Of a stretch of 64,000 nt of DNA, positions 1 to 64,000 are shown piece by piece (position 1 is the first letter of the stretch; the number at the start of each line of letters is the position of its first letter). Position numbers and translations under genes: made by a program. The DNA is from a virus. Location of the stretch: the IMG/VR virus record IMGVR_UViG_3300036791_001355, positions 1 through 64,000 of that record; one strand, written 5' to 3'. The notes under the pieces are model-generated. The model was not told the DNA's origin, made no database searches, and saw nothing but the letters and a program-made list of their open reading frames with translations.

Positions 1-806
1 TTAACCTCGGGCATGGCTAAGACAATGACGTCGGTGCCGCCCGCGCCCTTGCCCACCAGGGTGTCGTCATAGGCCCAGACGATGTCGTCGCCGAGGTCGC
101 CCTCGACGTTCTGCACCACGCCCGCCGTGGTGGCCGAGCCTGCGCCGGGACGCTGATAAGACGTCAACTGGACGATGTTCTGCGTCGCCATGCCGCCGAG
201 AATCCGCTGTGGACCAAGGAAGACAAAGCGATGCGGCATGCCGAACTGCATGGTGCGGGTCTTCAGCGCGGCGATCTGCTGCAGCAGGAAGATGGCCATC
301 TGGCCGTTGTCGTAAGTCGAGAAGGTGGCGTTGCCATAGCTGTCCTGCGGCAGCGAGACGGTGGTCGAGCCGGGCGAGTTCAGGATGCCCTCGCCGTTCT
401 GCGGCTGCATGCCGTAGAGCAGACTGTTCCGTAACAGCTGAAAATGCCCCTGCCGCATGGCCAGCCGCTGCGCGTCGACGATGCTGAAACCCCAGTGGGA
501 CGCATTGGCGGTGTCATGGTGGTCATACTCGGCCCGCACCCGCTGCACGTAGGTGGGCAGCGACATGATGGTGGGCACGATGGAGACCGACGGCAGCATG
601 TTATAGGCGGTGGTACCCGATGCCACACGGGTGCGGACATCCAGCCGCCGCAGATAAACATAGAGATCCTCGCTGCCGATCTTGACCCGTGGTTCGTTGC
701 CGGCAAGCACGTCAAACGCGCCCGAGGCCTGCTGGAACTGCACCAGCAGGTCAGGCTCGACGAAGCTGGGATGCACCTGCGTCCAGCTTGGCGCCAGAGT
801 GGCCAT
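1..806 (-). CDS. Major capsid protein (3' end truncated by window edge; absent from ORF track)
   Basis: Manual translation from ATG at 806: MATLAPSWTQVHPSFVEPDLLVQFQQASGAF...RAEYDHHD...GPQRILG...IVQLTSYQRPGAGS...YDDTLVGKGAGGTDVIV; resembles SEN34-like capsid proteins; follows protease, scaffold and decoration genes. Confidence 0.85.
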   Translation of the reverse strand, partial: MATLAPSWTQVHPSFVEPDLLVQFQQASGAFDVLAGNEPRVKIGSEDLYVYLRRLDVRTRVASGTTAYNMLPSVSIVPTIMSLPTYVQRVRAEYDHHDTANASHWGFSIVDAQRLAMRQGHFQLLRNSLLYGMQPQNGEGILNSPGSTTVSLPQDSYGNATFSTYDNGQMAIFLLQQIAALKTRTMQFGMPHRFVFLGPQRILGGMATQNIVQLTSYQRPGAGSATTAGVVQNVEGDLGDDIVWAYDDTLVGKGAGGTDVIVLAMPEV

Positions 807-849
807 TGATTGCGTCCTTTCTCAGGGAAGTGCGACGCGAAGTCGCGTC

Positions 850-1758
850 TCAGATGATGATGACAGCGGTGGAACCGGCGTTGTTCCAGTTCGCCACCAG
901 ATTCACCCCGTCATAGGTCACGGTCTTGGAGTTGCCGATGGCCACCTGCAGCACCTTCACCGCCAGCGCCCCGCCCGACACCGCCAGCGTCATGGTGCCA
1001 GCGAGCGTGCCCCATTGCGCCGCCGTGCCCGGCAGCAGGTAGGTGAAGTGCTGGTTGTCCGTCCACGTGTTGGCGGTGTGCGTGGTGTTGATCGCCGCCG
1101 TGCCGCCCGTACCGGAATTGGTGGTGCCGGCGATGGTGAACATATCGCCGATGCCGTTGACCGGACTGGCCGCACTCATCACCACCGCCACCTGCCCGCC
1201 ATTGGTGGTGGACCATGTCTGCGAGGTGATGGTGAGCGCACTGCTGGTGGCGGTGTAGGGCACCAGCGCCTGGGCATTGAAGTCCCACGACACCTGTGCC
1301 CCGACCGAGCCACCCTCCAGGCTGGCCAGCGAGGGATCACACTGCACGCAGATGCGCGCCCCGCTGCCGAAGCGATAGAACGGCACCGTCATGCCGGTGG
1401 TGCCGAGCGGTACCTGACTGCCCGGCGTGGTGATCCACGAGAAGGCCTGATTGAACACCGAGAAGCCGATCAGGCCGCCCGCCCCGGTCTGCACCAGAGT
1501 GGTGGCCCGGCCGACGATGGAGCCGAGATTGTCGGCCGGCTGCCCCGGTGTGCCGGCGGGATAGGGGACATATTCGTAGATCCCCACCCCGCCCCACATC
1601 GGCAGCGTCTCGGTGACGCTGAGAATGCCGCCCGCGAGGTCGAAGCGGGCCGCCGGGTCGTCCAGCGCCGTGCCCTGCACGTAGCCTTCCGACTGCACGG
1701 AGAAAGTCCCCGGCGCGGTCGTAACCAGCATCGGGTTGAGGGTGACAAGAGTAGGCAT
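850..1758 (-). CDS. Head decoration/cement-type structural protein
   Basis: SEGYVQGTALDDPAARFDLAGG...PMWGGVGIYE...FYRFGSGARI; position between scaffold and capsid; contains a Thr-rich beta-type insert. Confidence 0.7.
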   Translation of the reverse strand: MPTLVTLNPMLVTTAPGTFSVQSEGYVQGTALDDPAARFDLAGGILSVTETLPMWGGVGIYEYVPYPAGTPGQPADNLGSIVGRATTLVQTGAGGLIGFSVFNQAFSWITTPGSQVPLGTTGMTVPFYRFGSGARICVQCDPSLASLEGGSVGAQVSWDFNAQALVPYTATSSALTITSQTWSTTNGGQVAVVMSAASPVNGIGDMFTIAGTTNSGTGGTAAINTTHTANTWTDNQHFTYLLPGTAAQWGTLAGTMTLAVSGGALAVKVLQVAIGNSKTVTYDGVNLVANWNNAGSTAVIII

Positions 1759-1803
1759 CGCCTGTTTTCCTATTCCTTAGAAGGGTCGACGCGAAGGCGC
1801 GTC

Positions 1804-2898
1804 TTAGAAGGGGTTGGGCTGGGTGTTGATGCGCCGCACCCGGAAGCTTGGCATGCGGAACTGGTCGAGCATGGCGCTGACCGGCCCGACGAACTCGGAG
1901 ATGCGCCGCCCGGTACGGTCGGGCTTGATGACCTCGCGCAGCATCGGCTCCGCCCCCGGCTCGACGCGGTAGGCCGCGCTGACCGCGTCCTTGCGGATTT
2001 CCGGCGCGGCAATCTTCAGCGCCGCCACCGGCAGCTGCCTGAGATCGACGCCCTTCCACTTGTCGGAGTAGCGCTGGAAGTGCCGCGCGTTGCGGCGCAC
2101 GTAGGAGAGCAGGCTCTCACCGTGCATCGGCCGTGACACGCGCTCGCCATGAGCCATGGCGGGCTCGCTCCACAGCTGCTGCTCCTCGGCCAGACGCTCG
2201 ATTTCCTCGTCGGTGGCGCCCCGCTCCAGGGCCTCGATGCGGCGCCGCAGGCTGCTGCTGTCGGCCCGGGTGTCGCGGCGAGCATCGCGGCGATCATCGC
2301 GGCGGTCGTCATCGTCGTCCGAGCGCCCTTCGTCGCCACCCTCTTCCTCGTCGTCGTCCTTGCGGTCGGCCGCCAGCGGCGTCGGCTTCTCCTTATCGCT
2401 AGGCGGTTCCTTCTCTTCCTCCTTGTGCCACGGCTCCTCCTTCTCCTCGCCGGCCCATTCCTCGATGTCCTTCTCCTTGTCCTTGCGGCCGGAATCCTTG
2501 AACGGCGCCGCCTGCTTGCCCTTGAAGTTCTCGATGCCGGCGTCGCGGCGGCCCCGGTCCTTGCGGCCCCGGTCCTTCATCGACACGCCCCGGTCGCCCG
2601 CGTCACGGCGGGCATCGCGGCGGTCATCGTCATCGTCGTCTGACCGCGCCTCCTCCTCCTTCTTCTCTTTGTCTTCTCCTTCCTCCTCGGCATCGTCCTT
2701 GCGGTCGTCATCATCGTCATCGCTGCGGGCATCACGGCGGTCATCGTCATCGTCCTGCTTGCCGCCGCCCTGTCCGAACAGCGCGTCCAGACGTCGTCCG
2801 ATGGCCGCGTGGGCATCTTTCAGGGCCTGCAACTCCCTGTCCTTGGTCTCTTTTTCACCAGCGGGTGGGGTCGCCGCCCGCATTCCTTCTCCAGCCAT
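1804..2898 (-). CDS. Capsid scaffolding protein
   Basis: Start reassigned to ATG 2898 (AGGAGG SD); highly charged D/E/R/K low-complexity N-terminus, conserved-looking C-terminus (REVIKPDRTGRRISEFVG). Confidence 0.7.
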   Translation of the reverse strand: MAGEGMRAATPPAGEKETKDRELQALKDAHAAIGRRLDALFGQGGGKQDDDDDRRDARSDDDDDDRKDDAEEEGEDKEKKEEEARSDDDDDDRRDARRDAGDRGVSMKDRGRKDRGRRDAGIENFKGKQAAPFKDSGRKDKEKDIEEWAGEEKEEPWHKEEEKEPPSDKEKPTPLAADRKDDDEEEGGDEGRSDDDDDRRDDRRDARRDTRADSSSLRRRIEALERGATDEEIERLAEEQQLWSEPAMAHGERVSRPMHGESLLSYVRRNARHFQRYSDKWKGVDLRQLPVAALKIAAPEIRKDAVSAAYRVEPGAEPMLREVIKPDRTGRRISEFVGPVSAMLDQFRMPSFRVRRINTQPNPF

Positions 2899-3056
2899 GA
2901 CGGCTCCTCCTGCTAAGACGCGTAGGCGCACCGAAGGTGCGCGACATCGCGTCGCCCTATGCCCGCGCGTGATGAACCGCCGGGAGGCGGGGCCACTCCC
3001 GGTGTCGGTGGTGTCTCGGTTGCTCGAAATTGCGCAAAAATGCGCAGGGGTTTTGA

Positions 3057-4253
3057 TCAGTCCGGTCGGGAGCGAGACTCCCGGAGACGCGACTTCGCGT
3101 CGACCGAGCGACCTATCGGCCCGATCAGCTGCTCGACCTCGGCCAGCCAGGGCCACGCGAGTGGCCCATTCGCCCTCGGCTCAGGCGCCGAATGGGCCAC
3201 CACGCTGTCAGTTCGCGCCGCTGGGGCGGGCAACTCGATCTCGCCATCGGCCGGCTCGGGATCGCCGATGGCAATGCCGGTAGGCGAGCCGTCCTTGTCC
3301 CACACGCCCAGTTCACAGATGGCGAGGTGATCCAGCAGCGACGGCTCGCCCTCCACCAAGAGATGCTTGCCGCCCGCCAGCTGGCGCGTCTCATTGACGC
3401 TGGGATCACGGAAAATGACCGCCGGGCTGGTCGAGAGCCGGTGGCTGCGCATCACCTCCGCCGCGCGCTGGTCGTAGATCTTGCCGATGCCCCACACTTC
3501 GTCGCCCTCGATGTAGGCAAACACGATGCTGCCGATGACCCGGTTGGTGTACTCCTCGGTGTTCAGTTCGTCGGTGGGCGGGTGCTCGATGATGACCGGC
3601 AGCCCGGCGCAGCGGGCCAGGAACTCGGCGTTGAGATAAATCTCCGGGGGCCGCCAGACATACTCCTCCAACTCGGGCCGGTAGCTCACCCCGGTGCCGG
3701 TGATGCGCAAGGCGAAGAGCCAGATATTCTCGTATTGCTGCGGGCTGCCGAACTCGCCCGAGGCGATGGCGCGGGCGATGTCCAACTCGTTCATGTGCAG
3801 GCGGTCCAGCGCCAGCCGTACGCCGGGATGCAGCGGCTGCGGCGGCGAGCCGGGAGAAGCCCAGACCCAGTCGCTCAACTCGCCGTCGCCGTGGCTGAGA
3901 TCGGGCTCGAACTGCGTCTCGACATGGGCCATGAAGGTGGAATAATCGACGCCCATCAGCATGTTGCGGATGAGCAGGGAGACCGCGCCGTGGGCGGTGG
4001 CGCCCAACTCCTCGGCCACCTCGCGCATGGCCGCCTCGTCGGCCTGCTCGTCGTGCTCGATCTCGCCGCCGGGGAGTTCCCAGGTGTCGCGGTCGCGGTG
4101 GCGCACGAACAGCACGCGGTCGCCGTCGTGGCCCCGGTAGAGGATCAGCAGGCCGGCGCCGTGCAGGATACGGCTGGGCGGGGCTTCATCAGCAGCGAAG
4201 ACTGAATGGGGCTGGGCGTCGTCCAGCCGGATGGCTGGCGAGAGCAGGCGCAT
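3057..4253 (-). CDS. NUDIX hydrolase fused to DUF2213-type prohead protease
   Basis: Nudix box WELPGGEIEHDEQADEAAMREVAEELG; C-terminal RITGTGVSYR...GLPVIIEHP...LSTSPAV...LDHLAICELGVWDK. Confidence 0.8.
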   Translation of the reverse strand: MRLLSPAIRLDDAQPHSVFAADEAPPSRILHGAGLLILYRGHDGDRVLFVRHRDRDTWELPGGEIEHDEQADEAAMREVAEELGATAHGAVSLLIRNMLMGVDYSTFMAHVETQFEPDLSHGDGELSDWVWASPGSPPQPLHPGVRLALDRLHMNELDIARAIASGEFGSPQQYENIWLFALRITGTGVSYRPELEEYVWRPPEIYLNAEFLARCAGLPVIIEHPPTDELNTEEYTNRVIGSIVFAYIEGDEVWGIGKIYDQRAAEVMRSHRLSTSPAVIFRDPSVNETRQLAGGKHLLVEGEPSLLDHLAICELGVWDKDGSPTGIAIGDPEPADGEIELPAPAARTDSVVAHSAPEPRANGPLAWPWLAEVEQLIGPIGRSVDAKSRLRESRSRPD

Positions 4254-4255
4254 AG

Positions 4256-4630
4256 CTAGGTGGTGGCGTCCTTGAGCGCGCCCTTGAACTCGGCCTCGTC
4301 GCTGAACGGCACCTCTTCGCGCACCGCTTCCTTGAGCAACTCGGTGGCCGCTTCCCAGGTGGCGGGGTCGAGGCTTTCTACCTCGATGGTCCGGTCAAAC
4401 TTCTTGCGGTAGGCGTGCGCCGCCAGCTGGGCCTCCAGCTTGTTCTCCTGGGCCTGGATCTCCGCCAGCGTGCGAAACGGCTTGGCGCCCATCGCCTTGG
4501 CCTCACCGTCGAACACCACGTTGCCATCGGGATCGATCAGAATGCCCGGGCTAGCCCGCATGTCGTCGTAGTCGGCTTGCTGTTCAGGGGTGAGTTTGAG
4601 TTTGTCAGCCATATCTAGAGTTTGCTCCAT
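4256..4630 (-). CDS. Small acidic hypothetical protein, candidate immunity/antidote for the upstream ADP-ribosyltransferase
   Basis: Directly downstream of ART-bearing gene; AT-rich spacer with TGTTATATT -10-like element. Confidence 0.5.
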   Translation of the reverse strand: MEQTLDMADKLKLTPEQQADYDDMRASPGILIDPDGNVVFDGEAKAMGAKPFRTLAEIQAQENKLEAQLAAHAYRKKFDRTIEVESLDPATWEAATELLKEAVREEVPFSDEAEFKGALKDATT

Positions 4631-4656
4631 CTCTCAATATAACACACTCCGTGCCT

Positions 4657-7600
4657 TTATCCTACCAATGCCTTGATGTGAGTCCGCGTGCCGTCGTGGT
4701 AGATTTCGTAGACTTCGGTGGAGACCCCATGCGGCAGGATCACTTCCCGCTCGTGGTGGCCGACTTGGCCGGCAATGCCCAGCACCTTCTGCCCCTTCTT
4801 GACGGCAAAGTGCCACCAGACATTCTCGTGCTCCTTGTAGCCGGGTTTCGGGCCGATGGAGGCAGAGGTGAAGCCGGTGCGCATGTAGTGGTAGGTGCCC
4901 ACGCCTTTGCCGAGCGCCTGCCTGATTGCCTTGATCTGGTCGTCGTCCATGTGTTCGCCACGGACCAAGTTGATATCCTGGGTGATCGCCACGTCGGGAT
5001 CACGGAACAGCGCCCGCATGGCATCAATCTTGCCCAAGGCCTCTGGTGTCGCTGACTCATGGCCGCGCTGCACGCCGTTGATTTTTTTGTAACCGCCGCC
5101 GCCGTAGGACTGGATCGCTTCCGCATCCTTGCTGTGGGACACCTTCTGCCAGAACCCTGGCTGGAGTGACGGCACGATGTCGTAGGATTCCTGCGAACTC
5201 GTGCTGGCAGGATTCGCCGCCTCCGCCTCGGTCTTGAGCGCGTAGTGCAGGTCGGGGCTGTCCCTGGCTTGCAGCACCTGGGCGTTGGCGGGCGCCGTCA
5301 GCGAGCCGTGCTTGGCGGTCTTGGGCGCGGCGGCCTTGGCCTTCGCGGCTAGGGTTCCCGGCTTCGGCCCCGCTGGCTTGGGGGCGGGCGCGGCCGGCTT
5401 GGCCGCCGAGGGCGGTGCCTCGCCCTTCAGCGCGGCGATCCACTCCTCGCCGAAGCTCTTGGTGAAAGAGCCGGTCAGCTTGGGGTTATCCAGCACCGCC
5501 TCAATGGCGGTGATCTTCTCTGCGTCTGGCTTATCCGAGGTGGCGGCGGCATAGACCGCCTGCTGGCCCTTGGAACTGGCGTGCGGCTGTGGTCCCAGGA
5601 CCGGCGGCGGCTTGCCCTCGATGTCGGCGATGGCCACCGCCACGGCGTGCTTCTCCGCCGGCTCGGTCATGGTGTTCATCAACTCGCCCAGCGACTTGGT
5701 CGCCGTTGCCTTGGCCTTGGGACCGGCCTCCTTGGCCATGGTGGAAACGAACTTGAGCTTTTCCCCCAGGGACATCTGAGCTTTGACGTAGTTCGGAATC
5801 ATGCCGGCGGCGGTGTCGTCTTCCTGCGCCTTGCTCTGCGGCTTGGTGTCCGCCGGCTTCTTCTCGCCCTTCAGCGCCTCGATCAGCTTGGCGCCGTACT
5901 CCTTGCCCGCCGTCGGCCACGCCTGGGCGTACTGCTCCAGAGTCTTGATCTTCGACGCGAGTGGCGCATCACTGGTAGCGACCTGCAGCATGTTCTTCTG
6001 CACGCTGCTGCCGGGGACCGGCAGCTGCGGTAGTGTGGCCGCCGTGGCCTGCTCGGCCGCCTGGGTCGGGGCGTCGCTGATCGCCGCCAGCAGCTTCTCG
6101 CCGTAGGCCTTGTCCGCCGCATCGGTGGCGTGGGCGATGTCGTGCTTGAGTTGCTTGACCTTGGTCTCCAGCTTCCACTGGCCGAAGGTGGCGGACTCGT
6201 AGAGTTCCTTCTGCGTCGCTCCTTGCGGCTTGGGCACCCCGGACACCGCCAGCAACAGTTGCGCGGCATATTCCTTGTTGCTGGGATCGGTCATCTCGGT
6301 GCCGAGCTTCTTGAGCGCGGCGATCTTTTCCGTCGTGGTGGTCCAGGGATTGACCGCGTAACCAAGCAGATCCTGCTGGCCGTAGCTCTGGTTTAGTGGG
6401 TCCGGCAGTTCCGGCCCGGCGGGTTCGGCTTCCTCGGACGCGGCCTTCGCTGGCTTCTTCTTCTCGCCGGCCGCCATCTCCAGCACGCTTAGCCAATCCT
6501 CGGCGTAGGTCTTGGCGGACGGGTCGACCAGCCCCTGGGCAATGGCATCCTTCAGCCACGCCAGCTGCTGCTCGACGGGCAGATCGCCGCTGACCACGTC
6601 GCTGATTTCGGACTCGCCGTAGGTCTTCTTTTCGGGAGCAGCCTGCGCGACCTCCTTCGGCTTGGCCCCCTGCTGCGCTTCCAGCGCCGCGATCACCGTC
6701 TGGCTGTAGTCCCATGTCGGGCTGGCCTTGTTCAGGGTGCCCTTGGCAACCTGCATATCCACGTAGGTGTTGATCGCGTTGATCTTCCCTTCCACCGTCA
6801 TGCTGGGGTGCTCGGCCAGCCCCTTGATGCTTTTGCCGATGACCGAACCGCCGACCAGCCCGGGCGGGTCCGGTACAACCGGGGCGCCCTTCTCGCCCTT
6901 TAGCTCGGCGAGCTTGCCCTCCACGAACTGCGTGTTGGCTGACCCCAGCGGCTTCTTCAGCAAGCCTTCCAAGTAAGCGACCTTTTTTTCTGCCGACGGC
7001 AGATGGTCGACCTGTTGCGTCACCGCCTTGGCGAAAGTCACGTCGGGACCAGCGCCGAAGATGCCGCCTGCCTCCTTGGCTTCCGGTTCCTCGGGCGGCG
7101 CTTCCGCCTCGGCCGCCATTGCCTCCATCTCGGCTGCGCTCGGCGGCGCCGCCTCGGGCGCACCTCCCTTCTCCTTCTTCTTAGGCTTCCACTTGGTGAA
7201 CGTGGCCTTGCCCAGGCTGCCCGCCCCCAACCCCAGCTGGTTCTCGATGTCGGCCAGCAGCACGTTGGCGTAGTTGGCCCAGGAAGAGGAAGACTTGGTC
7301 GCCGAGTAAGCCTTCACGGCGTCGGCCAGCTGGTTCAGTTCCTGATTGGAAAGAGCCTCGCCCTTCTCCAGCGCCTTCTCGACCACGCCGACGATCTTCT
7401 TGGTCGCCGACGCCGCCCCCAGCGCAGGCGATGACGATGGCGTCACCTTGCCGCCGCCACCACCGCCCGAGGTGAACTGCCCGCCGCCCTCGGCCCCGGC
7501 CGGTACACGCGGATGGTCGGCCTCGCTCCAGGCATCGGCCCGGCGAATGAAGTCCTTGTGCGCCTGCTCCGCCGTCCAGGCGTCCTTCTTGGCCTCGGAC

Positions 7601-9228
7601 AGTCCGGCCCGCTTGGCGATATCGTACTTGCGGGCAATCAGCTTGGCGGCCAGATCGGCCCGCTGCTCCGCCGTGCCCGGCCCCTGGCTCTCCACCAGTT
7701 CGCGGATGGTGTCATCGGGCACCGCCACCACCTTCTTGGCGGACTCGCGCAGCTGCTCCTGGCTCATCGAGCCGTAGATGGCGTGCGCCTGGGTGTTGCT
7801 CGGGCTGCGCAGGCTCTCCCATTCGCCCGCCTCTTTACCGAAGGCGTTGCCCTTGGGACCGCCCTGGGCGCGGAAGATCATCGCCCCGCCCGCGTCCAAG
7901 GTGGTCATGTCGCCGTCAACGAGGCCCTGGTTGTCGTATTCCAGCCCGGCCGCGTCCCAGTTGGCCAGCCACGCATGGGTGGCAAAGTTCTCCTGCGCCG
8001 CCTGCTTCTGCTCGGCGCTGTGGCGGTTGATGTTCTTGACGCCCTCTTTCCACTTGGTGGCGGTGCCGAGCTTGCCGTCGCCGATGTCGATGGGCTCGGC
8101 CGACAGGATCGGCGAGCCCGCCGCCTCGTACAGGCGCGAGGCGAGAAGCTCGTTCTTGGCGTGGGCTAACGACTTGGAATACTTGACATAGTATTTCTGG
8201 CCTTCCGGCGAGGTGAAGCGCCCGCCGGGATTGCTGCCCAGCTGCCCGCCGGTCTTGGTCATGCCCGCCAGCGCCAGTTGCCCGCCCGGCTTCCCGGGAG
8301 CAGCCTGCGCGACCTTCTCCTCCTTGGGCGGGTGGTCGCTCGGAGTCTCGCTCCCGGGCTTGAGAAACTTGGTGACCATCTTGCGGTCAACCGGGGCGTT
8401 GAGGTGGTCCTCCAGTTCCTCGACCGGCGCCAGGGTAACGCTGGAGGCCTCCTCGCCGTGATCCTCGGGCGTGCCGCCCACCCGGCGAGCGAAGTAGTAG
8501 CGGGCGTTGCTGGTGGAGCGCTCGACATCGCCGGCAAAGCCGGTCAGTTCCACCTTCAGCCCGGTTTCCTCGTAGGCCTCCTTGATGGCGGTGGCCCTGA
8601 GCGACAGGCCAGGGTCTTGGGTGCCCTTGGGGAAGGTCGCCTTGTAGCCGCCAAAACCCCGCTTGGGATGCATCACCCAGACGCTGCCGTCGGGCTCCTT
8701 GATGATCACCCCGGCGCCCTGCGCGAAGCCCTCGGGCAGGGGCGGTGGGGGTGGGGCCTCGATCTTGGGGCCGCTGTCGGCCAGCTTCTGCCAGCCACCC
8801 CGGGTCTGCGGCGGTGTCCACGAGGCAAAGGCGACGCCATGCAGAGCCTTGGGCGCGGCACTACCCTTCTTGCCGAAGGTCTGCGACTTCTTGGCAGCCT
8901 TGGGTGCCTCCGGTGCGGCGCCCCCGCCACCAGCGCCTGCGGTGAACTTGCCGCCCTCGTTGCGCGGATGCTCGGCTTCCTTGAAGTCGGAGTCCCCACG
9001 CACCGTCTTCGGTGCGTCTTGCCGCCCCGGCAGCAGGTTGAAGCGCCGGGCCTGGATCAGGTAGTCGATCTGGCGCGAGATGTCGGCCAGCGACTGGGCG
9101 ATATCCTCCAGGCCTGCCTCGTCCCCACGCACCGTCTTCGGTGCGTCCTTGCGCGCGCCATGGCGTACCTGCGGTTCCAGAAAGCGGGCGACGGCGTCAC
9201 GCCATGCCCAGGGAGCGCCGTCGTCCAT
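4657..9228 (-). CDS. Polyvalent head-associated effector: NUDIX + PI3K/HipA-like kinase + helical repeats + C-terminal ADP-ribosyltransferase (VIP2/Alt-like)
   Basis: FPKG...AIKEAYEETGL (Nudix); GSNPGG..YYVK..NELLASRLY..WLANWD..DN..LDAGG (kinase-like); YGGGGYKKIN..LVRG..FTSAS..EREVILP (R-S-E ART); GGAGG SD. Confidence 0.8.
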   Translation of the reverse strand: MDDGAPWAWRDAVARFLEPQVRHGARKDAPKTVRGDEAGLEDIAQSLADISRQIDYLIQARRFNLLPGRQDAPKTVRGDSDFKEAEHPRNEGGKFTAGAGGGGAAPEAPKAAKKSQTFGKKGSAAPKALHGVAFASWTPPQTRGGWQKLADSGPKIEAPPPPPLPEGFAQGAGVIIKEPDGSVWVMHPKRGFGGYKATFPKGTQDPGLSLRATAIKEAYEETGLKVELTGFAGDVERSTSNARYYFARRVGGTPEDHGEEASSVTLAPVEELEDHLNAPVDRKMVTKFLKPGSETPSDHPPKEEKVAQAAPGKPGGQLALAGMTKTGGQLGSNPGGRFTSPEGQKYYVKYSKSLAHAKNELLASRLYEAAGSPILSAEPIDIGDGKLGTATKWKEGVKNINRHSAEQKQAAQENFATHAWLANWDAAGLEYDNQGLVDGDMTTLDAGGAMIFRAQGGPKGNAFGKEAGEWESLRSPSNTQAHAIYGSMSQEQLRESAKKVVAVPDDTIRELVESQGPGTAEQRADLAAKLIARKYDIAKRAGLSEAKKDAWTAEQAHKDFIRRADAWSEADHPRVPAGAEGGGQFTSGGGGGGKVTPSSSPALGAASATKKIVGVVEKALEKGEALSNQELNQLADAVKAYSATKSSSSWANYANVLLADIENQLGLGAGSLGKATFTKWKPKKKEKGGAPEAAPPSAAEMEAMAAEAEAPPEEPEAKEAGGIFGAGPDVTFAKAVTQQVDHLPSAEKKVAYLEGLLKKPLGSANTQFVEGKLAELKGEKGAPVVPDPPGLVGGSVIGKSIKGLAEHPSMTVEGKINAINTYVDMQVAKGTLNKASPTWDYSQTVIAALEAQQGAKPKEVAQAAPEKKTYGESEISDVVSGDLPVEQQLAWLKDAIAQGLVDPSAKTYAEDWLSVLEMAAGEKKKPAKAASEEAEPAGPELPDPLNQSYGQQDLLGYAVNPWTTTTEKIAALKKLGTEMTDPSNKEYAAQLLLAVSGVPKPQGATQKELYESATFGQWKLETKVKQLKHDIAHATDAADKAYGEKLLAAISDAPTQAAEQATAATLPQLPVPGSSVQKNMLQVATSDAPLASKIKTLEQYAQAWPTAGKEYGAKLIEALKGEKKPADTKPQSKAQEDDTAAGMIPNYVKAQMSLGEKLKFVSTMAKEAGPKAKATATKSLGELMNTMTEPAEKHAVAVAIADIEGKPPPVLGPQPHASSKGQQAVYAAATSDKPDAEKITAIEAVLDNPKLTGSFTKSFGEEWIAALKGEAPPSAAKPAAPAPKPAGPKPGTLAAKAKAAAPKTAKHGSLTAPANAQVLQARDSPDLHYALKTEAEAANPASTSSQESYDIVPSLQPGFWQKVSHSKDAEAIQSYGGGGYKKINGVQRGHESATPEALGKIDAMRALFRDPDVAITQDINLVRGEHMDDDQIKAIRQALGKGVGTYHYMRTGFTSASIGPKPGYKEHENVWWHFAVKKGQKVLGIAGQVGHHEREVILPHGVSTEVYEIYHDGTRTHIKALVG
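8992..9147. repeat. 27-bp direct repeat (8992-9018, 9121-9147) with internal hairpin, encoding DAPKTVRGD twice
   Basis: gtccccacgcaccgtcttcggtgcgtc occurs twice; stem ACGCACCG/CGGTGCGT. Confidence 0.85.
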
Positions 9229-9354
9229 TGAGGCCTCCCCTCAGACGCGACTTCGCGTCGTCCATGGCAAATCCAGAAAATTGCCCGAATCGCTCGGCCT
9301 GCGTTATCCTCATGCCCGGTCCCGCAAGGTGCGTGACCACACATGGGGGACGCC

Positions 9355-9690
9355 ATGAACGACCATCCTGACCTGTTCGCCCTGTTCGACCTGCCCGCCG
9401 GCATCGCCCGCCGCGACGAAGGCATGGCGCGGGTTGCCGACCACAACCCGAACTGGACTGCCGAGGCGCTGCGCATCATCGCCACCCTGCCGCGCGGCTG
9501 GACCGGCCTGCCGGAAGACTGGCGCCCGATGGTCGAGGCCCGCATCGGCCCGCCCACCAGTTCCTTTGCCTATGGCCCGCTGACCAAGACCGCCAGACAG
9601 ATCGGCCTCGTCCGCCTGACCGGGCGCCGCCTGCCGATGCGCCGCCGCACCTCCAATGGCCGCATGACCGACGAATACGAGCGCCTCTAG
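9355..9690 (+). CDS. Hypothetical phage protein (possible winged-helix), opposite orientation to head genes
   Basis: MNDHPDLFALF...RRDEGMARV...; GGGGA SD; converges on the MuF stop. Confidence 0.6.
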   Translation: MNDHPDLFALFDLPAGIARRDEGMARVADHNPNWTAEALRIIATLPRGWTGLPEDWRPMVEARIGPPTSSFAYGPLTKTARQIGLVRLTGRRLPMRRRTSNGRMTDEYERL

Positions 9691-11318
9691 GCCTTGGCGC
9701 GTACCAGGGTCAGGGCGTCGTTGCCCGCCGCCGTCAGCATGCTCTCGGGCAACTCACGCAGGTGATAGAGGTAGGTATAATAACACCTACAGTTGTGCGT
9801 AACGATTCCATTGGCTATATACCAGCCGCTACTGGTCTGTAGATTGAACACATGCCCCGTCCAGCGCCGCTGATCGACCTTGATGATGCGCGTCACGCGT
9901 ACGAAGCGGGAGAGAGCATTCTCTCGCTGTCCCGTCGGCTGGGAGCGTCGTGCCGATATCTCACTTACAGCCTGGAACAGGCTGGCGTCACGCTCCGCAA
10001 CGGCAGTGAGGCCAGCGTATTGCGGATGGCCCGCGCAGGTGCCGAGGGCCGCGCCAAGCTGATCGCCGCCGCCCATGCCGCCCGTCGCGGCAGTAAGGCG
10101 TCCGAAGTCGAACTGATCCGCCGCGCCAGCCGCAAGCCCCGCCTGCACGGGTTCGGTGAAGACCACGTGCTCACCGCGCTGCATGCCGTCGGCATTGCCG
10201 CCGAAGCGCAGCGGCCGGTCGGTCCATACAACGTCGATATCGCTTTCGCTGCCGTCGCCGTGGAACTGCTTACGCTGCCCACCGCGCACCTCCGTGACCC
10301 CAAGTTCGAACAGCGCGCCGAATATTTGCGCAATGTTGGTTACTGTGTGGTCTTGGTGACTTTCAGATGGAGATACCCGGATGATCTCACCGGCAACCTC
10401 GATGAGGTCATCGCCTTCTTGCAAGGCGCCAATAGCGACCCAGCCGTCAGGCGTCAGGACTGGATGATTCGGTGTGGCGCGCAGCGTTTTGCCCGTGGCC
10501 GTAATCACCTTGGTCAGCTGACCGCTGTACCAACGCCGGTACGCTACTTCCACACCGTCAGCGAATGGAATCTGCGTCGTGCCGGGTAAGCAGTACACTT
10601 CCTCGCCCGGCTGCGTGATCTGGTCGGTGTAGCCGGCCCGCCCGGCCTTCATCAGGCGCTGCTGCAAGGCCCAGTTGCCCCGGATGGCATAGACCCAGTC
10701 GGCGCCCTTGTAGCGGGCGTCGCGGTCGCGGTGATCGGGCCGGAAATCGTAGTGCACCTGCCTGAAGTGACTGCGCCACAGGGCGGCGATGGCGCCGCCG
10801 TCGGTGGCCAGGATGCTGTTGATCGCCGACACCAGCTTGTGGCCCTGGTCGATCAGCACCCGCCGCTCGCGGAAACTCTGCCCGGCCAGTTCCTTGCGCA
10901 CGTCGTTCTTGGTCTCGACCTTGTCGACCTTGGCGCCGCCGACCGGGATCGAGGTGGCCCAGCCCTGAAAGCGCCGCAGCGTGTCGGCGATGGTCTGCTG
11001 GCGGTTCAGCTTGATGAGGTTGGCCGAGGCCAGGATGCGCCGGTCTAGCTCGGCCCGCAGCTTCGGCTTGACCAGTTCCAGGGTGAAGCGAGAGACGCCC
11101 GGGTGGTGGCGCAGGATCAGGCCCCGGTTGATCAGCCGCTCATAGGTGCCCGCCAACACCCGGCGCAGCTGCTCGTCCAGCACCGCCTCGGAGACCATCT
11201 GCTCCAGCGCCGACTGGCGGATGGTCTCGACCCAGTATTGCAACCGCTCCTCGCTGTCGTAGCCGTGCTCGGCGAGATCGGCGACGGCGGCCGAGACGGT
11301 TTCGAAGAACGTCGCCAT
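9687..11318 (-). CDS. MuF/SPP1 gp7-like head morphogenesis protein interrupted by an intein
   Basis: RRVLIDQGHKL...YDFRPDH...QPGEEVY|intein|CRCYYTYLY; position after portal. Confidence 0.85.
   Translation of the reverse strand: MATFFETVSAAVADLAEHGYDSEERLQYWVETIRQSALEQMVSEAVLDEQLRRVLAGTYERLINRGLILRHHPGVSRFTLELVKPKLRAELDRRILASANLIKLNRQQTIADTLRRFQGWATSIPVGGAKVDKVETKNDVRKELAGQSFRERRVLIDQGHKLVSAINSILATDGGAIAALWRSHFRQVHYDFRPDHRDRDARYKGADWVYAIRGNWALQQRLMKAGRAGYTDQITQPGEEVYCLPGTTQIPFADGVEVAYRRWYSGQLTKVITATGKTLRATPNHPVLTPDGWVAIGALQEGDDLIEVAGEIIRVSPSESHQDHTVTNIAQIFGALFELGVTEVRGGQRKQFHGDGSESDIDVVWTDRPLRFGGNADGMQRGEHVVFTEPVQAGLAAGAADQFDFGRLTAATGGMGGGDQLGAALGTCAGHPQYAGLTAVAERDASLFQAVSEISARRSQPTGQRENALSRFVRVTRIIKVDQRRWTGHVFNLQTSSGWYIANGIVTHNCRCYYTYLYHLRELPESMLTAAGNDALTLVRAKA
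9792..10592 (-). mobile_element. Intein (267 aa) in MuF, lacking an in-frame endonuclease
   Basis: N-terminal CLPGTTQI, block B LRATPNHPVLT, block F/G GHVFNLQTSSGWYIANGIVTHN followed by Cys+1; removal restores EEVY-CRC. Confidence 0.9.
9852..10589 (+). CDS. HTH + Vsr/DUF559-like (PD-(D/E)xK) putative homing endonuclease encoded antisense inside the intein
   Basis: YEAGESILSLSRRLGAS...LEQAGVTLR (HTH); GEDHVLTALHAVGI..Q.PVGPYNVDIAF..VAVEL...R.EYLRNVGYCVVLV (DUF559-like pattern). Confidence 0.7.
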   Translation: MPRPAPLIDLDDARHAYEAGESILSLSRRLGASCRYLTYSLEQAGVTLRNGSEASVLRMARAGAEGRAKLIAAAHAARRGSKASEVELIRRASRKPRLHGFGEDHVLTALHAVGIAAEAQRPVGPYNVDIAFAAVAVELLTLPTAHLRDPKFEQRAEYLRNVGYCVVLVTFRWRYPDDLTGNLDEVIAFLQGANSDPAVRRQDWMIRCGAQRFARGRNHLGQLTAVPTPVRYFHTVSEWNLRRAG

Positions 11319-11319
11319 G

Positions 11320-11562
11320 TCAGGGCGACTTGTCTCGCTTGGTGTCCTTCACCCACCAGCCATTGACGGCCCCACCGCCGCCCTCGTCAGCGAAGTTCTC
11401 CCGGCGGTAGTCGAGCAGGCCCTGGGCGCTGAGACGGTGCAGCTTGGCCCGCGCGGCGCGGGTGTTCCAGCCGAACCGGCGCGCCACCGAGACGGTGGTG
11501 ACCGGGCCGGCGCGGCGGACGAACTCCAGCAGGCTCTCGGTCCAGGCTGGATTGGCGCGCAT
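11320..11562 (-). CDS. Small winged-HTH protein
   Basis: LLEFVRRAGPVTTVSVARRFGWNTRAARAKLHRLSAQGLL. Confidence 0.6.
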   Translation of the reverse strand: MRANPAWTESLLEFVRRAGPVTTVSVARRFGWNTRAARAKLHRLSAQGLLDYRRENFADEGGGGAVNGWWVKDTKRDKSP

Positions 11563-11565
11563 GCC

Positions 11566-11814
11566 TTAGTGGACCTGCACCACGCGCCACGCCATGCCAT
11601 TCTTCTTGAGGATGTTGTCCAGCATCCTCATGGCCTCATCGGGCTGTGTCTCCACCAGCGTACCCATCAGCGTGATGCCAATAGCGAAGCACGCCCGGTT
11701 GACGGTGTGCTCGCCCTCGCAGCGCGTTTCGACATAGGTCCGCGTGGCGTCGGCGCAGTAGGTGATCATCCGCTCCATTTGCTCGCTCGCCTCGGCAAAC
11801 TCGTCCGGGGTCAT
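11566..11814 (-). CDS. Hypothetical protein
   Basis: GGAGG SD, tight packing with neighbours. Confidence 0.55.
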   Translation of the reverse strand: MTPDEFAEASEQMERMITYCADATRTYVETRCEGEHTVNRACFAIGITLMGTLVETQPDEAMRMLDNILKKNGMAWRVVQVH

Positions 11815-12176
11815 GGCCAGCCTCCCATCAGCGTCCTTGGCCCGCTACGCCCGGTGCACGGCAGCTGCCATGCCTGCCGACACGGGGGACACAGGGCTAT
11901 GTGTGTCGCCGCGAACGCTGATGGAAGCTCGTACGGAATGCCAGTGCCTGCCATCCAGTGCCAATGGGGTGTTACGCTCCTATGAACTAGGTGCTAGGTG
12001 GGTGGGCGTATCGCGCGTAACACAGCTGCCATCCAGTACCAGTGCGCCACCATGCGCCGGCATACCGCCAAAAATAATCTTGACTTCGGAAAAGTCACAC
12101 TCGTAGCGTCGTTTCGTCCGACACACTGTGTGCGAGACGTTTGCCGAAACTGTTCGGCAAAAAAGGATACGACGCG

Positions 12177-13196
12177 ATGGCAAAAACAAATCGCAGCCCG
12201 CAAGCGACAATACCGCTGATTTCGCAGGGCGAACAGATGGTCGCGGCCATCCAGAATACCGCGAAAACCGCCACCCCCGAAGATCATGCTTTGCTTGCTG
12301 ACTTGCAGGCAAAATCCCGCAATCATGGCACTGCAGACACTTACGGGATGGAATTGGTTACTGCCACTCCCGGCTTTTGCGCATTGCTATTTCTCGATCA
12401 GGACCACAACCGCCCCTGGGACCCCAACTGGTCCAACGAAATCGGCCACCTGATGCGCAATGGAAAGTGGAAGCCAAACACCGATTCCTACGCGCTCTAC
12501 GGCGATGACGGAAAGCTCGGCAACGGCCAACATCGCACTGCTGCCCAGGCAGTTACCGGCTTCACATTCAAGGTTCCGTTCTTCCTGGGATTAAAGAAAG
12601 CCGACATCGGCGCAATCGACTGCGGCAAGCCGCGCACCGGAGTTGATCTCGCTGCCCTGTCCGGTATCAGCCGGGCCAAAGAAAAGGCAGGTATCCTCGC
12701 GGGCGTCTGGGGATGCCTTCAGGCTGCTGGGGAACTGGTCCGGCAGTATCGCTCACCGGACGATATCGCCATCGAAATCCAGCAGCACGACAAGATGCTC
12801 GCGCGCTCGTTGGAGATTGGTTACGTCTCTGTTGAGCATGCCACGACTCCGGTCCTGCCTCCCACGTTAGCGGCAAAACTGGCTGGGCTGCTCCTCTTCA
12901 AAGGCTGGCCGGAACGCCGCATGATCGACCGGCTGGACGAACTCCAGTGCGCTGATTTTGCTTCTGACAAAGCCCCGCTCGCAGTGGCCCGGCAGTACAT
13001 CGCCTCGAACCGCAAGCCGGACGACACGCTCACGCCGCAGAAAGAACTGGCGGTGGCAGTGAAGGGATTCGTGCTCGCTGAGCAGGGTGCCGTCACCGCC
13101 AAGAAGGCCGAGCTGACCGTGGCCCGCCAGAGATTCCCGGACGCCTCCTATCCTGGCGTGGTACCGGCCGCTCCGACTGTCCAAGCCGCAGACTGA
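12177..13196 (+). CDS. ParB/Srx-fold N-terminal domain protein
   Basis: HNRP...MRNGKW...LGNGQHRTAA...IDCGKPRT; lower GC; start set to ATG 12177. Confidence 0.6.
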   Translation: MAKTNRSPQATIPLISQGEQMVAAIQNTAKTATPEDHALLADLQAKSRNHGTADTYGMELVTATPGFCALLFLDQDHNRPWDPNWSNEIGHLMRNGKWKPNTDSYALYGDDGKLGNGQHRTAAQAVTGFTFKVPFFLGLKKADIGAIDCGKPRTGVDLAALSGISRAKEKAGILAGVWGCLQAAGELVRQYRSPDDIAIEIQQHDKMLARSLEIGYVSVEHATTPVLPPTLAAKLAGLLLFKGWPERRMIDRLDELQCADFASDKAPLAVARQYIASNRKPDDTLTPQKELAVAVKGFVLAEQGAVTAKKAELTVARQRFPDASYPGVVPAAPTVQAAD

Positions 13197-13272
13197 TCCC
13201 GTTCGTGGATATGGGCCGTCCATGTCGCATTGATGGCGGCCCGGTCTGTGTCTTCGCGATGCGGGGGGGATC

Positions 13273-14178
13273 ATGCTCAACGTGGTAACGGAAGACGCGC
13301 GCTCCGAGGAAATCTCGTGGCGTTTGCTGCAATACGAACTGGCCGAGATCGAGCGAAACTATAGCGAGGCCCTGGAGCACTGGGTTCGGGTCGGTCACTA
13401 CCTGCTGGATTTGCAAAGCAAGTATCCGCCGCACGGCGGCCAGTTCGGCCAAGCCTGCGCTCGACACGAGATAACCCTGACCGTCCAGCAACGGTCAGCG
13501 ATGTGGTGGACGACGCTGGAAGACGATCAGCGGGCCACGCTGCGGGAGGAATCACCGGAGGCGCTGGAACCGGAGAGTCTGCAAAAGGCTTGCCGTAAAT
13601 ACCATCCGGCATGGGCGAAGCGCAGCGAATCCTCAGTCTTCGGACGGTCCGAAGACTCAAAAACCAAACGCAAACGAGGGAAGAAGCCGATTCTCAAAGT
13701 CGCGGGAACCGAAGCCGATGAGGCAGAGCCGAAGCCCGAGAAACTGCCGCCGCGCCCCAAACCAACCGCACGCACGCCGAGTCAGTTGCGAGCGCAGCAA
13801 TACAAAACCACGCCGCCGCAGCCACTACAACCGAAAGAGCAGTCTATCATCTGGTATGGCGTCCAGCTCTGGCCACCGGACCCGGCCAATGCACTGATGC
13901 ACGGGGTCTACGACTATCGCCAGTGGTTTTGCGCCATCCGCGATTTCCGCAGCGTCACTGACCTGTTCGCCGACCGCTCCCCCCACAGCATCGCGCAAAA
14001 CATGCGAACGCGGTGCAAGAAGTTCAAACTGATGTTCGCCGACGGATACTCTACCGACAAAGCCGAGGCACTGCGCGATTTGGTCGGCTGTCTCGACACC
14101 CTGACAACGCTGATGGCAGTTAATCCCGAAGGCGAATGCCAAATTCCGGCTGACATCGTCCTGTTCAAGGGAACCTGA
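13273..14178 (+). CDS. Hypothetical protein (DUF3102-like N-terminus possible)
   Basis: Long ORF co-oriented with ParB-like gene; WVRVGHYLLDLQSKYPPHGGQFG. Confidence 0.5.
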   Translation: MLNVVTEDARSEEISWRLLQYELAEIERNYSEALEHWVRVGHYLLDLQSKYPPHGGQFGQACARHEITLTVQQRSAMWWTTLEDDQRATLREESPEALEPESLQKACRKYHPAWAKRSESSVFGRSEDSKTKRKRGKKPILKVAGTEADEAEPKPEKLPPRPKPTARTPSQLRAQQYKTTPPQPLQPKEQSIIWYGVQLWPPDPANALMHGVYDYRQWFCAIRDFRSVTDLFADRSPHSIAQNMRTRCKKFKLMFADGYSTDKAEALRDLVGCLDTLTTLMAVNPEGECQIPADIVLFKGT

Positions 14179-14201
14179 CGGCCAGCCAGCAGGAGAAGCC
14201 G

Positions 14202-14507
14202 ATGGACACCCGCAACCGGATCACCATTCACGACGTGGCCGCTGACCTGGGCCTCGAACTGAGCCACGCCCAGGCATGGCGCATCGGCGATGCCGTCAAG
14301 CGCATCCACCGCTGGGATACCGGCGAGCTGCCGGTCAAGGACAACCGCACCAAGAAGGCCGGCACCGGCAGCCACTGCTTCGCGCTCTATCCCGACACCG
14401 CCGAATGGCGCGAGCGCATCGCCCGCCAGATCCGCACCGTCAGGGCCGAGGAGCCAACCACGCAGACCGACCTGTTTGCTACTCCCCCATCCCCGTCTTC
14501 TGCTTGA
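14202..14507 (+). CDS. Hypothetical, probably DNA-binding protein
   Basis: AGGAG SD; ITIHDVAADLG...AWRIGDAVKR. Confidence 0.6.
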   Translation: MDTRNRITIHDVAADLGLELSHAQAWRIGDAVKRIHRWDTGELPVKDNRTKKAGTGSHCFALYPDTAEWRERIARQIRTVRAEEPTTQTDLFATPPSPSSA

Positions 14508-16056
14508 ACGGCATCACCTTGGGCTGCTTCTGACCACCGCCGCCGGGAGGCCCACCACCACCGCCAGGAGGGCCGCCAGGGCCGCCACCCGCACCACCCG
14601 GCCCACCACCACCGCCCATGCCCATGCCGCCCTGCATGGCCTGCTCCTGCTGCTCCTGCTGCTTGGCGCCAAACTCCGCCAAGGCCTCGGTGTCGAGCAC
14701 CAGCGGCACGCCGAACAGCAACTCGGTGTCGGCGATGTTGTCGCAGGCCCAGTCCAGCACGCGCGCCTTGTTCTCCGGGTCCATGTTGGGCAGGAACGTC
14801 TCCACCACGCCGATGATGGCCCGCAGCTTGACGTCGTCGGTCTTGACCCGCTCGCTCTCGGGCTCGATCAAGAGACTGGGCCACGAGGCGATGAAATCAT
14901 TCTGCCACCGGCTCATGGCCGCCTCGTACGTCATCTTGCCGTACTGGTCCGGGTAGGTCTGCTGCATGCGCTGGAAGAACTCCCGGTTCCACGCCCGGTG
15001 CTGCACGATGCGGTCGAGGAACTCGTAGGTCGGGTGCATCTCCTCGCGGAAGCGCTCGATATACCGCGCGATGTTCTTGGCATCCTCCGAGCCCTCGCCG
15101 AAGCCGGACACCAAAGTCTCGTTCTCCAGCAGCACCGCCGGCATGTCCGCCGCCGTGGCGAGGTTCTTGAGGATGTTGGTGCGCGCGAACGTCCCCGCCC
15201 CGTCGATGTTCTGCATGTTCAGCGTCTCGATGTTTTCCTCCACGTCGATGCTGAGCACGTTGTCGGTCTGCGCCTGCTTCAAGAGCGAGCGCTTCATGCT
15301 GGCGATGCCCACCATGACGCGGTCAATGATGCTGCCGGGGCTCTTCATCTTGGCGATCAGCACGCCCGCCTTGCGGGTGATCATGTCGTCGGTGCGCATC
15401 GATTGGATGAAGCTCTTGAGCGGGAACAGCGAGCGCTGATACACGCTCCGCCCGACATAGCCGAAGGCCGACGAGGTGAAAGCGATGTAGACCGGCTCCT
15501 CGTTCATGATCACGCACACCCGCGAGCGGTGATAGGTCTGCCCCTGGGTGGTGATCACCGTGGTCTTCTGGAACTCGGGCGAGTTGGGATCTTGGCTGAG
15601 AATCAGCGACCCCGCCGTATTGAGCGGATCGAGCACGTTGAAATAGAGTTCTTCGTCGGCATAGCGCTCGGGCGGGATCACCTCGGTGGAGGGGATGCCC
15701 ACGGCGCCGACGACGATGCTGGCGATGCCGTAGGCGCGAGCGAGACGGTGGCCGCTGTGGATGATGCGGTCGGCGTGAATCGCCCCCCACTGGCGCTCGA
15801 AGGCTTCGTGGACGTCGGGCGGCGCGCCCGCCACCTCGATCTTGCGTTTCTGCGACTGCGCCAGGGTGATCGGCGCCTCCACCATCTTCGCCCCCAGCGG
15901 GTGGTAGAGCAGGATGGTCTTGCACAGTTGGTAGCTGGGATCGGAGCCGGGCACGATGTCGTCGGCGGTGAGCATCTCTAAGAGCGCCGAACCCATGCTG
16001 GAGGTGCTGAGCGTGAGCATGGCGCCGGTCGGCTCGGGGCCTGAACTGCCTGACAT
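14479..16056 (-). CDS. Portal protein (DUF1073 family)
   Basis: SYQLCKTILLYHPLGAKM...YHRSRVCV...FGYVGRSVYQR...ATAADMPA...GFGEGSEDAK; between terminase and MuF. Confidence 0.85.
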   Translation of the reverse strand: MSGSSGPEPTGAMLTLSTSSMGSALLEMLTADDIVPGSDPSYQLCKTILLYHPLGAKMVEAPITLAQSQKRKIEVAGAPPDVHEAFERQWGAIHADRIIHSGHRLARAYGIASIVVGAVGIPSTEVIPPERYADEELYFNVLDPLNTAGSLILSQDPNSPEFQKTTVITTQGQTYHRSRVCVIMNEEPVYIAFTSSAFGYVGRSVYQRSLFPLKSFIQSMRTDDMITRKAGVLIAKMKSPGSIIDRVMVGIASMKRSLLKQAQTDNVLSIDVEENIETLNMQNIDGAGTFARTNILKNLATAADMPAVLLENETLVSGFGEGSEDAKNIARYIERFREEMHPTYEFLDRIVQHRAWNREFFQRMQQTYPDQYGKMTYEAAMSRWQNDFIASWPSLLIEPESERVKTDDVKLRAIIGVVETFLPNMDPENKARVLDWACDNIADTELLFGVPLVLDTEALAEFGAKQQEQQEQAMQGGMGMGGGGGPGGAGGGPGGPPGGGGGPPGGGGQKQPKVMPFKQKTGMGE

Positions 16057-16250
16057 TCAGCACTCCTCGGAAGCCTTCGAGCGACCCTTTGAAAAAGCTC
16101 CGCGCGTCCTACGCCTTTGCACGGGGACGGGAGAGGGCGCGCGGAGAGGTGCATGGAAGAGGAACCCTGCACAGATGACCGCCTGCGCACACGCGGATGC
16201 GCGCCAGGAGTCCGGTCACGCAAGTTGCGTGACCCGTGGCGCGAATTGGG

Positions 16251-17456
16251 TTAGCGACCGGGCGGCAGTCCCACCACGGTGCCGTTGCCATCGACGACGG
16301 GCGTCTGGCCGTGCCACTCGCAGTCAGGGCCGAAGGTCAGCACGCCGCCCTGTAGTTGAATGAACGTATCATTACAGTCGAGCTGCATGACGGTGCCGGT
16401 AACCACGTTGTTGTCGAGCAAGCCCTTGTCCTGATATTCCAGCCCGTAACTGATGACGCGGCGATTGGGCGAGTTCGCCGGCTTGGCCAGGGTCGCGTTC
16501 CTGACCTCCAAGAGGCCGCCGTTGCAGCAGTCGATCAGGGAAGCTGTCGAGTTCCGCATGGTGCCGCCATCGACATAAGCGTGCCACGCCCGCGACTTGA
16601 GCGAGTAGCCCTCGGTCGGATCGACGCTGTCGGTGTTCTTCAGTCGTACTGCGTAACCATCACCGACATAGATGTTGTGGGTGTAGCCATCGCCAAGACC
16701 GTTATGCTCTAGCAAGCAATTCACGATGGTGATGTCCCACATCGGCCCGTTATCGGCGGCGACGCCGTTCTGATTGTTGCTGAAGTGACAACCCTCGACG
16801 GTGCCGTAGCCGGCGGCATCGCAACGTACCGCCGCCACCAGCGTATGGCTCTGCTCGCGAATGCCGGCGCCGCTGATGGTAAAGCCCTTGATGTGCCATG
16901 CCGGGGTCGAGGCGACAATCGCCGCCTTGCCCTGATAAACCAGTTCACTAACCGGAACATCACTGAAATCCCAACGAACGCCGGTGCCATCGAGCAGCAA
17001 GTTCTTGTAGATCACGAACGATTCGCGCGGGGTCGCGGGCGGCACGACGACAGTGTCGCCGTCCACCGCCGCGTCAATCGCCTGTCCCACCGTGGTGTAG
17101 GGCTGCCCCACCGTCAGCGTGCGCCCCGAACTGCCGGGTGCCACCGCAGGCAGCGACGGGGCCGGCGGCGCGCCGGGGTTGGCACCCGATGATGGCGGCT
17201 CGACCGGCGGTTGCTCCACGGGCGGCTGCTCAATGGGGGGCTGTTCGCCCCCGCCGATGTCGAGCGGAGCGCTGAAACTGGCCACCACGCCGTTGTCAAA
17301 CGTGACCGTGCCCGCCAGGGTCGGCACCTGTGCCGCCGCGCCCTGGGCCACTTCCTTGATGGTGGTATCAAATAACCCCGTCACGCCATCCGTCAGCGTC
17401 AACGTGCCAGAGAGTCGCGCCGTGGTAGTCGCCAGCGGTTTGGGTGGCTTGGCCAT
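16251..17456 (-). CDS. Right-handed parallel beta-helix (pectin-lyase-like) protein with Pro-rich linker
   Basis: YTTVGQAIDAAVDGDTV...CHFSNNQNG...HNGLGDGYTHNIYVG...KSRA; start set to ATG 17456 (AGGAG SD). Confidence 0.7.
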   Translation of the reverse strand: MAKPPKPLATTTARLSGTLTLTDGVTGLFDTTIKEVAQGAAAQVPTLAGTVTFDNGVVASFSAPLDIGGGEQPPIEQPPVEQPPVEPPSSGANPGAPPAPSLPAVAPGSSGRTLTVGQPYTTVGQAIDAAVDGDTVVVPPATPRESFVIYKNLLLDGTGVRWDFSDVPVSELVYQGKAAIVASTPAWHIKGFTISGAGIREQSHTLVAAVRCDAAGYGTVEGCHFSNNQNGVAADNGPMWDITIVNCLLEHNGLGDGYTHNIYVGDGYAVRLKNTDSVDPTEGYSLKSRAWHAYVDGGTMRNSTASLIDCCNGGLLEVRNATLAKPANSPNRRVISYGLEYQDKGLLDNNVVTGTVMQLDCNDTFIQLQGGVLTFGPDCEWHGQTPVVDGNGTVVGLPPGR

Positions 17457-17563
17457 CGCTTTCTCCTGTGGGTTTGGTTCCACCATCCGAGGCACGGCAT
17501 GATGGCCAGGGGTCACCCCCTTCGTGGCTGACCGATGCCGCCGCTTACCCATGGGAGAACGCC

Positions 17564-17848
17564 ATGATCACCCTCACCGTTGCGGGCGAGTTCACCCCCC
17601 TGGAGCTAGCCGCATTCCTCTGCCTGATCCAGGGTCTGGACCGCGCCCGCAGAGAAGACAAGCACTGGAGCGTGAATGTTGACGACGCCGACGGCGCCAC
17701 GGTACGCGAGGCCGAGGCGCTGCTGCGTCAGACCCCGCCGCCCGCCGTCGATGCCCACGAAGCCATGGTGCGCATCACCGCTGCCGGCGAGGTCGCTCGA
17801 AACCTCGCTCCCGAGGTTCGCACCCACCCCAACAAAGGAGGACACTGA
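17564..17848 (+). CDS. Hypothetical protein
   Basis: GGGAG SD; contains translated repeat A (EVARNLAPE). Confidence 0.5.
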   Translation: MITLTVAGEFTPLELAAFLCLIQGLDRARREDKHWSVNVDDADGATVREAEALLRQTPPPAVDAHEAMVRITAAGEVARNLAPEVRTHPNKGGH

Positions 17849-18046
17849 ATGGCCCGCCTGCTGGCCTGGATCAGCATCGACGGCAACAGCGCCCTGGCCT
17901 GCTACCTCAGCGAGACCGCCCAGGAGCGCCAGCCCGCGACCCAGTGGTTCCCCACCGCCGCCGCCGCCAAAGCCTGGATTCAGCACGAGGCAGCGCGGCT
18001 CAAGGTCGGCATCGCTTGGCTGGATCGTCACACCCGGCGCGGTTGA
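17849..18046 (+). CDS. Hypothetical protein
   Basis: AGGAGG SD; abuts upstream stop. Confidence 0.5.
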   Translation: MARLLAWISIDGNSALACYLSETAQERQPATQWFPTAAAAKAWIQHEAARLKVGIAWLDRHTRRG

Positions 18047-18243
18047 TCGCCGTCTTCCTCCAGCAGGGTCAGGCTGACCCAGTGGCCCGAGGCAAAGGCC
18101 CGCCGCAGATAGTGCCCGTCATCGTAGAGCAGCAGCGCGCCGCCGCCGCAGCACTCCACCATATGCGCCTCGATCACCTCGTGGACGGTGCCCCTATTCT
18201 CCGTGGTGGCCCCCCAGTGCGGCAGTTCCACCCGGTAGCGCAT
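18028..18243 (-). CDS. Hypothetical protein
   Basis: Part of tightly packed minus-strand run after terL. Confidence 0.45.
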   Translation of the reverse strand: MRYRVELPHWGATTENRGTVHEVIEAHMVECCGGGALLLYDDGHYLRRAFASGHWVSLTLLEEDGDQPRRV

Positions 18244-18245
18244 GG

Positions 18246-18488
18246 CTATGGCCGGTGCCGGTCGGGGAAAATGACGTAGACCATATCGCCCCAGAGCGCC
18301 CCCATATTTCCCCGCGAGGGCGTCCAGACCAGCCGCGATGGCGCGTCCGCCATCGCCTCGCTGAAGCTGTAGAAGATTACCGCCCCGCGCCCCCTGCCCC
18401 AGATGTGTCGGCCGTGCTTGTTGAGCGTCCGATAGTAAAGCGGGCCGTTCTCGCGCAGCCGAGTCAGCACGAAGCGCCCCGCATTCAT
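18246..18488 (-). CDS. Hypothetical protein
   Basis: ATGA coupling with upstream ORF. Confidence 0.45.
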   Translation of the reverse strand: MNAGRFVLTRLRENGPLYYRTLNKHGRHIWGRGRGAVIFYSFSEAMADAPSRLVWTPSRGNMGALWGDMVYVIFPDRHRP

Positions 18489-18808
18489 GGTGTCCCCAGC
18501 ACGTAGGTCAGGAAGTCCCGCAGCAGCTTGATGTCTTCGCGATCCAGCTGCACCCCCATGGTGCAGTGATAGGCCTCTTCCGGGCCGCTGATTTCCATAT
18601 GGCTGGCAATGAGCGACAGGGTGCAGCCGCCTTCTTCGATGTCGCAGCTGAGCGACATCTCCCGGTCGTCCACATCAAACAGCGTCGCGCTGTCCCAGTT
18701 GCCCTTGGCATCGGCTGCAGGAGCGCGCTTGCGCACGTCCGCATTGCCTGACAACGGACACAAAGTGACGTGGCTGGTCAGATAAGCCAGGAACTCCTTC
18801 CCTGCCAT
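18485..18808 (-). CDS. Hypothetical protein
   Basis: Start set to ATG 18808 immediately after the tandem repeat. Confidence 0.5.
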   Translation of the reverse strand: MAGKEFLAYLTSHVTLCPLSGNADVRKRAPAADAKGNWDSATLFDVDDREMSLSCDIEEGGCTLSLIASHMEISGPEEAYHCTMGVQLDREDIKLLRDFLTYVLGTP

Positions 18809-18809
18809 C

Positions 18810-18929
18810 AAGTCGCTCGCAGCCTCGCTCCTGAAGTCGCTCGCAGCCTCGCTCCTGAAGTCGCTCGCAGCCTCGCTCCTGAAGTCGCTCGCAGCCTCGC
18901 TCCTGAAGTCGCTCGCAGCCTCGCTCCTG
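18810..18929. repeat. Perfect tandem array, 5 x 24 bp (aagtcgctcgcagcctcgctcctg), member of dispersed repeat family A
   Basis: Units at 18810, 18834, 18858, 18882, 18906; no spacers. Confidence 0.95.
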
Positions 18930-18932
18930 AGA

Positions 18933-20270
18933 TCAGAAGCCTTTGTTGTCGCCCAGCGCCATGGCCACGCCATAGGTGAAGCAGTCGAGCAGGTCATCGG
19001 CGCCTGAGTCCACGCCCACCCGATAGCCCACCACCTGGGCCAGCAGATGGTTCCGCGTCGTCGCCTTGTAGGTGATCACCCGGTCATAGGCGGGCTGGCT
19101 GATTTTCACCTTGCCCTGGTGCACGTAGCCGCTGACGTTGATGGCCCGCCCGTCCTTGCCCACCTTGGTCAGGTCGCTCTCGATAGGGTGCGCCCGCCAG
19201 CCGCGCCGCCGCGCCTGCTGCAGCAGGATAGTGCCGCTGTTCTTGTCCTCGATCCACGCCCCCAGGGCGCCCATGCGCGCCCGGCACTGCTTGGCCAGTT
19301 CCTCCATGCGCTGATAGATGCCCGGCAGCCACTGCTCCAGCAGGCTGCCCTCGATCTGCACAATGTCCCAGTCGAGGATGAGCAGCGGAATGCCGAAATG
19401 ACGTGACACGCCCCAGTAGATGACGGCGGTGCCGTCGTGCTCGCTGTGGTCCTTCACGGCGGTGTCGATGGTGACGAAGATGCCATCGCAGATGGCGGGG
19501 TAGGCGGGCGCCTTGTTGTCGACCAAGAGCGAGGTCTGGGCAAAGAAGGCCGCGCCCGACCAGTCGACGAACTTGGCCTCGTACTCCTGCTCGAACACCA
19601 GCGGGTGAGTGCGCGCGCGTAAGGCCTCGATCTCGTCCTGCGGCAAATAGGGGTTATTGGCCGAGGGCGCCCAGTACTCGACAAAGCCCCACTCCTCGGG
19701 CTCATTGCACAGGCGCCAGAAGAAGTTCTCGCTATCCAGCCCGTTGGTGTTGGAGGCGGCCAGCGCGGTGCCTTTGTAATCCAGCAGGGTCGGCTCGATG
19801 CTCTTGCGCCAGACATCGGTCATGAACGGCTTGCAGAAGGCCGCCTCGTCGACGATCACCTTGTGGTAGCGGCGGCTTCTGCCGGCGCGCTCGTTATCCA
19901 AGCTCCAGAAGTCAATCCTGCCCCCGGTCGTGGTGCGAATCACCCCGTCCATGCGGTTGGAGCGCAAGATGACCGGGCCGAGGCGCTCGACCACATCGGT
20001 GTAGGCCTCGGAGAGGAATTTATACTCCGGGGCAAACCAGCCGACGTACTCGCCGCGTATGGCGGCATCGCAGGCGATGGTCTCGCACAGCAGCGTCTTG
20101 CCCCAGCGCCGGCCGCAGCGGATCGCCTTGTGCCGCCCGGGCATGCGATAGGCCTTGAGTTGGTCGGCATGGAGCGTGGGCAGTTCCACCTCGACCTCGC
20201 GGGCACTGTCGGGGCCGCGCCTGGGCGGCAGGTGTACGCGCTGCTCACTCTGCGGGTGGGTCTGCTCCAT
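18933..20270 (-). CDS. terL: Terminase large subunit
   Basis: Walker A CGRRWGKT, Walker B VIVDEAAF, nuclease TIDTA...WIEDKNSG...DDLLDCFTYG. Confidence 0.92.
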   Translation of the reverse strand: MEQTHPQSEQRVHLPPRRGPDSAREVEVELPTLHADQLKAYRMPGRHKAIRCGRRWGKTLLCETIACDAAIRGEYVGWFAPEYKFLSEAYTDVVERLGPVILRSNRMDGVIRTTTGGRIDFWSLDNERAGRSRRYHKVIVDEAAFCKPFMTDVWRKSIEPTLLDYKGTALAASNTNGLDSENFFWRLCNEPEEWGFVEYWAPSANNPYLPQDEIEALRARTHPLVFEQEYEAKFVDWSGAAFFAQTSLLVDNKAPAYPAICDGIFVTIDTAVKDHSEHDGTAVIYWGVSRHFGIPLLILDWDIVQIEGSLLEQWLPGIYQRMEELAKQCRARMGALGAWIEDKNSGTILLQQARRRGWRAHPIESDLTKVGKDGRAINVSGYVHQGKVKISQPAYDRVITYKATTRNHLLAQVVGYRVGVDSGADDLLDCFTYGVAMALGDNKGF

Positions 20271-20802
20271 CCGGCTCCCTGTGGTCGCTCGAAGGCTCGC
20301 TCCCGTGGTCCTCGCCGTTGGGTTCCGGCTTGGCGTCGATCACCTGCGGCAGGCCGCCCCGGATCAGGATAGTGGTGCCGCCGCCGTTGGCGTAGGTCTC
20401 GTCATCCCGTGGCGGGCGCCACTCCGGGCCACCCTTGCAGAAGAGCCAGTATTTCTGCGCCGCCACGTTGCCGCCGAGGGCGGAGCGCACGACAGCGGTG
20501 GAGATGCGGGCCTTGACCTCATCGAAGGCGTTGGCGAGGTCGCGGTGATAGTGCCGTTCAAGGCTCTGCTCGGTGATGCCCATGACAAGAGCGATGATGC
20601 GGTTGGTATTGCCGTTGGCGCGGAGGACTTGAACGGCGCGACGCTGTTCGTCGGTAGGTTTGAACTTCTTGCGTCCAGCGTTTTTACGAGCCCCGCCTGA
20701 ATTAGCTCGTGGGCCACCGCGTCTCGATTTGGGTTTGGCAGGCGGGACGGGCTCGAACTCTGGCAGTACGGGTTGAATAGGCTCGTCGTCGCCGTCGGCC
20801 AT
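20245..20802 (-). CDS. terS: Terminase small subunit
   Basis: GGARKNAGRK, HTH (NRIIALVMGITEQSLERHY), GNVAAQKYWL; overlaps terL start. Confidence 0.75.
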   Translation of the reverse strand: MADGDDEPIQPVLPEFEPVPPAKPKSRRGGPRANSGGARKNAGRKKFKPTDEQRRAVQVLRANGNTNRIIALVMGITEQSLERHYHRDLANAFDEVKARISTAVVRSALGGNVAAQKYWLFCKGGPEWRPPRDDETYANGGGTTILIRGGLPQVIDAKPEPNGEDHGSEPSSDHREPDGADPPAE

Positions 20803-20887
20803 GGTGATTTGCCTTCAATAGCCACCGTATTTCACCAGTTATGAATGCCGCTCACCCCCGTAATCAGCAAGTTTCAGCAAGCGGTTT

Positions 20888-21076
20888 TTAGCGCGGCCAA
20901 TGGGTGAGGAGCCAGATGATGGCAGCGCCGAGGGCGAGGGTGGCGGCGGAGAGGCCGAGCATGGCGCCGGTCATGGTGCCGTTTCCCTGGTCGAAATAGG
21001 TCATGACGAAGAGCAGCAGGATGATGAGCAGGATGATGGCCAGGGAGCCCCATCCTGCGGCATCCAGGCCGCTCAG
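20888..21076 (-). CDS. Small two-TM membrane protein (not in ORF track; apparent CTG start overlapping MTase stop)
   Basis: (L)[61 protein letters not shown]. Confidence 0.4.
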   Translation of the reverse strand: MSGLDAAGWGSLAIILLIILLLFVMTYFDQGNGTMTGAMLGLSAATLALGAAIIWLLTHWPR

Positions 21077-22629
21077 GGGTGTGGGCCTGTGGCGACATAG
21101 GCGAACAGCGGGAGGTCGTCCTCGACGCGCTGCTTGGCCATGGCGCAGTAGGTGGGGTTGAGGTCGATGCCGATGGCGTGGCGCTGGAGTCTATCGGCGG
21201 CGAGGAGGGTGGTACCGGCGCCTGAGAAGCAATCTAAAACTACACAGGGAACCGGAGCAGGAGTTGTCCACTCCATGCGTGATCCACAGTGTGGGCATTG
21301 CCGCGCATCGGAAACGTCCTCTGACAATGAGGGCAGGTCACAATGTAGACGGGCCTCTTTGCCCCGTCGTGCTGTCTCTTTTCCATCAGTTCCAGATTGC
21401 TGAGGCGATTGTCGAGCCTGTTGCCATTCTTGTGGTGGACCACCTCGGCCGAGGTCAGAAGCCTGCCCAGCTTCTTCTCCATAACCAGCCGATGCTCCAT
21501 CACGTAGCCATCGCCCGTTGCATTCGGATGGCCCTTCCGAAGAAGCATCCGGTAACCCTTTGAGGTTACTGTCCACCCCTTCGTTGTGGAGCGATTGGCC
21601 GCTGTCCACCTTTGAGCACAAAGCCTCGAACAGCATTTCTGCCTGCTGGCCACTGGCTGAAACAGGATCGCGCATTGGCTGCATTTGATCGGCTGAAGAA
21701 TGCGTCGTCCTGGCATCCTTATGGTCTAGCACGGCCTCACATTTGACACACCGGTATTCATGGCATGGGCAGGCGGGTGTCCAGCCGGTGGTGAGGCGTT
21801 GTATGGGCTCGTTGTAGGCGTTGCCTGCGGTGCCGCGTGAGTGCCGTGCCTCTTGCTTTGGTCCCATCCAGTGATCGTGGCGGCGGTAGGTGATTTCGCT
21901 CTGGCGTATCCATGGGGCACCGCACTGGGCACAGCAGCCGTGCTCGGAGGTTCCGGCCTTGATGCATCGCTCGGCCAGTTCGGGCGGCATGGTGGCGAAG
22001 TGAGCGGCGCTATAGGAGGTGGTGGCGATGGTCCACACGTTGCGGGCGTTGGCGCCCAGAGGATTGAGGGTGACCATGGCGTCCTTGCCGCCCAGGGCGA
22101 TGCGGGCGCCGCGCTCGCCGGTCATGGTGTGGCTGAAGCCGTTCACCGGGGAGCGGGCGCGCTCGATGCTATTGGCTTGGTGCGGCTCGCGGATGGCGTC
22201 GGCGTCGTAGAAATATCTGGGCTGTTTGGTGAGCAGGAAGATGTGCTCGTGGGCTGAGGTCGGGCGGTCGGTGATGGATTCCGGCATGGGATTCGGTTTG
22301 CACCAGATGATGTCCGAGCGCAGGTACCACCCGTCCGCTTGGAGCGCGAGGGCGACGCGGGCGGGCATTAGCTGCAGCTGCTTGTTGGTGTGGCCGTCGC
22401 CCAGGTTCAGCCACAAGGTGCCATCGGGGCGGAGAATGCGGCGCACCTCGCGGAAGACCGCGACCAGGGTGGTGATATAGGCCTCTGGCGTAGCTTCCAA
22501 GCCGATCTGGGCGGCCATGCCATAGTTCCTGTGCCCGTAGTAAGGGGGGCTGGTGACACAGCTGTGGACGCTGCTTGCGGGCAGGGTGGGCAGGATGGTG
22601 CGGCAGTCGCCTTGCAGCAGGCGATTCAC
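21073..22629 (-). CDS. DNA N4/N6 methyltransferase (beta class) with a large in-frame insertion
   Basis: [46 protein letters not shown]; start probably GTG 22629 (track gives 22740). Confidence 0.88.
21240..21716 (-). CDS. HNH homing endonuclease nested in the +1 frame of the methyltransferase gene
   Basis: CSQC..F....CCSRLC zinc finger; [18 protein letters not shown]...[20 protein letters not shown]; C-terminal CPHC. Confidence 0.88.
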
Positions 22630-22685
22630 AGGAGCGAGATTTCGAGCGACCCTCGCTGCGAGAGCGAGGCTTCGAGCAACCCCAC

Positions 22686-22943
22686 CTACGCGACCTGACG
22701 GGTGACGCGCCCCGGTGGGTTGTCGATCAGGCTCAGCCACTGAGAGACGGCGGGCGTGCCGTGCAGGCGGTCAAGGCCGCGCAGCCAGGAGGCCAGGGCA
22801 GCGTCGATGGGTTCACGGCCGCGCAGCTGCTTGCGGGTGAAGCTGTCGTCGCGCTGCGCCATTTGCCACAATAACGTCTGGGACCAGCCGAGACGGGTGA
22901 GGATGGCGCGGGCTTCGTCGGGGGTCATGATCATGGGGGTCAT
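22686..22943 (-). CDS. Small HTH-like protein
   Basis: MTPDEARAILTRLGWSQTLL...GREPIDAALASWL. Confidence 0.5.
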   Translation of the reverse strand: MTPMIMTPDEARAILTRLGWSQTLLWQMAQRDDSFTRKQLRGREPIDAALASWLRGLDRLHGTPAVSQWLSLIDNPPGRVTRQVA

Positions 22944-23004
22944 GGCGTGATCCCATAGCATCGGGAGAGGCATTCCTGCCCCTCCTTTTGCTCTCTCTGG
23001 CGGT

Positions 23005-24141
23005 TCAGGCTGCCAGTCCGGGTGCGAAGCTTTGAGCACCCCTCAGCGGGTCGCCCTTGTGGGTGGCGATGGCCTGCCACTCGTGCGGGGACAACTCGAT
23101 GATCTGGCCACCCATCTTCTCGAACTCCGACGCCCGGTCGTAGGCGGGGAGGTCTTCGGCGGTGCGGGTGATGGCGTTGAACAAGCCATAGCGGGTCAGG
23201 CTGGCGCCCTCGATGAGGTGGCGCAGGACGCTGGAGCGCTCGCCGTCGTTCATGCCGAACCGCTTGGCCGTGAACTCGACCACCTTGACCGGGTCCGCCT
23301 CGATCTTCTCGGCCACGGTGCCGGTGATCTGGTCGATGCGGGCGGCGAAGCGAGCCTCGTCGAAAGCCCCCTTCACGACGTCGCGTACCTGCGACCAGAT
23401 GGCCGCGTCGGTCAGCCTCTTGGTCTCGTCGGACAGCAACTCCATGATGCTATCGGTGGACACCAGTTCGTGGCGGGCACCGACGTGACGGCGCTTCATG
23501 CCCTCGTTGGCAAACACGGCCAAGTTCGTGCAGGCCCGCGTCCACACCCCGGTTTCGACCGAGAGGCTGCCGGCACCGACTTCCGAGTTGGAGATGACGA
23601 TGGCGGGCACGCAGGTGTCGAAGATGGTGTGGCTGCCGTCACCCATGCGGCCGCCCTTGGGGATATCGCGGTTGATGCGGTGGTCGCACGCCTTGAGGTA
23701 GAGCTTGCGCTCGGTAATCTCGCAACTGATGACCTCCAGCTGGCAATCAGCCAGCACGGGCAGGATGGCCTCGGCGAGGTCCAAGTTTTCCAACGGCCGG
23801 TACTTGTCGGAGAGGAAAGCGCGGGTGACGCCGTCCATGGTGCGGACGAGGCGCTTGTCGTCAGTCTTGAGCCACGTATTGACGTTGTGGGCCAGCAGGT
23901 CCGGGTTGGTGGTGCGGCAGCGGTCGTAGTACTTGGTCGGGATGCCGGTGTAGACACCGATCTGGTCGTGGGCGATCTCATTGATGCCGAAGATGTTGGC
24001 GGAGCCGCCTACCATGAGGCGAGGCTCCTGACCCCACACGCCCATCTCGATGGCGGTGGCGGGGGCGACGAGGTCACGCTTGGCGTTGGCCTGCCGCTCG
24101 ATTTCGGCGGCGAGTTCGGAAATAGAGCGTCCGACTTTCAT
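23005..24141 (-). CDS. DUF932 domain protein
   Basis: RAFLSDKYRPLEN...ISNSEVGAGSL...RACTNLA..RRHVG...TRYGLFNAITR. Confidence 0.8.
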   Translation of the reverse strand: MKVGRSISELAAEIERQANAKRDLVAPATAIEMGVWGQEPRLMVGGSANIFGINEIAHDQIGVYTGIPTKYYDRCRTTNPDLLAHNVNTWLKTDDKRLVRTMDGVTRAFLSDKYRPLENLDLAEAILPVLADCQLEVISCEITERKLYLKACDHRINRDIPKGGRMGDGSHTIFDTCVPAIVISNSEVGAGSLSVETGVWTRACTNLAVFANEGMKRRHVGARHELVSTDSIMELLSDETKRLTDAAIWSQVRDVVKGAFDEARFAARIDQITGTVAEKIEADPVKVVEFTAKRFGMNDGERSSVLRHLIEGASLTRYGLFNAITRTAEDLPAYDRASEFEKMGGQIIELSPHEWQAIATHKGDPLRGAQSFAPGLAA

Positions 24142-24341
24142 AGGGATACCCCTTTCTGGGTAAGCGCTGGGGCGGGATTGCCCTCTGGCCGGTCCCTGTG
24201 TAGCCGGTATGGTGTGGCGATGCAAGTGGAATATTTGCGCGTTTAGGCAAGTTTTTTCTTGCCTCCTCGGGCGGGCTCCTTTAGATATGGCGTTGCCGCC
24301 AGGGATGGTCCCGGCGGGCTTCAGACAGGGGTTTCCCGATG
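24142..24341. promoter_or_regulatory. Divergent pair of repeated early promoter/leader cassettes
   Basis: Minus: GCAAATATTCCACTTGCA...AGGGGTATCCCTATG; plus: CTTGCC..TAGATA..GCCGCCAGGG..AGGGGTTTCCCGATG; homologous to 25452, 26761, 28751. Confidence 0.6.
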
Positions 24342-24533
24342 GCCTCCTCAGCCGCTCACATCCAAGCCTGCCAAGCCACTCTCGCCCGCATCCTCGCGCT
24401 GCGCCCCGCGCTGCACCGCATCAGCGACCGCAAGATGAACCAGCTGGTCGCCATGATTGACCGCGTGGTGCGCGACGCCACCGCCGCCGGCTGGTCGCAG
24501 GACCGCATCGTCAACTACCTCGACAACCTGTGA
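24339..24533 (+). CDS. Hypothetical early protein
   Basis: First ORF behind promoter cassette. Confidence 0.6.
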   Translation: MASSAAHIQACQATLARILALRPALHRISDRKMNQLVAMIDRVVRDATAAGWSQDRIVNYLDNL

Positions 24534-24549
24534 GGGGGAGGGCTAAGCC

Positions 24550-24813
24550 ATGAATGCTTTCGATCTTCGCGGCGGCTACACGCAGGAGCAGCTTGACGCT
24601 GCCTTCACCCTGGTGGCGCCGAGCGACAACTGGAAGCTGCCCGTCAACACCTTCCTGCCGGGCGATCTCAGCGTGCCTGAACTGGCCCTGCTGACCTTCG
24701 CGGTGCCGTTCTACACCGGCAGCGTGCCGACCCTGACCCGCTGCCGCGATGCCTGGGGCGTACTGGGCTGGCGGGTCACGGCGGACGGCTACTACGCCAC
24801 CGTGGGGGCCTGA
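24550..24813 (+). CDS. Hypothetical early protein
   Basis: GGAGG SD; NWKLPV...FYTGS...ADGYYA. Confidence 0.65.
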   Translation: MNAFDLRGGYTQEQLDAAFTLVAPSDNWKLPVNTFLPGDLSVPELALLTFAVPFYTGSVPTLTRCRDAWGVLGWRVTADGYYATVGA

Positions 24814-24815
24814 CC

Positions 24816-25064
24816 ATGGGCCTCCCCCCGATGACCCGCGAGGAAGCCTACGGCGTCGAGATCACCACCGTGAACGGCGAGGTCGCGGTGCTGCCGCACA
24901 CCATGCACGTGAAGCAGCAGCACGCGCTGGTGGCGCTGACCAATCTGCGCTGGGGCTACCGGCACGCGCCGCCCACGCACTGGTGGCATCAGGTCAAGCA
25001 CGCCCGCGTGGTGCGGGTGCAACTGTCGTGGCACATCAAGGAGAGCAGCAATGTCGCTGAGTGA
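24816..25064 (+). CDS. Hypothetical early protein
   Basis: Tight packing. Confidence 0.5.
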   Translation: MGLPPMTREEAYGVEITTVNGEVAVLPHTMHVKQQHALVALTNLRWGYRHAPPTHWWHQVKHARVVRVQLSWHIKESSNVAE

Positions 25065-25278
25065 GCATTTTCGCCGGGACAATACCGAGGGCTATGACGC
25101 GGCCGATCTGGCGGCGCTGAACGCGGCCTGGACGCGCATCACCGCACATGGCGCACCGGGTGAGGACGAGGACGACATCGGCGTACGGTCGATGCTCAAC
25201 CACTGGGGCGAGCAGCTGCTGGCCGCGTATGATGCCGGGCGGCGCGGTGATGACCTCGTGGCATGGTTCTATCAATGA
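25051..25278 (+). CDS. Hypothetical early protein
   Basis: AGGAG SD; F.RDNTEGY.AADLAALN. Confidence 0.6.
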   Translation: MSLSEHFRRDNTEGYDAADLAALNAAWTRITAHGAPGEDEDDIGVRSMLNHWGEQLLAAYDAGRRGDDLVAWFYQ

Positions 25279-25445
25279 CCCGCCGCATCATCCAGATCGC
25301 CGTCTCGCCGGGCCGCCATGGCGAACCGGACACCTTGTACGCGCTGACCGATATGAGCGAGGTGTGGGAACTCAGCGGCGGCCATTGGTCGCGCCTGGAG
25401 CCGCTGCCGCCGGACGAGCGATGGCCGCATGGCAACCCTGCCTAA
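25275..25445 (+). CDS. Hypothetical early protein
   Basis: ATGA coupling; RRIIQIA...LYALTD...VW...W..L.PLP. Confidence 0.55.
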   Translation: MTRRIIQIAVSPGRHGEPDTLYALTDMSEVWELSGGHWSRLEPLPPDERWPHGNPA

Positions 25446-25451
25446 ATGCGT

Positions 25452-25558
25452 GCCTAAATACGCAAATATTCCGCTTGCATTGTCAGCGCCGCCGGGCTAG
25501 AAAGCCTCTGCCGCCAGGGACTGGCCCGGCGGCTTATCAGATCGGGTTTAACCCAATG
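25452..25558 (+). promoter_or_regulatory. Repeated early promoter/leader cassette
   Basis: GCAAATATTCCGCTTGCA-N-GGCTAGAAA-GCCGCCAGGGA...GGGTTTAACCCAATG. Confidence 0.6.
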
Positions 25559-25771
25559 GCTCGCGTAACCTCCCGCACATGGATGCGAGTGATGGCCGGA
25601 CTCTATCGCTACGGCGACTGGACCATCGGCCGGAACGAGGACAGCAACCCTGGCTACTACTGGTCGATCCACCATCCCGACCGGGGCGAGTTCTACGCCC
25701 ACACGCTGAAGGAGGCGAAGGCTGCTGCCCTGCGTGCCGACCGTGAGTGGCAGCATTCGGTGGAGGGCTGA
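25556..25771 (+). CDS. Hypothetical early protein
   Basis: MARVTSRTW...TLKEAKAAA. Confidence 0.6.
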   Translation: MARVTSRTWMRVMAGLYRYGDWTIGRNEDSNPGYYWSIHHPDRGEFYAHTLKEAKAAALRADREWQHSVEG

Positions 25772-25774
25772 GCC

Positions 25775-26008
25775 ATGACAAACTATCTCACCGCCAGCAC
25801 CGCCGGCTGGTATTGGCTGACCTACCGCACCGCCGATGGCGCCCCCGGCTATACTTGGCCCCACCCTGACGGCCGCTTTTGCTTCTACTGGGAGCCGTCC
25901 TGGCAAGCCTGGAGCGAGACGCGCAAGCGCGACTCGTACGTCTTGCTGCACCCCAACAATGGCTGGCGTCTCGAAGGGCCGGCCCAGGAGGAGGACGCGG
26001 CGCCATGA
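25775..26008 (+). CDS. Hypothetical Trp-rich protein
   Basis: GGAGG SD. Confidence 0.5.
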   Translation: MTNYLTASTAGWYWLTYRTADGAPGYTWPHPDGRFCFYWEPSWQAWSETRKRDSYVLLHPNNGWRLEGPAQEEDAAP

Positions 26009-26253
26009 CGACCCCCACCTATCGCGTCTGGTGCGTGGTCAGCGGCGGCGTCACCGGCACCCGGCAGGCGTGGCTGAAGGACGGCGACGGGCTGGTCCGC
26101 GAATGGACCGACCGGGCCGAGGCCGAAAGGCAAGCCAACGTGCTGACGCGGCGAATGAACTATCATCCGCTCGCCAAGGCGACGTTTCAGTATCTGGTCC
26201 GGAAATCGCCCGACTACAGCATGCTGTCCGACAAACCAAGCTGGGAGAACTGA
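26005..26253 (+). CDS. Hypothetical early protein
   Basis: ATGA coupling; VWCVVSGGVTGTRQAWLK. Confidence 0.6.
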   Translation: MTTPTYRVWCVVSGGVTGTRQAWLKDGDGLVREWTDRAEAERQANVLTRRMNYHPLAKATFQYLVRKSPDYSMLSDKPSWEN

Positions 26254-26257
26254 GCCG

Positions 26258-26356
26258 ATGGACCCGCTCGGCCTCGCCCTCGGCCTGCTGCTGCTCGTTC
26301 TCGTGGCGCTGATTCTGACCGCTAACCCCAATCAACGAGGACACTCAATACCATGA
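26258..26356 (+). CDS. Micro membrane protein (32 aa)
   Basis: MDPLGLALGLLLLVLVALIL...; stop overlaps next ATG. Confidence 0.35.
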   Translation: MDPLGLALGLLLLVLVALILTANPNQRGHSIP

Positions 26357-26760
26357 TGATCAACGTACGAGCCCTTGGCGTCACTGTCGTATTGCTTGGC
26401 GGCGCATGGGCTGCGAGCGTCGCCTCGCACAGTCCCCCAGCCAGCAATCTGCCGGTATTCGGAGCCAGCGATATTGCTGCCATCATCGAAGCAAGCCAGA
26501 GACAGGAACCGCTTTTCAACCGCGACTACAAAAACCGGGCCTTCTCGGCCTCTGGTCTCGTGAAGGAAATCACTTCGGATCTGGGCGGCGGCTACATGGT
26601 CTCCGTAGACGTTCGTGGCAGCACCGTCCTTTGTTCGCTCGACGGCACGAGGTACGATCTCGCGAGCCTCGCCCTCAATAGCCGGGTCAGCATCACCGGC
26701 ACGATTCGCTTCACGGTCTTGGGCCATTTGTCCATCAGCGAATGCAACATGCGTGCGTAA
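26353..26760 (+). CDS. Secreted/membrane OB-fold (tRNA_anti-like) protein
   Basis: N-terminal hydrophobic segment; YKNR.F..SGLVKEI...V.C...L..NSRVSITG.I...L..C; lower GC. Confidence 0.55.
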   Translation: MMINVRALGVTVVLLGGAWAASVASHSPPASNLPVFGASDIAAIIEASQRQEPLFNRDYKNRAFSASGLVKEITSDLGGGYMVSVDVRGSTVLCSLDGTRYDLASLALNSRVSITGTIRFTVLGHLSISECNMRA

Positions 26761-26864
26761 AAAGGCAAATATTTCACTTGCCCTGGCATCGCCACTAGGC
26801 TAGAAACTACCTGCCGCCAGGGAATCCTCCCGGTGGCGAACATCAGACTGGGGACACCCCGATG
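26761..26864 (+). promoter_or_regulatory. Repeated early promoter/leader cassette
   Basis: GGCAAATATTTCACTTGCC...GGCTAGAAA..GCCGCCAGGGA...GGGGACACCCCGATG. Confidence 0.6.
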
Positions 26865-27065
26865 AGCTTTTCCCTCCACGCCGAAGCCAAGGCCCTCGCC
26901 GCCCGCGTCCGTGCCCTGGCCAACCAGCGCGACGCCGACTTCATCCAGAGCGCCGATCCCCGCGCCTTGCAGGGCGGCGCCATCAGCTGGGACGCCCACG
27001 AAATCCACGAAATTGCCGATCAGCTGCTCGACGTCGCCCTCCAGCTTGAGAACGTGGAGGGCTGA
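26862..27065 (+). CDS. Hypothetical early protein
   Basis: First ORF behind cassette. Confidence 0.55.
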   Translation: MSFSLHAEAKALAARVRALANQRDADFIQSADPRALQGGAISWDAHEIHEIADQLLDVALQLENVEG

Positions 27066-27068
27066 GCC

Positions 27069-27290
27069 GTGACCACCGCCTTCGTCCTCATCGCCCTGAT
27101 TTTCGTCATTCTCGCTGTCTTCAGCGTCCTTTCGTCCCTCGGCAGGGAGGGCTGAGCGGTGCACTTCCTTTTCACCGTGGCCTGGATCATCGGCGGCTTC
27201 GCCCTGTCCGTGCTGCTCGCCTTCGGCCTGTCGGCCTCCGCCATCGTCGCGCACGCTGTCATCGCGCGGCACCGGAGGAGCACGCCATGA
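27069..27290 (+). CDS. Two consecutive micro membrane proteins (27069-27155, 28 aa; 27159-27290, 43 aa)
   Basis: GTG starts with GGAGG SD; VTTAFVLIALIFVILAVFSVL; VHFLFTVAWIIGGFALSVLLAFGL. Confidence 0.45.
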
Positions 27291-27451
27291 CCTTCATGGA
27301 GTTCTGGCGTGCCCTCAACCTCGCACTCACCGCCCGTGGCGAGCCCGAGGCGCTGTGGAGCGAAGCCCGCGAGTGGTACGCGTGGCGCCCGGTCAAGCTC
27401 GTCGATACCCGCCTCGTCAACCGCGTCATCAACGCGCGGCGGCCGCTGTGA
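27287..27451 (+). CDS. Hypothetical protein (54 aa)
   Basis: GGAGGAG SD, ATGA coupling; MTFMEFWRALN. Confidence 0.5.
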   Translation: MTFMEFWRALNLALTARGEPEALWSEAREWYAWRPVKLVDTRLVNRVINARRPL

Positions 27452-27492
27452 CCGGCACCCCCCGCCTGCGCTGCTGGGACGGCAAGACCCAG

Positions 27493-27969
27493 ATGGCCTG
27501 GGTCTACGACGACGGCGGCCGGGCTGCCGCCGGCTTCAAGGGCCGCTCCGCCGACTGCGTCGCGCGTGCCATCGCCATTGCCACCGGCACGCCCTATCGC
27601 GCGGTCTACGACGCCCTCAACGCGCTGGCCCAGCGTGAGCGACCGAGGCAAGGCAAGGCCCGTTCAGCGGCCCGCACGGGCGTCCGCAAGACCATCTACC
27701 GGCCCTACCTCGAAGCGCTGGGCTGGCGCTGGGTGCCGACCATGCGGCTGGGCCGGGGCGCCACCGTGCATCTGTGCGAGGAGGAACTACCGACCGGCCG
27801 CCTGATCGTCAGCGTCAGCCGTCACCTGACGGCGGTGATCGACCACGTCGTGCACGACAGCCACGACCCCCAGCGGGCTGGCGTCGAGACCGTCAACGGC
27901 AGCGACCGCATCATCCGCCGCTGCGTCTACGGCTACTTCACCAAATCGGCGACGCGAGTCGCATCTTAG
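27493..27969 (+). CDS. Conserved phage protein with papain/C39-like Cys-His-Asp pattern
   Basis: DGGR..AGFKG...DCVARAIAIATG.PY...RHLTAVID.VVHD..D...RCVYGYF. Confidence 0.6.
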   Translation: MAWVYDDGGRAAAGFKGRSADCVARAIAIATGTPYRAVYDALNALAQRERPRQGKARSAARTGVRKTIYRPYLEALGWRWVPTMRLGRGATVHLCEEELPTGRLIVSVSRHLTAVIDHVVHDSHDPQRAGVETVNGSDRIIRRCVYGYFTKSATRVAS

Positions 27970-27980
27970 GGAGGACCGCC

Positions 27981-28373
27981 ATGTGGATCTGTCTGTCTGA
28001 CGCCTTCCTGTCCGTGGTGCAGCATCCCCAGTCGCCCCGGCGGCTGATGGTGCGGGCACGGGCACGGGGCGACATCACCCGGGTGTTTCCGCAGGCGCGG
28101 GTGCACCATACGCCGCAGCGCGACTATCCGTGGCGGGCCTACCTGTCGCGGCAGGCGGTGGCCGACGCCGTGGCCCGCGAGGTGCGCGACATCGACTACA
28201 CCAACTTCAAGGACTCGGTGCCCGAGGACGCCCGCCACGACGCCTATACGGCCGTGTGGGTGACCATGCTGGACTGGTCGCACGGACGCTTCCGCCGCCG
28301 TCCAGCGCCCGCCTGGGAGCCGCTGGAGCAACCCTGGGCCGATGAACCGCCGTGTCTGTGGGGCAAGCCATGA
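27981..28373 (+). CDS. Conserved hypothetical phage protein
   Basis: MWICLSDAFLSVV...LMVRAR...DY.WRA...IDYTNFKDSV. Confidence 0.65.
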   Translation: MWICLSDAFLSVVQHPQSPRRLMVRARARGDITRVFPQARVHHTPQRDYPWRAYLSRQAVADAVAREVRDIDYTNFKDSVPEDARHDAYTAVWVTMLDWSHGRFRRRPAPAWEPLEQPWADEPPCLWGKP

Positions 28374-28576
28374 GCCCGCACAAGATCGAGCGCACCATCC
28401 GCGCCCTGGGCTGGAGCGTCGAGCGCACCCACGGCGGCCACTACGTGTGCCGCCATCCCGACGCCGCCTATCCCGTCTATGCCGCCGCCACGCCGTCCTG
28501 CCACCTGTTTTTCGCCAACCTCAAGGCCGAGTTCCGGCGCGCGCTGCGGGCCAAACGATCCAAGGAGACCGCGTGA
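28370..28576 (+). CDS. HicA-like small protein
   Basis: ALGWSVERTHGGHYVCRHP...ATPS. Confidence 0.55.
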   Translation: MSPHKIERTIRALGWSVERTHGGHYVCRHPDAAYPVYAAATPSCHLFFANLKAEFRRALRAKRSKETA

Positions 28577-28740
28577 TGGTCAGCCGTAAGTTACTCCATC
28601 TCGAAAAGCACCTGCGCGACAAGGCCGCCGAGGGCATGCCGCTGACGCCATACGAGATGCGACATGTGGCCGATATTCTCGCCGCCATGCGCGAACTGGT
28701 GCTGCAAATGGAACTGCTGCGGGTGGACCCTGAGGCCTGA
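28576..28740 (+). CDS. Hypothetical protein
   Basis: AGGAG SD; TGATG coupling. Confidence 0.5.
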   Translation: MVSRKLLHLEKHLRDKAAEGMPLTPYEMRHVADILAAMRELVLQMELLRVDPEA

Positions 28741-28750
28741 GCATTTATTT

Positions 28751-28854
28751 GCCTAGCCGTGATATTTGCCTATTGCATGTCGTAAGGAGATAGGGTAGAT
28801 AATGCCTCACCGGCAGGGGTGGTCCCGCCGGCCGCACACAGGGGTTTCCCGATG
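28751..28854 (+). promoter_or_regulatory. Repeated early promoter/leader cassette
   Basis: ATATTTGCCTATTGCA...TAGATAAT...GGCAGGGGTGGTCCC...AGGGGTTTCCCGATG. Confidence 0.6.
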
Positions 28855-28913
28855 CTTCAGATGCCCGCTCTTCTCGCCCTCCAGGCGACCCTCGTGTGCC
28901 AGGAGGCGGCGTG

Positions 28914-29201
28914 ATGAACATCCAAACCAACAACTGGATCAGCGGCCTGTGGATGGCCTGGGATGACGACACCGATGACGGCGCCCTGGACAGCCAGTGG
29001 CGCCGCATCGCCACCGGCCTTTCCGAGGCCGAGGCGGTCGCCACCCTGCTGCGGCAGCTGTCGGATCAGGACATCGACTGGCTGGCATGGGAGGTCCGCG
29101 CTGGCCACCACGCCGCCTGGGCGGAACTGATCGCGGCCGAGGACGACAGCCGCGCCGCACTCAACCCCCACCAGTGCCTCGACTACGGCAAGGGCCTCTG
29201 A
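28914..29201 (+). CDS. Hypothetical protein (preceded by 20-aa ORF 28852-28914)
   Basis: AGGAGG SD. Confidence 0.5.
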   Translation: MNIQTNNWISGLWMAWDDDTDDGALDSQWRRIATGLSEAEAVATLLRQLSDQDIDWLAWEVRAGHHAAWAELIAAEDDSRAALNPHQCLDYGKGL

Positions 29202-29203
29202 CC

Positions 29204-30325
29204 ATGACCAAGCGCAGCGCCACCCTGGCCGATGCCTTCATCGCCCATCGCTACACGGCGGGCGATCCCAACTGCAATCTCATCGCGCCCCGCGTCATCG
29301 AGCGGGTGCAGGCCAAGGCCCGGCAGGCGCGGCGCTTCGTCTTCGACGACGATGCCTCGCGCCGGATCGGCGACGTGGTGCGCGAGATTCCTGATCTGAT
29401 CGTCCGCGAAGCCCAGTTCGCCCGCGCCCCCTTCCCGCTGACCTGGGTGGAATACAACTCGGTGGCGATGTGGCGCAGCGTCTACCGGGAGCAACCCCAC
29501 AAGCTGGAAAACGAGTTCCCCGACCATGCCGCCCGCATCGGTTACCTCATCGAGGAGAACGAGGTCTACGTGGTGGCGGGCGGGCACGCCGTGACGCCCG
29601 AGGCGCTCAATATCGTCCATCTCGGGCATTTCGCCTATGAACTGAATGTCGTCGGCAGGGATCGCAGCCAGATCCTGCGCGATGAGATGGCGAGAAGGGG
29701 CCTCGACGCCGCTTCCGAACGCCACGTGCGCGACTGGTTCAACCGCTTCTTCTGGTCCTCCACCGCCGACCACCTCGACGACGCCACGCTGGACGCCCTG
29801 TCCAATCGCTTCGCCAGCTATCCGCTCTACGACACCAACGGCCCGCTGCATGGCCACATGCAGCAGGTCATGGCCGAGTGCTTCGGCGATCTGCGCAACA
29901 TCATCGCCATCCTGCTGATGCTCAACCGGCCCCGCATCACCCGCTATGACAACGAACTGCCGCGCTCACGCGGCTGGCTGAAGAACCGGCAGGTGCCCTA
30001 TCTGGCGCACACCCCGGTGACCATCCACCTCGACCCGCTGCCGATCCTGCGCCACCTGGGCACCCCGCTGGGCGAGGCCGAGCCCCGGCGGCGGCACGAG
30101 GTGGACGGGCACTATCGCCATCGGGGGGGAACGCCCGGCTGCATCCACCCCTGGGTGCGCACCGACGAAGACTGGATAGCGGTGGCCGAGCATGCCGCCC
30201 CGGCCGATGTCGATCACTGGCTGTGTCCGGTGTGCGAACGCAAGCGCTGGTGGGTCAAGACCTATCATCGCGGCGACGCCGCCCGTGGCTACGTCACCCA
30301 CGACCACCGCTATGTCACGCCCTGA
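29204..30325 (+). CDS. Hypothetical protein with C-terminal R-x-H-x-V-x-G-H...W-V motif
   Basis: RAPFPLTWVEY...EPRRRHEVDGHYR...C.H.W...C..C...WWVKTYHRGD. Confidence 0.65.
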   Translation: MTKRSATLADAFIAHRYTAGDPNCNLIAPRVIERVQAKARQARRFVFDDDASRRIGDVVREIPDLIVREAQFARAPFPLTWVEYNSVAMWRSVYREQPHKLENEFPDHAARIGYLIEENEVYVVAGGHAVTPEALNIVHLGHFAYELNVVGRDRSQILRDEMARRGLDAASERHVRDWFNRFFWSSTADHLDDATLDALSNRFASYPLYDTNGPLHGHMQQVMAECFGDLRNIIAILLMLNRPRITRYDNELPRSRGWLKNRQVPYLAHTPVTIHLDPLPILRHLGTPLGEAEPRRRHEVDGHYRHRGGTPGCIHPWVRTDEDWIAVAEHAAPADVDHWLCPVCERKRWWVKTYHRGDAARGYVTHDHRYVTP

Positions 30326-30340
30326 GCGAGGAGGTCGCTG

Positions 30341-31303
30341 ATGCTCGCTCATCTGGAAGCCGACCTGAGCGCGCGTCTGCTGCGCAGCGTCAGGCCATGG
30401 CTCAAGCCGACGCCGCAGCAGGTTCGCAACGCCGTCCTGGGCCTGCGCATGATCGTCTCCAGTCACGGCCACAACGACAAGCAAAGCGAGTTCCTGGCCA
30501 CCACCAACGAGGCCTTCGTCGGCGCCATCGCCAGCGGGCGCCTGATCTGCGTCGGCCACCTGCCCAACGAGGCGATCAAAACGCTCGGCGGCCAGGGCGC
30601 CCAGCTGTTCGGCCACGGCCACATCAAGCACCCGTTCGCCGCCCCCTACTGCATTTTCCATACCTGGGAGCAGGGCGGTTCCATCCTGCTGGTCGATCCC
30701 TTCGACTTTCACGTCCAAAGCCGGGAGCGCCTGCCCGAGGGCACCTTTCTGGTGGTCGAGGCGCAGCCGGTCATGGTGGCGGGCGAGCCGTCGCTGCTGC
30801 TGGCGGCGGGCGCCTTCGCCACGCTGGACCCGGTCAGCTGCCGCTACGGCGGCGAGATCATCCTCTCGGGCATCTACCAGGGCAACGGCATGGATGGGCT
30901 CAAGCTAAGCCTGGAACTGCTGCCCAGTATGCTGGACCCGACCATGGCGGCGCTGCTGCTGCTCAACACCGATGGCATCGAGGCGACCCAGTGGCAGCCC
31001 GGCGAGAAGCTCAACCGCGCGCGGGTGAAGAACGGCAACGCGCCGCTGCCGCCGCACTGGGAGGTCAACACCGGCCCCTACATCACCGCCCTGCTGGCAC
31101 GGCGCCAGCGCGGGCCACGCTCGGCCAGCCAGGGCGGCCACCACGCCAGCCCGATCCCGCACATCCGCCGGGGGCACGTACGCCACCTCGACGAGGTGCG
31201 CACCACCTGGGTGCACGATTGCCTGATCAACCTGACCGATCCCGACGCCCCGGTGGCGCGCTCGTTCTACAGCCTGCGCCGCGAGGAGGCGGCGAGCCGA
31301 TGA
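30341..31303 (+). CDS. Hypothetical protein with C-terminal HASP-x-x-H-x-RRGH-x-R motif
   Basis: KLNRARVKNGNAPL...GGHHASPIPHIRRGHVRHL...TWVHDCLI. Confidence 0.65.
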   Translation: MLAHLEADLSARLLRSVRPWLKPTPQQVRNAVLGLRMIVSSHGHNDKQSEFLATTNEAFVGAIASGRLICVGHLPNEAIKTLGGQGAQLFGHGHIKHPFAAPYCIFHTWEQGGSILLVDPFDFHVQSRERLPEGTFLVVEAQPVMVAGEPSLLLAAGAFATLDPVSCRYGGEIILSGIYQGNGMDGLKLSLELLPSMLDPTMAALLLLNTDGIEATQWQPGEKLNRARVKNGNAPLPPHWEVNTGPYITALLARRQRGPRSASQGGHHASPIPHIRRGHVRHLDEVRTTWVHDCLINLTDPDAPVARSFYSLRREEAASR

Positions 31304-31506
31304 CCCTGGAAGAGATTCACGCCTGCATCGTCCGATCCGCGACTCAACTGGATGAAATACACACCGTGATCAGTGCTGATCATCCCACTGACGAAGAAGG
31401 GTTTGTGAAGCCCGAAGACCCCGATCTCGCTGATGCCTTAACGACGATGGAGAACGTAGCTTCTGCTTTATCGCGGCTGGCATTCAAAATAGCTCGGGAG
31501 AGTTAG
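31300..31506 (+). CDS. Hypothetical protein
   Basis: ATGA coupling, GGAGG SD, lower GC. Confidence 0.45.
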   Translation: MTLEEIHACIVRSATQLDEIHTVISADHPTDEEGFVKPEDPDLADALTTMENVASALSRLAFKIARES

Positions 31507-31752
31507 CCACGCATGTTCTGCTGTTCCCGGCCCAATAGTCCCGAAAACGCCTCTCAGTCAGCTTTTCGACGTTTACAACGGCAGTTGTATTTGCCGAATA
31601 TGCATGTAGCGCCCAAAGAATGGATGATCTCTGGAAATGGGTCGCCATCTGCTTCCTCGCGGGGCTGATCGGCGGCCTCGTCGCGCGGCATCTGTGACGG
31701 GGTCACACCTCTCCAGAGGATACAAATTCTTGCGCATTTTCAGCCGGACGAG

Positions 31753-32310
31753 TCAAGATGTTGTTGTCCCGGCTGAACTTCGGCCGTGATAGTACTCATC
31801 CAACCCGTCCAGCGCGTGGCGCAGCCACAGCAGCGCCAGCCCGATATGGCCGAGGCCGTGGGCGTCCTCGAACTCGCGCGGCGGACGGTTGTCGAGCAGC
31901 ACCCACCACAGCACGGTGTCGCGGCTGATGCCGAGCATCAGGCGTACCCGCTGCACGGCGCGGATGGCCCGGCGCTGGCTCTCGGTGGCGCCCTGGTAGC
32001 CGCCGCCCCGGGCGGTCAGCAGCAAGGCCCACGAGCAGGCGGTGCCGGCGCTGGCGCGGCTGAGATCGTCGAGGAAGCGGTTGGCGGCGTCGAACTGGCG
32101 CTTGCTGACGAGGTCGCTGCGGTAGAGGTCGTCGAGCACCGACCAGCGGCGGGCGCCGCGCACCAGCGCCTTGATGGCGGGGTCGGGATCGGCGCGGTCT
32201 TCCAGCACGGCGGCACCGGCCCCCCGGCTTTCCAGTCGACCCTGCCGCGTGACATGCACGCTAGGGCCATAATCCGAGGCGTGGAAGGCAGGAAGACGCC
32301 GCCGCTTCAC
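31753..32310 (-). CDS. DUF6456-like / Q-like late transcription regulator
   Basis: LDDLYRSDLVSKRQFDAANRF..D...LWLRHALDGLDEYY; position after replication genes. Confidence 0.5.
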   Translation of the reverse strand: MKRRRLPAFHASDYGPSVHVTRQGRLESRGAGAAVLEDRADPDPAIKALVRGARRWSVLDDLYRSDLVSKRQFDAANRFLDDLSRASAGTACSWALLLTARGGGYQGATESQRRAIRAVQRVRLMLGISRDTVLWWVLLDNRPPREFEDAHGLGHIGLALLWLRHALDGLDEYYHGRSSAGTTTS

Positions 32311-32340
32311 CCGACTACCACCCCCCCCCCTGCACTGCCC

Positions 32341-34164
32341 TCAGTGGTCATCCTGATCGCTCCAGTGGGGCGGCGCGTCATCCGGCCCGCTGCCGTGCAG
32401 ATCCGCCACCGGAGTGCGGTAGCGACCCACCGAGGCGTCGAAGTCCAGCTTCGCCGAATCCCCCCGGCGACCCCAGCGGCGGAAGCGTGTCTTCCAGACG
32501 ATGATCTCGGCCTCGCCCATCTCCGGTGCCCACACCGTCACCCCGAGATCGGTCTTGTTGGCCCAGTGGGCAGAACCCGAGATGTCATAGGCACCGGGCG
32601 GGTTACGCTTCTCGCCGTTTTTGAGCGGCGGCGGCTTGGCCGGATGCGCCACCACCCAGACATTGCAGCCATGGCGCAGGGCAAAGCCCCGCAGGCGCTG
32701 CAGGGTGCGTCCGGTGTAGTCGGTCTCGGTCATGTCGCCGCGCTGGTGCTCGATCTCGTTCCAGGGGTCGATCAGGAAGTCCGTCGTGCCGTCGCGCAGG
32801 ACGCAATAAGCCGCCCGCTCCAGCAGCCACTCCAGCGTCGGCGCCTGATCCGTGGCGTCGCATTGCAGCACCTTGACGTGGTCGCGGAGGAACTCCGAAG
32901 CCGCGTCCACCTGCGCGTCTGCCATGCCCTGCCCCGAGTTGGACCCCGGCCCCGGCCAGAACGGCTCGCCGATGAACGCCTCGGCGCACTCGACCATGAA
33001 CTGCTCGAACTCGTGCTCGGGCGAGAACACCAGCCACTTGCGTCCGTGCTTGCCCATGGTGTGCAAGGCGGTGAACCGCACCCAGGTGGACTTGCCATGA
33101 TTGGGCGTCCCGGTGACGACGATCAGCCGCCCCTCCACCGGCAGCTTGAGCACCTTGTCCGTGGCCCCCGTGCCGGTGGTCATGGTGGGCGGCGGCGGAC
33201 TCTTGCGCCAGTCGCGCAGCGTGTCCGGCCCAAGATCCAGAATGCCCTCGATGGGATAGGGCGTGGCGGCGGCGAGAGCGGCCTCGATCTCGGCCGGGCC
33301 GTTGTCCTTGGCGGTGGCCAGCACCTCGCCCGCGTCCTTGCAGCCACGCGGCCATGTCACCAGCGAGACTTTGTGGCGGCCCAGGCGACGCGCCAGTTCC
33401 TCCTTCAGCGCCATCCCCGGCCCATCCATGTCCCCCGCCAGCACGTGGTGCTTGACCTTGGCCAGCTGTACCGCGTGCGTGGTCAGCGCGGCAAATCGCG
33501 CATCGTCCTGGCGGAACTTGGCCTGAGCCGGCGCCCCGTCGCGCAGGCTGACCACGTTGGTCTGCCCGGACTCGAACATCGCCAGCACGTCCGGCTCGCC
33601 CTCGACCCAGAGCAGCGTCTCCGGGGGTTGCTCCAAGACCTCGGCGTTGAACAGCACCGGCTCGCCCGTGTTCTCCTGGCTCTGCGGCCCTTTCTCGGGA
33701 TAGGGGCGGTATTTCCGCGTCACCACCTTGCCGTTCCAGCGGTACGGGAAGACCACGGCAGGGCGCTTGCCAAGGCCGGGAAAGAACCGCTCCACCGCGT
33801 AGATCCCGAAGTGATTCAGCGTTTTCGTCGCGATCCGGCGCTCGTCGAAGAACTTGTGGAGCCACTCCGGGCGATGCTGCTGCTGCTCCTCGCTGTGCTT
33901 GGGCAGCGGTTCCCGGCGCAACGGCGTCTGGGGCTTCCACCCGTGGCGTACCCGCCCGCTGCCACTCCAGCCACAGGTGCCCCGGTGGCAGACCCACACC
34001 GCGCCCGCGCCATCCGGGTCGATGTCAACCGAGCACGACAACTCGCGGCTCGTGCCGCCCTCGCATCGCGGGCAGCGGATGTGCTCGTTGTGACCGGGAG
34101 TCAGCCGCTTCAGCCTGAGCCCGGCGCCCGCCAGGATGGCGGGGAGACTGTCCGCGCCGTTCAT
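32341..34164 (-). CDS. Primase-helicase (T7 gp4/Twinkle-like)
   Basis: Zn finger CPRC...CHRGTC, TOPRIM WVEGEPD / AGDMDGPG / CKDA, Walker A GTPNHGKS, IDPWN, VVAHP, YDISGSAHWANK. Confidence 0.9.
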   Translation of the reverse strand: MNGADSLPAILAGAGLRLKRLTPGHNEHIRCPRCEGGTSRELSCSVDIDPDGAGAVWVCHRGTCGWSGSGRVRHGWKPQTPLRREPLPKHSEEQQQHRPEWLHKFFDERRIATKTLNHFGIYAVERFFPGLGKRPAVVFPYRWNGKVVTRKYRPYPEKGPQSQENTGEPVLFNAEVLEQPPETLLWVEGEPDVLAMFESGQTNVVSLRDGAPAQAKFRQDDARFAALTTHAVQLAKVKHHVLAGDMDGPGMALKEELARRLGRHKVSLVTWPRGCKDAGEVLATAKDNGPAEIEAALAAATPYPIEGILDLGPDTLRDWRKSPPPPTMTTGTGATDKVLKLPVEGRLIVVTGTPNHGKSTWVRFTALHTMGKHGRKWLVFSPEHEFEQFMVECAEAFIGEPFWPGPGSNSGQGMADAQVDAASEFLRDHVKVLQCDATDQAPTLEWLLERAAYCVLRDGTTDFLIDPWNEIEHQRGDMTETDYTGRTLQRLRGFALRHGCNVWVVAHPAKPPPLKNGEKRNPPGAYDISGSAHWANKTDLGVTVWAPEMGEAEIIVWKTRFRRWGRRGDSAKLDFDASVGRYRTPVADLHGSGPDDAPPHWSDQDDH

Positions 34165-35006
34165 AGCGAGTTCCACCCGATGCCACCGTTGCGGCGTGGC
34201 GTATGGTTGTCGAACTTACCCTCACGGATCTGCACCAGCTTCTTTGGGCTCAGCAGGAAGTCGAAATCGGCCCTCCAGGCGCGCGAGCCACCGCCTCGGC
34301 AGAAATCCGAAGCTTCCAGCTTGCGGATCGCCTCCAGCATCCCCTCCGGGCCGTGCTCCTTCAGCCGCGCTCGCAGATGGACCCGACGCTGCGGCGTGAG
34401 CATGCGGACCACGGGCATGCCGCTCCGCTTGGCCATCTCGTTCCAGGCCTCGACGATGGGCTGCTCGTCCTCCGCGCCCTGTGGTTTGGCTTTGGTCCGC
34501 GCTGGTTTGGTTTCTGGCTCTGGCGCGGATTCGGGAAACAATTCTGCCGCGCGGTCCACGAGAGTCTGCGAAGCAGACTCGGTATCTTTCTTCCTAAGGG
34601 GGTACTTAAGGGGATTGGGTGCATCTCTTGCACCCTTGGGGTGCACCTGTTGCACCCTTGGCTTCGTCATGGGTGCAGTGGTTGCACCCCTCATGGGTGC
34701 ATGTGTTGCACCCTTGCTTTCGACGGAATGGCCCCGCAACAGCGTAAAAATCAAGTGTTTCCCCTCCATTCTGACACGCAGAAGAGGGTCTGGCGCATTA
34801 CTTAGCGCCCGCACCGCGTACTGCACCGTGCGCTCGCTCAGCCCGGTGTCGTCTCGGATGGTGCCAATCGCGATGGGGCCTTCACGGTTAAACCTGTCCA
34901 CCCGCTCGGCGACGGTGACCAGCACCCACCGCTGAGTCGAGGGAAGATTGCGCTGCCGTGCCGCCTTGATGGCCCAGGCGCAGTTGGGACAGGACGCGGG
35001 AATCAT
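34161..35006 (-). CDS. Replication initiator (lambda O-like: N-terminal HTH, iteron-bearing middle)
   Basis: TIRDDTGLSERTVQYAVRAL HTH; C-terminal WRADFDFLL...IREGKFDN. Confidence 0.75.
   Translation of the reverse strand: MIPASCPNCAWAIKAARQRNLPSTQRWVLVTVAERVDRFNREGPIAIGTIRDDTGLSERTVQYAVRALSNAPDPLLRVRMEGKHLIFTLLRGHSVESKGATHAPMRGATTAPMTKPRVQQVHPKGARDAPNPLKYPLRKKDTESASQTLVDRAAELFPESAPEPETKPARTKAKPQGAEDEQPIVEAWNEMAKRSGMPVVRMLTPQRRVHLRARLKEHGPEGMLEAIRKLEASDFCRGGGSRAWRADFDFLLSPKKLVQIREGKFDNHTPRRNGGIGWNSL
34617..34713. repeat. Four palindromic iterons GGGTGCA-N5-TGCACCC, putative replication origin
   Basis: Copies at 34617, 34639, 34671, 34695 inside the initiator gene, next to a relatively AT-rich stretch. 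Confidence 0.8.
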
Positions 35007-35230
35007 GACCGCACCTCCCCAGCGAGAAGGTATTCCCACTCGGGAAGCAGCGTGACTGGGCCATGCACCTCAGAAGTTGTCCCAGTGATCTCACAGTCAC
35101 GCCGGGCGCACTGCGCAATAAAGAGATCGCGCACCTCATCTAACCCGATTTGCGTCATGCACGTACCGTGGACAGGACACGAGCAAATGCTGAGACGCCG
35201 AGCGCGATCAGCTGGGGATTGCCGTTTCAT
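35003..35230 (-). CDS. Small Cys-rich protein
   Basis: CSCPVHG...CARRDC; ATGA couplings. Confidence 0.5.
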   Translation of the reverse strand: MKRQSPADRARRLSICSCPVHGTCMTQIGLDEVRDLFIAQCARRDCEITGTTSEVHGPVTLLPEWEYLLAGEVRS

Positions 35231-35406
35231 CGGCACAGACTCCTTGCGTTCCGTGCAAGGCCGTGCCAGATTCCAAGCGGTTCTAAGGCTTGGTCTGCGG
35301 CACGTCCCTGCACAGACTGGTTCAACCAATCAGGCGCCTCCGTCTTCACAGGACGGGGGCGTCGCCTATTTTGGGCCAAGCCCCCGCCTACGCCAAGCGG
35401 ATTCAT
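35227..35406 (-). CDS. Hypothetical protein
   Basis: ATGA coupling on both sides. Confidence 0.35.
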   Translation of the reverse strand: MNPLGVGGGLAQNRRRPRPVKTEAPDWLNQSVQGRAADQALEPLGIWHGLARNARSLCR

Positions 35407-35612
35407 GCGTCCCTCGGCAAACGCAACGAACGCGGCCTCAGCGGCAGGCCGTGCTGCAGGCAGCGGGCGCGATCCGGCACCGCCCGGCACAGCAGAATGC
35501 CCGCCTCGCGTACCTCCTCCTGACCCGGCCACACCAGCACGGCAGGCGCTCCGCAGACACACCGCCGCTCGGCGAAGGCCTGCGCCAGCGCCGCCGATCC
35601 CGCCGGCTTCAT
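35403..35612 (-). CDS. Small zinc-finger-like protein
   Basis: RCVCGAPA...RCLQHG. Confidence 0.45.
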   Translation of the reverse strand: MKPAGSAALAQAFAERRCVCGAPAVLVWPGQEEVREAGILLCRAVPDRARCLQHGLPLRPRSLRLPRDA

Positions 35613-36160
35613 GGTACCCCCTCTCTCCCCCCCTTCGGGGGAGAGAGAGACCCACCGTTCAGACGGCCGTAATGCCACAGCCACACCAGCGCCGCGTCGG
35701 CGGCATGGTGGGTCGCCACCTTGATGCCCCGGCGGTGGCAGTAACGCAGCACCTCACGCTTGACGACGTCCTTGGAGTAGCGGCAGCCGAGCAGTTCATC
35801 GCGCACGGCCTGGGCATTGATCTCGCTCACCGCACAGCGCGCGTGCCACGCCTCGGTGTGCGCCTGCCACGTCAGCCCGTATTGCTGGCGGGCACTGCGC
35901 ATGTTGGTCTGCGCCAGCGGCGGCAACGGCGCCTCCAGCACGAGGTGGGCCGGCTCCACCTCCTCCAGCAACTCGGCCAGCCGCTCGGCGAAAGCCGCCC
36001 CCCTGGCGCCCTCGCCGCCGACCATCGGCAGCTGCCACGTACCGTGCGCCAGTTCCTGCGGCTGGTGGCCATAGGCCCAGCCGACGGCACTGGACAGATC
36101 CAGCGCCAGCACGCCGCCGGTTAGCACCAGACGCGGTTCACCCTCGCCATCACGCGGCAT
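35609..36160 (-). CDS. RuvC-like Holliday junction resolvase
   Basis: VLALDLSSAVGWA, LVLEAP, HHAADAALVW. Confidence 0.75.
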   Translation of the reverse strand: MPRDGEGEPRLVLTGGVLALDLSSAVGWAYGHQPQELAHGTWQLPMVGGEGARGAAFAERLAELLEEVEPAHLVLEAPLPPLAQTNMRSARQQYGLTWQAHTEAWHARCAVSEINAQAVRDELLGCRYSKDVVKREVLRYCHRRGIKVATHHAADAALVWLWHYGRLNGGSLSPPKGGREGVP

Positions 36161-36164
36161 GGCC

Positions 36165-36767
36165 TCACGCCCCCGGTGACGGGGTGACGACCAGCACCAG
36201 CGGCGGTTTCCTGCGCGCCCGCTTCTGGTGCTCCTCCGTCCCCGGCAGCGGCGGCTGCTTGCGGCGGCGGCGAGTGCGCGTGGCGGTGACCTGTTCGGTG
36301 TCCGGCCCCAGCTGCCGCGCGATGGCTGCCTGTCCCCGGTGCCACCCGGCCAGCCACGCCAGCGCCAGTTCCGACCCCGACGGGTAGGGCGCATCGGCGA
36401 TATCGACGCCCTCGCAACCGGCCCGGTAGCCCCGGTCCTCGGCATCCCACGGGTCTTCGCCCCGTACCGAGGTCACCTCCGTCATGCCAGCGAAGAGATC
36501 ATGGGCGCCAATCGGAATGCGGCGCAGGCCGAGGTAGTAGAGGCGGTGCCGCAGGGCGACGCGAACCTCGTCGCCGTCGCGCTTGCCATCCCTGATGGCG
36601 GCTTTCAGTTCGGTGACATTCTCGCCCGCCACGCGGGCGCGCTTGTAGAGATTGCGCAGCACGCCCTGCTCTTCCTCGACCCGTCTCTGCTGCGCCATGA
36701 TGTCACGCAGCCAGCGCAGCGAGTCTTGCGGGTCCAGATCGACGGAAACGGTTGTGGCATCTGACAT
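36165..36767 (-). CDS. GapR/DUF2312-like protein fused to an RMF-like motif
   Basis: LRNLYKRARVAG.NV..LK.AIR..KRD; C-terminal GYRAG..G.....PY......AWLAGWHRGQ; GGAGG SD. Confidence 0.6.
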   Translation of the reverse strand: MSDATTVSVDLDPQDSLRWLRDIMAQQRRVEEEQGVLRNLYKRARVAGENVTELKAAIRDGKRDGDEVRVALRHRLYYLGLRRIPIGAHDLFAGMTEVTSVRGEDPWDAEDRGYRAGCEGVDIADAPYPSGSELALAWLAGWHRGQAAIARQLGPDTEQVTATRTRRRRKQPPLPGTEEHQKRARRKPPLVLVVTPSPGA

Positions 36768-36996
36768 TTCCCCCCTCCGTGATCTGTTACTGGCGTGATT
36801 CCGCCCTGCGAAGATGCAGGTGCACAAAGCAACTTTGTCAATAAAGCCGCCCTTGGGCTGCGTCACGGTGAGCCGTCGGCCATCCTGCGCCGTTCACACA
36901 AGTGACGCAAGGCGTGTGACGCTTTTGTTGACATCCGGGGAGCAATAGGCAAATATTGCCCGCTTCGGGCCGCTACCCGAGAATGAGGACAACACA
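36768..36996. promoter_or_regulatory. Divergent promoter region with GGCAAATATTGCC near-palindrome
   Basis: TTGACA on both strands; same GCAAATATT core as early cassettes at about 36948-36960. Confidence 0.5.
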
Positions 36997-37566
36997 TTGA
37001 TGGACAAGCCGACTCCGTTGCCAACCCGGGCACGCGGGAATTTTTCTCGTCCCCCGTCCCCGTTCCAGATCGAGGCGGCGCTGGCGGAAGCCTTGCGCGG
37101 CCGAAAGCAGTTGCTGGAAATCGATCCCACCATCGCCGACGATCCCAAAGCCTATGCCGACACCTTGGAGGGCATCACCGACGACTGGGTGGAGGAACTG
37201 CACCGCTGCATCGAGGGGGTGCAGAAGGCCGAGGATTACCAGCAGGTGATCGGCCAGCGCATCGCCGAACTGGAGAAGCGCCGAGCCCGCTTCAAGGCGC
37301 AGGAAAAGCACTGGCGCAGCGTCGCTCTACGCATGCTCGAACTGCTCGATGTCAGGCGCTTCGAGCGCCCCGAGTACACCCTCAGCATGCGGCCCGGTGC
37401 GGCGCATGTGCAGCTGACCGACGAGACCCTGCTGCCGCCCGAGTTCCAGCGCGTCACGGTGGAGGCGGACAAGGCGGCTCTGCTCAAGGCGCTCAAGGCG
37501 GGCGAGACGGTACCCGGCGCCGTGCTCTCCAACCCGCAACTCACCCTCTACCTGACGGAGCGCTGA
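36997..37566 (+). CDS. Siphovirus Gp157 family protein
   Basis: ADTLEG...coiled coil...DETLLPPEF...DKAALLKALKAGETVPGAVL. Confidence 0.8.
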   Translation: MMDKPTPLPTRARGNFSRPPSPFQIEAALAEALRGRKQLLEIDPTIADDPKAYADTLEGITDDWVEELHRCIEGVQKAEDYQQVIGQRIAELEKRRARFKAQEKHWRSVALRMLELLDVRRFERPEYTLSMRPGAAHVQLTDETLLPPEFQRVTVEADKAALLKALKAGETVPGAVLSNPQLTLYLTER

Positions 37567-37569
37567 GCC

Positions 37570-38793
37570 ATGACCACGAAGAAAGAAGTGGCGACGGCGG
37601 CCCCTGTGGTTCCTGCCTTGCCAGAAGGTGCGACCAAGTCGGCTTCGCTGATCGACATCATGGCACCAGTGCTGGCGGCGCTTTTGCAGCGCGAGAATCC
37701 GAACATGGATGCGGTGGACCGGGCCATGGCCATGGCCGAGCGGCTGGAGTTCGCGCGCCGGGAACAGGAGTTCAAACAGGCCTTCGCCGTTATGTGGCCC
37801 AAGCTGCCGCAGATCGCCAAGAAGGGTGACGCCAGCCTGGGCGGCAAGGGCGGCTACAAATACGTGCGCGAAGAAGACGTCATGGAGGAGTGCAAGCCGA
37901 TCATGGAAGACCATGGTTTCGGCCTGTCCGCCCAGCCGGTCGAGCAGGATCTGAAGACGGGCACACTGACCATGGAAGTCGAACTGATTTTCCGGAATGG
38001 CTTTTCCAAGCGCGCGCGGATGAGCGGCTACGCCGATGCCGGACCCGGACGCAACGCGCTGCAGGCAATGGGCTCGGCCCAGACCTACCTGACCAAATAC
38101 CTGACTAAGGGCCTGCTGGCATTGGTCCAGAGAGGCGCCGACGACGACGGCAACCGGGTAGGCCTGCGGGAAAGCGGCGGCGACTATATGGGCAACGCCA
38201 AGACGCGCCCTGGCGGCAGCGGCAGCAGTGACCGGCTGAATACCCCGCCCCAGGATCTGCCCGGCGACCAGCCAGCCCCACCGCCGCCCAAGGCCAAGGC
38301 GGCCGCAGCGCAGTGGATCGACCCCGATGGCATCGTGCATGACAACGCCAAGGCATGGTCGCTGGCCTTCAACGAGCACTGGGCGATGGCCAGCCCGGAG
38401 GAGCGGCTGGAACTGCACGAGGAGTATGGCGCCACCCTGCTGGCGGCCCGCAGCGCTGACCGCGAAGCGGCAGTCATCCTGGCGGGGGTGGAGAACAGAC
38501 GCGACCAGAGCGAGACCGAATCGGGACCGACAGATTCGCCCGACTCGAAGCCCGACTCGGCCAAGCTCAGCGACGATGAACAATGGGCCGGAAGAGTGCC
38601 CGACGTGTTGAAACGCCTGCCCAGGACCAACGAAGGCCGCGTGAATTTCGCCAAGCTGCTGCAAGAAGCCACGGCCAGGATGCAACGGCTCAAGAAAGCC
38701 AGCCCCACGGTCTACGAACAGACCCGGGCAAAGTTCACGGCGACCAGCGAGAGGATAGATTTCGCCCCCGCCAACAAAAGGGCGACACCGTGA
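37570..38793 (+). CDS. ERF-family single-strand annealing protein
   Basis: LPQIAK...YKY...KPIMEDHGF...QAMGSAQTYLTKY....L.....DDDG. Confidence 0.8.
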   Translation: MTTKKEVATAAPVVPALPEGATKSASLIDIMAPVLAALLQRENPNMDAVDRAMAMAERLEFARREQEFKQAFAVMWPKLPQIAKKGDASLGGKGGYKYVREEDVMEECKPIMEDHGFGLSAQPVEQDLKTGTLTMEVELIFRNGFSKRARMSGYADAGPGRNALQAMGSAQTYLTKYLTKGLLALVQRGADDDGNRVGLRESGGDYMGNAKTRPGGSGSSDRLNTPPQDLPGDQPAPPPPKAKAAAAQWIDPDGIVHDNAKAWSLAFNEHWAMASPEERLELHEEYGATLLAARSADREAAVILAGVENRRDQSETESGPTDSPDSKPDSAKLSDDEQWAGRVPDVLKRLPRTNEGRVNFAKLLQEATARMQRLKKASPTVYEQTRAKFTATSERIDFAPANKRATP

Positions 38794-39101
38794 GCGCCCC
38801 GATGACGGACGAACAGCTGGGCTCGCTGCTGCGCGGCGAGAAACAGCTCCAGGCGCGGCACCTGAAGCTCTTGGCCATCCTGCCGCCGGGCGGGCTCTCG
38901 GTACAGGATGCCGCCCATGCCATGCGGATCAGCACGCCATGGGCTAGCCGCACCGCGACACTGCTGGTCAGGCACGGCTATATCAAGCGCATGGAAGGCG
39001 AGGATGACCGCCGGGTGGCGTACCTGACGCCGACGCCCTCTGGGCTGGCGCTGGCGGCCCGTGTCACCGTGGTATCACGCTCACGGCGGAGTGCCGCGTG
39101 A
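38790..39101 (+). CDS. MarR-type winged-HTH regulator
   Basis: LSVQDAAHAMRISTPWASRTATLLVRHGYIKR...DDRRVAYLTPT. Confidence 0.75.
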   Translation: MSAPMTDEQLGSLLRGEKQLQARHLKLLAILPPGGLSVQDAAHAMRISTPWASRTATLLVRHGYIKRMEGEDDRRVAYLTPTPSGLALAARVTVVSRSRRSAA

Positions 39102-39125
39102 ACGACGCGAAGGAGCGTCTTGGCG

Positions 39126-39329
39126 ATGCCTGACCTGCTCAAGATCTCCCTGGAGGACATGGCGGCGGAGGTGGCGCGGGAATGTGGCCTGCGCCGCAAG
39201 GTTTATCCGCGCATGGTCCACACCGGGCGCCTCAAGTCCGACCGGGCGGAGCGGCAGATGGAGGTGATGGAGGCGGCGGCCGACTATCTGCGCGAGCAGG
39301 CCGACGCCGAGAGGAAGGGCCATGGTTGA
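39126..39329 (+). CDS. Conserved small phage protein
   Basis: EVARECGLRRKVYPRMV..GR.....AERQMEVM. Confidence 0.65.
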   Translation: MPDLLKISLEDMAAEVARECGLRRKVYPRMVHTGRLKSDRAERQMEVMEAAADYLREQADAERKGHG

Positions 39330-39534
39330 CGTGGTGGTGGAGCTCCAGCGCGTTCTCGACGAGGTCGCGGCGCTGCGGCAGCGGCTGACGCCCGGCGACG
39401 TGCTGGCGCTGCTCGAGGTGAAGCGGAGAGAAGCGCTGGAGGAAGCGGCGCGGGTCGTGGAAAGTTACGGCTACGGACGGTCGCACGGCTACGAACTTGC
39501 CGCCGCCATCCGCGCGCTGAAGGACAAACCATGA
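39322..39534 (+). CDS. Hypothetical protein (ALEEAA...AAAIRALK module)
   Basis: Shared module with next ORF. Confidence 0.55.
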   Translation: MVDVVVELQRVLDEVAALRQRLTPGDVLALLEVKRREALEEAARVVESYGYGRSHGYELAAAIRALKDKP

Positions 39535-39821
39535 GCGCAGTGGTGACGGAGCTGCGCCACTGGCTCAATCAGGGCGTATGTCCGCCGCTGCAATTGGTGC
39601 GCTGCGCTGTCACCGAGATTGAGGCGCTGCGGCAAGAGTTAGAGCTTCGCAGCAGCGCCGAGTTCGTGGCGGCCAATGAATTGACGCAGGCCCGCGCCGA
39701 GGCGCTGGAGGAGGCGGCGAAGGTGTGCGAGCAGTTCAGCCCCGCTCACGGCGATGACAATTGGCGGCCTCAGTCCGAGAGATACGCCGCCGCCATTCGG
39801 GCGCTGAAGGAGAAGCCGTGA
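39531..39821 (+). CDS. Hypothetical protein (ALEEAA...AAAIRALK module)
   Basis: ATGA coupling. Confidence 0.55.
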   Translation: MSAVVTELRHWLNQGVCPPLQLVRCAVTEIEALRQELELRSSAEFVAANELTQARAEALEEAAKVCEQFSPAHGDDNWRPQSERYAAAIRALKEKP

Positions 39822-40273
39822 TGCCGCGTCGCCGGGATCGCGCTGTCGGGTGGTGTGTCTATGTGCTGCTCGATCTGGCGGGCGTGCCCCGCTATGTCGG
39901 CATGACCACCAATCTGGATCATCGCATCGCCCAGCATCGGCAGACTGGCGGTCGATTCAAACGATCCAGGCAATACCACCAAGATCTCGTAGCGTTTTGC
40001 AAGAATGGTTTCCGGATCGGCGTGTTTGCGCGCGGATTGACTGAGGCAGAGGCAAGCAATTACGAAGAAATGCTGATCGACCTGTTTGGTAGAACGTGGG
40101 ACGAGACCGGATCTTTATATAACCGTGTAAAGGGAGGTAGATACGCCGGCGGCGCTTATGCTCCACTTTGTCCGCCGAGGGTTATTGATGACTGGCTGGC
40201 AGCCCCCGGCAATGCGGCTTGGGAGCTTGAACGTAAAAAGTATTTACACCAAGCCGGCAAGGAAACGGATTAA
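39821..40273 (+). CDS. GIY-YIG nuclease family protein
   Basis: CVYVL...RYVGMTTNLDHRIAQH...EA...E..LI...G.LYN; low GC; TGATG coupling. Confidence 0.75.
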   Translation: MPRRRDRAVGWCVYVLLDLAGVPRYVGMTTNLDHRIAQHRQTGGRFKRSRQYHQDLVAFCKNGFRIGVFARGLTEAEASNYEEMLIDLFGRTWDETGSLYNRVKGGRYAGGAYAPLCPPRVIDDWLAAPGNAAWELERKKYLHQAGKETD

Positions 40274-40351
40274 CTCCTCTGGAATCAAACGGTTACATTT
40301 CGGAACAGAAATTGCATATGTGTCCCCGTGAACACAGAGGACCACACCGCC

Positions 40352-41002
40352 ATGAAACAGCTCCTTCTCGCCAGCGCCGTGACGCTGGCGATCCCGCTCG
40401 GCGCCGCTGCCGCGCCGAATGAGATCATCAACTTCGCCGGCCCGCTATCCAGCGACTTCATCGCCACCAACCCGACCAGCACCTCGACGGCGCTGTCGGT
40501 CAACAACGTCAACGTCACCATCAGCGGCCTGTTCGGCAACCCGTCCGTGACCAGCGGGGTGATGAACCTCAGCGCGGTCAACACCGATGCGGCAACGAAT
40601 GTGACCGGATTTGCCATTCAGCACTACAATGGGAGTTTCAGCATCACCAACGGGGGTGCGGTTAACTACCTCTCGGGCACCTTCACCGACGCGGCATTCG
40701 GCGCCCTCGGCGGCGATGGATTGACGGTAAATGTAACAAATCCACCGGAGTCGTTAACATTGACTTCCAGCGTCATCCCGGCCAGCGACCTCGTGCCACC
40801 GACGGCGTTCGACCTTTCCATGAGCGCGGTCAACCCACCGTTGACGATTGCCAACGGCACCATCCAGGCATTCGCCGCCAGCTTCACGGGCGACGCCTCG
40901 GCTAACGTGGCGACAGGAGTGCCCGAGCCGGCCTCGCTCGCCATCCTCGGCACCGGCCTGCTGGGCCTTGGCTTCGTCATGAGGAGGAACCATCGTGCGT
41001 AA
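40352..41002 (+). CDS. PEP-CTERM sorting-domain secreted protein
   Basis: Signal peptide MKQLLLASAVTLA; C-terminal VPEPASLAILGTGLLGLGFVMRRNHR. Confidence 0.88.
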   Translation: MKQLLLASAVTLAIPLGAAAAPNEIINFAGPLSSDFIATNPTSTSTALSVNNVNVTISGLFGNPSVTSGVMNLSAVNTDAATNVTGFAIQHYNGSFSITNGGAVNYLSGTFTDAAFGALGGDGLTVNVTNPPESLTLTSSVIPASDLVPPTAFDLSMSAVNPPLTIANGTIQAFAASFTGDASANVATGVPEPASLAILGTGLLGLGFVMRRNHRA

Positions 41003-41630
41003 TCTTCTTCTCGGTACAGTCGTCCTGGCCGGTTTCGTCGGTCCAGCCTACGCGGCGGCCTCGCTCGGTCCCGACGCCGCCACCGAAGGCCTGACCTACA
41101 CGCTGACGGAAACCAGCACCTCCGGTCTGATGGCCAGTTTCGAACTACAGATTACCGGCGCCAACACCGCCAGTGACACAATTGGCGGCAGAACCGGAAT
41201 AAACGCCATCGCCTTCACCAACCCGACCGGTGGCCTTGCTACTGCCGTGATGACCTCGCCGGCCGGCTACAACTTCGTCCCGGGCGGCCTGAACAGCACA
41301 GGATGCAACGGCAACGGTGGTTTCTTCTGCTTCGACAATTTAGCCATCCCGCCGACGCCCACTACTTTGGTCAGTGGCACGCAGACGCTCGATTTCACGG
41401 CGACGCTGAATGCCGGCGGCTCTTGGAGCGGCTACAGCCCCGATTTCAAGATCGACTGGGTGGGCCGGCAGAACAACTACAGCCTCGTTTCCGAGGCGAT
41501 ACCAGTTAATATGGGCGGTGGACCGCCGCCGCCTCCGCCTCCCCCGCCGCCGCCGATCCCGGAGCCGGCCTCGATGCTGGTGCTGGCGAGCGCGCTGGCA
41601 GCACTGGGGGTAATCCGTCGTCGCCGCTAA
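40995..41630 (+). CDS. PEP-CTERM sorting-domain secreted protein
   Basis: Signal peptide; CNGNGGFFCF; poly-Pro then IPEPASMLVLASALAALGVIRRRR. Confidence 0.88.
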   Translation: MRNLLLGTVVLAGFVGPAYAAASLGPDAATEGLTYTLTETSTSGLMASFELQITGANTASDTIGGRTGINAIAFTNPTGGLATAVMTSPAGYNFVPGGLNSTGCNGNGGFFCFDNLAIPPTPTTLVSGTQTLDFTATLNAGGSWSGYSPDFKIDWVGRQNNYSLVSEAIPVNMGGGPPPPPPPPPPPIPEPASMLVLASALAALGVIRRRR

Positions 41631-41674
41631 GGCGCAAACAACTCCTGGCTTAGCTCCTGTTTGCCAGGACACTC

Positions 41675-41749
41675 GGGGGGCGAAAGCCATGATCGCCCCC
41701 CTCTTTTTGCCGCTGGATAGCAAAAACCCCCCGCCTCGACAGCGGGGGG
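41675..41749. terminator. Back-to-back intrinsic terminators between convergent units
   Basis: GGGGGCGA..TCGCCCCC-TCTTTTT (+, 41675-41708); AAAAA-CCCCCCGC..GCGGGGGG (-, 41722-41749). Confidence 0.75.
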
Positions 41750-42022
41750 CTATTCCTTCGGCGGCAGCGGGCGGCTGGCGGCAATCAGCGCCAGGATCGC
41801 CGTCAGCAGTTCAGTCATGATCTCGCGCACATTGTTGCCGAGATTGCCGCACGCCCCGTCCGGCTGCGGCAGGTCAGACCGCGCCACGTAATTCCACACG
41901 CAGCCGACCACGGCGACCATCGTCTCGCCCATGGCGATGCAGACGACGACCGCCAGCAACAGGAAACAGGCACGGACGATATCGAACGGCCGCCTGGGCG
42001 GCGGCTCTCGCGGCTCCGTCAC
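41750..42022 (-). CDS. Small membrane protein
   Basis: Two hydrophobic segments. Confidence 0.55.
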   Translation of the reverse strand: MTEPREPPPRRPFDIVRACFLLLAVVVCIAMGETMVAVVGCVWNYVARSDLPQPDGACGNLGNNVREIMTELLTAILALIAASRPLPPKE

Positions 42023-42092
42023 GCGTCGTCAACGGGATCAGGCGGCAGAAGGGGTCACTGGCTGTCCCTCCTGCCGCTGCGGGCTTACTCCC

Positions 42093-42689
42093 TTACTTGC
42101 TGGGAGTCGGCACGCCAGGATGGCTCTCGCTCGGCACGATGGCCATCGCCCAGCCCGCCTCGGGTGTCCAGTAGGCGATGACGTCCCAGTTTTCCAGCGG
42201 CTTCGGATCTGGCTTGCCGCCCTCACCCGGGGGCAAGGCGATAGGATGCGTCGGGCGCGGCGGGTACACCACGGGCGGCAGCGGAATCACGATGGGATGC
42301 TCGGGCCTTGCGTCAGGCGGCCAGATTTCCGGCGGCAGGACAATCGGGTGAGATGGGTAGCCCGGCACGGCCGGGGGCGGAATGACTATCGGGTGCTCGG
42401 GGTGGACCCCATCAATGAAACCGGGCGGCAGGACGATGGGATGGGTCGGAAACCCTGGAATATAGATGGGATGGGTCGGCACCCCGGGTGCCCCGCCGGG
42501 AGCAATGGGATGCGCCGGATACGGCGGCAGGGAGCCTGGACCGCCCGAGATAACCGGCGGCCAGTAGATTGGGTGGGTCGGCGTCCCGCCGCCGCCGTCA
42601 CCGCCACCACCGGGCGGCAGGATCGGTCCCTGGTAGACTTCGGGGATATGAATCTTGCCGACGAAGACAGCATCCAATACTGGCATCAT
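42093..42689 (-). CDS. Proline-rich P-x-H-P-I repeat protein
   Basis: Eight PxHPI repeats; GGAG SD. Confidence 0.7.
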   Translation of the reverse strand: MMPVLDAVFVGKIHIPEVYQGPILPPGGGGDGGGGTPTHPIYWPPVISGGPGSLPPYPAHPIAPGGAPGVPTHPIYIPGFPTHPIVLPPGFIDGVHPEHPIVIPPPAVPGYPSHPIVLPPEIWPPDARPEHPIVIPLPPVVYPPRPTHPIALPPGEGGKPDPKPLENWDVIAYWTPEAGWAMAIVPSESHPGVPTPSK

Positions 42690-42766
42690 AAGTCTCCCAA
42701 ATTGTTGCGGAAAAGCACGGGTCGGGATGCGGAGGAGCGCAGGCTGCTTCTGCGGTCGGCAAAAGC

Positions 42767-43165
42767 CTAGCCCATCAGGGGCGAGACGACCATGGTCAAG
42801 TCTCTGATAAACAATCGGCCCATGATCGTCTTATTCACCGTCAAGACGAGCCGGTACTGCACCCCCGCCGCACTGGCTGGGGCATAGAAGCCCGCCGTCA
42901 CCACCAGTCCGGAACTATCCACCGACAGCGGCCAGTTGGCCCCGGCCAGCATCAGATCGGCCGAGGTCATCGGCTGCCCGTCCGAACGCGAGATGCCGAG
43001 AGTCACCGCCGAGGCGGACGGAATCGCGTCGCCCGCCGCGCCGAGATCGGGCGTGGTATCTATATAGCGCCCGTCGATCTCGCCCGCGCGCATGGCCGGC
43101 ACCTGTACCGGCGCGGGCTGAATCACGGAGTAGGTGCAGGCCACGGAAGAACTCACGTCGCGCAA
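42767..43165 (-). CDS. Putative fibre-to-tail adaptor protein
   Basis: ...GVQYRLVLTVNKTIMGRLFIRDL; position at end of fibre cluster. Confidence 0.5.
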   Translation of the reverse strand: MRDVSSSVACTYSVIQPAPVQVPAMRAGEIDGRYIDTTPDLGAAGDAIPSASAVTLGISRSDGQPMTSADLMLAGANWPLSVDSSGLVVTAGFYAPASAAGVQYRLVLTVNKTIMGRLFIRDLTMVVSPLMG

Positions 43166-43220
43166 CGGAGTGAAGCGACCCTCCGCCCTCCGGTAGTCAT
43201 TTCGCTACGCTTCATGACGG

Positions 43221-45512
43221 TCATACCAGCACCTCCACGCGGGTCATGGGATAGAGCTTCACCCCGATGGTCGCCGTCTGCCGATAGCTGTAGGCAACGC
43301 TGACCCGGGCCTCGCCGTTGATGGCGACGGCGTCATAGACCGGCGGCGCAGCGGGATACAGCACCATGCTGCAGACACCGTTGATTGTCGTCCGCGCCAG
43401 CACCCGCAGCCCTGGCGCCACGGCCACGCCGCTCTGCCCGGCGATGAGGGCAGTGGCGAACAGGGTGGTGGCGGTGGTGACGTGGCCGCTGCCGGCGATG
43501 ACAACGCCGGGGGCCAGCACGGCGGTGACGGCGACGCTCACCCCGGCCGTGCCGGCGATCTGCAGCGCGGCCAGAGCGGAGAGGTTGGCACTGACGCTGC
43601 CCTGGCCCGCGATCACGGCAGGCCTGACCGGCACAGTCAGGGCGGCGCTGGCAGCGACGCTGCCGAGGCCCGCGACCGGCGTGCTGGCGGTCGTGCTCAC
43701 GCTGGCCGCCGCGCTGACGCTGCCGCTGCCGCCGAGGGCGAGGACGGCGGGCCGGTAGGTGGCCACGGAGGTGACACCGACGGTGCCCTGGCCGGTGACG
43801 AAAACCGAGGCGGACGGGGCCACAAAGGCCGCCGCCACACTGGCCACGCCCGCCACCGTGGCGCCGCTGCTGAGCCGCGACGAGGCGCTGGCGGTGACAC
43901 TGCCGAGACCCGCCATGGGGACGCTGGCGAGCAGCGTAAAGCCAGGGAGCGCCATACCTGAGAGGCCGCTGATGCCGCTGCCGGCAGCCAGCACGAGCGA
44001 GGCCGAGGCGGCGACGCTCCCCGCCCCGGTCAGCAGCGCCGAGCCGGCCTGTGGCGCCCCGGCCGAGGCAGCGGTGGCGACGACGGTGGCGAGGCCGCCG
44101 AGCGGTGCCGTGGCGCGCGCCAGCACGCCGGCGGCGACGGCAAGCTGTCCGCTGCCCGCGCTCGGCGCCGAGGCGGGCCGGATCGGACCGGCGGCAGCGG
44201 TTACGCTGGCAATCCCGGCAAGGGCGAAGCTGCCGGCGGCCAGCAGAAGCGTGGCGGCGACCGTGACGCCGCCACTGCCCTGGATCGGCGGGGCGACACT
44301 GGCGACCGCCCTGACGATGGCGGCGGCGGCCACAGTGCCGACGCCGCTGAGGGTGGCCGACGACACCGGCGGCCCGACGGCCGCCACCTTGAGGCCGACC
44401 TGGGCGGTGTACCATGTCGTGTTGTTGGTACTGCCAGAGGTGAAGGTGGCGGTGGTGCTGCCCGCCGACGACGTGGTGCGATCCTCGGTCGAGGCGGCAA
44501 AGCCGATGGAACTGCTGGGCAGCCGTCCGGCCCAGCCGGTGCCAGCACTGGTGGGCGGGATGTTGAAGTAGGTCAGCCCGGCCGCCCATTGAATGTTAGT
44601 GGCATTGGTCGACGTCAGCGCCCCGGACGTGACGGCGTCCGTGGTGATGTTGTTCATGCCGGTCTGGAAGTTCTGCAGGTGGGTATCGAGGGCGGAGACG
44701 CCCTGATATTCATCGCAGCCGCAGGTCTGGCTGGCCCAGCCGCTGCCCGCCAGGGTGATGGTCTGCGGATTGCCGGTGACGTTGGCGCGGGAGAAGACGA
44801 CGTAGGAGCAGTTCTCGCCCGTGGCGGCGTCGTAATAGCTCTGCACGACGCTGTAGCTGTTGCCCTTGTCGTCGGTGATGCCGGTCAGGTTGGCGACGGT
44901 GCCGATCCAGGCGGCAAAGCCGATGATCAGGTTGCCGGACCCGACCGGGTGGGTCAGCGCCAGCGGAATGGTGGCGGCACTGCCGCCGGTATAGACCACC
45001 GTCTGCACCCAGGTCGGCCCGGGCGGCGGCGTGGTGGTGTAGACGAGATCACAGCCGACATACTGGAAATTGCTGGCGGTGGTGATGCTGGTGGGCGGAT
45101 CGACCGTCGAGTAGCACGACACCGCATTGGTGAAATCGGCCGAGGTGGTGCCGGTGGCGTTGTTGTCGCTCCACGGCGCGTTGCCCGATGAAGCCGGCAT
45201 GTGCGCCAGCACCGCGTAGCTGGAGGCGCCGTTCAGCAGCACGGGGGTGCTGAGGGGGACGTAGGCGAACGTGCCGGCGGTGCCGGCGCTGAGATTAACC
45301 GTCACCTGAGCCAGATTCGCCAGCACGGTGGTACCGGCCGTGCGCAGCAGGGCGACGTCGCGGTTGCCGGTCGCGCCCGGCATCACGTAGGTGCCGATCT
45401 GCGTCACCCACAGGCCGGTATGGGTGGCGGCCGGCGTGATTTGGCCGCCGACCCAGAATGGCCCGTCGTTGCGGGCGGTGCCCGGGGTAAAGGTGGCGAC
45501 CATGTTGGCCAT
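43221..45512 (-). CDS. Virion fibre-like protein (beta-sandwich N-terminal domains + A/G/S/V repeats)
   Basis: Start set to ATG 45512; GxGSVxA-type repeats. Confidence 0.6.
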   Translation of the reverse strand: MANMVATFTPGTARNDGPFWVGGQITPAATHTGLWVTQIGTYVMPGATGNRDVALLRTAGTTVLANLAQVTVNLSAGTAGTFAYVPLSTPVLLNGASSYAVLAHMPASSGNAPWSDNNATGTTSADFTNAVSCYSTVDPPTSITTASNFQYVGCDLVYTTTPPPGPTWVQTVVYTGGSAATIPLALTHPVGSGNLIIGFAAWIGTVANLTGITDDKGNSYSVVQSYYDAATGENCSYVVFSRANVTGNPQTITLAGSGWASQTCGCDEYQGVSALDTHLQNFQTGMNNITTDAVTSGALTSTNATNIQWAAGLTYFNIPPTSAGTGWAGRLPSSSIGFAASTEDRTTSSAGSTTATFTSGSTNNTTWYTAQVGLKVAAVGPPVSSATLSGVGTVAAAAIVRAVASVAPPIQGSGGVTVAATLLLAAGSFALAGIASVTAAAGPIRPASAPSAGSGQLAVAAGVLARATAPLGGLATVVATAASAGAPQAGSALLTGAGSVAASASLVLAAGSGISGLSGMALPGFTLLASVPMAGLGSVTASASSRLSSGATVAGVASVAAAFVAPSASVFVTGQGTVGVTSVATYRPAVLALGGSGSVSAAASVSTTASTPVAGLGSVAASAALTVPVRPAVIAGQGSVSANLSALAALQIAGTAGVSVAVTAVLAPGVVIAGSGHVTTATTLFATALIAGQSGVAVAPGLRVLARTTINGVCSMVLYPAAPPVYDAVAINGEARVSVAYSYRQTATIGVKLYPMTRVEVLV

Positions 45513-47152
45513 CACACGGTCTCCGTCGTCGGGGCCGGCATCACACCGCGCGGCAGCGGCGCCAGTTCGCCGCCCCGCTCCAGCGGCGCCAGCGGGATGC
45601 CACGGGCCACCGGCGGCAGATCCGTCTCGCGCGCGACAGGTGCCAGCGGTACGCCACGCGGCATGTCTTCCAGTTCCACGCTGCGCTGGCACGGCGCCAG
45701 CCTGATGCCTTTGACGGTGATCTGGTCATAGGTCTCGGCCACGGCGAGCGCGGCGGTGCCGTCGATGCGAACGGCGGCGGTGAAGGTCTGGCCCTGGTAC
45801 CACGTCAGACTGCCCTGGCCGCCGATCAGGCTGCGCCCTGGCAGGGCCACGCCAGCGGGCAGGAGCACAGACCCCACCCCGGGCAGCGCCGCCCTGACGG
45901 CCATCCTGAGGGCTGCCAGCCGCAGGTCCACCAGCACGCCGCCATGGATGGCGACCGAGGCTTCCTGGCTCAGGGAGGCGAAGAGGTTGCCGTAGCCCCA
46001 CACCGGGATGGGCTGGGCCAGGAAGCGCGCCACCGGCCGCGCCACGAGGCTGCCCTGGCCAGGGATGGCGACGTACGCGGCGCTGCGGCACTGCGCGGTG
46101 ACCGCAAGCGTGCCCTGGCCGCTGATGAGCGAGACAGCGGCGAACAGCCGTGCCGGGGGGGCAACGGCAACGCTGCCGGTGCCGCCGATGACGGCACTGG
46201 CCGGGCGCTGCGGGATGACGACGACGGCGACGCTGCCGTTACCGCCGATAGCGACCCGGGCCGCTGCCAGCACGGTGGCGGCGACGGCGACATTGCCGGT
46301 GCCGGCAATAAGGCAGCGAGGACCGAGGAAAGCAGCAGCGGGAGCGCCGACGCTGCCCGCGCCCGCGATAGTGCAGACGGCAGCCAGTTGCCGGCTGGCG
46401 GTGACGCTGACGGTGGCCCGGCCGAGGGCGAGGTACCACGCCGTGCAGAACTGCGTGGTGGCGACGCTGAGGCTGCCGACGCCGTCGATCTCGGCGCTGA
46501 GAGACCGCAGCGGAGTGGCCGCCACCGTGACGCCGCCGACGCCGTCGATCTCGGCGCTGGCGGGCCTTTGTGGGATCGTATCGACGGCGATGCCGCCGAC
46601 CCCCCCGATGGCGCAAGCGGCAGGCCAGACGGTGCCCGTAAAAGCGGCGGCGAGGACGAAGCCTTCACCGGGCAGCCGGGCAGTGGCGCCCAGCAGGCCG
46701 GTGACAGGAGCGAGGCTGACGCTGGCGGCACCGCCGATGCTCGCCGCACCCGCCAGCCTGAGCGAGGCCTGGACCGAGACGCTGCCGCTGCCGGCGATGC
46801 TGATGTACGGGAGGGCGACGTAGGTGCTGCGAGTGGTGACGCTGCCGACACCGCTGATCTGCGCCGAGACCTGCAGCCCGGTGCCTTCGTGCACCGAGAC
46901 GGCGGCAACGCCGTCGATCTCGACGCTGGCACCGGCGATGACGTTGACGCTGAGACGAAGCTTCTCCCAGTCGCCGCCGACCGTGCCGCTGCCGTTATCC
47001 CAGACGAGGGTGGTGTTCCACAGGTAGCGCGGCGCGTTCCAGACCTCGCCCGCGCCATGGATGGCAGCGCTGGGGCCAGCGCTGAACTGCGGCTCGGCGA
47101 CGCTGACGCTGCCCCCGGTGTCGATGCGTACGCGGGCCAGGAACCACGCCAT
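45512..47152 (-). CDS. Virion fibre-like protein with I-x-G-x-G-S-V repeats
   Basis: Recurrent AxIxGxGSV units. Confidence 0.6.
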   Translation of the reverse strand: MAWFLARVRIDTGGSVSVAEPQFSAGPSAAIHGAGEVWNAPRYLWNTTLVWDNGSGTVGGDWEKLRLSVNVIAGASVEIDGVAAVSVHEGTGLQVSAQISGVGSVTTRSTYVALPYISIAGSGSVSVQASLRLAGAASIGGAASVSLAPVTGLLGATARLPGEGFVLAAAFTGTVWPAACAIGGVGGIAVDTIPQRPASAEIDGVGGVTVAATPLRSLSAEIDGVGSLSVATTQFCTAWYLALGRATVSVTASRQLAAVCTIAGAGSVGAPAAAFLGPRCLIAGTGNVAVAATVLAAARVAIGGNGSVAVVVIPQRPASAVIGGTGSVAVAPPARLFAAVSLISGQGTLAVTAQCRSAAYVAIPGQGSLVARPVARFLAQPIPVWGYGNLFASLSQEASVAIHGGVLVDLRLAALRMAVRAALPGVGSVLLPAGVALPGRSLIGGQGSLTWYQGQTFTAAVRIDGTAALAVAETYDQITVKGIRLAPCQRSVELEDMPRGVPLAPVARETDLPPVARGIPLAPLERGGELAPLPRGVMPAPTTETV

Positions 47153-47207
47153 GCCTCAGGCCTCCCGGGAGCGAGGTTTCGAGCGACCCTCCCTGGGCGC
47201 GGTGGGG

Positions 47208-47534
47208 TTAGCTCCCTAGCTTGGCTTCCAGCGCCGCGATGCGCTGAATCAGCGGCTGCACCATGCCGTCGAGATAGGCTTTCGGCACCGCGTCGTAGGG
47301 CTCGACCGGTGCCGTGCGGGGCAGCTTCAGCGGCTCGATCTGGCTGGGGTCGGGCAGGGTGGGAGGCGGCGGCGGATCGGGCACGTTGCCCTCGGCCAAC
47401 CACGCCTCGTATTCGGCCCGGTCACGGTTAGCCGGATCGTTCGGGATGTGGGCCTGATCGGCGACGCGCAGGATGGTGTCCGAGACTTTCGTCGGGTCCA
47501 TGCCGTCGCGAATCTGCTGGTAGGGTTGGGCCAT
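47208..47534 (-). CDS. Tail fibre assembly-like protein
   Basis: IPNDPANRDRAEYEAWLAEGNVPDP. Confidence 0.65.
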   Translation of the reverse strand: MAQPYQQIRDGMDPTKVSDTILRVADQAHIPNDPANRDRAEYEAWLAEGNVPDPPPPPTLPDPSQIEPLKLPRTAPVEPYDAVPKAYLDGMVQPLIQRIAALEAKLGS

Positions 47535-47535
47535 G

Positions 47536-48597
47536 TCAGATGTCCGCCGAGGCTGTAATGGTAAAATTCATACAGTTGTATCCAGCGGCATTAGCATTGG
47601 CTATCACAGTCACGCCGCATCCAAGAGGCGTTAGGCTCACAAATGATGTTGGGCTACCTGTAGTGCCATAGTTGTTTAACATTACACACGTTGCACTAGC
47701 TCGCATAGGCACCGGAAAATAGATACTGGAATATAGTTGCCCGCCCGCGGCAGCCGCATATAAACCGTTTACTGCTACCTGCGTAGGGCAATAAAACCGT
47801 TGGCAGCGTTGAAGGTCTGTCATCCAGTCAATTTTCTCCAACGGAGTCATTACATTTCCGACCTCAAGCTGCATACCCCAGAGTTGCACTACGCCGCTCT
47901 GCACGCCGATATTGCCAGCACTAGGACCGTTAGTGGTGCCGCTAGAGAAAAATATCTGAATTATCGTGAAGTCAGTACCGAGATTAGTGCCTAGCGTCTT
48001 CCCAACTGTAGTCGGGATCGTCATTGTTACGCTGTAGCGAGCAGCGCTCGTGGTGATTGGCACGGCGGTGCCCGTGGGAGAAAACGAAACTGCGGTTGAC
48101 GGTGATCCTCCGGTGCCAAAAGACTGATAGCCATTGATGCCAAGCTTCAGGGCCGCGCCAGCCGACGCCAAGAAGCTCAGGGTCACGGTCTTGCCGCCAA
48201 GTCTGCGCACGTTCTCTATCGCGTGAACGATTTCATTGTATGCACCGGCTGCAGCATTGCCGGTGAAGGTATTCTGAAGAAGATATTGCACGGCGTCATC
48301 GCCAACTACCGAACGCCAGCCATCAGTAGCTTGGATCAGATTAACGCTGGCCGTATCCGACGAGACATTCAGCGCCCACCGATCCGCCGTATAAGTCGCG
48401 GTCGTGGTCCACGGCCCAGCCCCACGTTGCTGGATATTGAAATACGGGTTATGCAGGAGGTTCCGTCCCGCATTATTAACGAACTGCGCCGCCGGGCTGC
48501 CACTAACCCACTTCACCCCATCGTAGGTGTAGGTCAGCCCGTTGGAGCCGAGGACGGTCTGGCCGATGGTCAGCGGGGGATTGGGGAAATCGAACAT
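47536..48597 (-). CDS. Fibre/receptor-binding protein, paralog 3 (CBM-like core)
   Basis: GRNLLHNPYFNIQQRG..ADRW...LQRCQRFY...SADI. Confidence 0.7.
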   Translation of the reverse strand: MFDFPNPPLTIGQTVLGSNGLTYTYDGVKWVSGSPAAQFVNNAGRNLLHNPYFNIQQRGAGPWTTTATYTADRWALNVSSDTASVNLIQATDGWRSVVGDDAVQYLLQNTFTGNAAAGAYNEIVHAIENVRRLGGKTVTLSFLASAGAALKLGINGYQSFGTGGSPSTAVSFSPTGTAVPITTSAARYSVTMTIPTTVGKTLGTNLGTDFTIIQIFFSSGTTNGPSAGNIGVQSGVVQLWGMQLEVGNVMTPLEKIDWMTDLQRCQRFYCPTQVAVNGLYAAAAGGQLYSSIYFPVPMRASATCVMLNNYGTTGSPTSFVSLTPLGCGVTVIANANAAGYNCMNFTITASADI

Positions 48598-48600
48598 GGG

Positions 48601-49866
48601 TCAGAGGTCCGCCGACGCTGTCCAGTTAAATACGCCATAACCACCACCTGTCGCTGTGACAGCAACCACGCAAGTAAACCCAGTAACGTCGTTATCAGCC
48701 ATCCTCGCCCCAGAACAATTCGAATAGGCTGGGGTGCCTATCACTGCCGTTGTTGGTGCTGCTCTCATCTGTACAGGAAGGCACCATGTGTTTCCTACCG
48801 TGCCTCCAGCCGAGCTGTTGCTGAAACAGACAACATACTTTCCTGTTTGGAAAAACCGTTGGCAGCGCTGAAGATCGAGCATCGGATCGATTTTCTCTAA
48901 CGGCGTCATTACGGTGCCGACCTCACACTGGGCACCCCACAAGCTGACGGTACCGGACTGCACCCCAATATTGCCTGCGTTGTTCGCGTAGGTACTCCCG
49001 GAGGATAGCCAGAACGCCACCTGCAAGTAGCTGTCATTGTTGGTGCCGTAGGTCATGCCAGCCGTGCTCGGGAGCGTGGCGGTCACGCTGTACCGCCGCC
49101 ATGTCGTTGTGAGTGCGACCGGTGTTCCGGTGGGCCGGATCATTGCAGAGGGCGATCCGCCAGTACCAAAGAGCAGCAAATTGCCAACGCCCACTGACAG
49201 CGGCGTCGCGCTGCACATTGCCCAGAAACTGGTAGTGATCGTTTTGCCAGACAGACGATGAAGATTCTCTATCTGTTGGATTATCTGATGGTAATCGCCT
49301 GCGGCACCAGTGCCGGTAAAGGTATCGACCACCTTATAGAGCGCTGCCTCATCGCCGATGGCGGCACGATCAGCATCGGTCATCGCGGTCAGGCTCATGC
49401 TGCCGCTACCGCCGCTCCACCCGATGCTCCAGCGATCAGCCGTAAATCCGGGCGTCGTGAAGGAAGTACCGCGCTGCTGAATATTAAAATATGGATTGTG
49501 CAGGGCATTCCTGCCGACGTTATAGCCGCTCTGCGCGCTGGTGACCCCGGTCACCCATTGCGCGTTCTGGCGCAGGTAGGCGTTGGCGTCCTGCGGTGCG
49601 TCGGCCAGCGTGCCCTGCGGGGTGGCGGGCACCCATTGCGAGCTGTTACCATCGTTGTAGTACAGCATCAGGGCCAGCCCGATGCTGTCCCACCAGAGCT
49701 GCCCGTTGGCCGGATTGGCGGGCGGGCTGTCGCCGACCGCCAGCGCGTTGCCGCCCGTCACCAGCCACTTGGTGCCGTCGTACAGCCAGGAGGTGGCGCC
49801 GTTCGGGCTGGTATAGGTCTGGCCAGTGGTGACCGGCGGGTCGGGGAAGTTGAGGGCGCCCGACAT
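48601..49866 (-). CDS. Fibre/receptor-binding protein, paralog 2
   Basis: GRNALHNPYFNIQQRG..ADRW...LQRCQRFF...SADL. Confidence 0.7.
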   Translation of the reverse strand: MSGALNFPDPPVTTGQTYTSPNGATSWLYDGTKWLVTGGNALAVGDSPPANPANGQLWWDSIGLALMLYYNDGNSSQWVPATPQGTLADAPQDANAYLRQNAQWVTGVTSAQSGYNVGRNALHNPYFNIQQRGTSFTTPGFTADRWSIGWSGGSGSMSLTAMTDADRAAIGDEAALYKVVDTFTGTGAAGDYHQIIQQIENLHRLSGKTITTSFWAMCSATPLSVGVGNLLLFGTGGSPSAMIRPTGTPVALTTTWRRYSVTATLPSTAGMTYGTNNDSYLQVAFWLSSGSTYANNAGNIGVQSGTVSLWGAQCEVGTVMTPLEKIDPMLDLQRCQRFFQTGKYVVCFSNSSAGGTVGNTWCLPVQMRAAPTTAVIGTPAYSNCSGARMADNDVTGFTCVVAVTATGGGYGVFNWTASADL

Positions 49867-51143
49867 CAGAGATCGGCCGAGGCTGTATAGCCAGAGGTAA
49901 CTTGCCCCCCTCCAGTAGCGGTAAAGGTAAACCAGTAACCAATACCGTTGGCATCGAGAGCCGCTGTAGCGAGGGCCGAACCGTTGGTATAAGCGATGTT
50001 GTAAAGCCCCACAGTGGGTGCGGCTCGCATTGGAACGGGAAACAACATACGACTAGCGGGGCCTTGGCCGGCAACGTGATAGCCCGCTAAATAGATTGCA
50101 CCAACCTGATAAAAGCGTTGGCAGCGCTGAAGGTCAGTCATGGGGTCAATTTTCTCTAGCGGGGTCATTACGTTTCCGACCTCGATCTGGACTCCCCAGA
50201 GGTTGATGGCGCCGGATTGGACGCCGACGTTGCCGGCACGAGTAGCGAGAGCCGAACCGGCAGTTGGCCAAAAGTTAAAATTCGTATAGTCATTGGCATT
50301 CGTGCCAAGTGTCATACCCGCCGCACTCGGCAATGAAAGCGTCAATGAGTAGCGGGCAAATGCCGTTGTCATTGTCACCGCTTGCCCAGAACCAAGGACG
50401 CTGGAGGACGGCGAGCCGCCAGTGCCGAAACTCTGATCTAATGAGACACCTAATTTCAGTCCCGCTGATGATGCGATAGCCCAGAATGACACCGTGACCG
50501 TCTTGCCAGCCAGTCGCCTCACTCCTTCGATACGTTCAGAGAAGTAAGCATGATCACTGGCGCCGGACGTTCCAGTGAACTGGATACCGGCGACGTTGGT
50601 GCAACTCTCATCACCGATTTGCGAACGATTGGCGTCGGTTGCGACGTTCTGTGTCACAGACATTGACGCGCCCGTGCCATAGAAGCCCATCACCCAACGG
50701 TCCATGGTGTAAGCACCACTCACCGTCCAGTTTCCCGACCCGCGCTGAGCGACGTTGAAATATGGGTTCTGGATGACATTGCGACCAACGTTGTCCGCCA
50801 CTGCTGGGAGCGTCGCTACCTGGGTCCACGCTGCCGCGCGCCGGGCATAGGCATAGGCATCGTTGGGCGCGTCGGCCATGCCGCCGGTCAGCTGGTTGAC
50901 CGCCACCACCCACTGTTTCGAGGTGCCATCGTCGATGTAGACGAAAAGCTGGCCCGACACGGTATCCCACCACTCGTTTCCATTGCTCGGGTTGGCTGGA
51001 GGGGTGGCCCCGACGGTGATGCTGGCGCTGCCGCCGCTACCCCCGCCGGTGATCGGCATCCACTTGATGCCGTCGTACAGCCACGACGCGCCGCCGCCGG
51101 TAAAGACGGTGTTGACCGGCGGATTGGCGGGGAAGTCCAGCAT
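49866..51143 (-). CDS. Fibre/receptor-binding protein, paralog 1
   Basis: GRNVIQNPYFNVAQRG..MDRW...LQRCQRFY...SADL. Confidence 0.7.
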   Translation of the reverse strand: MLDFPANPPVNTVFTGGGASWLYDGIKWMPITGGGSGGSASITVGATPPANPSNGNEWWDTVSGQLFVYIDDGTSKQWVVAVNQLTGGMADAPNDAYAYARRAAAWTQVATLPAVADNVGRNVIQNPYFNVAQRGSGNWTVSGAYTMDRWVMGFYGTGASMSVTQNVATDANRSQIGDESCTNVAGIQFTGTSGASDHAYFSERIEGVRRLAGKTVTVSFWAIASSAGLKLGVSLDQSFGTGGSPSSSVLGSGQAVTMTTAFARYSLTLSLPSAAGMTLGTNANDYTNFNFWPTAGSALATRAGNVGVQSGAINLWGVQIEVGNVMTPLEKIDPMTDLQRCQRFYQVGAIYLAGYHVAGQGPASRMLFPVPMRAAPTVGLYNIAYTNGSALATAALDANGIGYWFTFTATGGGQVTSGYTASADL

Positions 51144-52967
51144 TCACCGCGCTTCCAGCGCCGCTACCCGCGCCACCAGGGCCTCGTTCTGCGCCGCCAG
51201 CTGCTCGACCATGGCGCTGAGTTCCTGCACCGCGTTGACCATGGCGTAGTCGAGCCGCTCGGTTCTGATGTGGCGCATGTCATCGACTTCCTCGCCATCG
51301 ACATAGCCCGGGTGGCGATAGATCAGCTCCGGCCAGAACTCCTCGGCATCCTGGGCAACGATCCCCGCATGCACAGTGGTGGTATCGCGGGGCTGCCTGG
51401 GCGGGGCAGGGTCCAACTGCGGATCGCGCTTGGGATTGTCGTCGTTGCCCTTCCATGTGAAGTCCATCACCTTGAGGCGCTTGATCTCATCGAGTCCGCG
51501 CTGGTGCGGACCGATGACGTTCTTGATCCGCGCGTCGCTGGTATTGGCAACGATGTAGCAGTAGTTGCCGCCGTCGATGTAGAGGTAGGTGGCGTGGTTG
51601 CCGTCGATGGACGCCATGAACCAATGGCCGGTGGCCGAGAAATAAACGCCGTTGCCGTTGTTGGACTGACAGCCGCCATTGCAGACGCACTGCCCGTCTA
51701 CCTGGGCGGTGCCTGTCGTATGCATGTAGGTGCAGGTGACTGCGGCGCGTGGCCAAATGTTGCCGGCAGTATCAATGTAGAAATTAGTCGTGCCGTTCTC
51801 GACGAAAGTCCAATTGCCGTTGCTGGAGTCGCGATTGAGACGATAGGCCCAGTTATTCGGCGAGATGCCGCAATTGCTGCCGGTGCAGTAAAACACGTCG
51901 CCCGTGCTGCAGGCGGCGTTGGAATGCATGGAACCATTGACCTGCAAATTCCCGTAAGAAGCCAGATAGTTCGCGTACATCCCCTGCGCCACCAGCGCAT
52001 TGCCAGAGCTGTCGATGTGCATCCGTTCCGCACCGGCACTGTTGTCCCACACCGTCCAGTTGCCATTATTGAAACAGCCGGTCAGCCAAGAGCGGACGTT
52101 CGTGCAAGTAAAGTCAACACAGGCATGGTTGGCTTGCGGCGAGGTGAGGTAAAGGTAACCCGCTGAATTAACGGAGAGTGTGTTATTGACGGTCAGAGTG
52201 CCGTCCGCCTGCATATTGCCAGTGCTGTGGACATAGCCCCCGGTCAGGGTGCTGCTGGCGGTAACGTTGGTCGTGCTCAGCGTGCCCGTCGCCGACAGGC
52301 TCATCACCGACGTCCACGTCACCTGCGCACCGGCCGCGCCAGCGGGGGCGTTCAGCCAAGCGAAGCTGCCATCGGGCTGGGATTGCGTGGCCGAGGCCGC
52401 GCTGGTGCCGAGATATCTGAACAGTCCGGTGGTGTTGGAGATATACGCCCCCGAGACCAGTCGCGCGTTCAGCCCGGATGGCGCCACCGCGCCCGCGCCT
52501 GCCGTCATCAGCGTGCCGGGCAGGGCGTCGGCGGGAATGGCGGTGCCGCCCAGCCCCAGGCTGCCGGGGCCGTTCAGCGTGCCGCCGCTGATCGGCAGCA
52601 CCTGCCACCAGCCATTCTGGTAGCGGCCATAGGTATGGCTGTCGACCGGCGCATCGGCGATGCCGCTGCTATTGGAGGCGGCCACCCACTGACTCGTATT
52701 TGGATCGGTATAGTAAATGAAAAGCTGGCCCGAGACGCTGTCCCACCACAGTTTCCCCGCTGTCGGGGAGGCGGGCGCGGTGTCGGAGATGGTCACCGAC
52801 ATGACGTAGGACTGGAGATAGCGCAGCGGCACGGCATCGAGCGGCTGCACCGGGTCTTGGTAGAGGGTGAAGCCGCCCTGCATGATGCCGCCCGCCAGCA
52901 GCAGACGGGCGTTCAGGGCCGCGTTGACCTCGTTGGCATCGGCGGGCTGACCGGGCGAGATCGGCAT
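51144..52967 (-). CDS. Tail fibre with peptidase S74 intramolecular chaperone
   Basis: TSDARIKNV...GIVAQD...VNAVQELSA. Confidence 0.8.
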   Translation of the reverse strand: MPISPGQPADANEVNAALNARLLLAGGIMQGGFTLYQDPVQPLDAVPLRYLQSYVMSVTISDTAPASPTAGKLWWDSVSGQLFIYYTDPNTSQWVAASNSSGIADAPVDSHTYGRYQNGWWQVLPISGGTLNGPGSLGLGGTAIPADALPGTLMTAGAGAVAPSGLNARLVSGAYISNTTGLFRYLGTSAASATQSQPDGSFAWLNAPAGAAGAQVTWTSVMSLSATGTLSTTNVTASSTLTGGYVHSTGNMQADGTLTVNNTLSVNSAGYLYLTSPQANHACVDFTCTNVRSWLTGCFNNGNWTVWDNSAGAERMHIDSSGNALVAQGMYANYLASYGNLQVNGSMHSNAACSTGDVFYCTGSNCGISPNNWAYRLNRDSSNGNWTFVENGTTNFYIDTAGNIWPRAAVTCTYMHTTGTAQVDGQCVCNGGCQSNNGNGVYFSATGHWFMASIDGNHATYLYIDGGNYCYIVANTSDARIKNVIGPHQRGLDEIKRLKVMDFTWKGNDDNPKRDPQLDPAPPRQPRDTTTVHAGIVAQDAEEFWPELIYRHPGYVDGEEVDDMRHIRTERLDYAMVNAVQELSAMVEQLAAQNEALVARVAALEAR

Positions 52968-52968
52968 G

Positions 52969-54156
52969 TCAGCGCGCCTCCAACGCCGCCACGCGGGCGG
53001 TCAGTTCCTGCACCGCGTTGATCAGCGCGAAATTCAGCTGCTCCAGGCGCAGATAGCGCAGATCGTCGACCGCGTTGCCGTCGATATGGCCCTGACGGCG
53101 GGCCACCAGTTCGGGCCAGAACTCCTCGACGTCCTGCGCCATGATGCCAGGGTGCACCGTGGTGGTGTCGCGGGGCGGCAGGTCCGGGGCAGGCGATACT
53201 TTCTCTGCCGCGCTGGGATCGTCGTCGTTGCCCTTCCACGTGTAGTCCATCACCCGCAGACGGTTGATGTCGGCCAGCCCGCGCTGATGCGGCCCGACCA
53301 CGTTCTTAATCCTGGCGTCGCTGGTGTTGGCGGTGATGTAGCACCAGTTCCGGCCATCGACGTAAAGATAGGTGGTGCCGTTGCCGTCCACCGAGGCCAT
53401 GAACCAATGACCGACGGCGGAGAAATAGACGCCCTGGCTGCCGTTGGACTGACAGCCGCCATTGGCAATTAGCTGGCCGTCGATCTGCCCGTTGCCGGTC
53501 GAATGCACGTAGCCGCCCTGCACCGTGCCGCCGCAGGTCAGGTTGCTATTGGCATTCACCGTGCCGTTGACCTGGGCGCCGCCGTCGATCTGCAAGCTGC
53601 CGGTGGAGTGAATCCAGCCGCCGACCAGGGAGTTGGGCGTGGAGATATTGCCCTGGCACCAGAGATTGCCGCTGCCATCGAGCGTGGCATACCAGTTGCC
53701 ATTCATCGACCAGATGCGCATGCCGTCGCTCTCGCGCCAGCAATCGTACCAGTTGGCGGCCCAGTTCAGCAGCCGCAGGTTGCCTGAGCGACCGAGGTAG
53801 AAATCACTGACCTGATTATAGGCGGCGTTGACGTTGTTGTCGCATAACGTGCTGCCGCCGATGTGGTGATGGTTGCCGCCCGCGCCGCCGATGGTGAAGC
53901 GGTAAGAGCCGGCGGTCTCATCAGCGATGGCAAGGGTGCCGGTGTTGTCGCAGCCCGCCGACCACGTGCGCGCGCCCGCCACGGTGTAGCGGATGCGCGA
54001 GTAGAAGCCACTCGGCACGTTGACATTGATGGGATCGCTGCCGGGGGCATTCATCGCCACCGGCCCGGTGAGTATGCCGCCCGCCAGCGCGAGGCGTGCG
54101 TTGATCGCGTTGTTGACATCCGCCGCGAGCGCGGGCTGGCCGGTGACGATTGCCAT
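52969..54156 (-). CDS. Tail fibre with peptidase S74 intramolecular chaperone
   Basis: TSDARIKNV...GIMAQDVEE...INAVQEL. Confidence 0.8.
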   Translation of the reverse strand: MAIVTGQPALAADVNNAINARLALAGGILTGPVAMNAPGSDPINVNVPSGFYSRIRYTVAGARTWSAGCDNTGTLAIADETAGSYRFTIGGAGGNHHHIGGSTLCDNNVNAAYNQVSDFYLGRSGNLRLLNWAANWYDCWRESDGMRIWSMNGNWYATLDGSGNLWCQGNISTPNSLVGGWIHSTGSLQIDGGAQVNGTVNANSNLTCGGTVQGGYVHSTGNGQIDGQLIANGGCQSNGSQGVYFSAVGHWFMASVDGNGTTYLYVDGRNWCYITANTSDARIKNVVGPHQRGLADINRLRVMDYTWKGNDDDPSAAEKVSPAPDLPPRDTTTVHPGIMAQDVEEFWPELVARRQGHIDGNAVDDLRYLRLEQLNFALINAVQELTARVAALEAR

Positions 54157-54165
54157 GACCGGTCC

Positions 54166-54564
54166 CTATGCCAACGTAATGACTAGCGATCCCACGGCGA
54201 TGACGAGGCTGTCACCCGAAGCCAGCGTGCGCGCCGTCGCCAAGGTGCCGTAGTAGAGCATGTTGCCCGCTGCCGCCGCCGTGGTGTCCCACACCTGAAT
54301 GCCGGTGATGGCCGCCGATGACAGCGCCGGACCGAAGGTCATGGCCGACGAGTTCGAGGCGCTGCCCGCAGGCGAGGAGGCGCCGGGGAACGGACAGGTG
54401 GCGCGGCTCAGCCCCGAGCCGGTGCCGATCTCCGATCCGGAGACGGAACTGGGCGCCCCCAGCGCCAACCCCACCGACCAGTTGGCCGGCCGCGTCGGGA
54501 TCGCCCCGCCGAGGCTCCAGTCCAGCATAGCCTTTTGCATGTACGCAGCGATCCCGGCCATCAC
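54166..54564 (-). CDS. Small virion/tail structural protein
   Basis: WDTTAAAAGNMLYYGTLATARTLASGDSL. Confidence 0.65.
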   Translation of the reverse strand: MMAGIAAYMQKAMLDWSLGGAIPTRPANWSVGLALGAPSSVSGSEIGTGSGLSRATCPFPGASSPAGSASNSSAMTFGPALSSAAITGIQVWDTTAAAAGNMLYYGTLATARTLASGDSLVIAVGSLVITLA

Positions 54565-55319
54565 TCTGTCTCCTTGATATCCTCGCGTATCGGGTCGGCT
54601 TCATGTACCGCGAGATAGCTCATGAAGCAGGGAAGCAGGACGTAGCCGCGCTCTTCCAGCCACGCGCGCAGCGCCGCGTCGTCGCTCTTGATCTTCTCGA
54701 TCAGCATCACGGGATGGAAGGTGCGTAGCAGCGCATTGGCGCCCTGCAGCACCGCCAGTTCCATGCCCTCGACATCGAGCTTGATGAAATCCACCCGCAG
54801 GATCGGCACTTCATCCAGCGGGATCGACGGCACCGGCATGGTGCGGCTGATGTCCTGGCCGATGTTCTCGCCAGGACGGTCCTCGCCCAACTCGACGCTG
54901 CCATAGCTGCCCGGTTGGTCATAGTCGGGCTGCGGCACATCGACCCAGCCGACACGGTCGCTGAGCACGTTCAGACGCGCGCTGGCGTTGGTCAGGTTGT
55001 TGAGGCAGATGTTGCCCGCCAGGGCATAGAACAGCCGCTCCTGGGCTTCTATGGCCAGCACACGGCCCCATCCCTGCATCACCCGTGCCATGGCCAGCGT
55101 GTGGGTGCCGATATTGGCCCCGGCATCGACCGCCATGACGCCGTCGCCCCGGTATTTGCGCCGCAGCCGCAGCAGTTCGCAGCACAGCGACACCTCGGCG
55201 GGATCGAAGCTGCCGGTGTCCAATAGCTGGCCGCCAACGCCTTGCCAGCCGGGACCGTAATCGAGCCGGGGCACCAGCATGCTGCCGTGCTCGGTGGCGG
55301 CCAGCACAAAGGCGATCAC
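54561..55319 (-). CDS. FkbM family methyltransferase
   Basis: VDAGANIGTHT, AIEAQ, VDFIKLDVEGMELAVLQGA; GTGA coupling. Confidence 0.85.
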   Translation of the reverse strand: MIAFVLAATEHGSMLVPRLDYGPGWQGVGGQLLDTGSFDPAEVSLCCELLRLRRKYRGDGVMAVDAGANIGTHTLAMARVMQGWGRVLAIEAQERLFYALAGNICLNNLTNASARLNVLSDRVGWVDVPQPDYDQPGSYGSVELGEDRPGENIGQDISRTMPVPSIPLDEVPILRVDFIKLDVEGMELAVLQGANALLRTFHPVMLIEKIKSDDAALRAWLEERGYVLLPCFMSYLAVHEADPIREDIKETE

Positions 55320-56476
55320 TCCGCTGCCTGCGGCACCTCGGGCGCCGCCTGGGCGAACCACTTGGCGGTCTCCATCAGCTGCTCGGGGTTGATGTCAGCG
55401 ATGCACGCCGCCGCCTCCGCGTGCTCGGCTTTGCGACACGTTTCGATACTATCATGAAGGCGGTGGCATGGCCAGCACGGTACCCGCTCCTGATCGGCGT
55501 GCAGCGTCGCGGTGTAGCGCCAGTGCTTGGTGATGTTTTCCTCGCTGGCGTGGCTCAGCAGCACGATCTTGCCAATGTCCCCGCGCATCGCCACCGACCA
55601 CATCGGCCCGGTGTCGGGGCCGATCACCAGGGTGCACAGCCGCAGCTGCGACAGCGTGCGCCGGATCGGCCATAGCGGCTCGGGCTTGTCGGCGAGCTTG
55701 ATGTGCACCGCATCGGGTTCCACCGACCAGCCTTGCGTCTCGGTGCCGGGCGAAATGGCCTGATGCAGGCCGGCGAGCGAGCCGTTCTGCGCCTCCACTT
55801 GCTCCATGATCGCTTTCGAGATGGCGAAGTCACGCGGCCCGGAGCCGAACATGATGACCGGCCAGCCGATTTCCTTGATCAGCCGCGCCACCACCATCGA
55901 CGAGTAGGGATAGATTTTGTCGATGCGGCTGCCCGAGACGCACCAGCCGATGACCTCGGTGCTGCCGAGCTTGCGCTGCGTCGCCAACGCTTTGTCCCGC
56001 TCCTGCTCGGTGGGGAAAAAATCGGGCGCGAACTGATAGGGCACCTCGGCGATGTCGTGCACGTACTCGAGATAAGACCGCCCGCACAGCTTGCGACGCA
56101 TGGAATCCGGCCAGTTGAAAGCTGTCTGTGCCTGCACCAGGGCCAGCGCTACCTCGCAGGAATGGGAGAGATGCACGAACTTCGCCACTTCGCGGGCGCG
56201 GGCGGTGAACCATTGCTGCCATTCGATGCCGCCGTGCTGCGGCAGGTCTTCCGGCTTTTTGAGCACCAGCTTGGCGATGTGCGGGTTGTGCTCGAACACC
56301 GCCGATGCCGGTTCCTGGGTGATCACCTCGACGAGATAATCGCGCGCCAGCAGGGGCAGAATCGACGAGGCGATGAGGTTATCGCCGATGGAGCCCATGC
56401 GGCAGACGGTGGCCCACTGGGTCGCTCGAAAGCTCGCTCCCGCAGCGAGGTCGCTCGAAACCTCGCTCCCGGTCAC
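55316..56476 (-). CDS. Glycosyltransferase family 9-like protein
   Basis: RMGSIGDNL...NPHI...VIGPDTGPM...CWPC. Confidence 0.8.
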   Translation of the reverse strand: MTGSEVSSDLAAGASFRATQWATVCRMGSIGDNLIASSILPLLARDYLVEVITQEPASAVFEHNPHIAKLVLKKPEDLPQHGGIEWQQWFTARAREVAKFVHLSHSCEVALALVQAQTAFNWPDSMRRKLCGRSYLEYVHDIAEVPYQFAPDFFPTEQERDKALATQRKLGSTEVIGWCVSGSRIDKIYPYSSMVVARLIKEIGWPVIMFGSGPRDFAISKAIMEQVEAQNGSLAGLHQAISPGTETQGWSVEPDAVHIKLADKPEPLWPIRRTLSQLRLCTLVIGPDTGPMWSVAMRGDIGKIVLLSHASEENITKHWRYTATLHADQERVPCWPCHRLHDSIETCRKAEHAEAAACIADINPEQLMETAKWFAQAAPEVPQAAE

Positions 56477-56703
56477 CCCGCCGATGACCCCGAGCCCATG
56501 ATGGAGATTTCGCCCGGGCCGATGACATGGACGCGCCCCCCCGCATGGAGCGCAGCGGAGTGCGCTTCCTTGGCAGCCTGCGGTGGCGGCTCCTGGCGCG
56601 GCGGCTCCTTGGGCGGCTCCTCCTGCGGCAGTGGCGGCGGCTGCCCCGGCGGCGGCGGCTGCACTGGTTCCGGCGGCGGGTCGCCCGGCGGCTTGTCGCT
56701 CAT
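56473..56703 (-). CDS. Small Pro-rich protein
   Basis: ATGA/GTGA coupled on both sides. Confidence 0.4.
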   Translation of the reverse strand: MSDKPPGDPPPEPVQPPPPGQPPPLPQEEPPKEPPRQEPPPQAAKEAHSAALHAGGRVHVIGPGEISIMGSGSSAG

Positions 56704-58310
56704 TGCCTCTGCTCCTTCAGGTGCTTGACCTCGTATTCCAGGGTGGCTACCCGCGTTGCCAGTTCCTTGCAGGCATTGACCAGCGCCCACAGCACGGGCG
56801 GCTCTTCGATGCCGAGCATGCCGGGCAGGCGCTTGGTGGCGACTTCCTGCTGCATGCGGGCGGCGATTTCAACCACCGCCTCGGGCAAGATATCGCGGGT
56901 CTTCTGGGCGCTGACACCGTAATAGACGGTGCCGTCGTCCACGGTGTCGCCCTCGCCGTTGTATTGAAACGAGACCGGTTCCAGGCTGATGATTTCATTG
57001 AGGCCGCGCTGATAGGGGCGCACGGCGCGTTTGGCCCGGTCGTCGCAGATATTGGGCGCCCAGATCGAACTATAGGCAGAAACATTGCCACTATAGTCGC
57101 ATTGGAACAGATGGGCGCCGTCCGGGCGCTGGTAGGTCATGGTGCCGTACCAGCCGGCCGTCTGCAGCCACTTGAGCGCGAAGCCGTTGCCGGGTTGGTT
57201 GCACCAGTAAACCAATCGCGACAGTTGCTGGTCGACCGCCAGCCCGAACCAGCCGCCGCTCAGACCATAGCCGCCGACCCCGAGTTCGCCATTGCACATC
57301 ATGTTGCTGTTGGCGTTGACATCGTGGTCGGCATTGACGTCGCCGCGCGAGTGGACGTACCCGGCGTTGACGGTGCCGCCCGCGTTCACGTCGCTGTTGG
57401 CATTGACGAAATTGCTGGAATAGACCGCTCCCGCCGCGTGCAGGTCGTAGCCGCTGACATTGCCGCCGACCGCCACCGTGCCGCCGGTATAGGTGCCCGC
57501 CGCGTTGATGTTGCCGTTGGAATAGACGTAGGCGGAGCCGACCCAGCCACCCGCCCACACCGTGCCATTGACGCTGACGTTGCCGCCCGTGAAGGTGTTG
57601 CCGGCGTTGACGTTGCCGGATGACGACAGATAGCCCGCCGTGATGTTCTGGGTGGTGCTGAGATTGCCGCCGCAATAGATGCCCGCCCCCGAGCCGTCGA
57701 TGGTGACGGCGCCGGTCGAGAGATTCCAGGCAAACGGACGCAGCGCGGTCCACGAGCCGTTGGCGTCGTTGGCGTTGGTCTGCAGCCAGTAGGCGTTGGC
57801 GCCGTCGTTGCGCAGCATCACGCCGTAGGCGCCGCCGATGGCACGGAACTGCCCGTAGGGGTCCATGCCGCGCGAGATGAAGCCGGTTGAGGAGCGGACC
57901 TGATTGGTGGTGTCGATGTAGTTGGTCGTTTGCAACCAGCCCTGCACCGTGGTGTTGGCGAACACCGGCGCGATGCTGGCGTCGGTCATGTGCGGGATCT
58001 GCACCATGGCCGACATCTGGCCGCTGGTGGGACCGTTCCAGGCATAGTCGCCGATCACCCAGGACTGCGCCGTGGTGCCTTCCTGGCCGCGCAGCACGGT
58101 CAGCACGTCACCGGTCCGGGCGGTGCAGTAGCACACCTCGTAATTGACGCGGGTGGCGAGGTCGTTAAGCGTCAGCGCGAACTGCTGGTTCGCCGCCGGG
58201 ATGGGAAAGGCGGCGCCGCCGCCCGCCGCCAGGGTGATGACGGTGGCGCCGGGACCAATCGCCTGCCCCAGGCTGGAGCGTGCATTGTCGGAGAAGACAA
58301 AGGCCGCCAT
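56700..58310 (-). CDS. Baseplate-anchored tail fibre with degenerate S74 chaperone
   Basis: FSDNARSSL...TVLRGQEGT; CDDRAKR...YGVSAQ...LVNACKEL. Confidence 0.75.
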   Translation of the reverse strand: MAAFVFSDNARSSLGQAIGPGATVITLAAGGGAAFPIPAANQQFALTLNDLATRVNYEVCYCTARTGDVLTVLRGQEGTTAQSWVIGDYAWNGPTSGQMSAMVQIPHMTDASIAPVFANTTVQGWLQTTNYIDTTNQVRSSTGFISRGMDPYGQFRAIGGAYGVMLRNDGANAYWLQTNANDANGSWTALRPFAWNLSTGAVTIDGSGAGIYCGGNLSTTQNITAGYLSSSGNVNAGNTFTGGNVSVNGTVWAGGWVGSAYVYSNGNINAAGTYTGGTVAVGGNVSGYDLHAAGAVYSSNFVNANSDVNAGGTVNAGYVHSRGDVNADHDVNANSNMMCNGELGVGGYGLSGGWFGLAVDQQLSRLVYWCNQPGNGFALKWLQTAGWYGTMTYQRPDGAHLFQCDYSGNVSAYSSIWAPNICDDRAKRAVRPYQRGLNEIISLEPVSFQYNGEGDTVDDGTVYYGVSAQKTRDILPEAVVEIAARMQQEVATKRLPGMLGIEEPPVLWALVNACKELATRVATLEYEVKHLKEQRQ

Positions 58311-58320
58311 GCAACGTCTC

Positions 58321-59556
58321 CTAGGGGGTGTGAGCGATGATGGTGCCCGCGCCCGCGATGGTCACCGTGGCATAGAGCGGCCCGGCCCCTCTGGCCCGTA
58401 TGCTGCCGCTGCCCGACAGGGTCAGCCCGGCCTGAATCTGCGCCCCGGGTGCCACCACCACGAAGCCCTCGCCGGGCAGGCTGACGGCATTGGTGGCGAA
58501 CTCGATGGTGTTGACCATGAGGCTGCCGACGCCACCGATGGCGGCACTGCCCTGGCGGCCGATCATGACGGCGCCGACGCCCGCGATGATCGCGTTGGCC
58601 TGCCGCGTGATGACGCCGGCACTGACCAGCACGCTGCCGCTGCCGCCGAGGCTCGCGTACGCCACGCGCTGCACGTAGACGCCGTAGTAGTCCCACACCG
58701 CCTGATCCCAGGAGAACTGATCCCAGGTGGTAAAGACAGGCTCCAGCAGCGTCACCGAGGCGGTGGCAGGGATGGTGGCCGGGTTGTTGCCAAAGTCCGC
58801 GCCCGCCACCACCGACACGCTGGCGGTGCCCTGGACGGTCGCCAGTTGCGGCACGAACCTGATGGTGTTGGTGGCGATATGCACCCCAGCCGTGCCTGCC
58901 AGCAGGATGATCGGCTCGATGCGGACGGTGAAGGAATACTGCACCGGCAGCCCGAGCACGCCGTCGAACACCGCGTACTGGAGAATGCGAGCGATGACGG
59001 AATCGGCGACGTCGATGGTGACGGCGGTGCCCTGGCAGGTGATGGAAACGTCGGCGGTGTTGTCGTTGACGGCGAGATAGCCGTTGCGGCCATGCAGGAA
59101 GCGGTGCACCCGCTGTTTCAACCACCTTGTGGTGTACTGCCAGCCGTCGCCCTTGTAGGTGTGCCACGTGAGGATGCGCTTGAACTGATCGTCGTTGAGA
59201 ACGACGTAAGCGGCGCCCGGGGGGCCGACCATCAGGCCCTGGTCGTAGGCCAGCACGCGGTACTCGACGGTGTTGTACGGCCCGGCATCGCCGGTCGCGG
59301 GGGCGATGATGGAGAGGATGGGGCGGATGATGCCGTAGAGCCCGTGCGCCACCCAGTCTAAGAGATCGCCGGTCAGCAGTGAGTAGACCGGCAGATTCAG
59401 GGCGTTGAGGTCATCGACCCATTTCTGGCCCTGATAGTTCTGAGCCGCAACGAAAGTCTGCAACGTGTCGTCATCGCTGTACTGCTGATAGAGGTACGAC
59501 TTGACCACCGTGGCCAGCGAAACGGGGCCAACCGGCGGAAACTGCGCCCCTGCCAC
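58321..59556 (-). CDS. Baseplate wedge protein with C-terminal repeat extension
   Basis: SYLYQQYSDD...LLDWVAHGLYG...DDQFKRILTWHTYKGDG. Confidence 0.7.
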   Translation of the reverse strand: MAGAQFPPVGPVSLATVVKSYLYQQYSDDDTLQTFVAAQNYQGQKWVDDLNALNLPVYSLLTGDLLDWVAHGLYGIIRPILSIIAPATGDAGPYNTVEYRVLAYDQGLMVGPPGAAYVVLNDDQFKRILTWHTYKGDGWQYTTRWLKQRVHRFLHGRNGYLAVNDNTADVSITCQGTAVTIDVADSVIARILQYAVFDGVLGLPVQYSFTVRIEPIILLAGTAGVHIATNTIRFVPQLATVQGTASVSVVAGADFGNNPATIPATASVTLLEPVFTTWDQFSWDQAVWDYYGVYVQRVAYASLGGSGSVLVSAGVITRQANAIIAGVGAVMIGRQGSAAIGGVGSLMVNTIEFATNAVSLPGEGFVVVAPGAQIQAGLTLSGSGSIRARGAGPLYATVTIAGAGTIIAHTP

Positions 59557-59557
59557 T

Positions 59558-61045
59558 TCATGGCCCCTGCGTCACTGTCACTTGCGCCGGCGCGGTCTGA
59601 AAATAGCCATTGGGATCTCCCATGATGGTCATCAGACCAGCGGGCGGGCTGACGGCAAGATTGTCGATGGTGACGATCCAACTCATGCCGGAAATCTGGT
59701 TCAGGCTGATGAGCGTCTCCATGGCATCCTGAGCCTGCTCCTGCGCGGCCAGCAGGTTGAGCGGATTGCCGGCGGGGATTTCGTTGACGTAGGTGACGAT
59801 GGCGGTCTGGGCCAGCTGGTTCAGTACCTGCGCCGAGGGCACCGTGACGGTGGCCTCCCACTTCATGACGATGCTCACCTGTTGCACCGGCGGGGTGACA
59901 AAAGGGATGAAGTAGGTATCCGGAAAATCGCTGACGGGGACGGAGTTGTTGCGCAGATTGGGTGCTGCCACACCGCCGCCGGTATAGGCGGGCCACGTGG
60001 TGGTGTTGACGCCGATGGTGAAGTTCCACGGGTCAACCACGGTCACCGTATAGGAGCCGGTGTTTAGGTTGACCATGCCCAGGACACCGGAGAACGTCAC
60101 CACCTGCCCGCTGGCGTAGAGATGCTTCAGCCCGGTGGTGATGCGGCCGGGATTGGCCTGCGTCGCCGCCGTCAGGTTCAGCACCGAGCCGGTCAGCACG
60201 CAGGGCACCGGCATGGAACGGTAAATGGCGCCCGCCACGGCGTAGGGGTCAGGATTGGAGCCGCCGCAGATCACCATCCACTGGTTGGGCGGCACCGCCA
60301 CCACCGAGGTCTGCTGCGGCGACACGCCGGGAATCTTCTCCAGCTGGGTCTTGAGGAAAGCGGGCGTGCCCTGGCAGGTGGCGACCGAGGCCTGCAGCAC
60401 GCGCAGGCGGTATTGCTGCTCGGTCTCGACGGTCTGCCCGCCCGAGCCCTGCAGCGGGTTCTGCACCGCCAGCCCAACGGTGAGCGGCACGCTGGTGAGG
60501 ATCTGCGTCACCGTCCCGGCGGGCACGGCGAACGAGCCGGCCGTGCTGGCCACCGCCGTCAGCGGGATCGACTGCCCGTTCTGGCCGATGATGCCGCCGT
60601 CCTGCACGATGTAGGTATTGGTGCCGTCGCCGATGAGGAACCCGGCCTGGATCAGATAGCCGACGGTGCCCGAGAAAATCACCTGCACGGATACATTCGT
60701 CGTGGTTCCGAACGGGATGCCGAACAGCTGGCCCAGCTGCGCCATGATGAAGGCGTTGGCGCCGTACGGGGTCAGGCTGTTGATCAGTTCGACGCGGGCC
60801 TGATCGCACAGCACCACCGCGCCGACATCGGTCGAGGAAATGTCCTCGATCAGCGAGCCCGGCAGGGTGGCGGTATAGCCCGGCAGCGGCGGCATCACCT
60901 GATTGCCGCCCGCGTCGGTGCCGTAGGTGACGAGATTGATCAGCTGCGTACGCAACGAGGCCGGGGTCTGCGGCAGCGTGCCCGCCCGCGTCATGACGAC
61001 GGGGTAGTAGAAGGCGTCCTCGACCGGTTCGGGCGGGGTCGGCAT
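59558..61045 (-). CDS. Baseplate J/gp47-like protein
   Basis: LPGSLIEDISST...INSLTPYGAN...ETEQQYRLRV; contains an FCCH-like beta insert (TQANPGRITT...H). Confidence 0.8.
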   Translation of the reverse strand: MPTPPEPVEDAFYYPVVMTRAGTLPQTPASLRTQLINLVTYGTDAGGNQVMPPLPGYTATLPGSLIEDISSTDVGAVVLCDQARVELINSLTPYGANAFIMAQLGQLFGIPFGTTTNVSVQVIFSGTVGYLIQAGFLIGDGTNTYIVQDGGIIGQNGQSIPLTAVASTAGSFAVPAGTVTQILTSVPLTVGLAVQNPLQGSGGQTVETEQQYRLRVLQASVATCQGTPAFLKTQLEKIPGVSPQQTSVVAVPPNQWMVICGGSNPDPYAVAGAIYRSMPVPCVLTGSVLNLTAATQANPGRITTGLKHLYASGQVVTFSGVLGMVNLNTGSYTVTVVDPWNFTIGVNTTTWPAYTGGGVAAPNLRNNSVPVSDFPDTYFIPFVTPPVQQVSIVMKWEATVTVPSAQVLNQLAQTAIVTYVNEIPAGNPLNLLAAQEQAQDAMETLISLNQISGMSWIVTIDNLAVSPPAGLMTIMGDPNGYFQTAPAQVTVTQGP

Positions 61046-61059
61046 CGCTCAGCTGCCGC

Positions 61060-61275
61060 TCAGCGTACGATACGGCCGCGCAGGATCTGGTCGGCGCAGT
61101 GGCGCATGGCCACGGCATCACCCCGGCGGCAGGCGTCCATGTACTTGCTCTGGGCGTCAATCCCAGTGAAAGTGCCCTTGTTCTTCCCGGCGTACAGAAT
61201 GCTAGCGCCTTTTTCCTTGCCATACTCCTTCTGGAGCGCAGCTTTGATCGTCTGTCCTTTGTGCGTCAGAGGCAT
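61060..61275 (-). CDS. Small conserved phage protein
   Basis: MPLTHKGQTIKAALQKEYGKEKGASILYAGKNKGTFTGID; GGAGG SD inside the LAGLIDADG gene. Confidence 0.65.
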   Translation of the reverse strand: MPLTHKGQTIKAALQKEYGKEKGASILYAGKNKGTFTGIDAQSKYMDACRRGDAVAMRHCADQILRGRIVR

Positions 61276-61747
61276 GAGTTCCCCTCCGATTGAGTCTTGG
61301 CATAGCTTCAAAAAAGCACTCGTTCTCTGCAAAGTCCGCATCGGTCATGCGCGTCACGAGACGCCCGCTGATGGGACTATGGGTAGGTTCACGAAGCGGC
61401 ACGGACAGCGCAAGATCAGCCTGTCGTCGTTTCACGATAAGGTAAGGCAGGGCAGATTCGATGACCCATTTAGCGTGCGCTGCTGCGATGGACCATAAAT
61501 ACGTTGGTTTGCGGCCACGCTTTTCCGTGCTGCGCTGGGAATAGAAGTACAGGCCTCCGCCAAACTTAGTACACAACCATTGAATCAATAACCGGCTTGT
61601 ATTGCTTACTTGCAAAGTGACGATGAGATATCTGCGCCCGTGTCTTTTTCGGCCGCCGAACCCGATACACCCCTCGCCGTCGATGATCCCAGCAAGATAA
61701 GCTTTCTCGCATTCCGTCAGAGACGGATATAATTTGCGCGTAGCCAT
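61202..61747 (-). CDS. Free-standing single-motif LAGLIDADG homing endonuclease
   Basis: AYLAGIIDGEGCI...QVSNT...FGG...Y.W...LPYLIVKRRQA; low GC. Confidence 0.88.
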   Translation of the reverse strand: MATRKLYPSLTECEKAYLAGIIDGEGCIGFGGRKRHGRRYLIVTLQVSNTSRLLIQWLCTKFGGGLYFYSQRSTEKRGRKPTYLWSIAAAHAKWVIESALPYLIVKRRQADLALSVPLREPTHSPISGRLVTRMTDADFAENECFFEAMPRLNRRGTHASDAQRTDDQSCAPEGVWQGKRR

Positions 61748-61829
61748 TGAACGAGGTTCCCTCTCGATTGGTGGTTAGGAGCGTCACCGCATTTGCCGTG
61801 CCGTGACGCTCCGTATTTTAAGACATTGT

Positions 61830-62195
61830 TTATCCAAACCCCACCAATAGAGTTGCGGTCGTACCGGTGGCGCGGACGTAGCTGGCGCACACCGGCAGCA
61901 AGGTGCCCGCCGCCACGGTGGAGAACACCACCGGAGTGCCGGCGGGATCGTCGGCCGCCGCGATCACCGCCACGTTGCCTGCGCCACCGACCCAGATGCC
62001 GCTGACGCGGCGGGCCAGCGGTGTGGCGTCGGACGGCGTGATGACGAAGCAGTGCACGGCAGGCCCGTAGGGCGGCGTAATTGGCCCTGTGGGGGCGGCC
62101 AGCAGAGAGGGTGATGGTGGGGGCGGGGCGGGCGGTGGCGGCTCCTGGCGGCCGTTGCGGTGGGTGTTGTGGCTGTTATTCGTTCTCTGGGACAT
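61830..62195 (-). CDS. Head spike base-like protein (RcGTA Rcc01079-like)
   Basis: ITPSDATPL....GIWVGGAGNVAV...F..VAAGTLLPV....VRATGTTAT. Confidence 0.65.
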   Translation of the reverse strand: MSQRTNNSHNTHRNGRQEPPPPAPPPPSPSLLAAPTGPITPPYGPAVHCFVITPSDATPLARRVSGIWVGGAGNVAVIAAADDPAGTPVVFSTVAAGTLLPVCASYVRATGTTATLLVGFG

Positions 62196-62205
62196 GCTCG
62201 TCCTT

Positions 62206-62580
62206 TCAGGGGCAAACTTGCACCGTGCCGGCGTTGTTCCACAGCGTGCCAGTGACGAGCCCGGTGCAGGCGGTGGGCAGCTTGGTGGGGGCGGACATGA
62301 CGTAGGCCGACAGCTGCTGCAGGTTGACCTGTCCCAACGCATTGGGAAACATCGACGGCCGCCACAGCAGCAGCAGGTCCGAGCCCGAGGCCGACGCAAA
62401 GGCGGGCTGGCAGCCGATGGAACCGACCGGCGCGCCGACCGGATTGCAGGCGCCCTGGGCTTTGCCCGGACGCGGCGTTAGCACCAGCGTCACGACCAGG
62501 GCCAGCGCCAGCACCACTATCGTCAGCGCCGCCCACGCCACAGCTTTGAGCGACAGGTTAGACGGCAACAAATTTCCCAC
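62206..62580 (-). CDS. Hypothetical membrane/secreted protein
   Basis: N-terminal TM; C-terminal LPTAC...GTLWNNAG. Confidence 0.5.
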   Translation of the reverse strand: MGNLLPSNLSLKAVAWAALTIVVLALALVVTLVLTPRPGKAQGACNPVGAPVGSIGCQPAFASASGSDLLLLWRPSMFPNALGQVNLQQLSAYVMSAPTKLPTACTGLVTGTLWNNAGTVQVCP

Positions 62581-63070
62581 TCTTCACCCCCACGCTGACG
62601 GCATAGCCGTGGCCGTCCAGCACCGCCTGTCCGAAGCCGTCCACCAGCGCCTGCGGCACCACCTGGGTGGAAATCTGCGCCCCGGTGTGGAACTGCACGT
62701 TGAGCTGATAGGTCGGCACCACGGTGGCCCAGTAGTTGGAATTATCGACCGGCATCTTGTTGATGATGAGCGACAGGAAATAGGGGCTGAAGCGCTGTTG
62801 CATCAACGTCATGTAGTAGTCGGGGAAAACTTGGCTGACCACCGACTGCCGCGCGGCGATGCCCCAGTTGGCATAGAACGGACTTTCATTCCAATTCAAT
62901 TTGCAACATTGAATCAGCGTGGTCAGATAGATGGAATCGTTCCAGCCGCCGCTATCGGGATTGACCTGGACCCAGAATTTCGCCCCCGAGGCGGTGTCGA
63001 TGACGCGCCCATAGGTGCGCATACCCTGCCCGGCATAGGGGGCAACGGCAGCGGGCGGCAGCAGTGCCAT
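62558..63070 (-). CDS. Baseplate wedge (gp46/W-like) protein
   Basis: MRTYGR...YLTTLIQ..KLN.NESPFYANWGI.A..SV..Q.FPD. Confidence 0.65.
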   Translation of the reverse strand: MALLPPAAVAPYAGQGMRTYGRVIDTASGAKFWVQVNPDSGGWNDSIYLTTLIQCCKLNWNESPFYANWGIAARQSVVSQVFPDYYMTLMQQRFSPYFLSLIINKMPVDNSNYWATVVPTYQLNVQFHTGAQISTQVVPQALVDGFGQAVLDGHGYAVSVGVKSGKFVAV

Positions 63071-63072
63071 GG

Positions 63073-63735
63073 CTAGGTGCCGGTGACCGGCTTGTCGGTG
63101 TTGGCACCGCCGCGTGTCACCCCGCTGTGGGCATGGGTGGTGAGGTGAATCTGGGTCGCGCCCGCCATCACCTCGCCATTGACGGTCAGTGAGCCGGTCA
63201 TGGTGACATTGCCGTTCTGAATCGTCAGCGCGGTGCCGCCGAGGTCGATGACCATGCCCGAAGCGGTGATGTTCATGGTCACCCCGCCGCTGCCCCTGGC
63301 GGCGGTAGCAGACTGGATGGTGACGCCCGCCGGGCCGTAGAGCACCAGCTTGTTGGAGACCACCGGGAACCAGTTCTTGTTGCCCACCGGCATGAACACC
63401 AGGGCGCCCAGGTTGGGCGGCTCACGCCAGTCCGCCGTGCCGGTGCCGAGACCGCTCATCTGGCCGATGAAGACATCGGCGGACAGCGCGATGCCCTTGT
63501 CGCCGACCTGAATCGGGTAGCGGATATATTCCGGCCCGAACACCGGCATGGTGACGTGCGGCAGGGTCTGCGGGTCAGCCTTCATCTCGAACTTGACGGT
63601 GACGATGGAGCCGTTGACCGCCACCACCGAGCAGGGCAGCACCTTGCCAAGGCGCTGCACCCGGCTCTGGGCCGCCTGCCTGCCCGCCATGCCGATGGAC
63701 TGCGCCAGCGGCAGCTTCTGTGCATTGGTGGCCAT
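63073..63735 (-). CDS. Baseplate central spike (Gp138/gpV-like)
   Basis: LPCSVVAV...YIRYPIQVGDKG...; C-terminal HLTTHAHSGV (HxH). Confidence 0.8.
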   Translation of the reverse strand: MATNAQKLPLAQSIGMAGRQAAQSRVQRLGKVLPCSVVAVNGSIVTVKFEMKADPQTLPHVTMPVFGPEYIRYPIQVGDKGIALSADVFIGQMSGLGTGTADWREPPNLGALVFMPVGNKNWFPVVSNKLVLYGPAGVTIQSATAARGSGGVTMNITASGMVIDLGGTALTIQNGNVTMTGSLTVNGEVMAGATQIHLTTHAHSGVTRGGANTDKPVTGT

Positions 63736-63738
63736 GGC

Positions 63739-64000
63739 TTAACTCGTGGCCGGCAAGGCCGGTGGCGTTTGCGCGATGGGCTGGCCGCCTTTGCCGAGTT
63801 GAAATGCCCAGATGGTGGTGTTCCAACTGGCAGCGTCGGGCTGGCGGTAATTGCCCCAGTGCTGGATCTGCTGGATCTGGAAGATCTGGTTACCAAAGGC
63901 CAGCGAATCGGCCAGCCGCCCGGTGCCGCCCTGGGCCGGGAACGAGCCCGCCGTGACTTGCGAGATCAGCCCCTCGGGAAACCTGATGATATCGCTGACA
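63739..64000 (-). CDS. Baseplate hub protein, 3' fragment
   Basis: Manual translation ...FQIQQIQHWGNYRQPDAASWNTTIWA; immediately upstream of spike. Confidence 0.6.
   Translation of the reverse strand, partial: VSDIIRFPEGLISQVTAGSFPAQGGTGRLADSLAFGNQIFQIQQIQHWGNYRQPDAASWNTTIWAFQLGKGGQPIAQTPPALPATS

Follow-up and report, generated by a model that had tools for sequence, protein, structure and literature searches.

The intein and its host gene

The window, the whole analysed stretch of 64,000 nucleotides, covers positions 1 to 64,000 of the IMG/VR virus record IMGVR_UViG_3300036791_001355. A MuF-like head morphogenesis gene on its minus strand is interrupted by an intein, and a second reading frame lies opposite the intein on the plus strand (Table 1). 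The head gene matched PHROG 15127 'head protein' with an E-value of 1.8e-42 and PHROG 324 'head morphogenesis' with 2.8e-12. The Pfam domain Phage_Mu_F (PF04233) was present in relatives of the gene, and the N-extein of the window's head gene, searched alone, gave no Pfam match.

Table 1. Features of the intein-bearing head gene and its surroundings, with positions in the window.
Feature	Position	Strand	Remarks
115-aa ORF	9343-9690	plus	convergent with MuF, same orientation as the nuclease ORF; possible source of read-through
MuF-like head morphogenesis gene	9687-11318	minus	ORF of 543 aa as precursor, 276 aa once spliced
First 10 C-extein codons (CRCYYTYLYH), AT-shifted	9762-9791	minus	GC3 0.50 vs 0.94 in the N-extein, binomial P 1.8e-4
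Class-1 intein, 267 aa	9792-10592	minus	Cys1, TPNH at residues 40-43, His266-Asn267, then Cys+1
Hint C-terminal lobe, residues 231-267, blocks F and G	9792-9902	minus	pLDDT 94-97
Start region of the antisense gene	9837-9854	plus	ATG at 9852-9854; window ctgTAGATT vs relatives ctGGAGGTT
Antisense ORF, 245 aa, HTH and Vsr-like nuclease, putative homing endonuclease	9852-10589	plus	wholly within the intein
Helix-turn-helix DNA-binding module, antisense residues 10-43	9879-9980	plus	helices 10-18, 23-30 and 34-43
Sense-frame linker, intein residues 134-226, ~93 aa	9915-10193	minus	open; predicted disordered, pLDDT <50
Vsr-like / PD-(D/E)xK nuclease core, antisense residues 98-199	10143-10448	plus	fold matches and invariant columns
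Hint N-terminal lobe, intein residues 1-70	10383-10592	minus	pLDDT 84-98; selection on the sense strand

The intein was assigned to class 1 by its Cys nucleophile, block B TxxH motif, C-terminal His-Asn, Cys+1 and Hint fold. The Cys1 codon tgc occupies 10592-10590, the His-Asn end lies at 9792 and the Cys+1 codon tgt at 9791-9789. The positions that a preliminary description of the locus had given for the intein, the opposite ORF, C1 and the HN/C junction all hold. In Pfam searches, Intein_splicing scored 37.2 bits with the excised intein (cutoff 35.8) and 35.0 bits, slightly below the cutoff, with the whole 543-aa protein. No Pfam domain besides Intein_splicing was found in the sense frame. 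The AlphaFold model of the intein aligned with the Mtu RecA mini-intein over 107 residues (Z 12.5, rmsd 1.4), and its best structural matches were, without exception, inteins or Hedgehog Hint domains. Among 40 intein homologues, C1, T40, H43 and N267 were invariant. The same applied to G246, H247, V248, N250 and L251, which, together with N267, belong to the C-terminal lobe.

The sense frame was unbroken across all 543 codons in the window and continuous as well in 64 of 64 distinct related loci. Its centre had previously been described as about 165 residues that read like antisense junk. This view stands as far as the centre is predicted to be disordered and matches no real domain, but the disordered stretch comprises about 93 residues and not 165. 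The linker is a read-through of the antisense gene. The intein is an in-frame insertion at a conserved site. An intein-free allele was found in Shewanella phage vB_Sb_QDWS, in which the MuF protein of 278 aa contains an uninterrupted EEPF-CRCY, as compared with 276 aa for the predicted spliced product of the window.

The antisense reading frame and its product

The antisense ORF covers 245 of the 267 intein codons and lies in exact codon-to-codon register with the intein frame. Both strands are open for 738 nt, close to the 740 nt estimated earlier. The ORF starts with an ATG (9852-9854) complementary to the block-F codon for His247 (in GHVFNL) and ends with a TAA (10587-10589) complementary to intein Leu2 (tta); register and stop were verified in the sequence as first described.

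The antisense product was modelled by AlphaFold with a mean pLDDT of 95.6 and a pTM of 0.80, values that could, in the overlapped segments, partly mirror covariation from the opposite strand. A helix-turn-helix followed by a Vsr-like nuclease had been suggested from sequence patterns, and the predicted fold showed this arrangement. The structural matches were Vsr of E. coli (1cw0, Z 11.1), 3hrl (Z 10.1) and I-Bth0305I (3r3p, Z 9.2). Foldseek returned 3r3p first and 3hrl among the top matches. At the level of sequence, a profile of the antisense family matched the endonuclease-like structure 3hrl in the PDB with an E-value of 2.7e-6 and I-Bth0305I with a marginal 0.04. The single antisense protein found no match in a phmmer search of PDB sequences. 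It reached no nuclease model in Pfam either; its sole match was HTH_58 with 18 bits, below the cutoff of that model. Among 58 relatives, REase_MTES_1575 was matched by 21 and DUF559 by four. HTH_7, HTH_23 and HTH_38 were matched by 12 to 22 of the 58, with HTH_7 reaching the 22.

With a threshold of E<=1e-3, the antisense family comprised 1461 cluster representatives, of which 750 also passed E<=1e-10. The protein of the window scored against it with an E-value of 1.8e-61 and was 49-55% identical to its nearest relatives. G20, E103, D129 and E138 were invariant in the family (58 members) and all four are kept in the window, as is every other invariant or near-invariant residue. The codons of the catalytic set are located at 10158-10160 (E103), 10236-10238 (D129) and 10263-10265 (E138). 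The motif VELLT had raised the concern that the nuclease is divergent or dead. This concern was not borne out, as VAVE without DG is the family norm at this motif and the E/D/E set is intact. Neither the general-base His nor the second Asp of Vsr/EDxHD enzymes was conserved among the 58 family members, in which no His or Asp C-terminal to E138 was invariant or near-invariant. The window has H146 and D149, which the relatives do not retain. Because this His and the second Asp are not conserved, the chemistry of the antisense nuclease may differ from that of Vsr/EDxHD enzymes.

Related loci and selection on the two strands

By itself, the open antisense ORF in the window is no more than chance. 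The chance of an open antisense register was about 42% for the window alone, because TTA, CTA and TCA together account for only one of the 286 extein codons. What lifts the ORF above chance is the combination of its homologues, its fold and its pattern of substitutions.

A search for related loci with the sense alignment found a relative encoded in 552 IMG/VR stretches; the antisense protein used alone retrieved none. In 64 of 64 distinct related loci with GC contents of 0.43-0.68, the antisense register was stop-free for 226-319 codons. The remaining four frames contained as many as 34 stops each. Calculated from extein codon usage, the summed log10 probability of the open antisense registers was -97, with the loci taken as independent. 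A tblastn search with the antisense ORF gave a match in 107 phage records. The ORF lay opposite the head gene in all three GenBank phage records examined, those of Snoke, Aaphi23 and MSW-3. In these AT-richer phages, the antisense ORFs within the head genes measured 269, 338 and 299 aa, respectively, and were unannotated in the records. The family extended beyond actinophages to phages of Salmonella, Pseudomonas, Klebsiella and Aggregatibacter. The nearest relative of the intein (P0152) was just 58% identical, and no near-identical intein was found in a divergent extein.

Nucleotide diversity peaked at sense position 3 in intein residues 1-60 and 241-267, and at sense position 1, which is antisense position 3, in residues 121-240. 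Conservation of the encoded residues agreed with this pattern. In residues 1-60, sense residues were conserved above antisense residues; in the intein centre, antisense residues were conserved above sense residues, although the sense protein served as the basis of the alignment. The selection signature thus changes strand from the intein ends to the centre. The antisense gene opposite the intein exists and is under selection.

Expression signals and flanking sequence

At the complement of the block-F His codon, ATG or GTG was present in 57 of 65 distinct loci, the window included. A Shine-Dalgarno core was located upstream in 35 of the 45 loci with an ATG start, in the strongest cases as GGAGGTT, the complement of Asn-Leu-Gln. 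Upstream of the window's ATG, a Shine-Dalgarno sequence was absent; the position is taken by a degenerate GTAGATT, and an in-frame TAG lies just upstream. Three relatives (L027, L044 and L051) were likewise without a canonical Shine-Dalgarno sequence. As the ribosome-binding site of most relatives is lost here, translation of the antisense gene in the window may be weak or may require read-through from the plus-strand gene located upstream.

This upstream gene at 9343-9690 looks real from its codon-position GC of 0.67/0.54/0.90, which is typical of the genes of the contig. No terminator was predicted between it and 9852. The gene had no Pfam or PHROG match. It was rejected as a conserved driver of the antisense gene, as no homologue was present near any related locus.

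A consensus scan of 9200-10700 yielded no sigma-70 promoter. Among sequencing runs, the window's DNA was traced to one, a soil-metagenome DNA run that may be its source, and to no RNA run. The AT shift of the first C-extein codons, pointed out in the preliminary description, was significant, and it was no family-wide feature. A perfect TATAAT was located on the plus strand at 9776-9781, inside the AT-shifted tract. It was discarded as a promoter candidate in view of a -35 partner of only 3/6, the negative scan and the lack of a conserved box at this place in the relatives. The lower GC3 of the intein was also set aside as proof of recent import. It was about 0.70 in the inteins of 19 of 19 high-GC relatives, and the constraint of coding on both strands accounts for it just as well.

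Interpretation of the locus

The region is read as a mobile intein of the 'antisense endonuclease' type, with a probability of about 0.8. On the minus strand, the MuF precursor would be translated straight across the insert. The ends of the insert would fold as a Hint domain, leading to self-excision and the joining of EEVY to CRCYY. The middle of about 93 residues would be an unstructured linker with the absence of a stop codon as its sole requirement. On the plus strand, the same codons in reverse complement would yield a separate protein of 245 residues, composed of a DNA-recognising helix-turn-helix at the N-terminus and a Vsr-like nuclease domain with the invariant E-D-E. In co-infections, MuF alleles that lack the intein would be the target of this protein, with the cut at the EE(V/P)(Y/F)-CRCY junction, and repair from the intein-bearing copy would spread the element. 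The cutting role would be analogous to that of I-Bth0305I and other homing endonucleases. Both frames, both folds, the conservation across the family, the strand switch in selection and the intein-free alleles are results of the analysis; splicing, cleavage, homing and the mode of expression of the antisense gene are inferred.

The preliminary description had interpreted the locus as a bidirectional selfish intein element. This interpretation is supported by the nuclease fold obtained from structure prediction, by the homologues without stops in the antisense frame, by the lack of a matching domain in the sense centre, and by the most variable codon position, which flips to sense position 1 over the centre. 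The decoupling and timing of expression, the read-through from the gene at 9343-9690 and actual homing are putative parts of it.

The nuclease gene may be real in the family while the window's copy is silent or decaying, its ORF still intact only through codon rarity and the intein now inherited vertically. We consider this unlikely, with some weight left to it by the expression signals. The lost Shine-Dalgarno sequence (GTAGATT instead of GGAGGTT), the in-frame TAG and the consensus scan without a promoter point in this direction, but three relatives also have no canonical Shine-Dalgarno sequence. TTA, CTA and TCA are rare at the window's GC, and an intact frame is within chance (P 0.42); however, the conserved residues, the family score and the identity to the nearest relatives are those of a well-preserved member, and the fold is predicted with high confidence. 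The distance to the nearest intein relative gives no sign of recent spread, whereas the AT-shifted tract of ten codons adjoining the intein fits a fairly recent co-conversion.

It is very improbable that the antisense protein is expressed but recruited for another function. Such functions would be the exclusion of rival phages by cutting MuF without gene conversion, or a MuF switch acting through the helix-turn-helix or through transcription interference. The catalytic set without the conserved His, the strong helix-turn-helix module and the convergence with a late structural gene, which must lead to colliding transcription, could be accommodated, and most VSR-type cases have been said to look vertically inherited (bioRxiv 10.1101/2025.01.02.630785). 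The strictly intra-intein position at a conserved site and the intein-free alleles nevertheless fit a homing element, as does the fold shared with an established homing endonuclease, and no evidence for any other function was found.

A non-coding by-product, in which conservation of the sense intein is mirrored and high GC keeps the frame open, is contradicted by the present evidence and has next to no probability: antisense frames in codon register are often open in GC-rich DNA, as in the window, and sense FHGDG mirrors antisense AVAVE, by which the constrained strand could in principle be either, but the sense centre is predicted to be disordered and matches no domain, while a confident Vsr-like nuclease fold is predicted for the antisense product. 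Stops are missing from the antisense frame even in relatives with a GC content of only 43%, and Aaphi23, Snoke and MSW-3 also keep it open. Sense position 1 of the centre varies above position 3, and the start codon and Shine-Dalgarno sequence are conserved.

Within the reading as a mobile intein with an antisense endonuclease, the overlap may be an interlock, in which neither gene can be deleted, moved or freely mutated without harm to its partner. The idea is tentative and rather doubtful. It is based on the antisense start and ribosome-binding site, which are the reverse complement of block-F H-V-Y-N-L-Q, and on coding to within two codons of Cys1. If true, a nuclease gene locked in this way would decay more slowly than is usual for homing endonucleases, which could explain the persistence of the family in hundreds of phage lineages far beyond actinophages. 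Antisense transcription would then necessarily collide with late MuF transcription and form a built-in timing switch.

The locus is a clear-cut natural example of some 740 bases that can be read as protein on both strands, with selection visibly changing strand along the element. Many inteins described as endonuclease-less may carry a nuclease on the opposite strand. The antisense gene will continue to escape gene callers that admit a single frame per locus.

Comparison with known systems

Canonical large inteins such as PI-SceI and PI-PfuI carry a LAGLIDADG or HNH domain in frame and in the same polypeptide. The intein of the window resembles them in that DNA coding for an endonuclease splits the Hint domain at the customary position, with the same selfish-element logic. 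It differs in that the nuclease is a separate protein encoded on the opposite strand, so that splicing and cutting would be performed by different molecules.

I-Bth0305I is the prototype of the EDxHD homing endonucleases, with the motif E170, D196, H213 and D222 (Taylor et al. 2011, PMC3239194; PDB 3r3p). The antisense protein shares its Vsr-like catalytic fold, with 94 of 97 residues aligned, and its order of N-terminal DNA binding and C-terminal nuclease. Judged from sequence columns of 58 members, the first Glu and the Asp are conserved in the antisense family, whereas the equivalents of His213 and Asp222 are not, and E138 is an additional invariant residue. I-Bth0305I is also located in a group I intron and read from the sense strand, and its sequence similarity to the family is marginal.

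In 'fractured genes', a free-standing Vsr-like endonuclease gene lies between the halves of a split intein; Vsr-like types were stated in 2009 not to be known inside inteins (Dassa et al. 2009, PMC2677866). In both, an intein in a phage gene is accompanied by a Vsr-like nuclease that includes a separate DNA-binding module and is encoded as an independent gene, not as an in-frame domain. The host gene is split into two ORFs in fractured genes, whereas the sense frame of the window is open, cis-splicing is possible and the nuclease lies on the opposite strand. A fractured gene with a split intein was ruled out for the window by the continuous sense frame, which it shares with the 64 related loci.

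Antisense ORFs for LAGLIDADG endonucleases occur in inteins, for example in Synechocystis DnaX (Gorbalenya 1998, Gogarten 2002, as cited in bioRxiv 10.1101/2025.01.02.630785). These also place the endonuclease opposite a functional intein but differ in the nuclease family, LAGLIDADG versus Vsr-like, and in the host genes.

The closest counterpart is found in the same preprint, which reports full inteins with VSR-like endonuclease genes on the antisense strand, located in minor capsid and other genes of actinobacteriophages (bioRxiv 10.1101/2025.01.02.630785). The novelty implied by the preliminary description is thereby withdrawn. The window agrees with this type in the separate antisense ORF within a contiguous intein, the unstructured sense centre and the minor capsid/MuF host gene. 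It also agrees in the Vsr-like fold, for which Z 10.6 to 1CW0 was reported there compared to Z 11.1 in the window. In tblastn searches, the window ORF matched the Gordonia phages APunk, ViaConlectus and Sampson with 31.3% identity over 90% of the query (E-values of 6e-9 to 7e-9), under hypothetical or minor capsid genes. The preprint names these three phages as carriers of minor capsid inteins, and describes minor capsid inteins as containing non-canonical endonucleases only (bioRxiv 10.1101/2025.01.02.630785). Differences are the location of the window copy in a GC-rich soil-metagenome phage contig outside PhagesDB, and the family, which with 552 IMG/VR stretches and 1461 clusters is much wider than the actinophages. 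The extent of the ORF over 245 of 267 intein codons, with start signals inside Hint block F, was noted as a further difference. The layout as such is already known and the window contributes no new principle; by sequence similarity, it is a further case, homologous to the actinophage minor-capsid inteins of the preprint.

The MuF gene and its intein

The element is a real and intact member of the intein type with an antisense Vsr-like endonuclease, which has already been described (bioRxiv 10.1101/2025.01.02.630785). The preliminary description had claimed an intein with its homing endonuclease encoded on the opposite strand. This observation was confirmed, and the interpretation was supported by the predicted fold, the open frames and the strand switch in relatives. 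Re-derivation of the ORFs and intein motifs from the sequence showed every one of its coordinates to be correct. The IMG/VR virus record containing the window comprised 75.5 kb, and a soil metagenome was the only sequencing run found to hold the window DNA.

Features of the element, its surroundings and related loci (positions refer to the window unless a locus or intein residues are named)
Feature	Position	Strand	Description
MuF-like head gene	9687-11318	-	ORF, 543 aa
Intein	10592-9792	-	MuF residues 243-509, all canonical features
Antisense ORF	9852-10589	+	245 aa, wholly within intein, exact codon register
115-aa ORF	9343-9690	+	codon-position GC 0.67/0.54/0.90, typical of genes here
Minus-strand ORF	9057-9557	-	overlaps the 115-aa ORF; composition non-coding-like
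TATAAT	9776-9781	+	perfect, within AT-shifted C-extein codons, 70 nt before antisense ATG
1523-aa protein	4657-9228	-	directly downstream of MuF
80-aa ORF	11320-11562	-	directly upstream of MuF
Antisense ORF, Escherichia phage Snoke	L001 1411-2220	+	269 aa, opposite head gene
Antisense ORF, Aaphi23	L002 1195-2211	+	338 aa, opposite head gene
Antisense ORF, Edwardsiella phage MSW-3	L003 1342-2241	+	299 aa, opposite head gene
Intein lobes	intein residues 1-60, 241-267		sense position 3 most variable (0.58-0.69 vs 0.31-0.49 for position 1); sense residues more conserved
Intein transition	intein residues 61-120		most variable position mixed; conservation similar on both strands
Intein centre	intein residues 121-240		sense position 1 (= antisense position 3) most variable (0.61-0.71 vs 0.46-0.63); antisense residues more conserved

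The protein encoded by the head gene matched PHROG 15127 'head protein' (E 1.8e-42) and PHROG 324 'head morphogenesis' (E 2.8e-12), and its relatives carried Pfam Phage_Mu_F. The intein held Cys1, TPNH at intein residues 40-43 and a C-terminal His-Asn followed by Cys+1. It reached 37.2 bits against Pfam Intein_splicing (cutoff 35.8), and the sense frame gave no further Pfam match. In the structure predicted from an alignment of 40 homologues, pLDDT was 84-98 for residues 1-70 and 231-267 and below 50 for residues 134-226. The folded parts matched mini-inteins and Hedgehog Hint, with Z 12.5 and rmsd 1.4 over 107 aligned residues for the Mtu RecA intein. Judged by this model, the sense centre of the intein is not a domain. 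An intein-free allele was present in Shewanella phage vB_Sb_QDWS, whose MuF of 278 aa showed EEPF-CRCY uninterrupted.

The 1523-aa neighbour comprised a NUDIX domain at residues 170-287 (E 4.6e-13) and, towards its C-terminal end, a region like ADP-ribosyltransferase exoenzymes (residues 1360-1511), which at 21.2 bits narrowly missed the cutoff of 23.4. It looks like a large polyvalent protein, possibly delivered with the virion. The 80-aa ORF showed weak winged-helix matches to MarR_2, PaaX and HTH_20, all under cutoffs. In contrast to Snoke and vB_Sb_QDWS, no portal gene preceded MuF in the window.

The antisense protein and its family

The antisense ATG was the complement of the block F His codon (GHVFNL) and the stop codon the complement of intein Leu2. 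An exhaustive HMMER search yielded 1461 cluster representatives at E<=1e-3, mostly of 230-300 aa, and 750 of them passed E<=1e-10. Across 58 aligned members, for which column identity averaged 28%, G20, E103, D129 and E138 were invariant and Q120, Y126, N127, V137 and R155 nearly so; the window had all of them. REase_MTES_1575 was matched by 21/58 and HTH_7 by 22/58 members, and the family profile matched the DUF559-like protein 3hrl with E 2.7e-6.

The AlphaFold model comprised three short helices (HTH), a long helix and an alpha/beta nuclease core. Its mean pLDDT was 95.6 and its pTM 0.80. For overlapped segments in this model and in that of the intein, AlphaFold confidence may derive partly from covariation mirrored off the other strand; the segments concerned are the antisense C-terminal hairpin at residues 204-238, which faces the Hint N-lobe, and sense residues 81-130, which face the nuclease core. 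Structural alignment gave Z 11.1 and rmsd 2.4 over 112 residues for E. coli Vsr 1cw0, Z 10.1 for 3hrl and Z 9.2 with 94/97 residues for the homing endonuclease I-Bth0305I 3r3p. Foldseek ranked 3r3p and 3hrl at the top. The HTH and Vsr-like nuclease read from the sequence alone in the preliminary description were recovered by structure prediction, and the antisense products make up a genuine protein family. The suspicion that a degenerate E-x-DG (VELLT) might mark a divergent or dead nuclease did not hold, since members of the family normally have VAVE with no DG. The C-terminal tail may be a passenger, since antisense residues were poorly conserved opposite intein residues 1-60.

Open frames, start signals and selection in related loci

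The only sense codons that interrupt an antisense frame lying in codon register are TTA, CTA and TCA. These made up just 1/286 extein codons in the window, so an open antisense run of 248 codons was expected about 42% of the time, and the ORF in the window alone was not beyond chance. What lifts it above chance are the homologues, the predicted fold and the substitution pattern. With tblastn, the antisense protein matched 107 phage records, whose hosts included Salmonella, Pseudomonas, Gordonia, Klebsiella and Aggregatibacter; among the matches listed, the position was under head, MuF, minor-capsid or unnamed genes. In the GenBank records of Snoke, Aaphi23 and MSW-3, the antisense ORF was unannotated, even though the Snoke intein was annotated. 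A pattern scan detected 552 IMG/VR stretches encoding a relative. Each of the 64 distinct related loci analysed (GC 0.43-0.68) had a sense frame without stop and an antisense register open for 226-319 of 262-327 codons, while the remaining four frames held up to 34 stops each. When computed per locus from the codon usage of its exteins, the probability of such an open run fell to 4e-7 in the AT-richest locus, and the summed log10 probability was -97 with loci treated as independent, an overstatement as they are not phylogenetically independent.

The complement of the block F His codon was ATG (45) or GTG (12) in 57/65 distinct loci, including the window. A Shine-Dalgarno core was located 5-16 nt upstream in 35/45 ATG loci. 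The clearest cores were GGAGGTT, the reverse complement of AAC-CTC-C (Asn-Leu-Gln of HVYNLQ), and they lay in the last 21 intein codons among the related loci L005-L084, where the reverse complement of HVYNLQ reads GGAGGTT, spacer, ATG. Shine-Dalgarno and start being the reverse complement of block F, the splicing motif has the nuclease gene's translation start written into it. In the window, where the start region was ctgTAGATTgaacacATG, the Shine-Dalgarno was lost and an in-frame TAG stood just upstream.

Strand-specific selection was analysed on a codon alignment guided by the sense protein, a conservative choice when looking for a strand switch. Codon-position variability and residue conservation changed by zone, so that constraint acts on the Hint lobes as sense protein and on the centre as antisense protein, in line with the antisense selection that the preliminary description had put up for testing. 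In the centre, staying open is the sole requirement on the sense frame.

Expression and mobility

A consensus scan of the plus strand at 9200-10700 detected no promoter and no terminator. The 115-aa ORF was convergent with MuF, the stop codons of both overlapping at 9687-9690. It had no Pfam or PHROG match and no homologue near any related locus. The nuclease ORF starts 162 nt further downstream, and transcription reading through into it from the 115-aa ORF, as suggested earlier, is possible.

The reported AT shift of the C-extein was reproduced, with GC3 of 0.50 in the first 10 C-extein codons versus 0.94 in the N-extein (P 1.8e-4). The N-extein side showed no such shift, and the shift was peculiar to the window and no family trait. 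A short tract co-converted from a donor of lower GC would fit it. The same codons held the TATAAT, with a weak -35 partner (best CTCACG, 3/6) and no box conserved at this position in relatives; neither reading of the tract is ranked above the other. Intein GC3 was 0.70, likewise in all high-GC relatives, for which dual-coding constraint and recent import are equally good explanations.

The folds (as predicted structures), the conservation and the allele pattern were demonstrated, and the most likely cycle of splicing, expression and cleavage is inferred. The MuF precursor would be translated through the insert, which the Hint lobes would excise, ligating EEVY to CRCYY. A separate HTH-nuclease protein made from the opposite strand would find MuF alleles that lack the intein and cleave them, the element then being copied into them during repair.

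Comparison with known systems

Actinobacteriophage full inteins with VSR-like endonucleases on the antisense strand were described in the preprint (bioRxiv 10.1101/2025.01.02.630785). It reported Z 10.6 to 1CW0 for a predicted structure, an HHpred match to 3R3P, no recognisable structure in the in-frame region and, for minor capsid proteins, non-canonical inteins only. The same source traces knowledge of antisense LAGLIDADG inteins back to Gorbalenya 1998 and places one minor capsid intein in ViaConlectus, APunk and Sampson. At the sequence level, the window ORF matched these three by tblastn, with 31% identity across 90% of its length. Free-standing Vsr-like endonuclease genes were found between split-intein halves, such types being unknown inside inteins at that time (Dassa et al. 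2009, PMC2677866). With the EDxHD family defined by Taylor et al. 2011 (PMC3239194), the antisense family has the fold, first Glu and first Asp in common, whereas the His and second Asp are not conserved. The MuF intein of Methylococcus capsulatus Bath, which 'lacks a recognizable endonuclease' in the 2004 genome paper (PMC517821), may be another antisense case. Relative to the accessible text of the preprint, the present analysis adds how far the family extends beyond actinophages, an overlap that takes up nearly the whole intein (245/267 codons), the placement of the start signals within block F and the codon-position variability switching strand. These additions are refinements of the described type, not a new kind.

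Follow-up and report, generated by a model that had tools for sequence, protein, structure and literature searches.

Nuclease Genes of Four Families in a Soil Phage Genome, Two of Them Overprinted on Open Host Reading Frames

Nuclease Genes in the Window and Their Neighbors

The DNA analyzed here, referred to as the window, covers positions 1 to 64,000 of the 75.5 kb virus contig of a soil phage (IMGVR_UViG_3300036791_001355). The window has a GC content of 65% and contains 282 open reading frames of at least 80 aa. Because the phage encodes PEP-CTERM genes, its host is probably Gram-negative and the phage is probably not an actinophage. A search for near-identical DNA among phages gave zero matches. 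Six-frame family scans of the whole 75.5 kb genome identified one intein, one HNH_3, one GIY-YIG, and one LAGLIDADG element, and no match was obtained in any of the six frames with Pfam HNH (PF01844) or with Pfam Vsr (PF03852). Together with the reading of the open reading frames, these scans confirmed the presence of the three arrangements that had been proposed in a preliminary description of this DNA: a Vsr-like gene antisense within an intein, an HNH gene nested in the +1 frame of a longer gene, and a LAGLIDADG gene with a terminal overlap. The features are collected in Table 1.

Table 1. Nuclease genes of the window, their host genes, and the overlaps between them
Feature	Coordinates	Strand	Evidence and remarks
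MuF-like head morphogenesis gene, intein host, 543 aa	9687..11318	-	phrog_15127, 147 bits, and phrog_324; GC3 0.81
Intein, 267 aa	9792..10592	-	Cys1 (CLPG), block B TPNHPV, C-terminal THN then Cys; Pfam Intein_splicing
Antisense gene, 245 aa, N-terminal HTH and predicted Vsr-like PD-(D/E)xK nuclease	9852..10589	+	Codon-aligned with the intein frame
N6/N4 DNA methyltransferase ORF	21073..22740	-	Open throughout; Pfam N6_N4_Mtase, 152 bits, two stretches
3′ end of methylase insert	21253..21342	-	All three codon positions conserved; CPHC readable in each frame
Methylase insert, ~492 nt (164 codons)	21262..21753	-	Bounded by RCVKC and QCPHCG; missing from insert-free homologues
HNH_3 endonuclease gene, 158 aa	21240..21716	-	+1 frame of the methylase; stop within native methylase codons
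Gene upstream of GIY-YIG, 96 aa	39531..39821	+	TGA at 39819-39821 overlaps the GIY-YIG start; GC3 0.80
GIY-YIG nuclease gene, ~150 aa	39818..40273	+	Start GTG 39818 or ATG 39821
Conserved phage gene downstream of LAGLIDADG gene, 71 aa	61060..61275	-	GGAGGGG 5-6 nt before ATG 61275
LAGLIDADG endonuclease gene, free-standing, single-motif, 181 aa	61202..61747	-	phrog_5046, 86 bits, residues 13-160; AGIIDGEGC
Overlap of LAGLIDADG 3′ tail and small-gene start, 74 nt	61202..61275	-	Direct sequence reading

The Pfam Intein_splicing model matched positions 9792-10559 of the minus strand with 36.6 bits in the six-frame scan (cut-off 35.8) and scored 35.0 bits in the protein scan. The N-terminal Cys, the TxxH of block B, and the C-terminal HN followed by Cys could all be read in the sequence. 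These intact motifs and the head-assembly role of the host gene suggest that the intein is removed by protein splicing. The antisense reading frame lies entirely within the intein, with codon opposite codon. The ATG of the antisense gene pairs with the His codon of block F, and the invariant DWMIRC of its product is encoded opposite TPNHPV of block B.

The antisense protein is 36-57% identical to its relatives. The AF2 model of this protein has a pLDDT of 85.4, and its top match in the PDB is the Vsr-like homing endonuclease I-Bth0305I (3R3P; 3r3p_A and 3r3p_B), with a Foldseek E value of 7e-4, a probability of 1.00, 22% identity over 92-97 columns, and a TM score of 0.67-0.69 on the target. 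Further matches include the endonuclease-like protein 3hrl and, at rank 36, Vsr (1cw0). The model points to a Vsr-like PD-(D/E)xK catalytic fold. Across 11 relatives, residues E103, D129, and E138 do not vary, and the Asp adjoining E103 does. Since Pfam Vsr is silent, the likeness to Vsr is visible at the level of the fold only; phmmer against the PDB and a search of PHROGs likewise returned nothing for the antisense protein. With P0004 alone as the query, zero matches were obtained in IMG/VR; a two-sequence alignment used as the query did find relatives.

The methyltransferase contains the motifs SPPY and FSGAGTT, and its true start is probably near 22629. The insert was defined by alignment with methylases from a Methanoculleus virus and from uncultured phages, and its edges are uncertain by a few codons. 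The GC3 of the methylase is ~0.85 in the flanks and decreases to 0.3-0.5 within the insert. The AF2 model of the whole methylase has a mean pLDDT of 53, with values below 50 for the insert, which in the methylase frame is probably a disordered segment of low confidence. The HNH open reading frame occupies 477 of the ~492 nt of the insert. Pfam HNH_3 (PF13392) matched positions 21369-21494 of the minus strand with 49.7 and 51.6 bits (cut-off 24.8), and phrog_20891 matched with 83 bits. One relative, L010, carries an insert at the same site with a nested open reading frame that is 70% identical to the HNH gene. The RCVKC and QCPHCG pairs are conserved in L010 and are missing from the insert-free homologues, which are only 38-48% identical to the methylase. 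No near-identical empty allele was found for either the methylase or the MuF gene.

The GIY-YIG gene was matched by its Pfam model at positions 39851-40093 of the plus strand with 30.3-31.4 bits (cut-off 22.6). The matches of its product to homing endonucleases in PHROGs are weak (E 0.006), and no DNA-binding domain was recognized in it. AAGGAG is found 7-9 nt upstream of the start, and the junction with the preceding gene (TGATG) is an ordinary stop-start overlap. The translational coupling at 39821 that had been described previously is thus present, with an overlap of 1-4 nt.

The LAGLIDADG_1 and LAGLIDADG_3 models of Pfam matched positions 61532-61714 of the minus strand with 13.7-14.3 bits, below their cut-offs, and the assignment of this gene to the LAGLIDADG homing endonucleases follows from its motif and the phrog_5046 profile. 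The tail that forms the overlap is outside the matched domain. Relatives of the small downstream gene were found at 58 IMG/VR loci with the start MPL(T/N)xKG, and at all 58 the 900 nt preceding the small gene lack a LAGLIDADG-like motif. The GC content of the 5′ end of the small gene is lower (0.53 vs 0.63), which is consistent with its Lys/Glu-rich sequence. A recoded 5′ end was considered for this gene and rejected, as conservation within the 58-locus family is highest over the first 25 codons. The start of the small gene is native, with the LAGLIDADG reading frame simply running 74 nt into this pre-existing gene.

Selection on the Overlapping Reading Frames and Their Recurrence

The reading frame of the methylase contains zero stop codons across the HNH gene, compared with an expected mean of 6.4, and it was open in 0 of 2000 synonymous shuffles. 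At the same site in L010 there are zero stops versus 5.65, and 0.03% of the shuffles are open. For the antisense classical HNH in L010, the methylase frame would be open with a chance of 14%, which is not significant alone. The differences between the window and L010 fall on the third positions of the HNH frame inside the insert and on the third positions of the methylase frame in the flanks, where the methylase is under purifying selection. In the HNH core (21522-21343), the fraction of differences ranges from 0.10 to 0.47 across codon positions. At the 3′ end of the insert, it is 0.13-0.20 at every codon position.

For the antisense gene, the openness of the two frames in the window alone is not significant (P = 0.41), and the codon-aligned antisense frame was open in 100% of the synonymous shuffles. 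It is clear only from the relatives, and not from the 65% GC window by itself, that this pair is open beyond chance. Twelve metagenome loci have GC contents of 0.49-0.63, and in all 12 an open MuF-like reading frame runs codon-aligned and antisense to the Vsr-like gene, with the intein start at the same site; the C-terminal end of the intein was found in most of them. For most relatives, TTA, CTA, and TCA codons would all be missing by chance with a probability of 0.0005-0.04; in the cultured phages Snoke and Aaphi23, the corresponding values are 6e-4 and 4e-6, respectively. Over residues 10-130 of the antisense protein, the substitutions are concentrated on the third positions of its own codons, as expected for selection on an endonuclease, and over residues 182-231 the selection becomes intein-like.

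Matches to the Vsr-like family occur in phages of Salmonella, Pseudomonas, Klebsiella, Escherichia, and Pasteurellaceae and in soil and wetland metagenomes. Among the best 30 of 107 phage records with an antisense Vsr-like match, the overlying feature is never called an endonuclease and is mostly a head or capsid gene; the antisense placement was confirmed in Snoke and Aaphi23 (phages of Escherichia and Pasteurellaceae), where the gene is unannotated. Records of Salmonella, Klebsiella, Pseudomonas, and Gordonia phages have a Vsr-like match beneath head or other non-endonuclease features. For the methylase inserts of the ShiLan type, the layout was confirmed in Mantra, OwlsT2W, Starcevich, Bipolar, ShiLan, Murica, and Cr-LKS3, and the nested HNH gene is unannotated in all of these. 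Both frames are open in 7 of 7 cultured phages, with a synonymous-shuffle chance of 2-6% each, and the insert is exactly 606 nt relative to the empty allele in Aeneas. The expectation that standard annotation misses such nested genes is therefore borne out for both designs. The layouts recur in independent assemblies and in finished genomes of cultured phages, and are neither rare nor the product of assembly errors.

No convincing Shine-Dalgarno sequence was found at the start of either the antisense gene or the nested HNH gene, and a scan for sigma-70-like promoters and terminators around the antisense gene found none. A TTGTGC-N17-TATATA sequence noticed by eye upstream of 9852 fails the rule of the promoter scan and is not claimed as a promoter. 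Among listed sequencing runs, this DNA occurs in one soil-metagenome DNA run, probably the source sample, and in no RNA run.

Explanations for the Four Overlaps

We consider it very likely that the genome carries four independent nuclease genes, two of which are overprinted homing-type elements whose host reading frames have been kept open and two of which are ordinary cases. This explanation builds on what was demonstrated above: the domains, the frame relations, the selection that keeps the frames open, and the finding of these layouts in other genomes. A free-standing gene of the I-Bth0305I type lies backwards in the MuF intein, antisense and codon-aligned, an arrangement in which each strand need only avoid TTA, CTA, and TCA codons. 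Translation would continue through the intein frame, protein splicing would discard its meaningless central stretch, and the Vsr-like nuclease would be made separately from the opposite strand. The HNH_3 gene occupies the +1 frame of an insert whose host frame is kept stop-free, and the methylase would most likely be made with a disordered loop of ~164 aa located just before the AdoMet motif FSGAGTT. The LAGLIDADG gene is a free-standing insertion that reaches into a pre-existing gene, and the GIY-YIG gene is joined to its neighbor by a normal stop-start overlap. We infer that the nested genes are expressed, that the loop is retained in the mature methylase, and that the elements are active in homing. 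The earlier proposal that all of these genes rely on dual coding is thus upheld for the antisense Vsr-like gene and for the HNH/methylase pair; it does not apply to the LAGLIDADG gene, which is a 74-nt run-on, or to the 1-4 nt overlap of the GIY-YIG gene.

The CxxC pairs at the two ends of the insert in the host frame (RCVKC and QCPHCG) could conceivably act as a zinc staple holding the two ends of the 164-aa loop together, although we regard this as unlikely. If such a staple were formed, the methylase would still fold and the selfish gene would pay for its own insertion, and the last 90 nt of the insert would be a truly bifunctional coding sequence.

An alternative reading of the methylase insert is a self-splicing intron, or another element acting at the RNA level or by bypass, with a host frame that is open incidentally or that only holds ribosomes on the message. 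HNH genes of phages are often found inside group I introns, an intron with an internal open reading frame can escape the Rfam models, and the conservation of the 3′ 90 nt at all codon positions could reflect an RNA or DNA structure. However, the Rfam intron search found none in the window or in L048, L010, and L013, and a search of 20900-22900 at E values up to 10 gave only chance-level matches of the snoRNA type. The HNH gene leaves no room in the insert for a ribozyme core, the probability of an incidentally open frame is <1/2000, and an RNAweasel search by the authors who described the ShiLan inserts was also empty (PMC11855218). No intein (Hint) motifs could be read in the insert. We therefore regard an intron or bypass element as quite improbable, but an unrecognized process at the RNA or protein level may remove the insert.

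The preliminary description had grouped these genes together, and a coordinated system in which the four nucleases depend on one another or share dual coding as a mechanism might be suspected from the presence of four nuclease genes of four families in a single 75.5 kb genome. This is very improbable, since 11-21 kb separate the elements, which reside in unrelated host genes, the relatives of each occur alone in other phages, and the LAGLIDADG and GIY-YIG overlaps are trivial. The grouping is thus abandoned in favor of separate elements that happen to reside in one genome. That the nested reading frames are artefacts, either shadow frames of 65% GC DNA rich in spurious reading frames (as the openness of the antisense frame in the window might suggest) or in-frame domains displaced by assembly errors, has already been refuted by the conservation data: both have real family or fold matches and their own third-position substitution patterns, and the same frame relations are found in L010, in L023-L034, and in finished genomes of cultured phages with GC contents as low as 42%.

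With four independent elements as the preferred explanation, homing endonucleases would need neither a ribozyme nor a share in the host reading frame to persist in essential or useful genes, and would do so by overwriting a stretch that the host gene reads straight through. The overprinting design is real and widespread. The synonymous-shuffle and codon-avoidance tests separate selected overprinting from shadow frames that are driven by GC content, and annotation pipelines should permit nested endonuclease calls in inteins and methylase genes.

Comparison with Known Systems

Both of the overprinted designs were published in 2025, and the suggestion that they constitute an overlooked class is therefore correct in that the unannotated genes are real, but the class itself is not new. 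The first is the ShiLan domain or Pacc40 insertion, a hidden out-of-frame HNH in the DNA methylases of mycobacteriophages (Arsenault, Gosselin, Gogarten, Genes 2025, PMC11855218). The methylase insert of the window has the same traits: an in-frame, stop-free insertion with an HNH gene on the same strand in another frame and no signature of an intron or intein, together with a predicted disordered loop. In contrast, the methylase in the window belongs to another subfamily with a CxxC...CxC module, and the insertion is located just before the AdoMet motif rather than between ALKP and AFEPIVVARKP. The offset of the HNH frame is +1 in the window and +2 in ShiLan, and the HNH of the window is only 36% identical to that of Mantra. 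A conserved CxxC pair also stands at each end of the insert in the host frame of the window, and the phage is probably not an actinophage. The HNH insert of the window would work like that of ShiLan, but with its different insertion site, methylase subfamily, and frame offset and its low HNH identity it is a separate lineage.

The second design is found in the minor capsid inteins of actinobacteriophages that contain an antisense VSR-like homing endonuclease, which the authors also related to 3R3P by using HHpred (Gosselin, Arsenault, Gogarten, bioRxiv 10.1101/2025.01.02.630785). As in those cases, the intein of the window is complete, interrupts a MuF-like or minor capsid gene, and has a VSR-like gene on the opposite strand; unlike them, it probably lies outside the actinophages. 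The exact register of the antisense gene and the intein was worked out here. Antisense LAGLIDADG genes have been cited from 1998. I-Bth0305I, which is encoded on the sense strand of a group I intron in the recA gene of a Bacillus phage, is predicted to share its catalytic-domain fold with the antisense protein of the window. The latter has an additional N-terminal HTH region, and in its family the Glu is the one invariant residue of the ED pair from the EDxHD motif of I-Bth0305I.

In the fractured genes described by Dassa et al. in 2009, free-standing Vsr-like or GIY-YIG endonuclease genes are located between the halves of split inteins, and the 3′ end of the endonuclease gene overlaps the start of the downstream gene by 6-69 bp (PMC2677866). 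That system shares with the window the Vsr-like family and the association with phage inteins, and its overlaps are a precedent for that of the LAGLIDADG gene. In the system of Dassa et al. the endonuclease is on the same strand and both the intein and the host gene are split, whereas in the window the intein reading frame is contiguous and the endonuclease is antisense. The start of the gene downstream of the LAGLIDADG gene is also native in the window and not supplied by the element. The window thus combines both of the published overprinting geometries in a single phage that is probably not an actinophage.

Nuclease genes and their junctions

The source virus contig (75.5 kb, 65% GC), the first 64 kb of which form the window, was estimated by CheckV to be ~80% complete. 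Genes for TerL, MuF, baseplate J and a tail fibre are present, and a near-identity DNA search against phages found no near relative among cultured phages. A ubiquitin-activating-enzyme E1 FCCH domain is present in the baseplate J-like protein (47.6 bits), an unusual find in a protein of a phage baseplate. PEP-CTERM sorting motifs end two adjoining genes (Pfam, 24.5 and 20.4 bits), and a PEP-CTERM-like gene directly follows the methylase in the related IMG/VR contig L010. No exosortase was seen; the PEP-CTERM genes point to a Gram-negative host possessing one.

With 282 ORFs of 80 aa or more in the window at this high GC, each nested ORF needed its own supporting evidence. The nuclease profiles matched in six-frame scans of the whole 75.5-kb genome are listed in the table, together with the other features; the classical HNH and Vsr profiles gave zero matches in the six frames. 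The LAGLIDADG ORF matches phrog_5046 at 86 bits, carries an AGIIDGEGC motif and is judged solid despite its weak profile match.

Features of the window and of related loci (L-numbers)
Feature	Position	Strand	Remarks
MuF-like gene	9687-11318	-	contains 267-aa intein
Intein profile	9792-10559	-	36.6 bits, sole one in genome
Antisense Vsr-like gene	9852-10589	+	245 aa; opposite MuF intein
N6/N4 methylase ORF	21073-22740	-	open throughout
Methylase codons past insert	21220-21262	-	
HNH_3 profile	21369-21494	-	51.6 bits, sole one in genome
GIY-YIG gene	start GTG 39818 or ATG 39821	+	start spans upstream TGA; AAGGAG in front
GIY-YIG profile	39851-40093	+	31.4 bits, sole one in genome
PEP-CTERM genes	40328-41002, 40995-41630	+	
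Baseplate J-like gene	59558-61045	-	
LAGLIDADG ORF	61747 to 61202	-	74-nt overlap with 71-aa gene
71-aa gene	start ATG 61275	-	downstream of LAGLIDADG; GGAGGGG ahead of start
LAGLIDADG profile	61532-61714	-	one weak match
Methylase, Mantra gp64	L002:919-3243		
Methylase ORF	L010:556-3180	+	
Classical HNH	L010:1469-1921	-	
PEP-CTERM-like gene	L010:3301-3978		
TerL ORF with intein	L013:789-3305	-	
HNH_3 relative	L013:2279-2800	+	
Methylase ORF	L017:1408-4062	+	
HNH_3 relative	L017:2039-2773	+	
Antisense endonuclease frame	L025:2308-3003	+	

Scans and sequence reads located all four nuclease elements where the preliminary description had put them. Its claim that the Vsr-like, HNH and LAGLIDADG elements all rely on dual coding held for the antisense Vsr-like and nested HNH_3 genes, which are under selection, and failed for the LAGLIDADG gene; the overlaps of the LAGLIDADG and GIY-YIG genes are trivial. 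The grouping stems from the abundance of selfish nucleases in this genome and not from a single mechanism, and the interpretation was half right.

The 71-aa gene belongs to a widespread family, the most conserved part of which is the first 25-45 residues (MPLTxKG...), and a LAGLIDADG-like motif was found within 900 nt upstream in 0 of the 58 IMG/VR relatives examined. Given this conserved start and the lack of the motif upstream of the relatives, the endonuclease gene is an insertion that runs into a native start; recoding of the start by the LAGLIDADG gene was rejected on the same grounds. Overlaps of 6-69 bp between the 3' end of an endonuclease gene and the start of the downstream gene were already reported in 2009 (PMC2677866). 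The translational coupling proposed for the GIY-YIG gene at 39821 was borne out by its start codons, and the junction reads as routine phage coupling.

The gene antisense to the MuF intein

The intein of the MuF-like head morphogenesis gene carries the motifs Cys1, TPNHPV and THN/C, and its middle, read in the intein frame, is Gly/Ala-rich filler. The antisense protein was modeled with an HTH at the N terminus plus an alpha-beta-beta-beta-alpha-beta core (AF2, pLDDT 85), and its best structural match is the catalytic domain of I-Bth0305I (3R3P), the enzyme that typifies the Vsr-like homing endonucleases. The frames of the two strands align codon by codon: the antisense gene has its ATG opposite the block F His codon (GHVFNLQT), its invariant DWMIRC opposite block B TPNHPV, and its stop opposite Leu2 of the intein.

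Since only TTA, CTA and TCA are barred on each strand in this register, the shuffle test (synonymous recoding of one frame, counting stops in the other) is uninformative for this pair; 100% of the shuffles were open in the window, where the chance openness is 0.41. The relatives, rather than the window alone, settle that the pair is under selection. All 12 of the metagenome loci (GC 0.49-0.63; 36-55% identity) have an open MuF-like ORF in the codon-aligned antisense frame, with the intein starting at the identical site, and the chance of an open antisense frame is 0.0005-0.04 in most of them. Escherichia phage Snoke (GC 0.51, P 6e-4) and Aaphi23 (GC 0.42, P 4e-6) share the layout. Differences concentrate on endonuclease third positions over residues 10-130 of the antisense gene and on intein third positions over residues 182-231. 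Because a stop falls in the endonuclease frame of locus L025 while the intein frame is still open, that endonuclease looks decayed or decaying.

The suggestion that nested endonuclease genes are overlooked by annotation was upheld. The Snoke record annotates the intein and leaves the gene inside it unannotated, and 107 phage records matched the antisense Vsr-like protein; among the 30 matches listed, the overlying feature, mostly a head or capsid gene, was never named an endonuclease.

The HNH gene nested in the methylase

The methylase insert of ~164 codons lies between ...GWTPACPC and the native segment that follows, where insert-free homologues have 3-6 residues. Within it, GC3 of the methylase frame drops from ~0.85 to 0.3-0.5, and GC3 of the +1 frame, which encodes a 158-aa HNH_3 protein (49.7 bits), climbs to 0.65-0.8. 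Given the HNH protein and codon usage, 6.4 stops were expected in the overlying methylase frame and 0 were found; the frame was open in 0 of 2000 shuffles. In L010 the HNH (70% identity) is nested at the identical site within an open 874-aa methylase ORF, with 0 stops versus 5.65 and an open frame in 0.03% of shuffles. Compared with L010, the methylase flanks in the window differ in a coding-like way (pos3 0.55-0.59 > pos1 > pos2), and the substitution pattern of the insert is that of the HNH gene. All three codon positions are conserved in the insert's final 90 nt, with a CPHC motif in each frame. No matching intron model was found in Rfam and no intein motif in the insert, which in the host frame has an AF2 pLDDT <50.

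The native codons just past the insert, GTA GTT TTA GAT (V V L D), end in A/T, in contrast to the methylase GC3 of ~0.85; TTAGATTG is shared by L010. Co-conversion of the flank, or its resistance to cleavage, may explain this. The methylase ORF of L010 is interrupted a second time, between NVWTIATAP and HFASFPPALAERC, away from the site of the nested HNH_3. This second insertion encodes a classical HNH (PF01844, 34.9 bits) on the antisense strand, and the methylase frame stays open opposite it (chance 14%).

Related layouts and published precedents

Among the HNH_3 relatives, that of L013 is antisense inside a TerL intein (contig GC 0.51) in frame -2, not codon-aligned; the host frame has 0 stops versus 5.6 expected and was open in 0 of 3000 shuffles. 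L012 and L014 have the same layout. In L017 the gene shares the strand of an N6/N4 methylase ORF but not its frame, and the surroundings (CLSDDTEVL ... TLNHRV ... VTGN/S) read as a putative intein, with no Pfam call at E <0.001. The relatives in L016 and L018 are in frame in canonical inteins, and those in L011, L015 and L019 are free-standing.

Further matches to the HNH query lie within genes annotated as methylases in Mycobacterium phage Mantra and Cylindrospermopsis phage Cr-LKS3. Mantra gp64 has, besides its hidden HNH, an in-frame LAGLIDADG_1 (residues 62-159, 59.6 bits), and no Hint domain was detected; this reads as an endonuclease insert that stays in frame and is not spliced out. A similar match was given by DotProduct gp64. 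The insert with the hidden HNH is of the ShiLan type, named for the out-of-frame HNH of mycobacteriophage methylases; seven cultured phages carry it with both frames open, and it is exactly 606 nt long relative to the empty Aeneas allele. In the comparison of Murica with Aeneas, the insert opens with SYEPVCVAMKPYG, a diverged copy of the flank downstream of the target, AFEPIVVARKPLVG, and this resembles a target-site duplication that has decayed.

The ShiLan domain and a second case in Pacc40 were published in February 2025 and read as a host-frame loop without splicing, translation being unexplained (PMC11855218); our reading of the methylase insert is alike. The group behind that paper describes, in a preprint of 2025, actinophage inteins, some in minor capsid proteins, with antisense LAGLIDADG, antisense VSR-like (also tied to 3R3P) and out-of-frame EndoVII-like endonucleases, and dates antisense LAGLIDADG by citation to 1998 (bioRxiv 10.1101/2025.01.02.630785). 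The novelty of the present findings is modest. What is new is the register of the antisense gene resolved to the codon, the numbers for selection on open frames, the wide spread of the antisense Vsr-like family in phages of Proteobacteria, a methylase insert that forms a lineage of its own, occupies a new site and has CxxC pairs conserved in the host frame, and the co-occurrence of the antisense-in-intein and out-of-frame-in-methylase designs in one phage that is not an actinophage.

Follow-up and report, generated by a model that had tools for sequence, protein, structure and literature searches.

An HNH homing-type endonuclease gene in a cysteine-bracketed, apparently read-through insert of a phage DNA methyltransferase gene

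The view has been that a homing endonuclease spares its host gene only by residing in an intron, an intein, or an intergenic site. How, then, can a complete HNH nuclease gene lie in another frame of a phage DNA methyltransferase gene, directly before one of its motifs, while the methylase frame stays open from end to end? The question is raised by a linear IMG/VR virus record of 75.5 kb (about 80% complete), of which a stretch of 64,000 nucleotides, here called the window, was analysed. A single sequencing run is listed for the record, a run of soil-metagenome DNA that is its probable source. The answer that we regard as rather probable is that the locus contains a mobile homing-endonuclease element, which is neither an intron nor an intein and is read through together with the methylase. 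Its ends carry cysteine pairs, the function of which is discussed below.

Layout of the methylase and nuclease genes

The DNA methyltransferase open reading frame (ORF) lies on the minus strand at positions 21073-22629 and encodes 518 aa from a likely GTG start at 22629. This start was picked by homologue comparison, the frame itself being open back to 22740 (21073-22740, 555 aa). The product matches Pfam N6_N4_Mtase with 151.8 bits in two separate stretches and belongs to the beta-class N6/N4 DNA methyltransferases (PF01555), as the order of its motifs, SPPY (motif IV) followed by FSGAGTT (motif I), indicates. The N-terminal part (21763-22629, minus strand) holds SPPY and a cysteine cluster (CxxC ... 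CxC) and ends just before the insert; C233, C236, C287, and C289 (518-aa numbering) are invariant in the 70-row methylase alignment. The C-terminal part (21073-21252, minus strand) comprises motif I and the helices that follow it. In the AlphaFold model the pLDDT is above 90 in the N-terminal part and 85-97 in the C-terminal part, and the model matches the beta-class methyltransferases M.BceJIV, TTHA0409, and M.MboIIA (TM up to 0.83 on the target), with further fold matches to CcrM and M.PvuII. Since both halves superpose on solved beta-class enzymes, the methylase fold is predicted to be intact.

The insert between the two parts (21253-21762, minus strand; about 510 nt or about 170 host codons) corresponds to host codons 327-496 in the numbering of the 555-codon frame and is flanked by GWTPACPC and VPCVVLDCF, directly before strand beta-1 (motif I). 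Alignment with insert-less homologues, which the initial annotation had named as the way to map the boundaries, proved effective: in P0016 and P0018 the flanks are joined directly (...GWAPSCACDA-DVVPATVLDPF...). The lower GC content noticed at first sight was also confirmed (0.55-0.58 in the insert vs. 0.65-0.70 in the flanks), as was the absence of any methylase-frame stop. Read in the host frame, the insert is a hydrophilic segment, of which residues 308-436 have a pLDDT below 50 and are predicted to be disordered (AlphaFold2, 70-row alignment). Selection for a hydrophilic loop was considered and rejected: free-standing HNH_3 genes, read in the same off-frame, yield an equally hydrophilic product at matched GC, the hydrophobic share being about 15% (embedded vs. 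free-standing HNH_3, Mann-Whitney p=0.14). In the body of the insert, stop avoidance is the only host-frame selection that sequence comparison detects.

The complete HNH gene that had been proposed one base out of frame is an ORF of 158 aa at 21240-21716 on the minus strand, with an offset of +1 from the host frame, so that each methylase codon begins 1 nt before an HNH codon. It is a member of Pfam HNH_3 (PF13392; E=2.9e-13, 49.7 bits, for a curated cut-off of 24.8) and matches phrog_20891 among the PHROG families (4e-23). The HNH proteins of 14 embedded loci share an invariant N-terminal Cys4 finger, GYVxEHR, HH, N, and N, among which H94, H95, N103, and N107 are invariant in all 14. The model of the protein has a mean pLDDT of 82 and a tail, residues 141-158, below 50. 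A phmmer search against PDB sequences gave no match, and the top match of the model in Foldseek was I-HmuI, at a weak E=0.11. I-HmuI is an intron-encoded HNH nicking homing endonuclease. The window enzyme resembles I-HmuI (PDB 1U3E, Bacillus phage SPO1) in the HNH core, with a probability of 0.97 and 26% identity over 77 columns; unlike I-HmuI, which resides in a group I intron, it has an N-terminal Cys4 finger and another C-terminus.

At its 5′ side the HNH frame is closed by a TAG at 21726-21728 (minus strand), 9 nt before the HNH ATG, which is formed by the host codons CTA GAC (V-L-D). The same arrangement is found in the close relatives L001 and L093, and in 8/10 loci with an insert at the window's methylase site (site A) the first start codon follows the upstream HNH-frame stop within 0-12 nt. 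A methylase-HNH fusion made by frameshifting is not supported, in view of this TAG and since no slippery motif is shared there by the window, L001, and L093. In the window, AAGGA abuts the HNH ATG, too close for a ribosome-binding site, and there is no usable Shine-Dalgarno sequence, while several relatives possess good ones. A promoter scan of 20800-23100 found no promoter-like site.

Selection on the open host frame

Within the HNH ORF, the host frame has 0 stops, where synonymous permutation gives a mean of 6.3. The probability of having none is 1e-4 by synonymous codon permutation within the ORF and 1.5e-4 by codon-order shuffling. Related loci were gathered by HNH similarity alone, as a guard against gene-caller bias, which gave about 120 loci (10 viral, 80 metagenomic, and 28 genomic). 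In 48 of them an open frame of at least 250 codons (mostly 400-880) spans the whole HNH match, and the offset of this frame is identical to that of the window in 44/48. All 17 of the 17 embedded loci with cysteine brackets have 0 host-frame stops, against about 4.4 expected each (per-locus P from 0 to 0.08), and these carriers include low-GC loci (GC 0.39-0.47) for which 4-9 stops are expected. Free-standing HNH relatives (n=67), by comparison, have a mean of 9.6 stops in that frame, where 10.5 are expected. Homologous inserts that break the methylase frame would have spoken against the initial annotation; none occurred among the HNH matches flanked on both sides by methylase motifs, which form a single ORF in 32/32 cases.

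These comparisons show that the host frame is held open by selection and not by chance. Such selection makes sense only if the frame is translated, and translation of the insert therefore seems to follow. The same counts, together with the disordered interior of the model, agree with the earlier suggestion of a tolerated in-frame loop.

A codon-phase analysis, for which three close DNA sequences served (the window, L001, and L093), divides the region further. Variation peaks at the third position of host codons across the methylase flanks, the C-terminal part included, and in the block with the 5′ cysteine pair. Within the HNH body it peaks at the first host position, the wobble position of HNH codons, and is lowest at the third host position, and at the 3′ cysteine pair the phase of variability returns to the host frame.

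Cysteine pairs at the ends of the insert

The initial annotation had pointed out RCVKC and QCPHCG near the two ends of the insert, and both are present in the host frame. The 5′ pair (21739-21750, minus strand) is written TGT GTC AAA TGT, C-V-K-C, and lies upstream of the HNH ORF; the 3′ pair (21286-21297, minus strand) is written TGC CCA CAC TGT, C-P-H-C, and overlaps N-A-H-T-V of the HNH C-terminal tail. In the 518-aa numbering these are C294xxC297 and C445xxC448. As the 5′ pair lies upstream of the TAG that closes the HNH frame before the ATG, its conservation cannot be due to HNH coding. With regard to the 3′ pair, the HNH stop precedes it in L094, and the HNH tail that overlaps it is junk-like (ARSAAA-stop) in loci of a second insertion site. 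From the same 3′ DNA, the HNH tail 141-158 is modelled with a pLDDT below 50, and the host-frame segment 441-460 with 85-93.

CxxC is found at both ends in 10/10 site-A loci with DNA, and CxxC or CxxxC in 10/10 of the protein-only carriers in the alignment. At least two methylase subfamilies (GW.P.C.C... and HPTVKP...TPP...) are represented among the site-A carriers, and residues within and around the pairs vary (CVKC, CVSC, CNTC, CSDC, CPKC, and others). Similar but less uniform pairs occur at the second insertion site (site B), between SGFPKS and G.GTALKP, where the 5′ end has CxC or CxxC in three loci and the 3′ end CxxC. In relatives that lack the insert, the window's site is only 4-5 residues long and free of cysteine pairs, and the pairs are therefore brought in by the insert. 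For the same reason, invasion of a pre-existing methylase zinc ribbon by an HNH gene was rejected for the clade of the window.

In the model, each pair is placed between short strands (291-294, C294xxC297, and 300-301; 444, C445xxC448, and 451-455), in end segments with a pLDDT of 85-93. Two CxxC pairs, each set between short strands and conserved in relatives, are the makeup of a zinc ribbon. Judged from the model as well as from conservation, the four cysteines probably make up a single zinc site, which would keep the ends of the loop together. What stands of the zinc clamp proposed at the outset is thus the conserved host-frame pairs and their confident strand-turn-strand setting; zinc binding and clamping are putative. 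A complex prediction for the two insert ends with zinc gave a score of 0.12, for a mark of 0.32, and weighs on neither side.

The four invariant methylase cysteines (CxxC ... CxC) directly before the insert could, as a separate observation, complicate a simple one-site model.

The rival that fares best accepts read-through and differs only with respect to the clamp: the pairs would be DNA or RNA signals, part of the neighbouring cysteine cluster, or remnants, and the loop would be tolerated since the site is a permissive surface loop. Other homologues indeed fill the same methylase site with unrelated segments of 12-44 aa, and the ShiLan-type inserts described below manage without cysteine pairs (PMC11855218). 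We nevertheless consider this explanation unlikely, as C-x-x-C is kept across methylase subfamilies with variable residues inside and beside it, as the host frame is under selection at both insert ends in the phase analysis of the three close sequences, and as AlphaFold is confident at exactly the cysteine-pair segments.

A more far-reaching proposal, which we put forward tentatively and believe to have somewhat less than an even chance, builds on the zinc-site reading. The cysteine-bracketed insert might be a portable cassette for "structural splicing", in which a split zinc ribbon would join the ends of the insert by metal binding, as the halves of an intein do by folding and splicing. A nuclease could in this way colonise surface loops of conserved enzymes without catalytic removal, and such cassettes could be a route that joins free-standing nucleases and inteins. 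The HNH clade of the window is bracketed by cysteine pairs at two methylase sites and by intein-like ends at a third, so that the bracket might serve as an adaptor that can be exchanged.

Splicing, mobility, and known systems

Under the next rival, the insert would be removed before the methylase works, by a self-splicing intron or an unusual intein, and the open frame would be incidental. Homing endonucleases usually sit in introns or inteins, and in 27 other loci the same HNH clade is found out of frame between ends that are intein-like by motif only. Still, the early impression that intron and intein motifs are lacking was upheld. An Rfam scan of 20800-23000 by E-value detected no intron and no match at E<=1; the insert is neither a group I nor a group II intron by ribozyme-core match, and only about 46 nt of it lie outside the HNH ORF. 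A Pfam search found no intein or Hint family. The junctions (CPC/HEY and TPAP/VPC) lack the Cys/Ser...HN-Cys/Ser/Thr termini of inteins, and residues 308-436, which are predicted to be disordered, form no folded domain in the model and hence no Hint fold. Moreover, RNA splicing would make host-frame stops harmless, but the 17 cysteine-bracketed loci and the 32 flanked matches have none. Removal of the insert is accordingly very improbable. It is scarcely credible that the methylase is dead or split by a free-standing HNH gene, with GC-rich sequence as the cause of the long open frame. At 65% GC, ORFs in other frames are common, codons redrawn from GC-rich host usage raise the no-stop probability to 0.098, and methylases are dispensable for many phages (PMC11855218), but that probability is about 1e-4 with the element's own codons, low-GC carriers are likewise stop-free, no host frame is broken among the flanked matches, and the methylase keeps all catalytic motifs and third-position variability in its flanks.

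The distribution of the insert was examined on a tree of the methylase core, from which the insert columns had been removed (70 rows, 15 carriers). The 15 carriers require 13 gains or losses, of which at least 12 are forced by well-supported branches, and shuffled carrier labels give a similar mean of 13.6 changes. The nearest methylase to that of the window (P0010, 63% identity) is without the insert. The insert thus appears to be mobile and is disjunct among related methylases. The carriers, which are 45-70% identical, document no recent homing event.

The codons at the 3′ flank also bear on mobility. The HNH stop, TAG at 21240-21242, had been placed within AT-ending motif-I codons, which is the case: it falls in the host codons TGT GTA G, at the start of GTA GTT TTA GAT TGC TTC (V-V-L-D-C-F; 21226-21243, minus strand), where GC3 is 0.4, compared with 0.89 in the next 45 codons. 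The same trend (TTR GAT TGY TTY) is seen, in GC-rich hosts, in the site-A carriers L001, L093, L013, L015, L016, L017, L018, and L094, with L019 as the exception, while methylases without a site-A insert have GTC CTC GAC CCG TTC. Hence, the AT-ending codons accompany the element in other hosts as well. They may alter the target site, which the initial annotation supposed to be immunised in this way, but a co-converted flank would account for them just as well, and so, in part, would the need to build the HNH stop from host codons (window and L093, GTA G; L001, TTA G).

Taken as a mobile element that is read through, the insert could work as follows. The HNH_3 nuclease presumably cuts an insert-less methylase allele near the motif-I codons, and repair would copy the insert in, with about the first five codons after it, AT-ending, moving along and supplying the HNH stop; the disjunct distribution is indirect evidence for such cleavage and homing. 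Two messages lie in the insert, namely HNH in its own frame and a stop-free methylase reading 1 nt earlier. A ribosome reading straight through would produce a 518-aa methylase with a hydrophilic loop of about 170 residues. The two ends of this loop, predicted strand-CxxC-turn-strand segments with conserved cysteines, would meet in one zinc site, which would allow the methylase halves to fold normally.

It was the suggestion of a new, third way for homing nucleases to inhabit conserved genes that failed, as the same design has already been published as the ShiLan domain or hidden HNH (PMC9957025, PMC11855218). The "ShiLan domain" in mycobacteriophage DNA methylases was described by Gosselin et al. 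2023 (PMC9957025), and Arsenault, Gosselin and Gogarten 2025 (PMC11855218) found within it an HNH gene hidden in another frame, with no added stops, no sign of an intron or intein, a predicted loop structure, and a disjunct distribution. Examples are ShiLan gp65 and Mantra gp64, to which the insert of Pacc40 gp60 may be added, and another hidden-HNH case is contained in a 2025 genome note on Applejack (PMC12613952). A tblastn search matched Mantra gp64 and Cylindrospermopsis phage Cr-LKS3 g59, whose inserts differ from that of the window in site, offset, and HNH lineage.

The window locus is of the ShiLan type in the sense of Arsenault et al. 2025, having an HNH ORF wholly inside the insert, no host stop, no intron or intein, and a disjunct distribution. 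Both have an HNH_3-type gene in the other frame of an N6_N4 methylase ORF, with a stop-free host frame and a host-frame product that is predicted to form a loop, and in both there is a resemblance between the 5′ end of the insert and the host segment after it. The two inserts are not orthologous, given another site, another frame offset, and 36% HNH identity to Mantra. Unlike ShiLan, the window insert interrupts a different methylase subfamily directly before motif I, and its host codons run 1 nt ahead of the HNH codons, ShiLan having the other offset. The window insert is bracketed by CxxC pairs, whereas nothing like a zinc finger is present in the ShiLan host-frame product (PMC11855218); the Mantra host frame has no cysteine pairs at the insert ends, and no description of a cysteine clasp was found in the ShiLan papers (PMC9957025, PMC11855218). 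The material also comes from a soil virus and metagenomes and not from actinobacteriophages. The window element is the published ShiLan-type design with another site, another frame offset, and an added, putative cysteine clasp.

Related arrangements are known from other elements. Inteins with out-of-frame or antisense homing endonucleases (Gorbalenya 1998; Gogarten 2002) are cited in the preprint bioRxiv 10.1101/2025.01.02.630785, and a dnaX intein preprint (10.64898/2026.09.14.751524) deals with a non-canonical homing endonuclease in an intein. As in such inteins, the nuclease of the window is in a non-host frame, and the host-frame reading is unstructured filler between two end segments; unlike in inteins, splicing motifs and a Hint fold are missing, and the mature enzyme presumably retains the filler. 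The free-standing mobE gene in nrdA of Aeromonas phage Aeh1 (PMC2790892) is likewise an HNH homing-type gene in a conserved phage gene without an intron. There, the host gene is split into two ORFs whose products assemble, whereas the host ORF of the window is continuous.

Read-through hidden HNH inserts, described in 2023-2025 from a few mycobacteriophages, represent a fourth option for homing endonucleases. The window and about 120 related loci show that this option is widespread in environmental phages and metagenome-assembled genomes, and that selection holds the host frame free of stops even where the genome is AT-rich. Gene callers annotate such loci as oversized methylases and overlook the nuclease. 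In one lineage, the conserved cysteine pairs at the ends suggest how a junk loop of 170 residues is tolerated beside a cofactor-binding motif, and, should the clasp prove real, it might offer a natural design for placing large loops in enzymes.

Insertion Sites Elsewhere and Other Embedded Elements

Two further insertion sites for out-of-frame HNH genes were observed in N6_N4 methylases. The second site, which lies between SGFPKS and G(Y/F)GTALKP, carries cysteine-bracketed inserts in seven of the loci gathered by HNH similarity (L059, L060, L068, L071, L078, L087, and L109). The 5′ end of these inserts, readable in three loci, is CKCGG or CGC; the 3′ end is usually CPKCGG, and the HNH tail that runs across the 3′ cysteine pair looks like junk. 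At the third site, out-of-frame HNH_3 genes of the window's clade reside within inserts in 27 loci (including L064, L069, L072, L077, L082, L086, L088-L091, L105, L111-L115, and L119). Read in the host (methylase) frame, the ends of these inserts (WVYG/CLSEDTE... at the 5′ side and ...FVARRNGxxFxTGN/SGFPKS at the 3′ side, with the slash at the junction) look like intein termini, as called from motifs alone, and Pfam returned no intein match for L105.

A double insert was found in the viral locus L001 (IMGVR_UViG_3300045582_000046), where a methylase ORF of the window's clade (1056-3680, 874 aa) stays open across both elements. The first is an HNH_3 element at the same site as in the window, whose HNH ORF (2770-3465) shares 70% identity with that of the window. 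The second comprises ~170 codons, its host-frame reading starting near CAAH and finishing near CSC, and contains a PF01844 HNH gene (1969-2421, E=1.7e-8) on the strand opposite to the methylase. In Mycobacterium phage Mantra gp64 (L011, 1419-3743), the methylase carries an in-frame LAGLIDADG segment (YWLAGLIDGEGCF...) without obvious intein ends in addition to its ShiLan-type HNH insert, as described previously (PMC11855218).

Elsewhere in the window, a 245-aa ORF (9852-10589, plus strand) is antisense to the MuF intein, inside 9792-10592, and matched nothing in Pfam or PHROG at E<=0.001.

Insert Ends and Cysteines at the Window's Site

With regard to the window's own site (site A), directly before methylase motif I, the xxVLD at the insert 5′ end imitates the VVLDCF of the host strand 3′ of the insert (window 21724-21732 vs 21232-21243). 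Such mimicry was found in the window, L001, L093, L013-L018, and L094, and a comparable resemblance was reported in the ShiLan paper. At both motifs, the host codons YTA GAN yield TAG in the HNH frame, and in 8 of 10 loci the 5′ TAG is followed 0-12 nt on by the first HNH start codon, an arrangement that may represent either stop-restart coupling or a remnant of insertion.

The methylase homologues P0069, P0010, P0038, P0021, and P0027 show site A to be a loop that varies. A Cys-rich mini-insert of 40 aa (CITCEGTG...CQGCKGNG) occupies it in P0069. P0010 and P0038 have a 15-aa filler in common, and P0010 additionally has the VLDCF of insert carriers, which may be a scar left by insert loss. The methylase itself has four invariant cysteines (C233, C236, C287, and C289, in a CxxC ... 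CxC arrangement; 518-aa numbering, window 21763-22629), a set that finishes two residues ahead of the insert and is possibly a native zinc site; if so, a carrier protein would have two adjoining cysteine clusters.

Choice of Reading-Frame Offset

In the 67 free-standing HNH_3 loci (a subset of L002-L120), the off-frame used by embedded elements is already hydrophilic, with ~15% hydrophobic residues at matched GC. This ready-made hydrophilic frame may account for the single offset shared by 44 of the 48 embedded cases, since stop codons alone may then need to be purged, via silent T-to-C substitutions in the wobble bases of the HNH codons.
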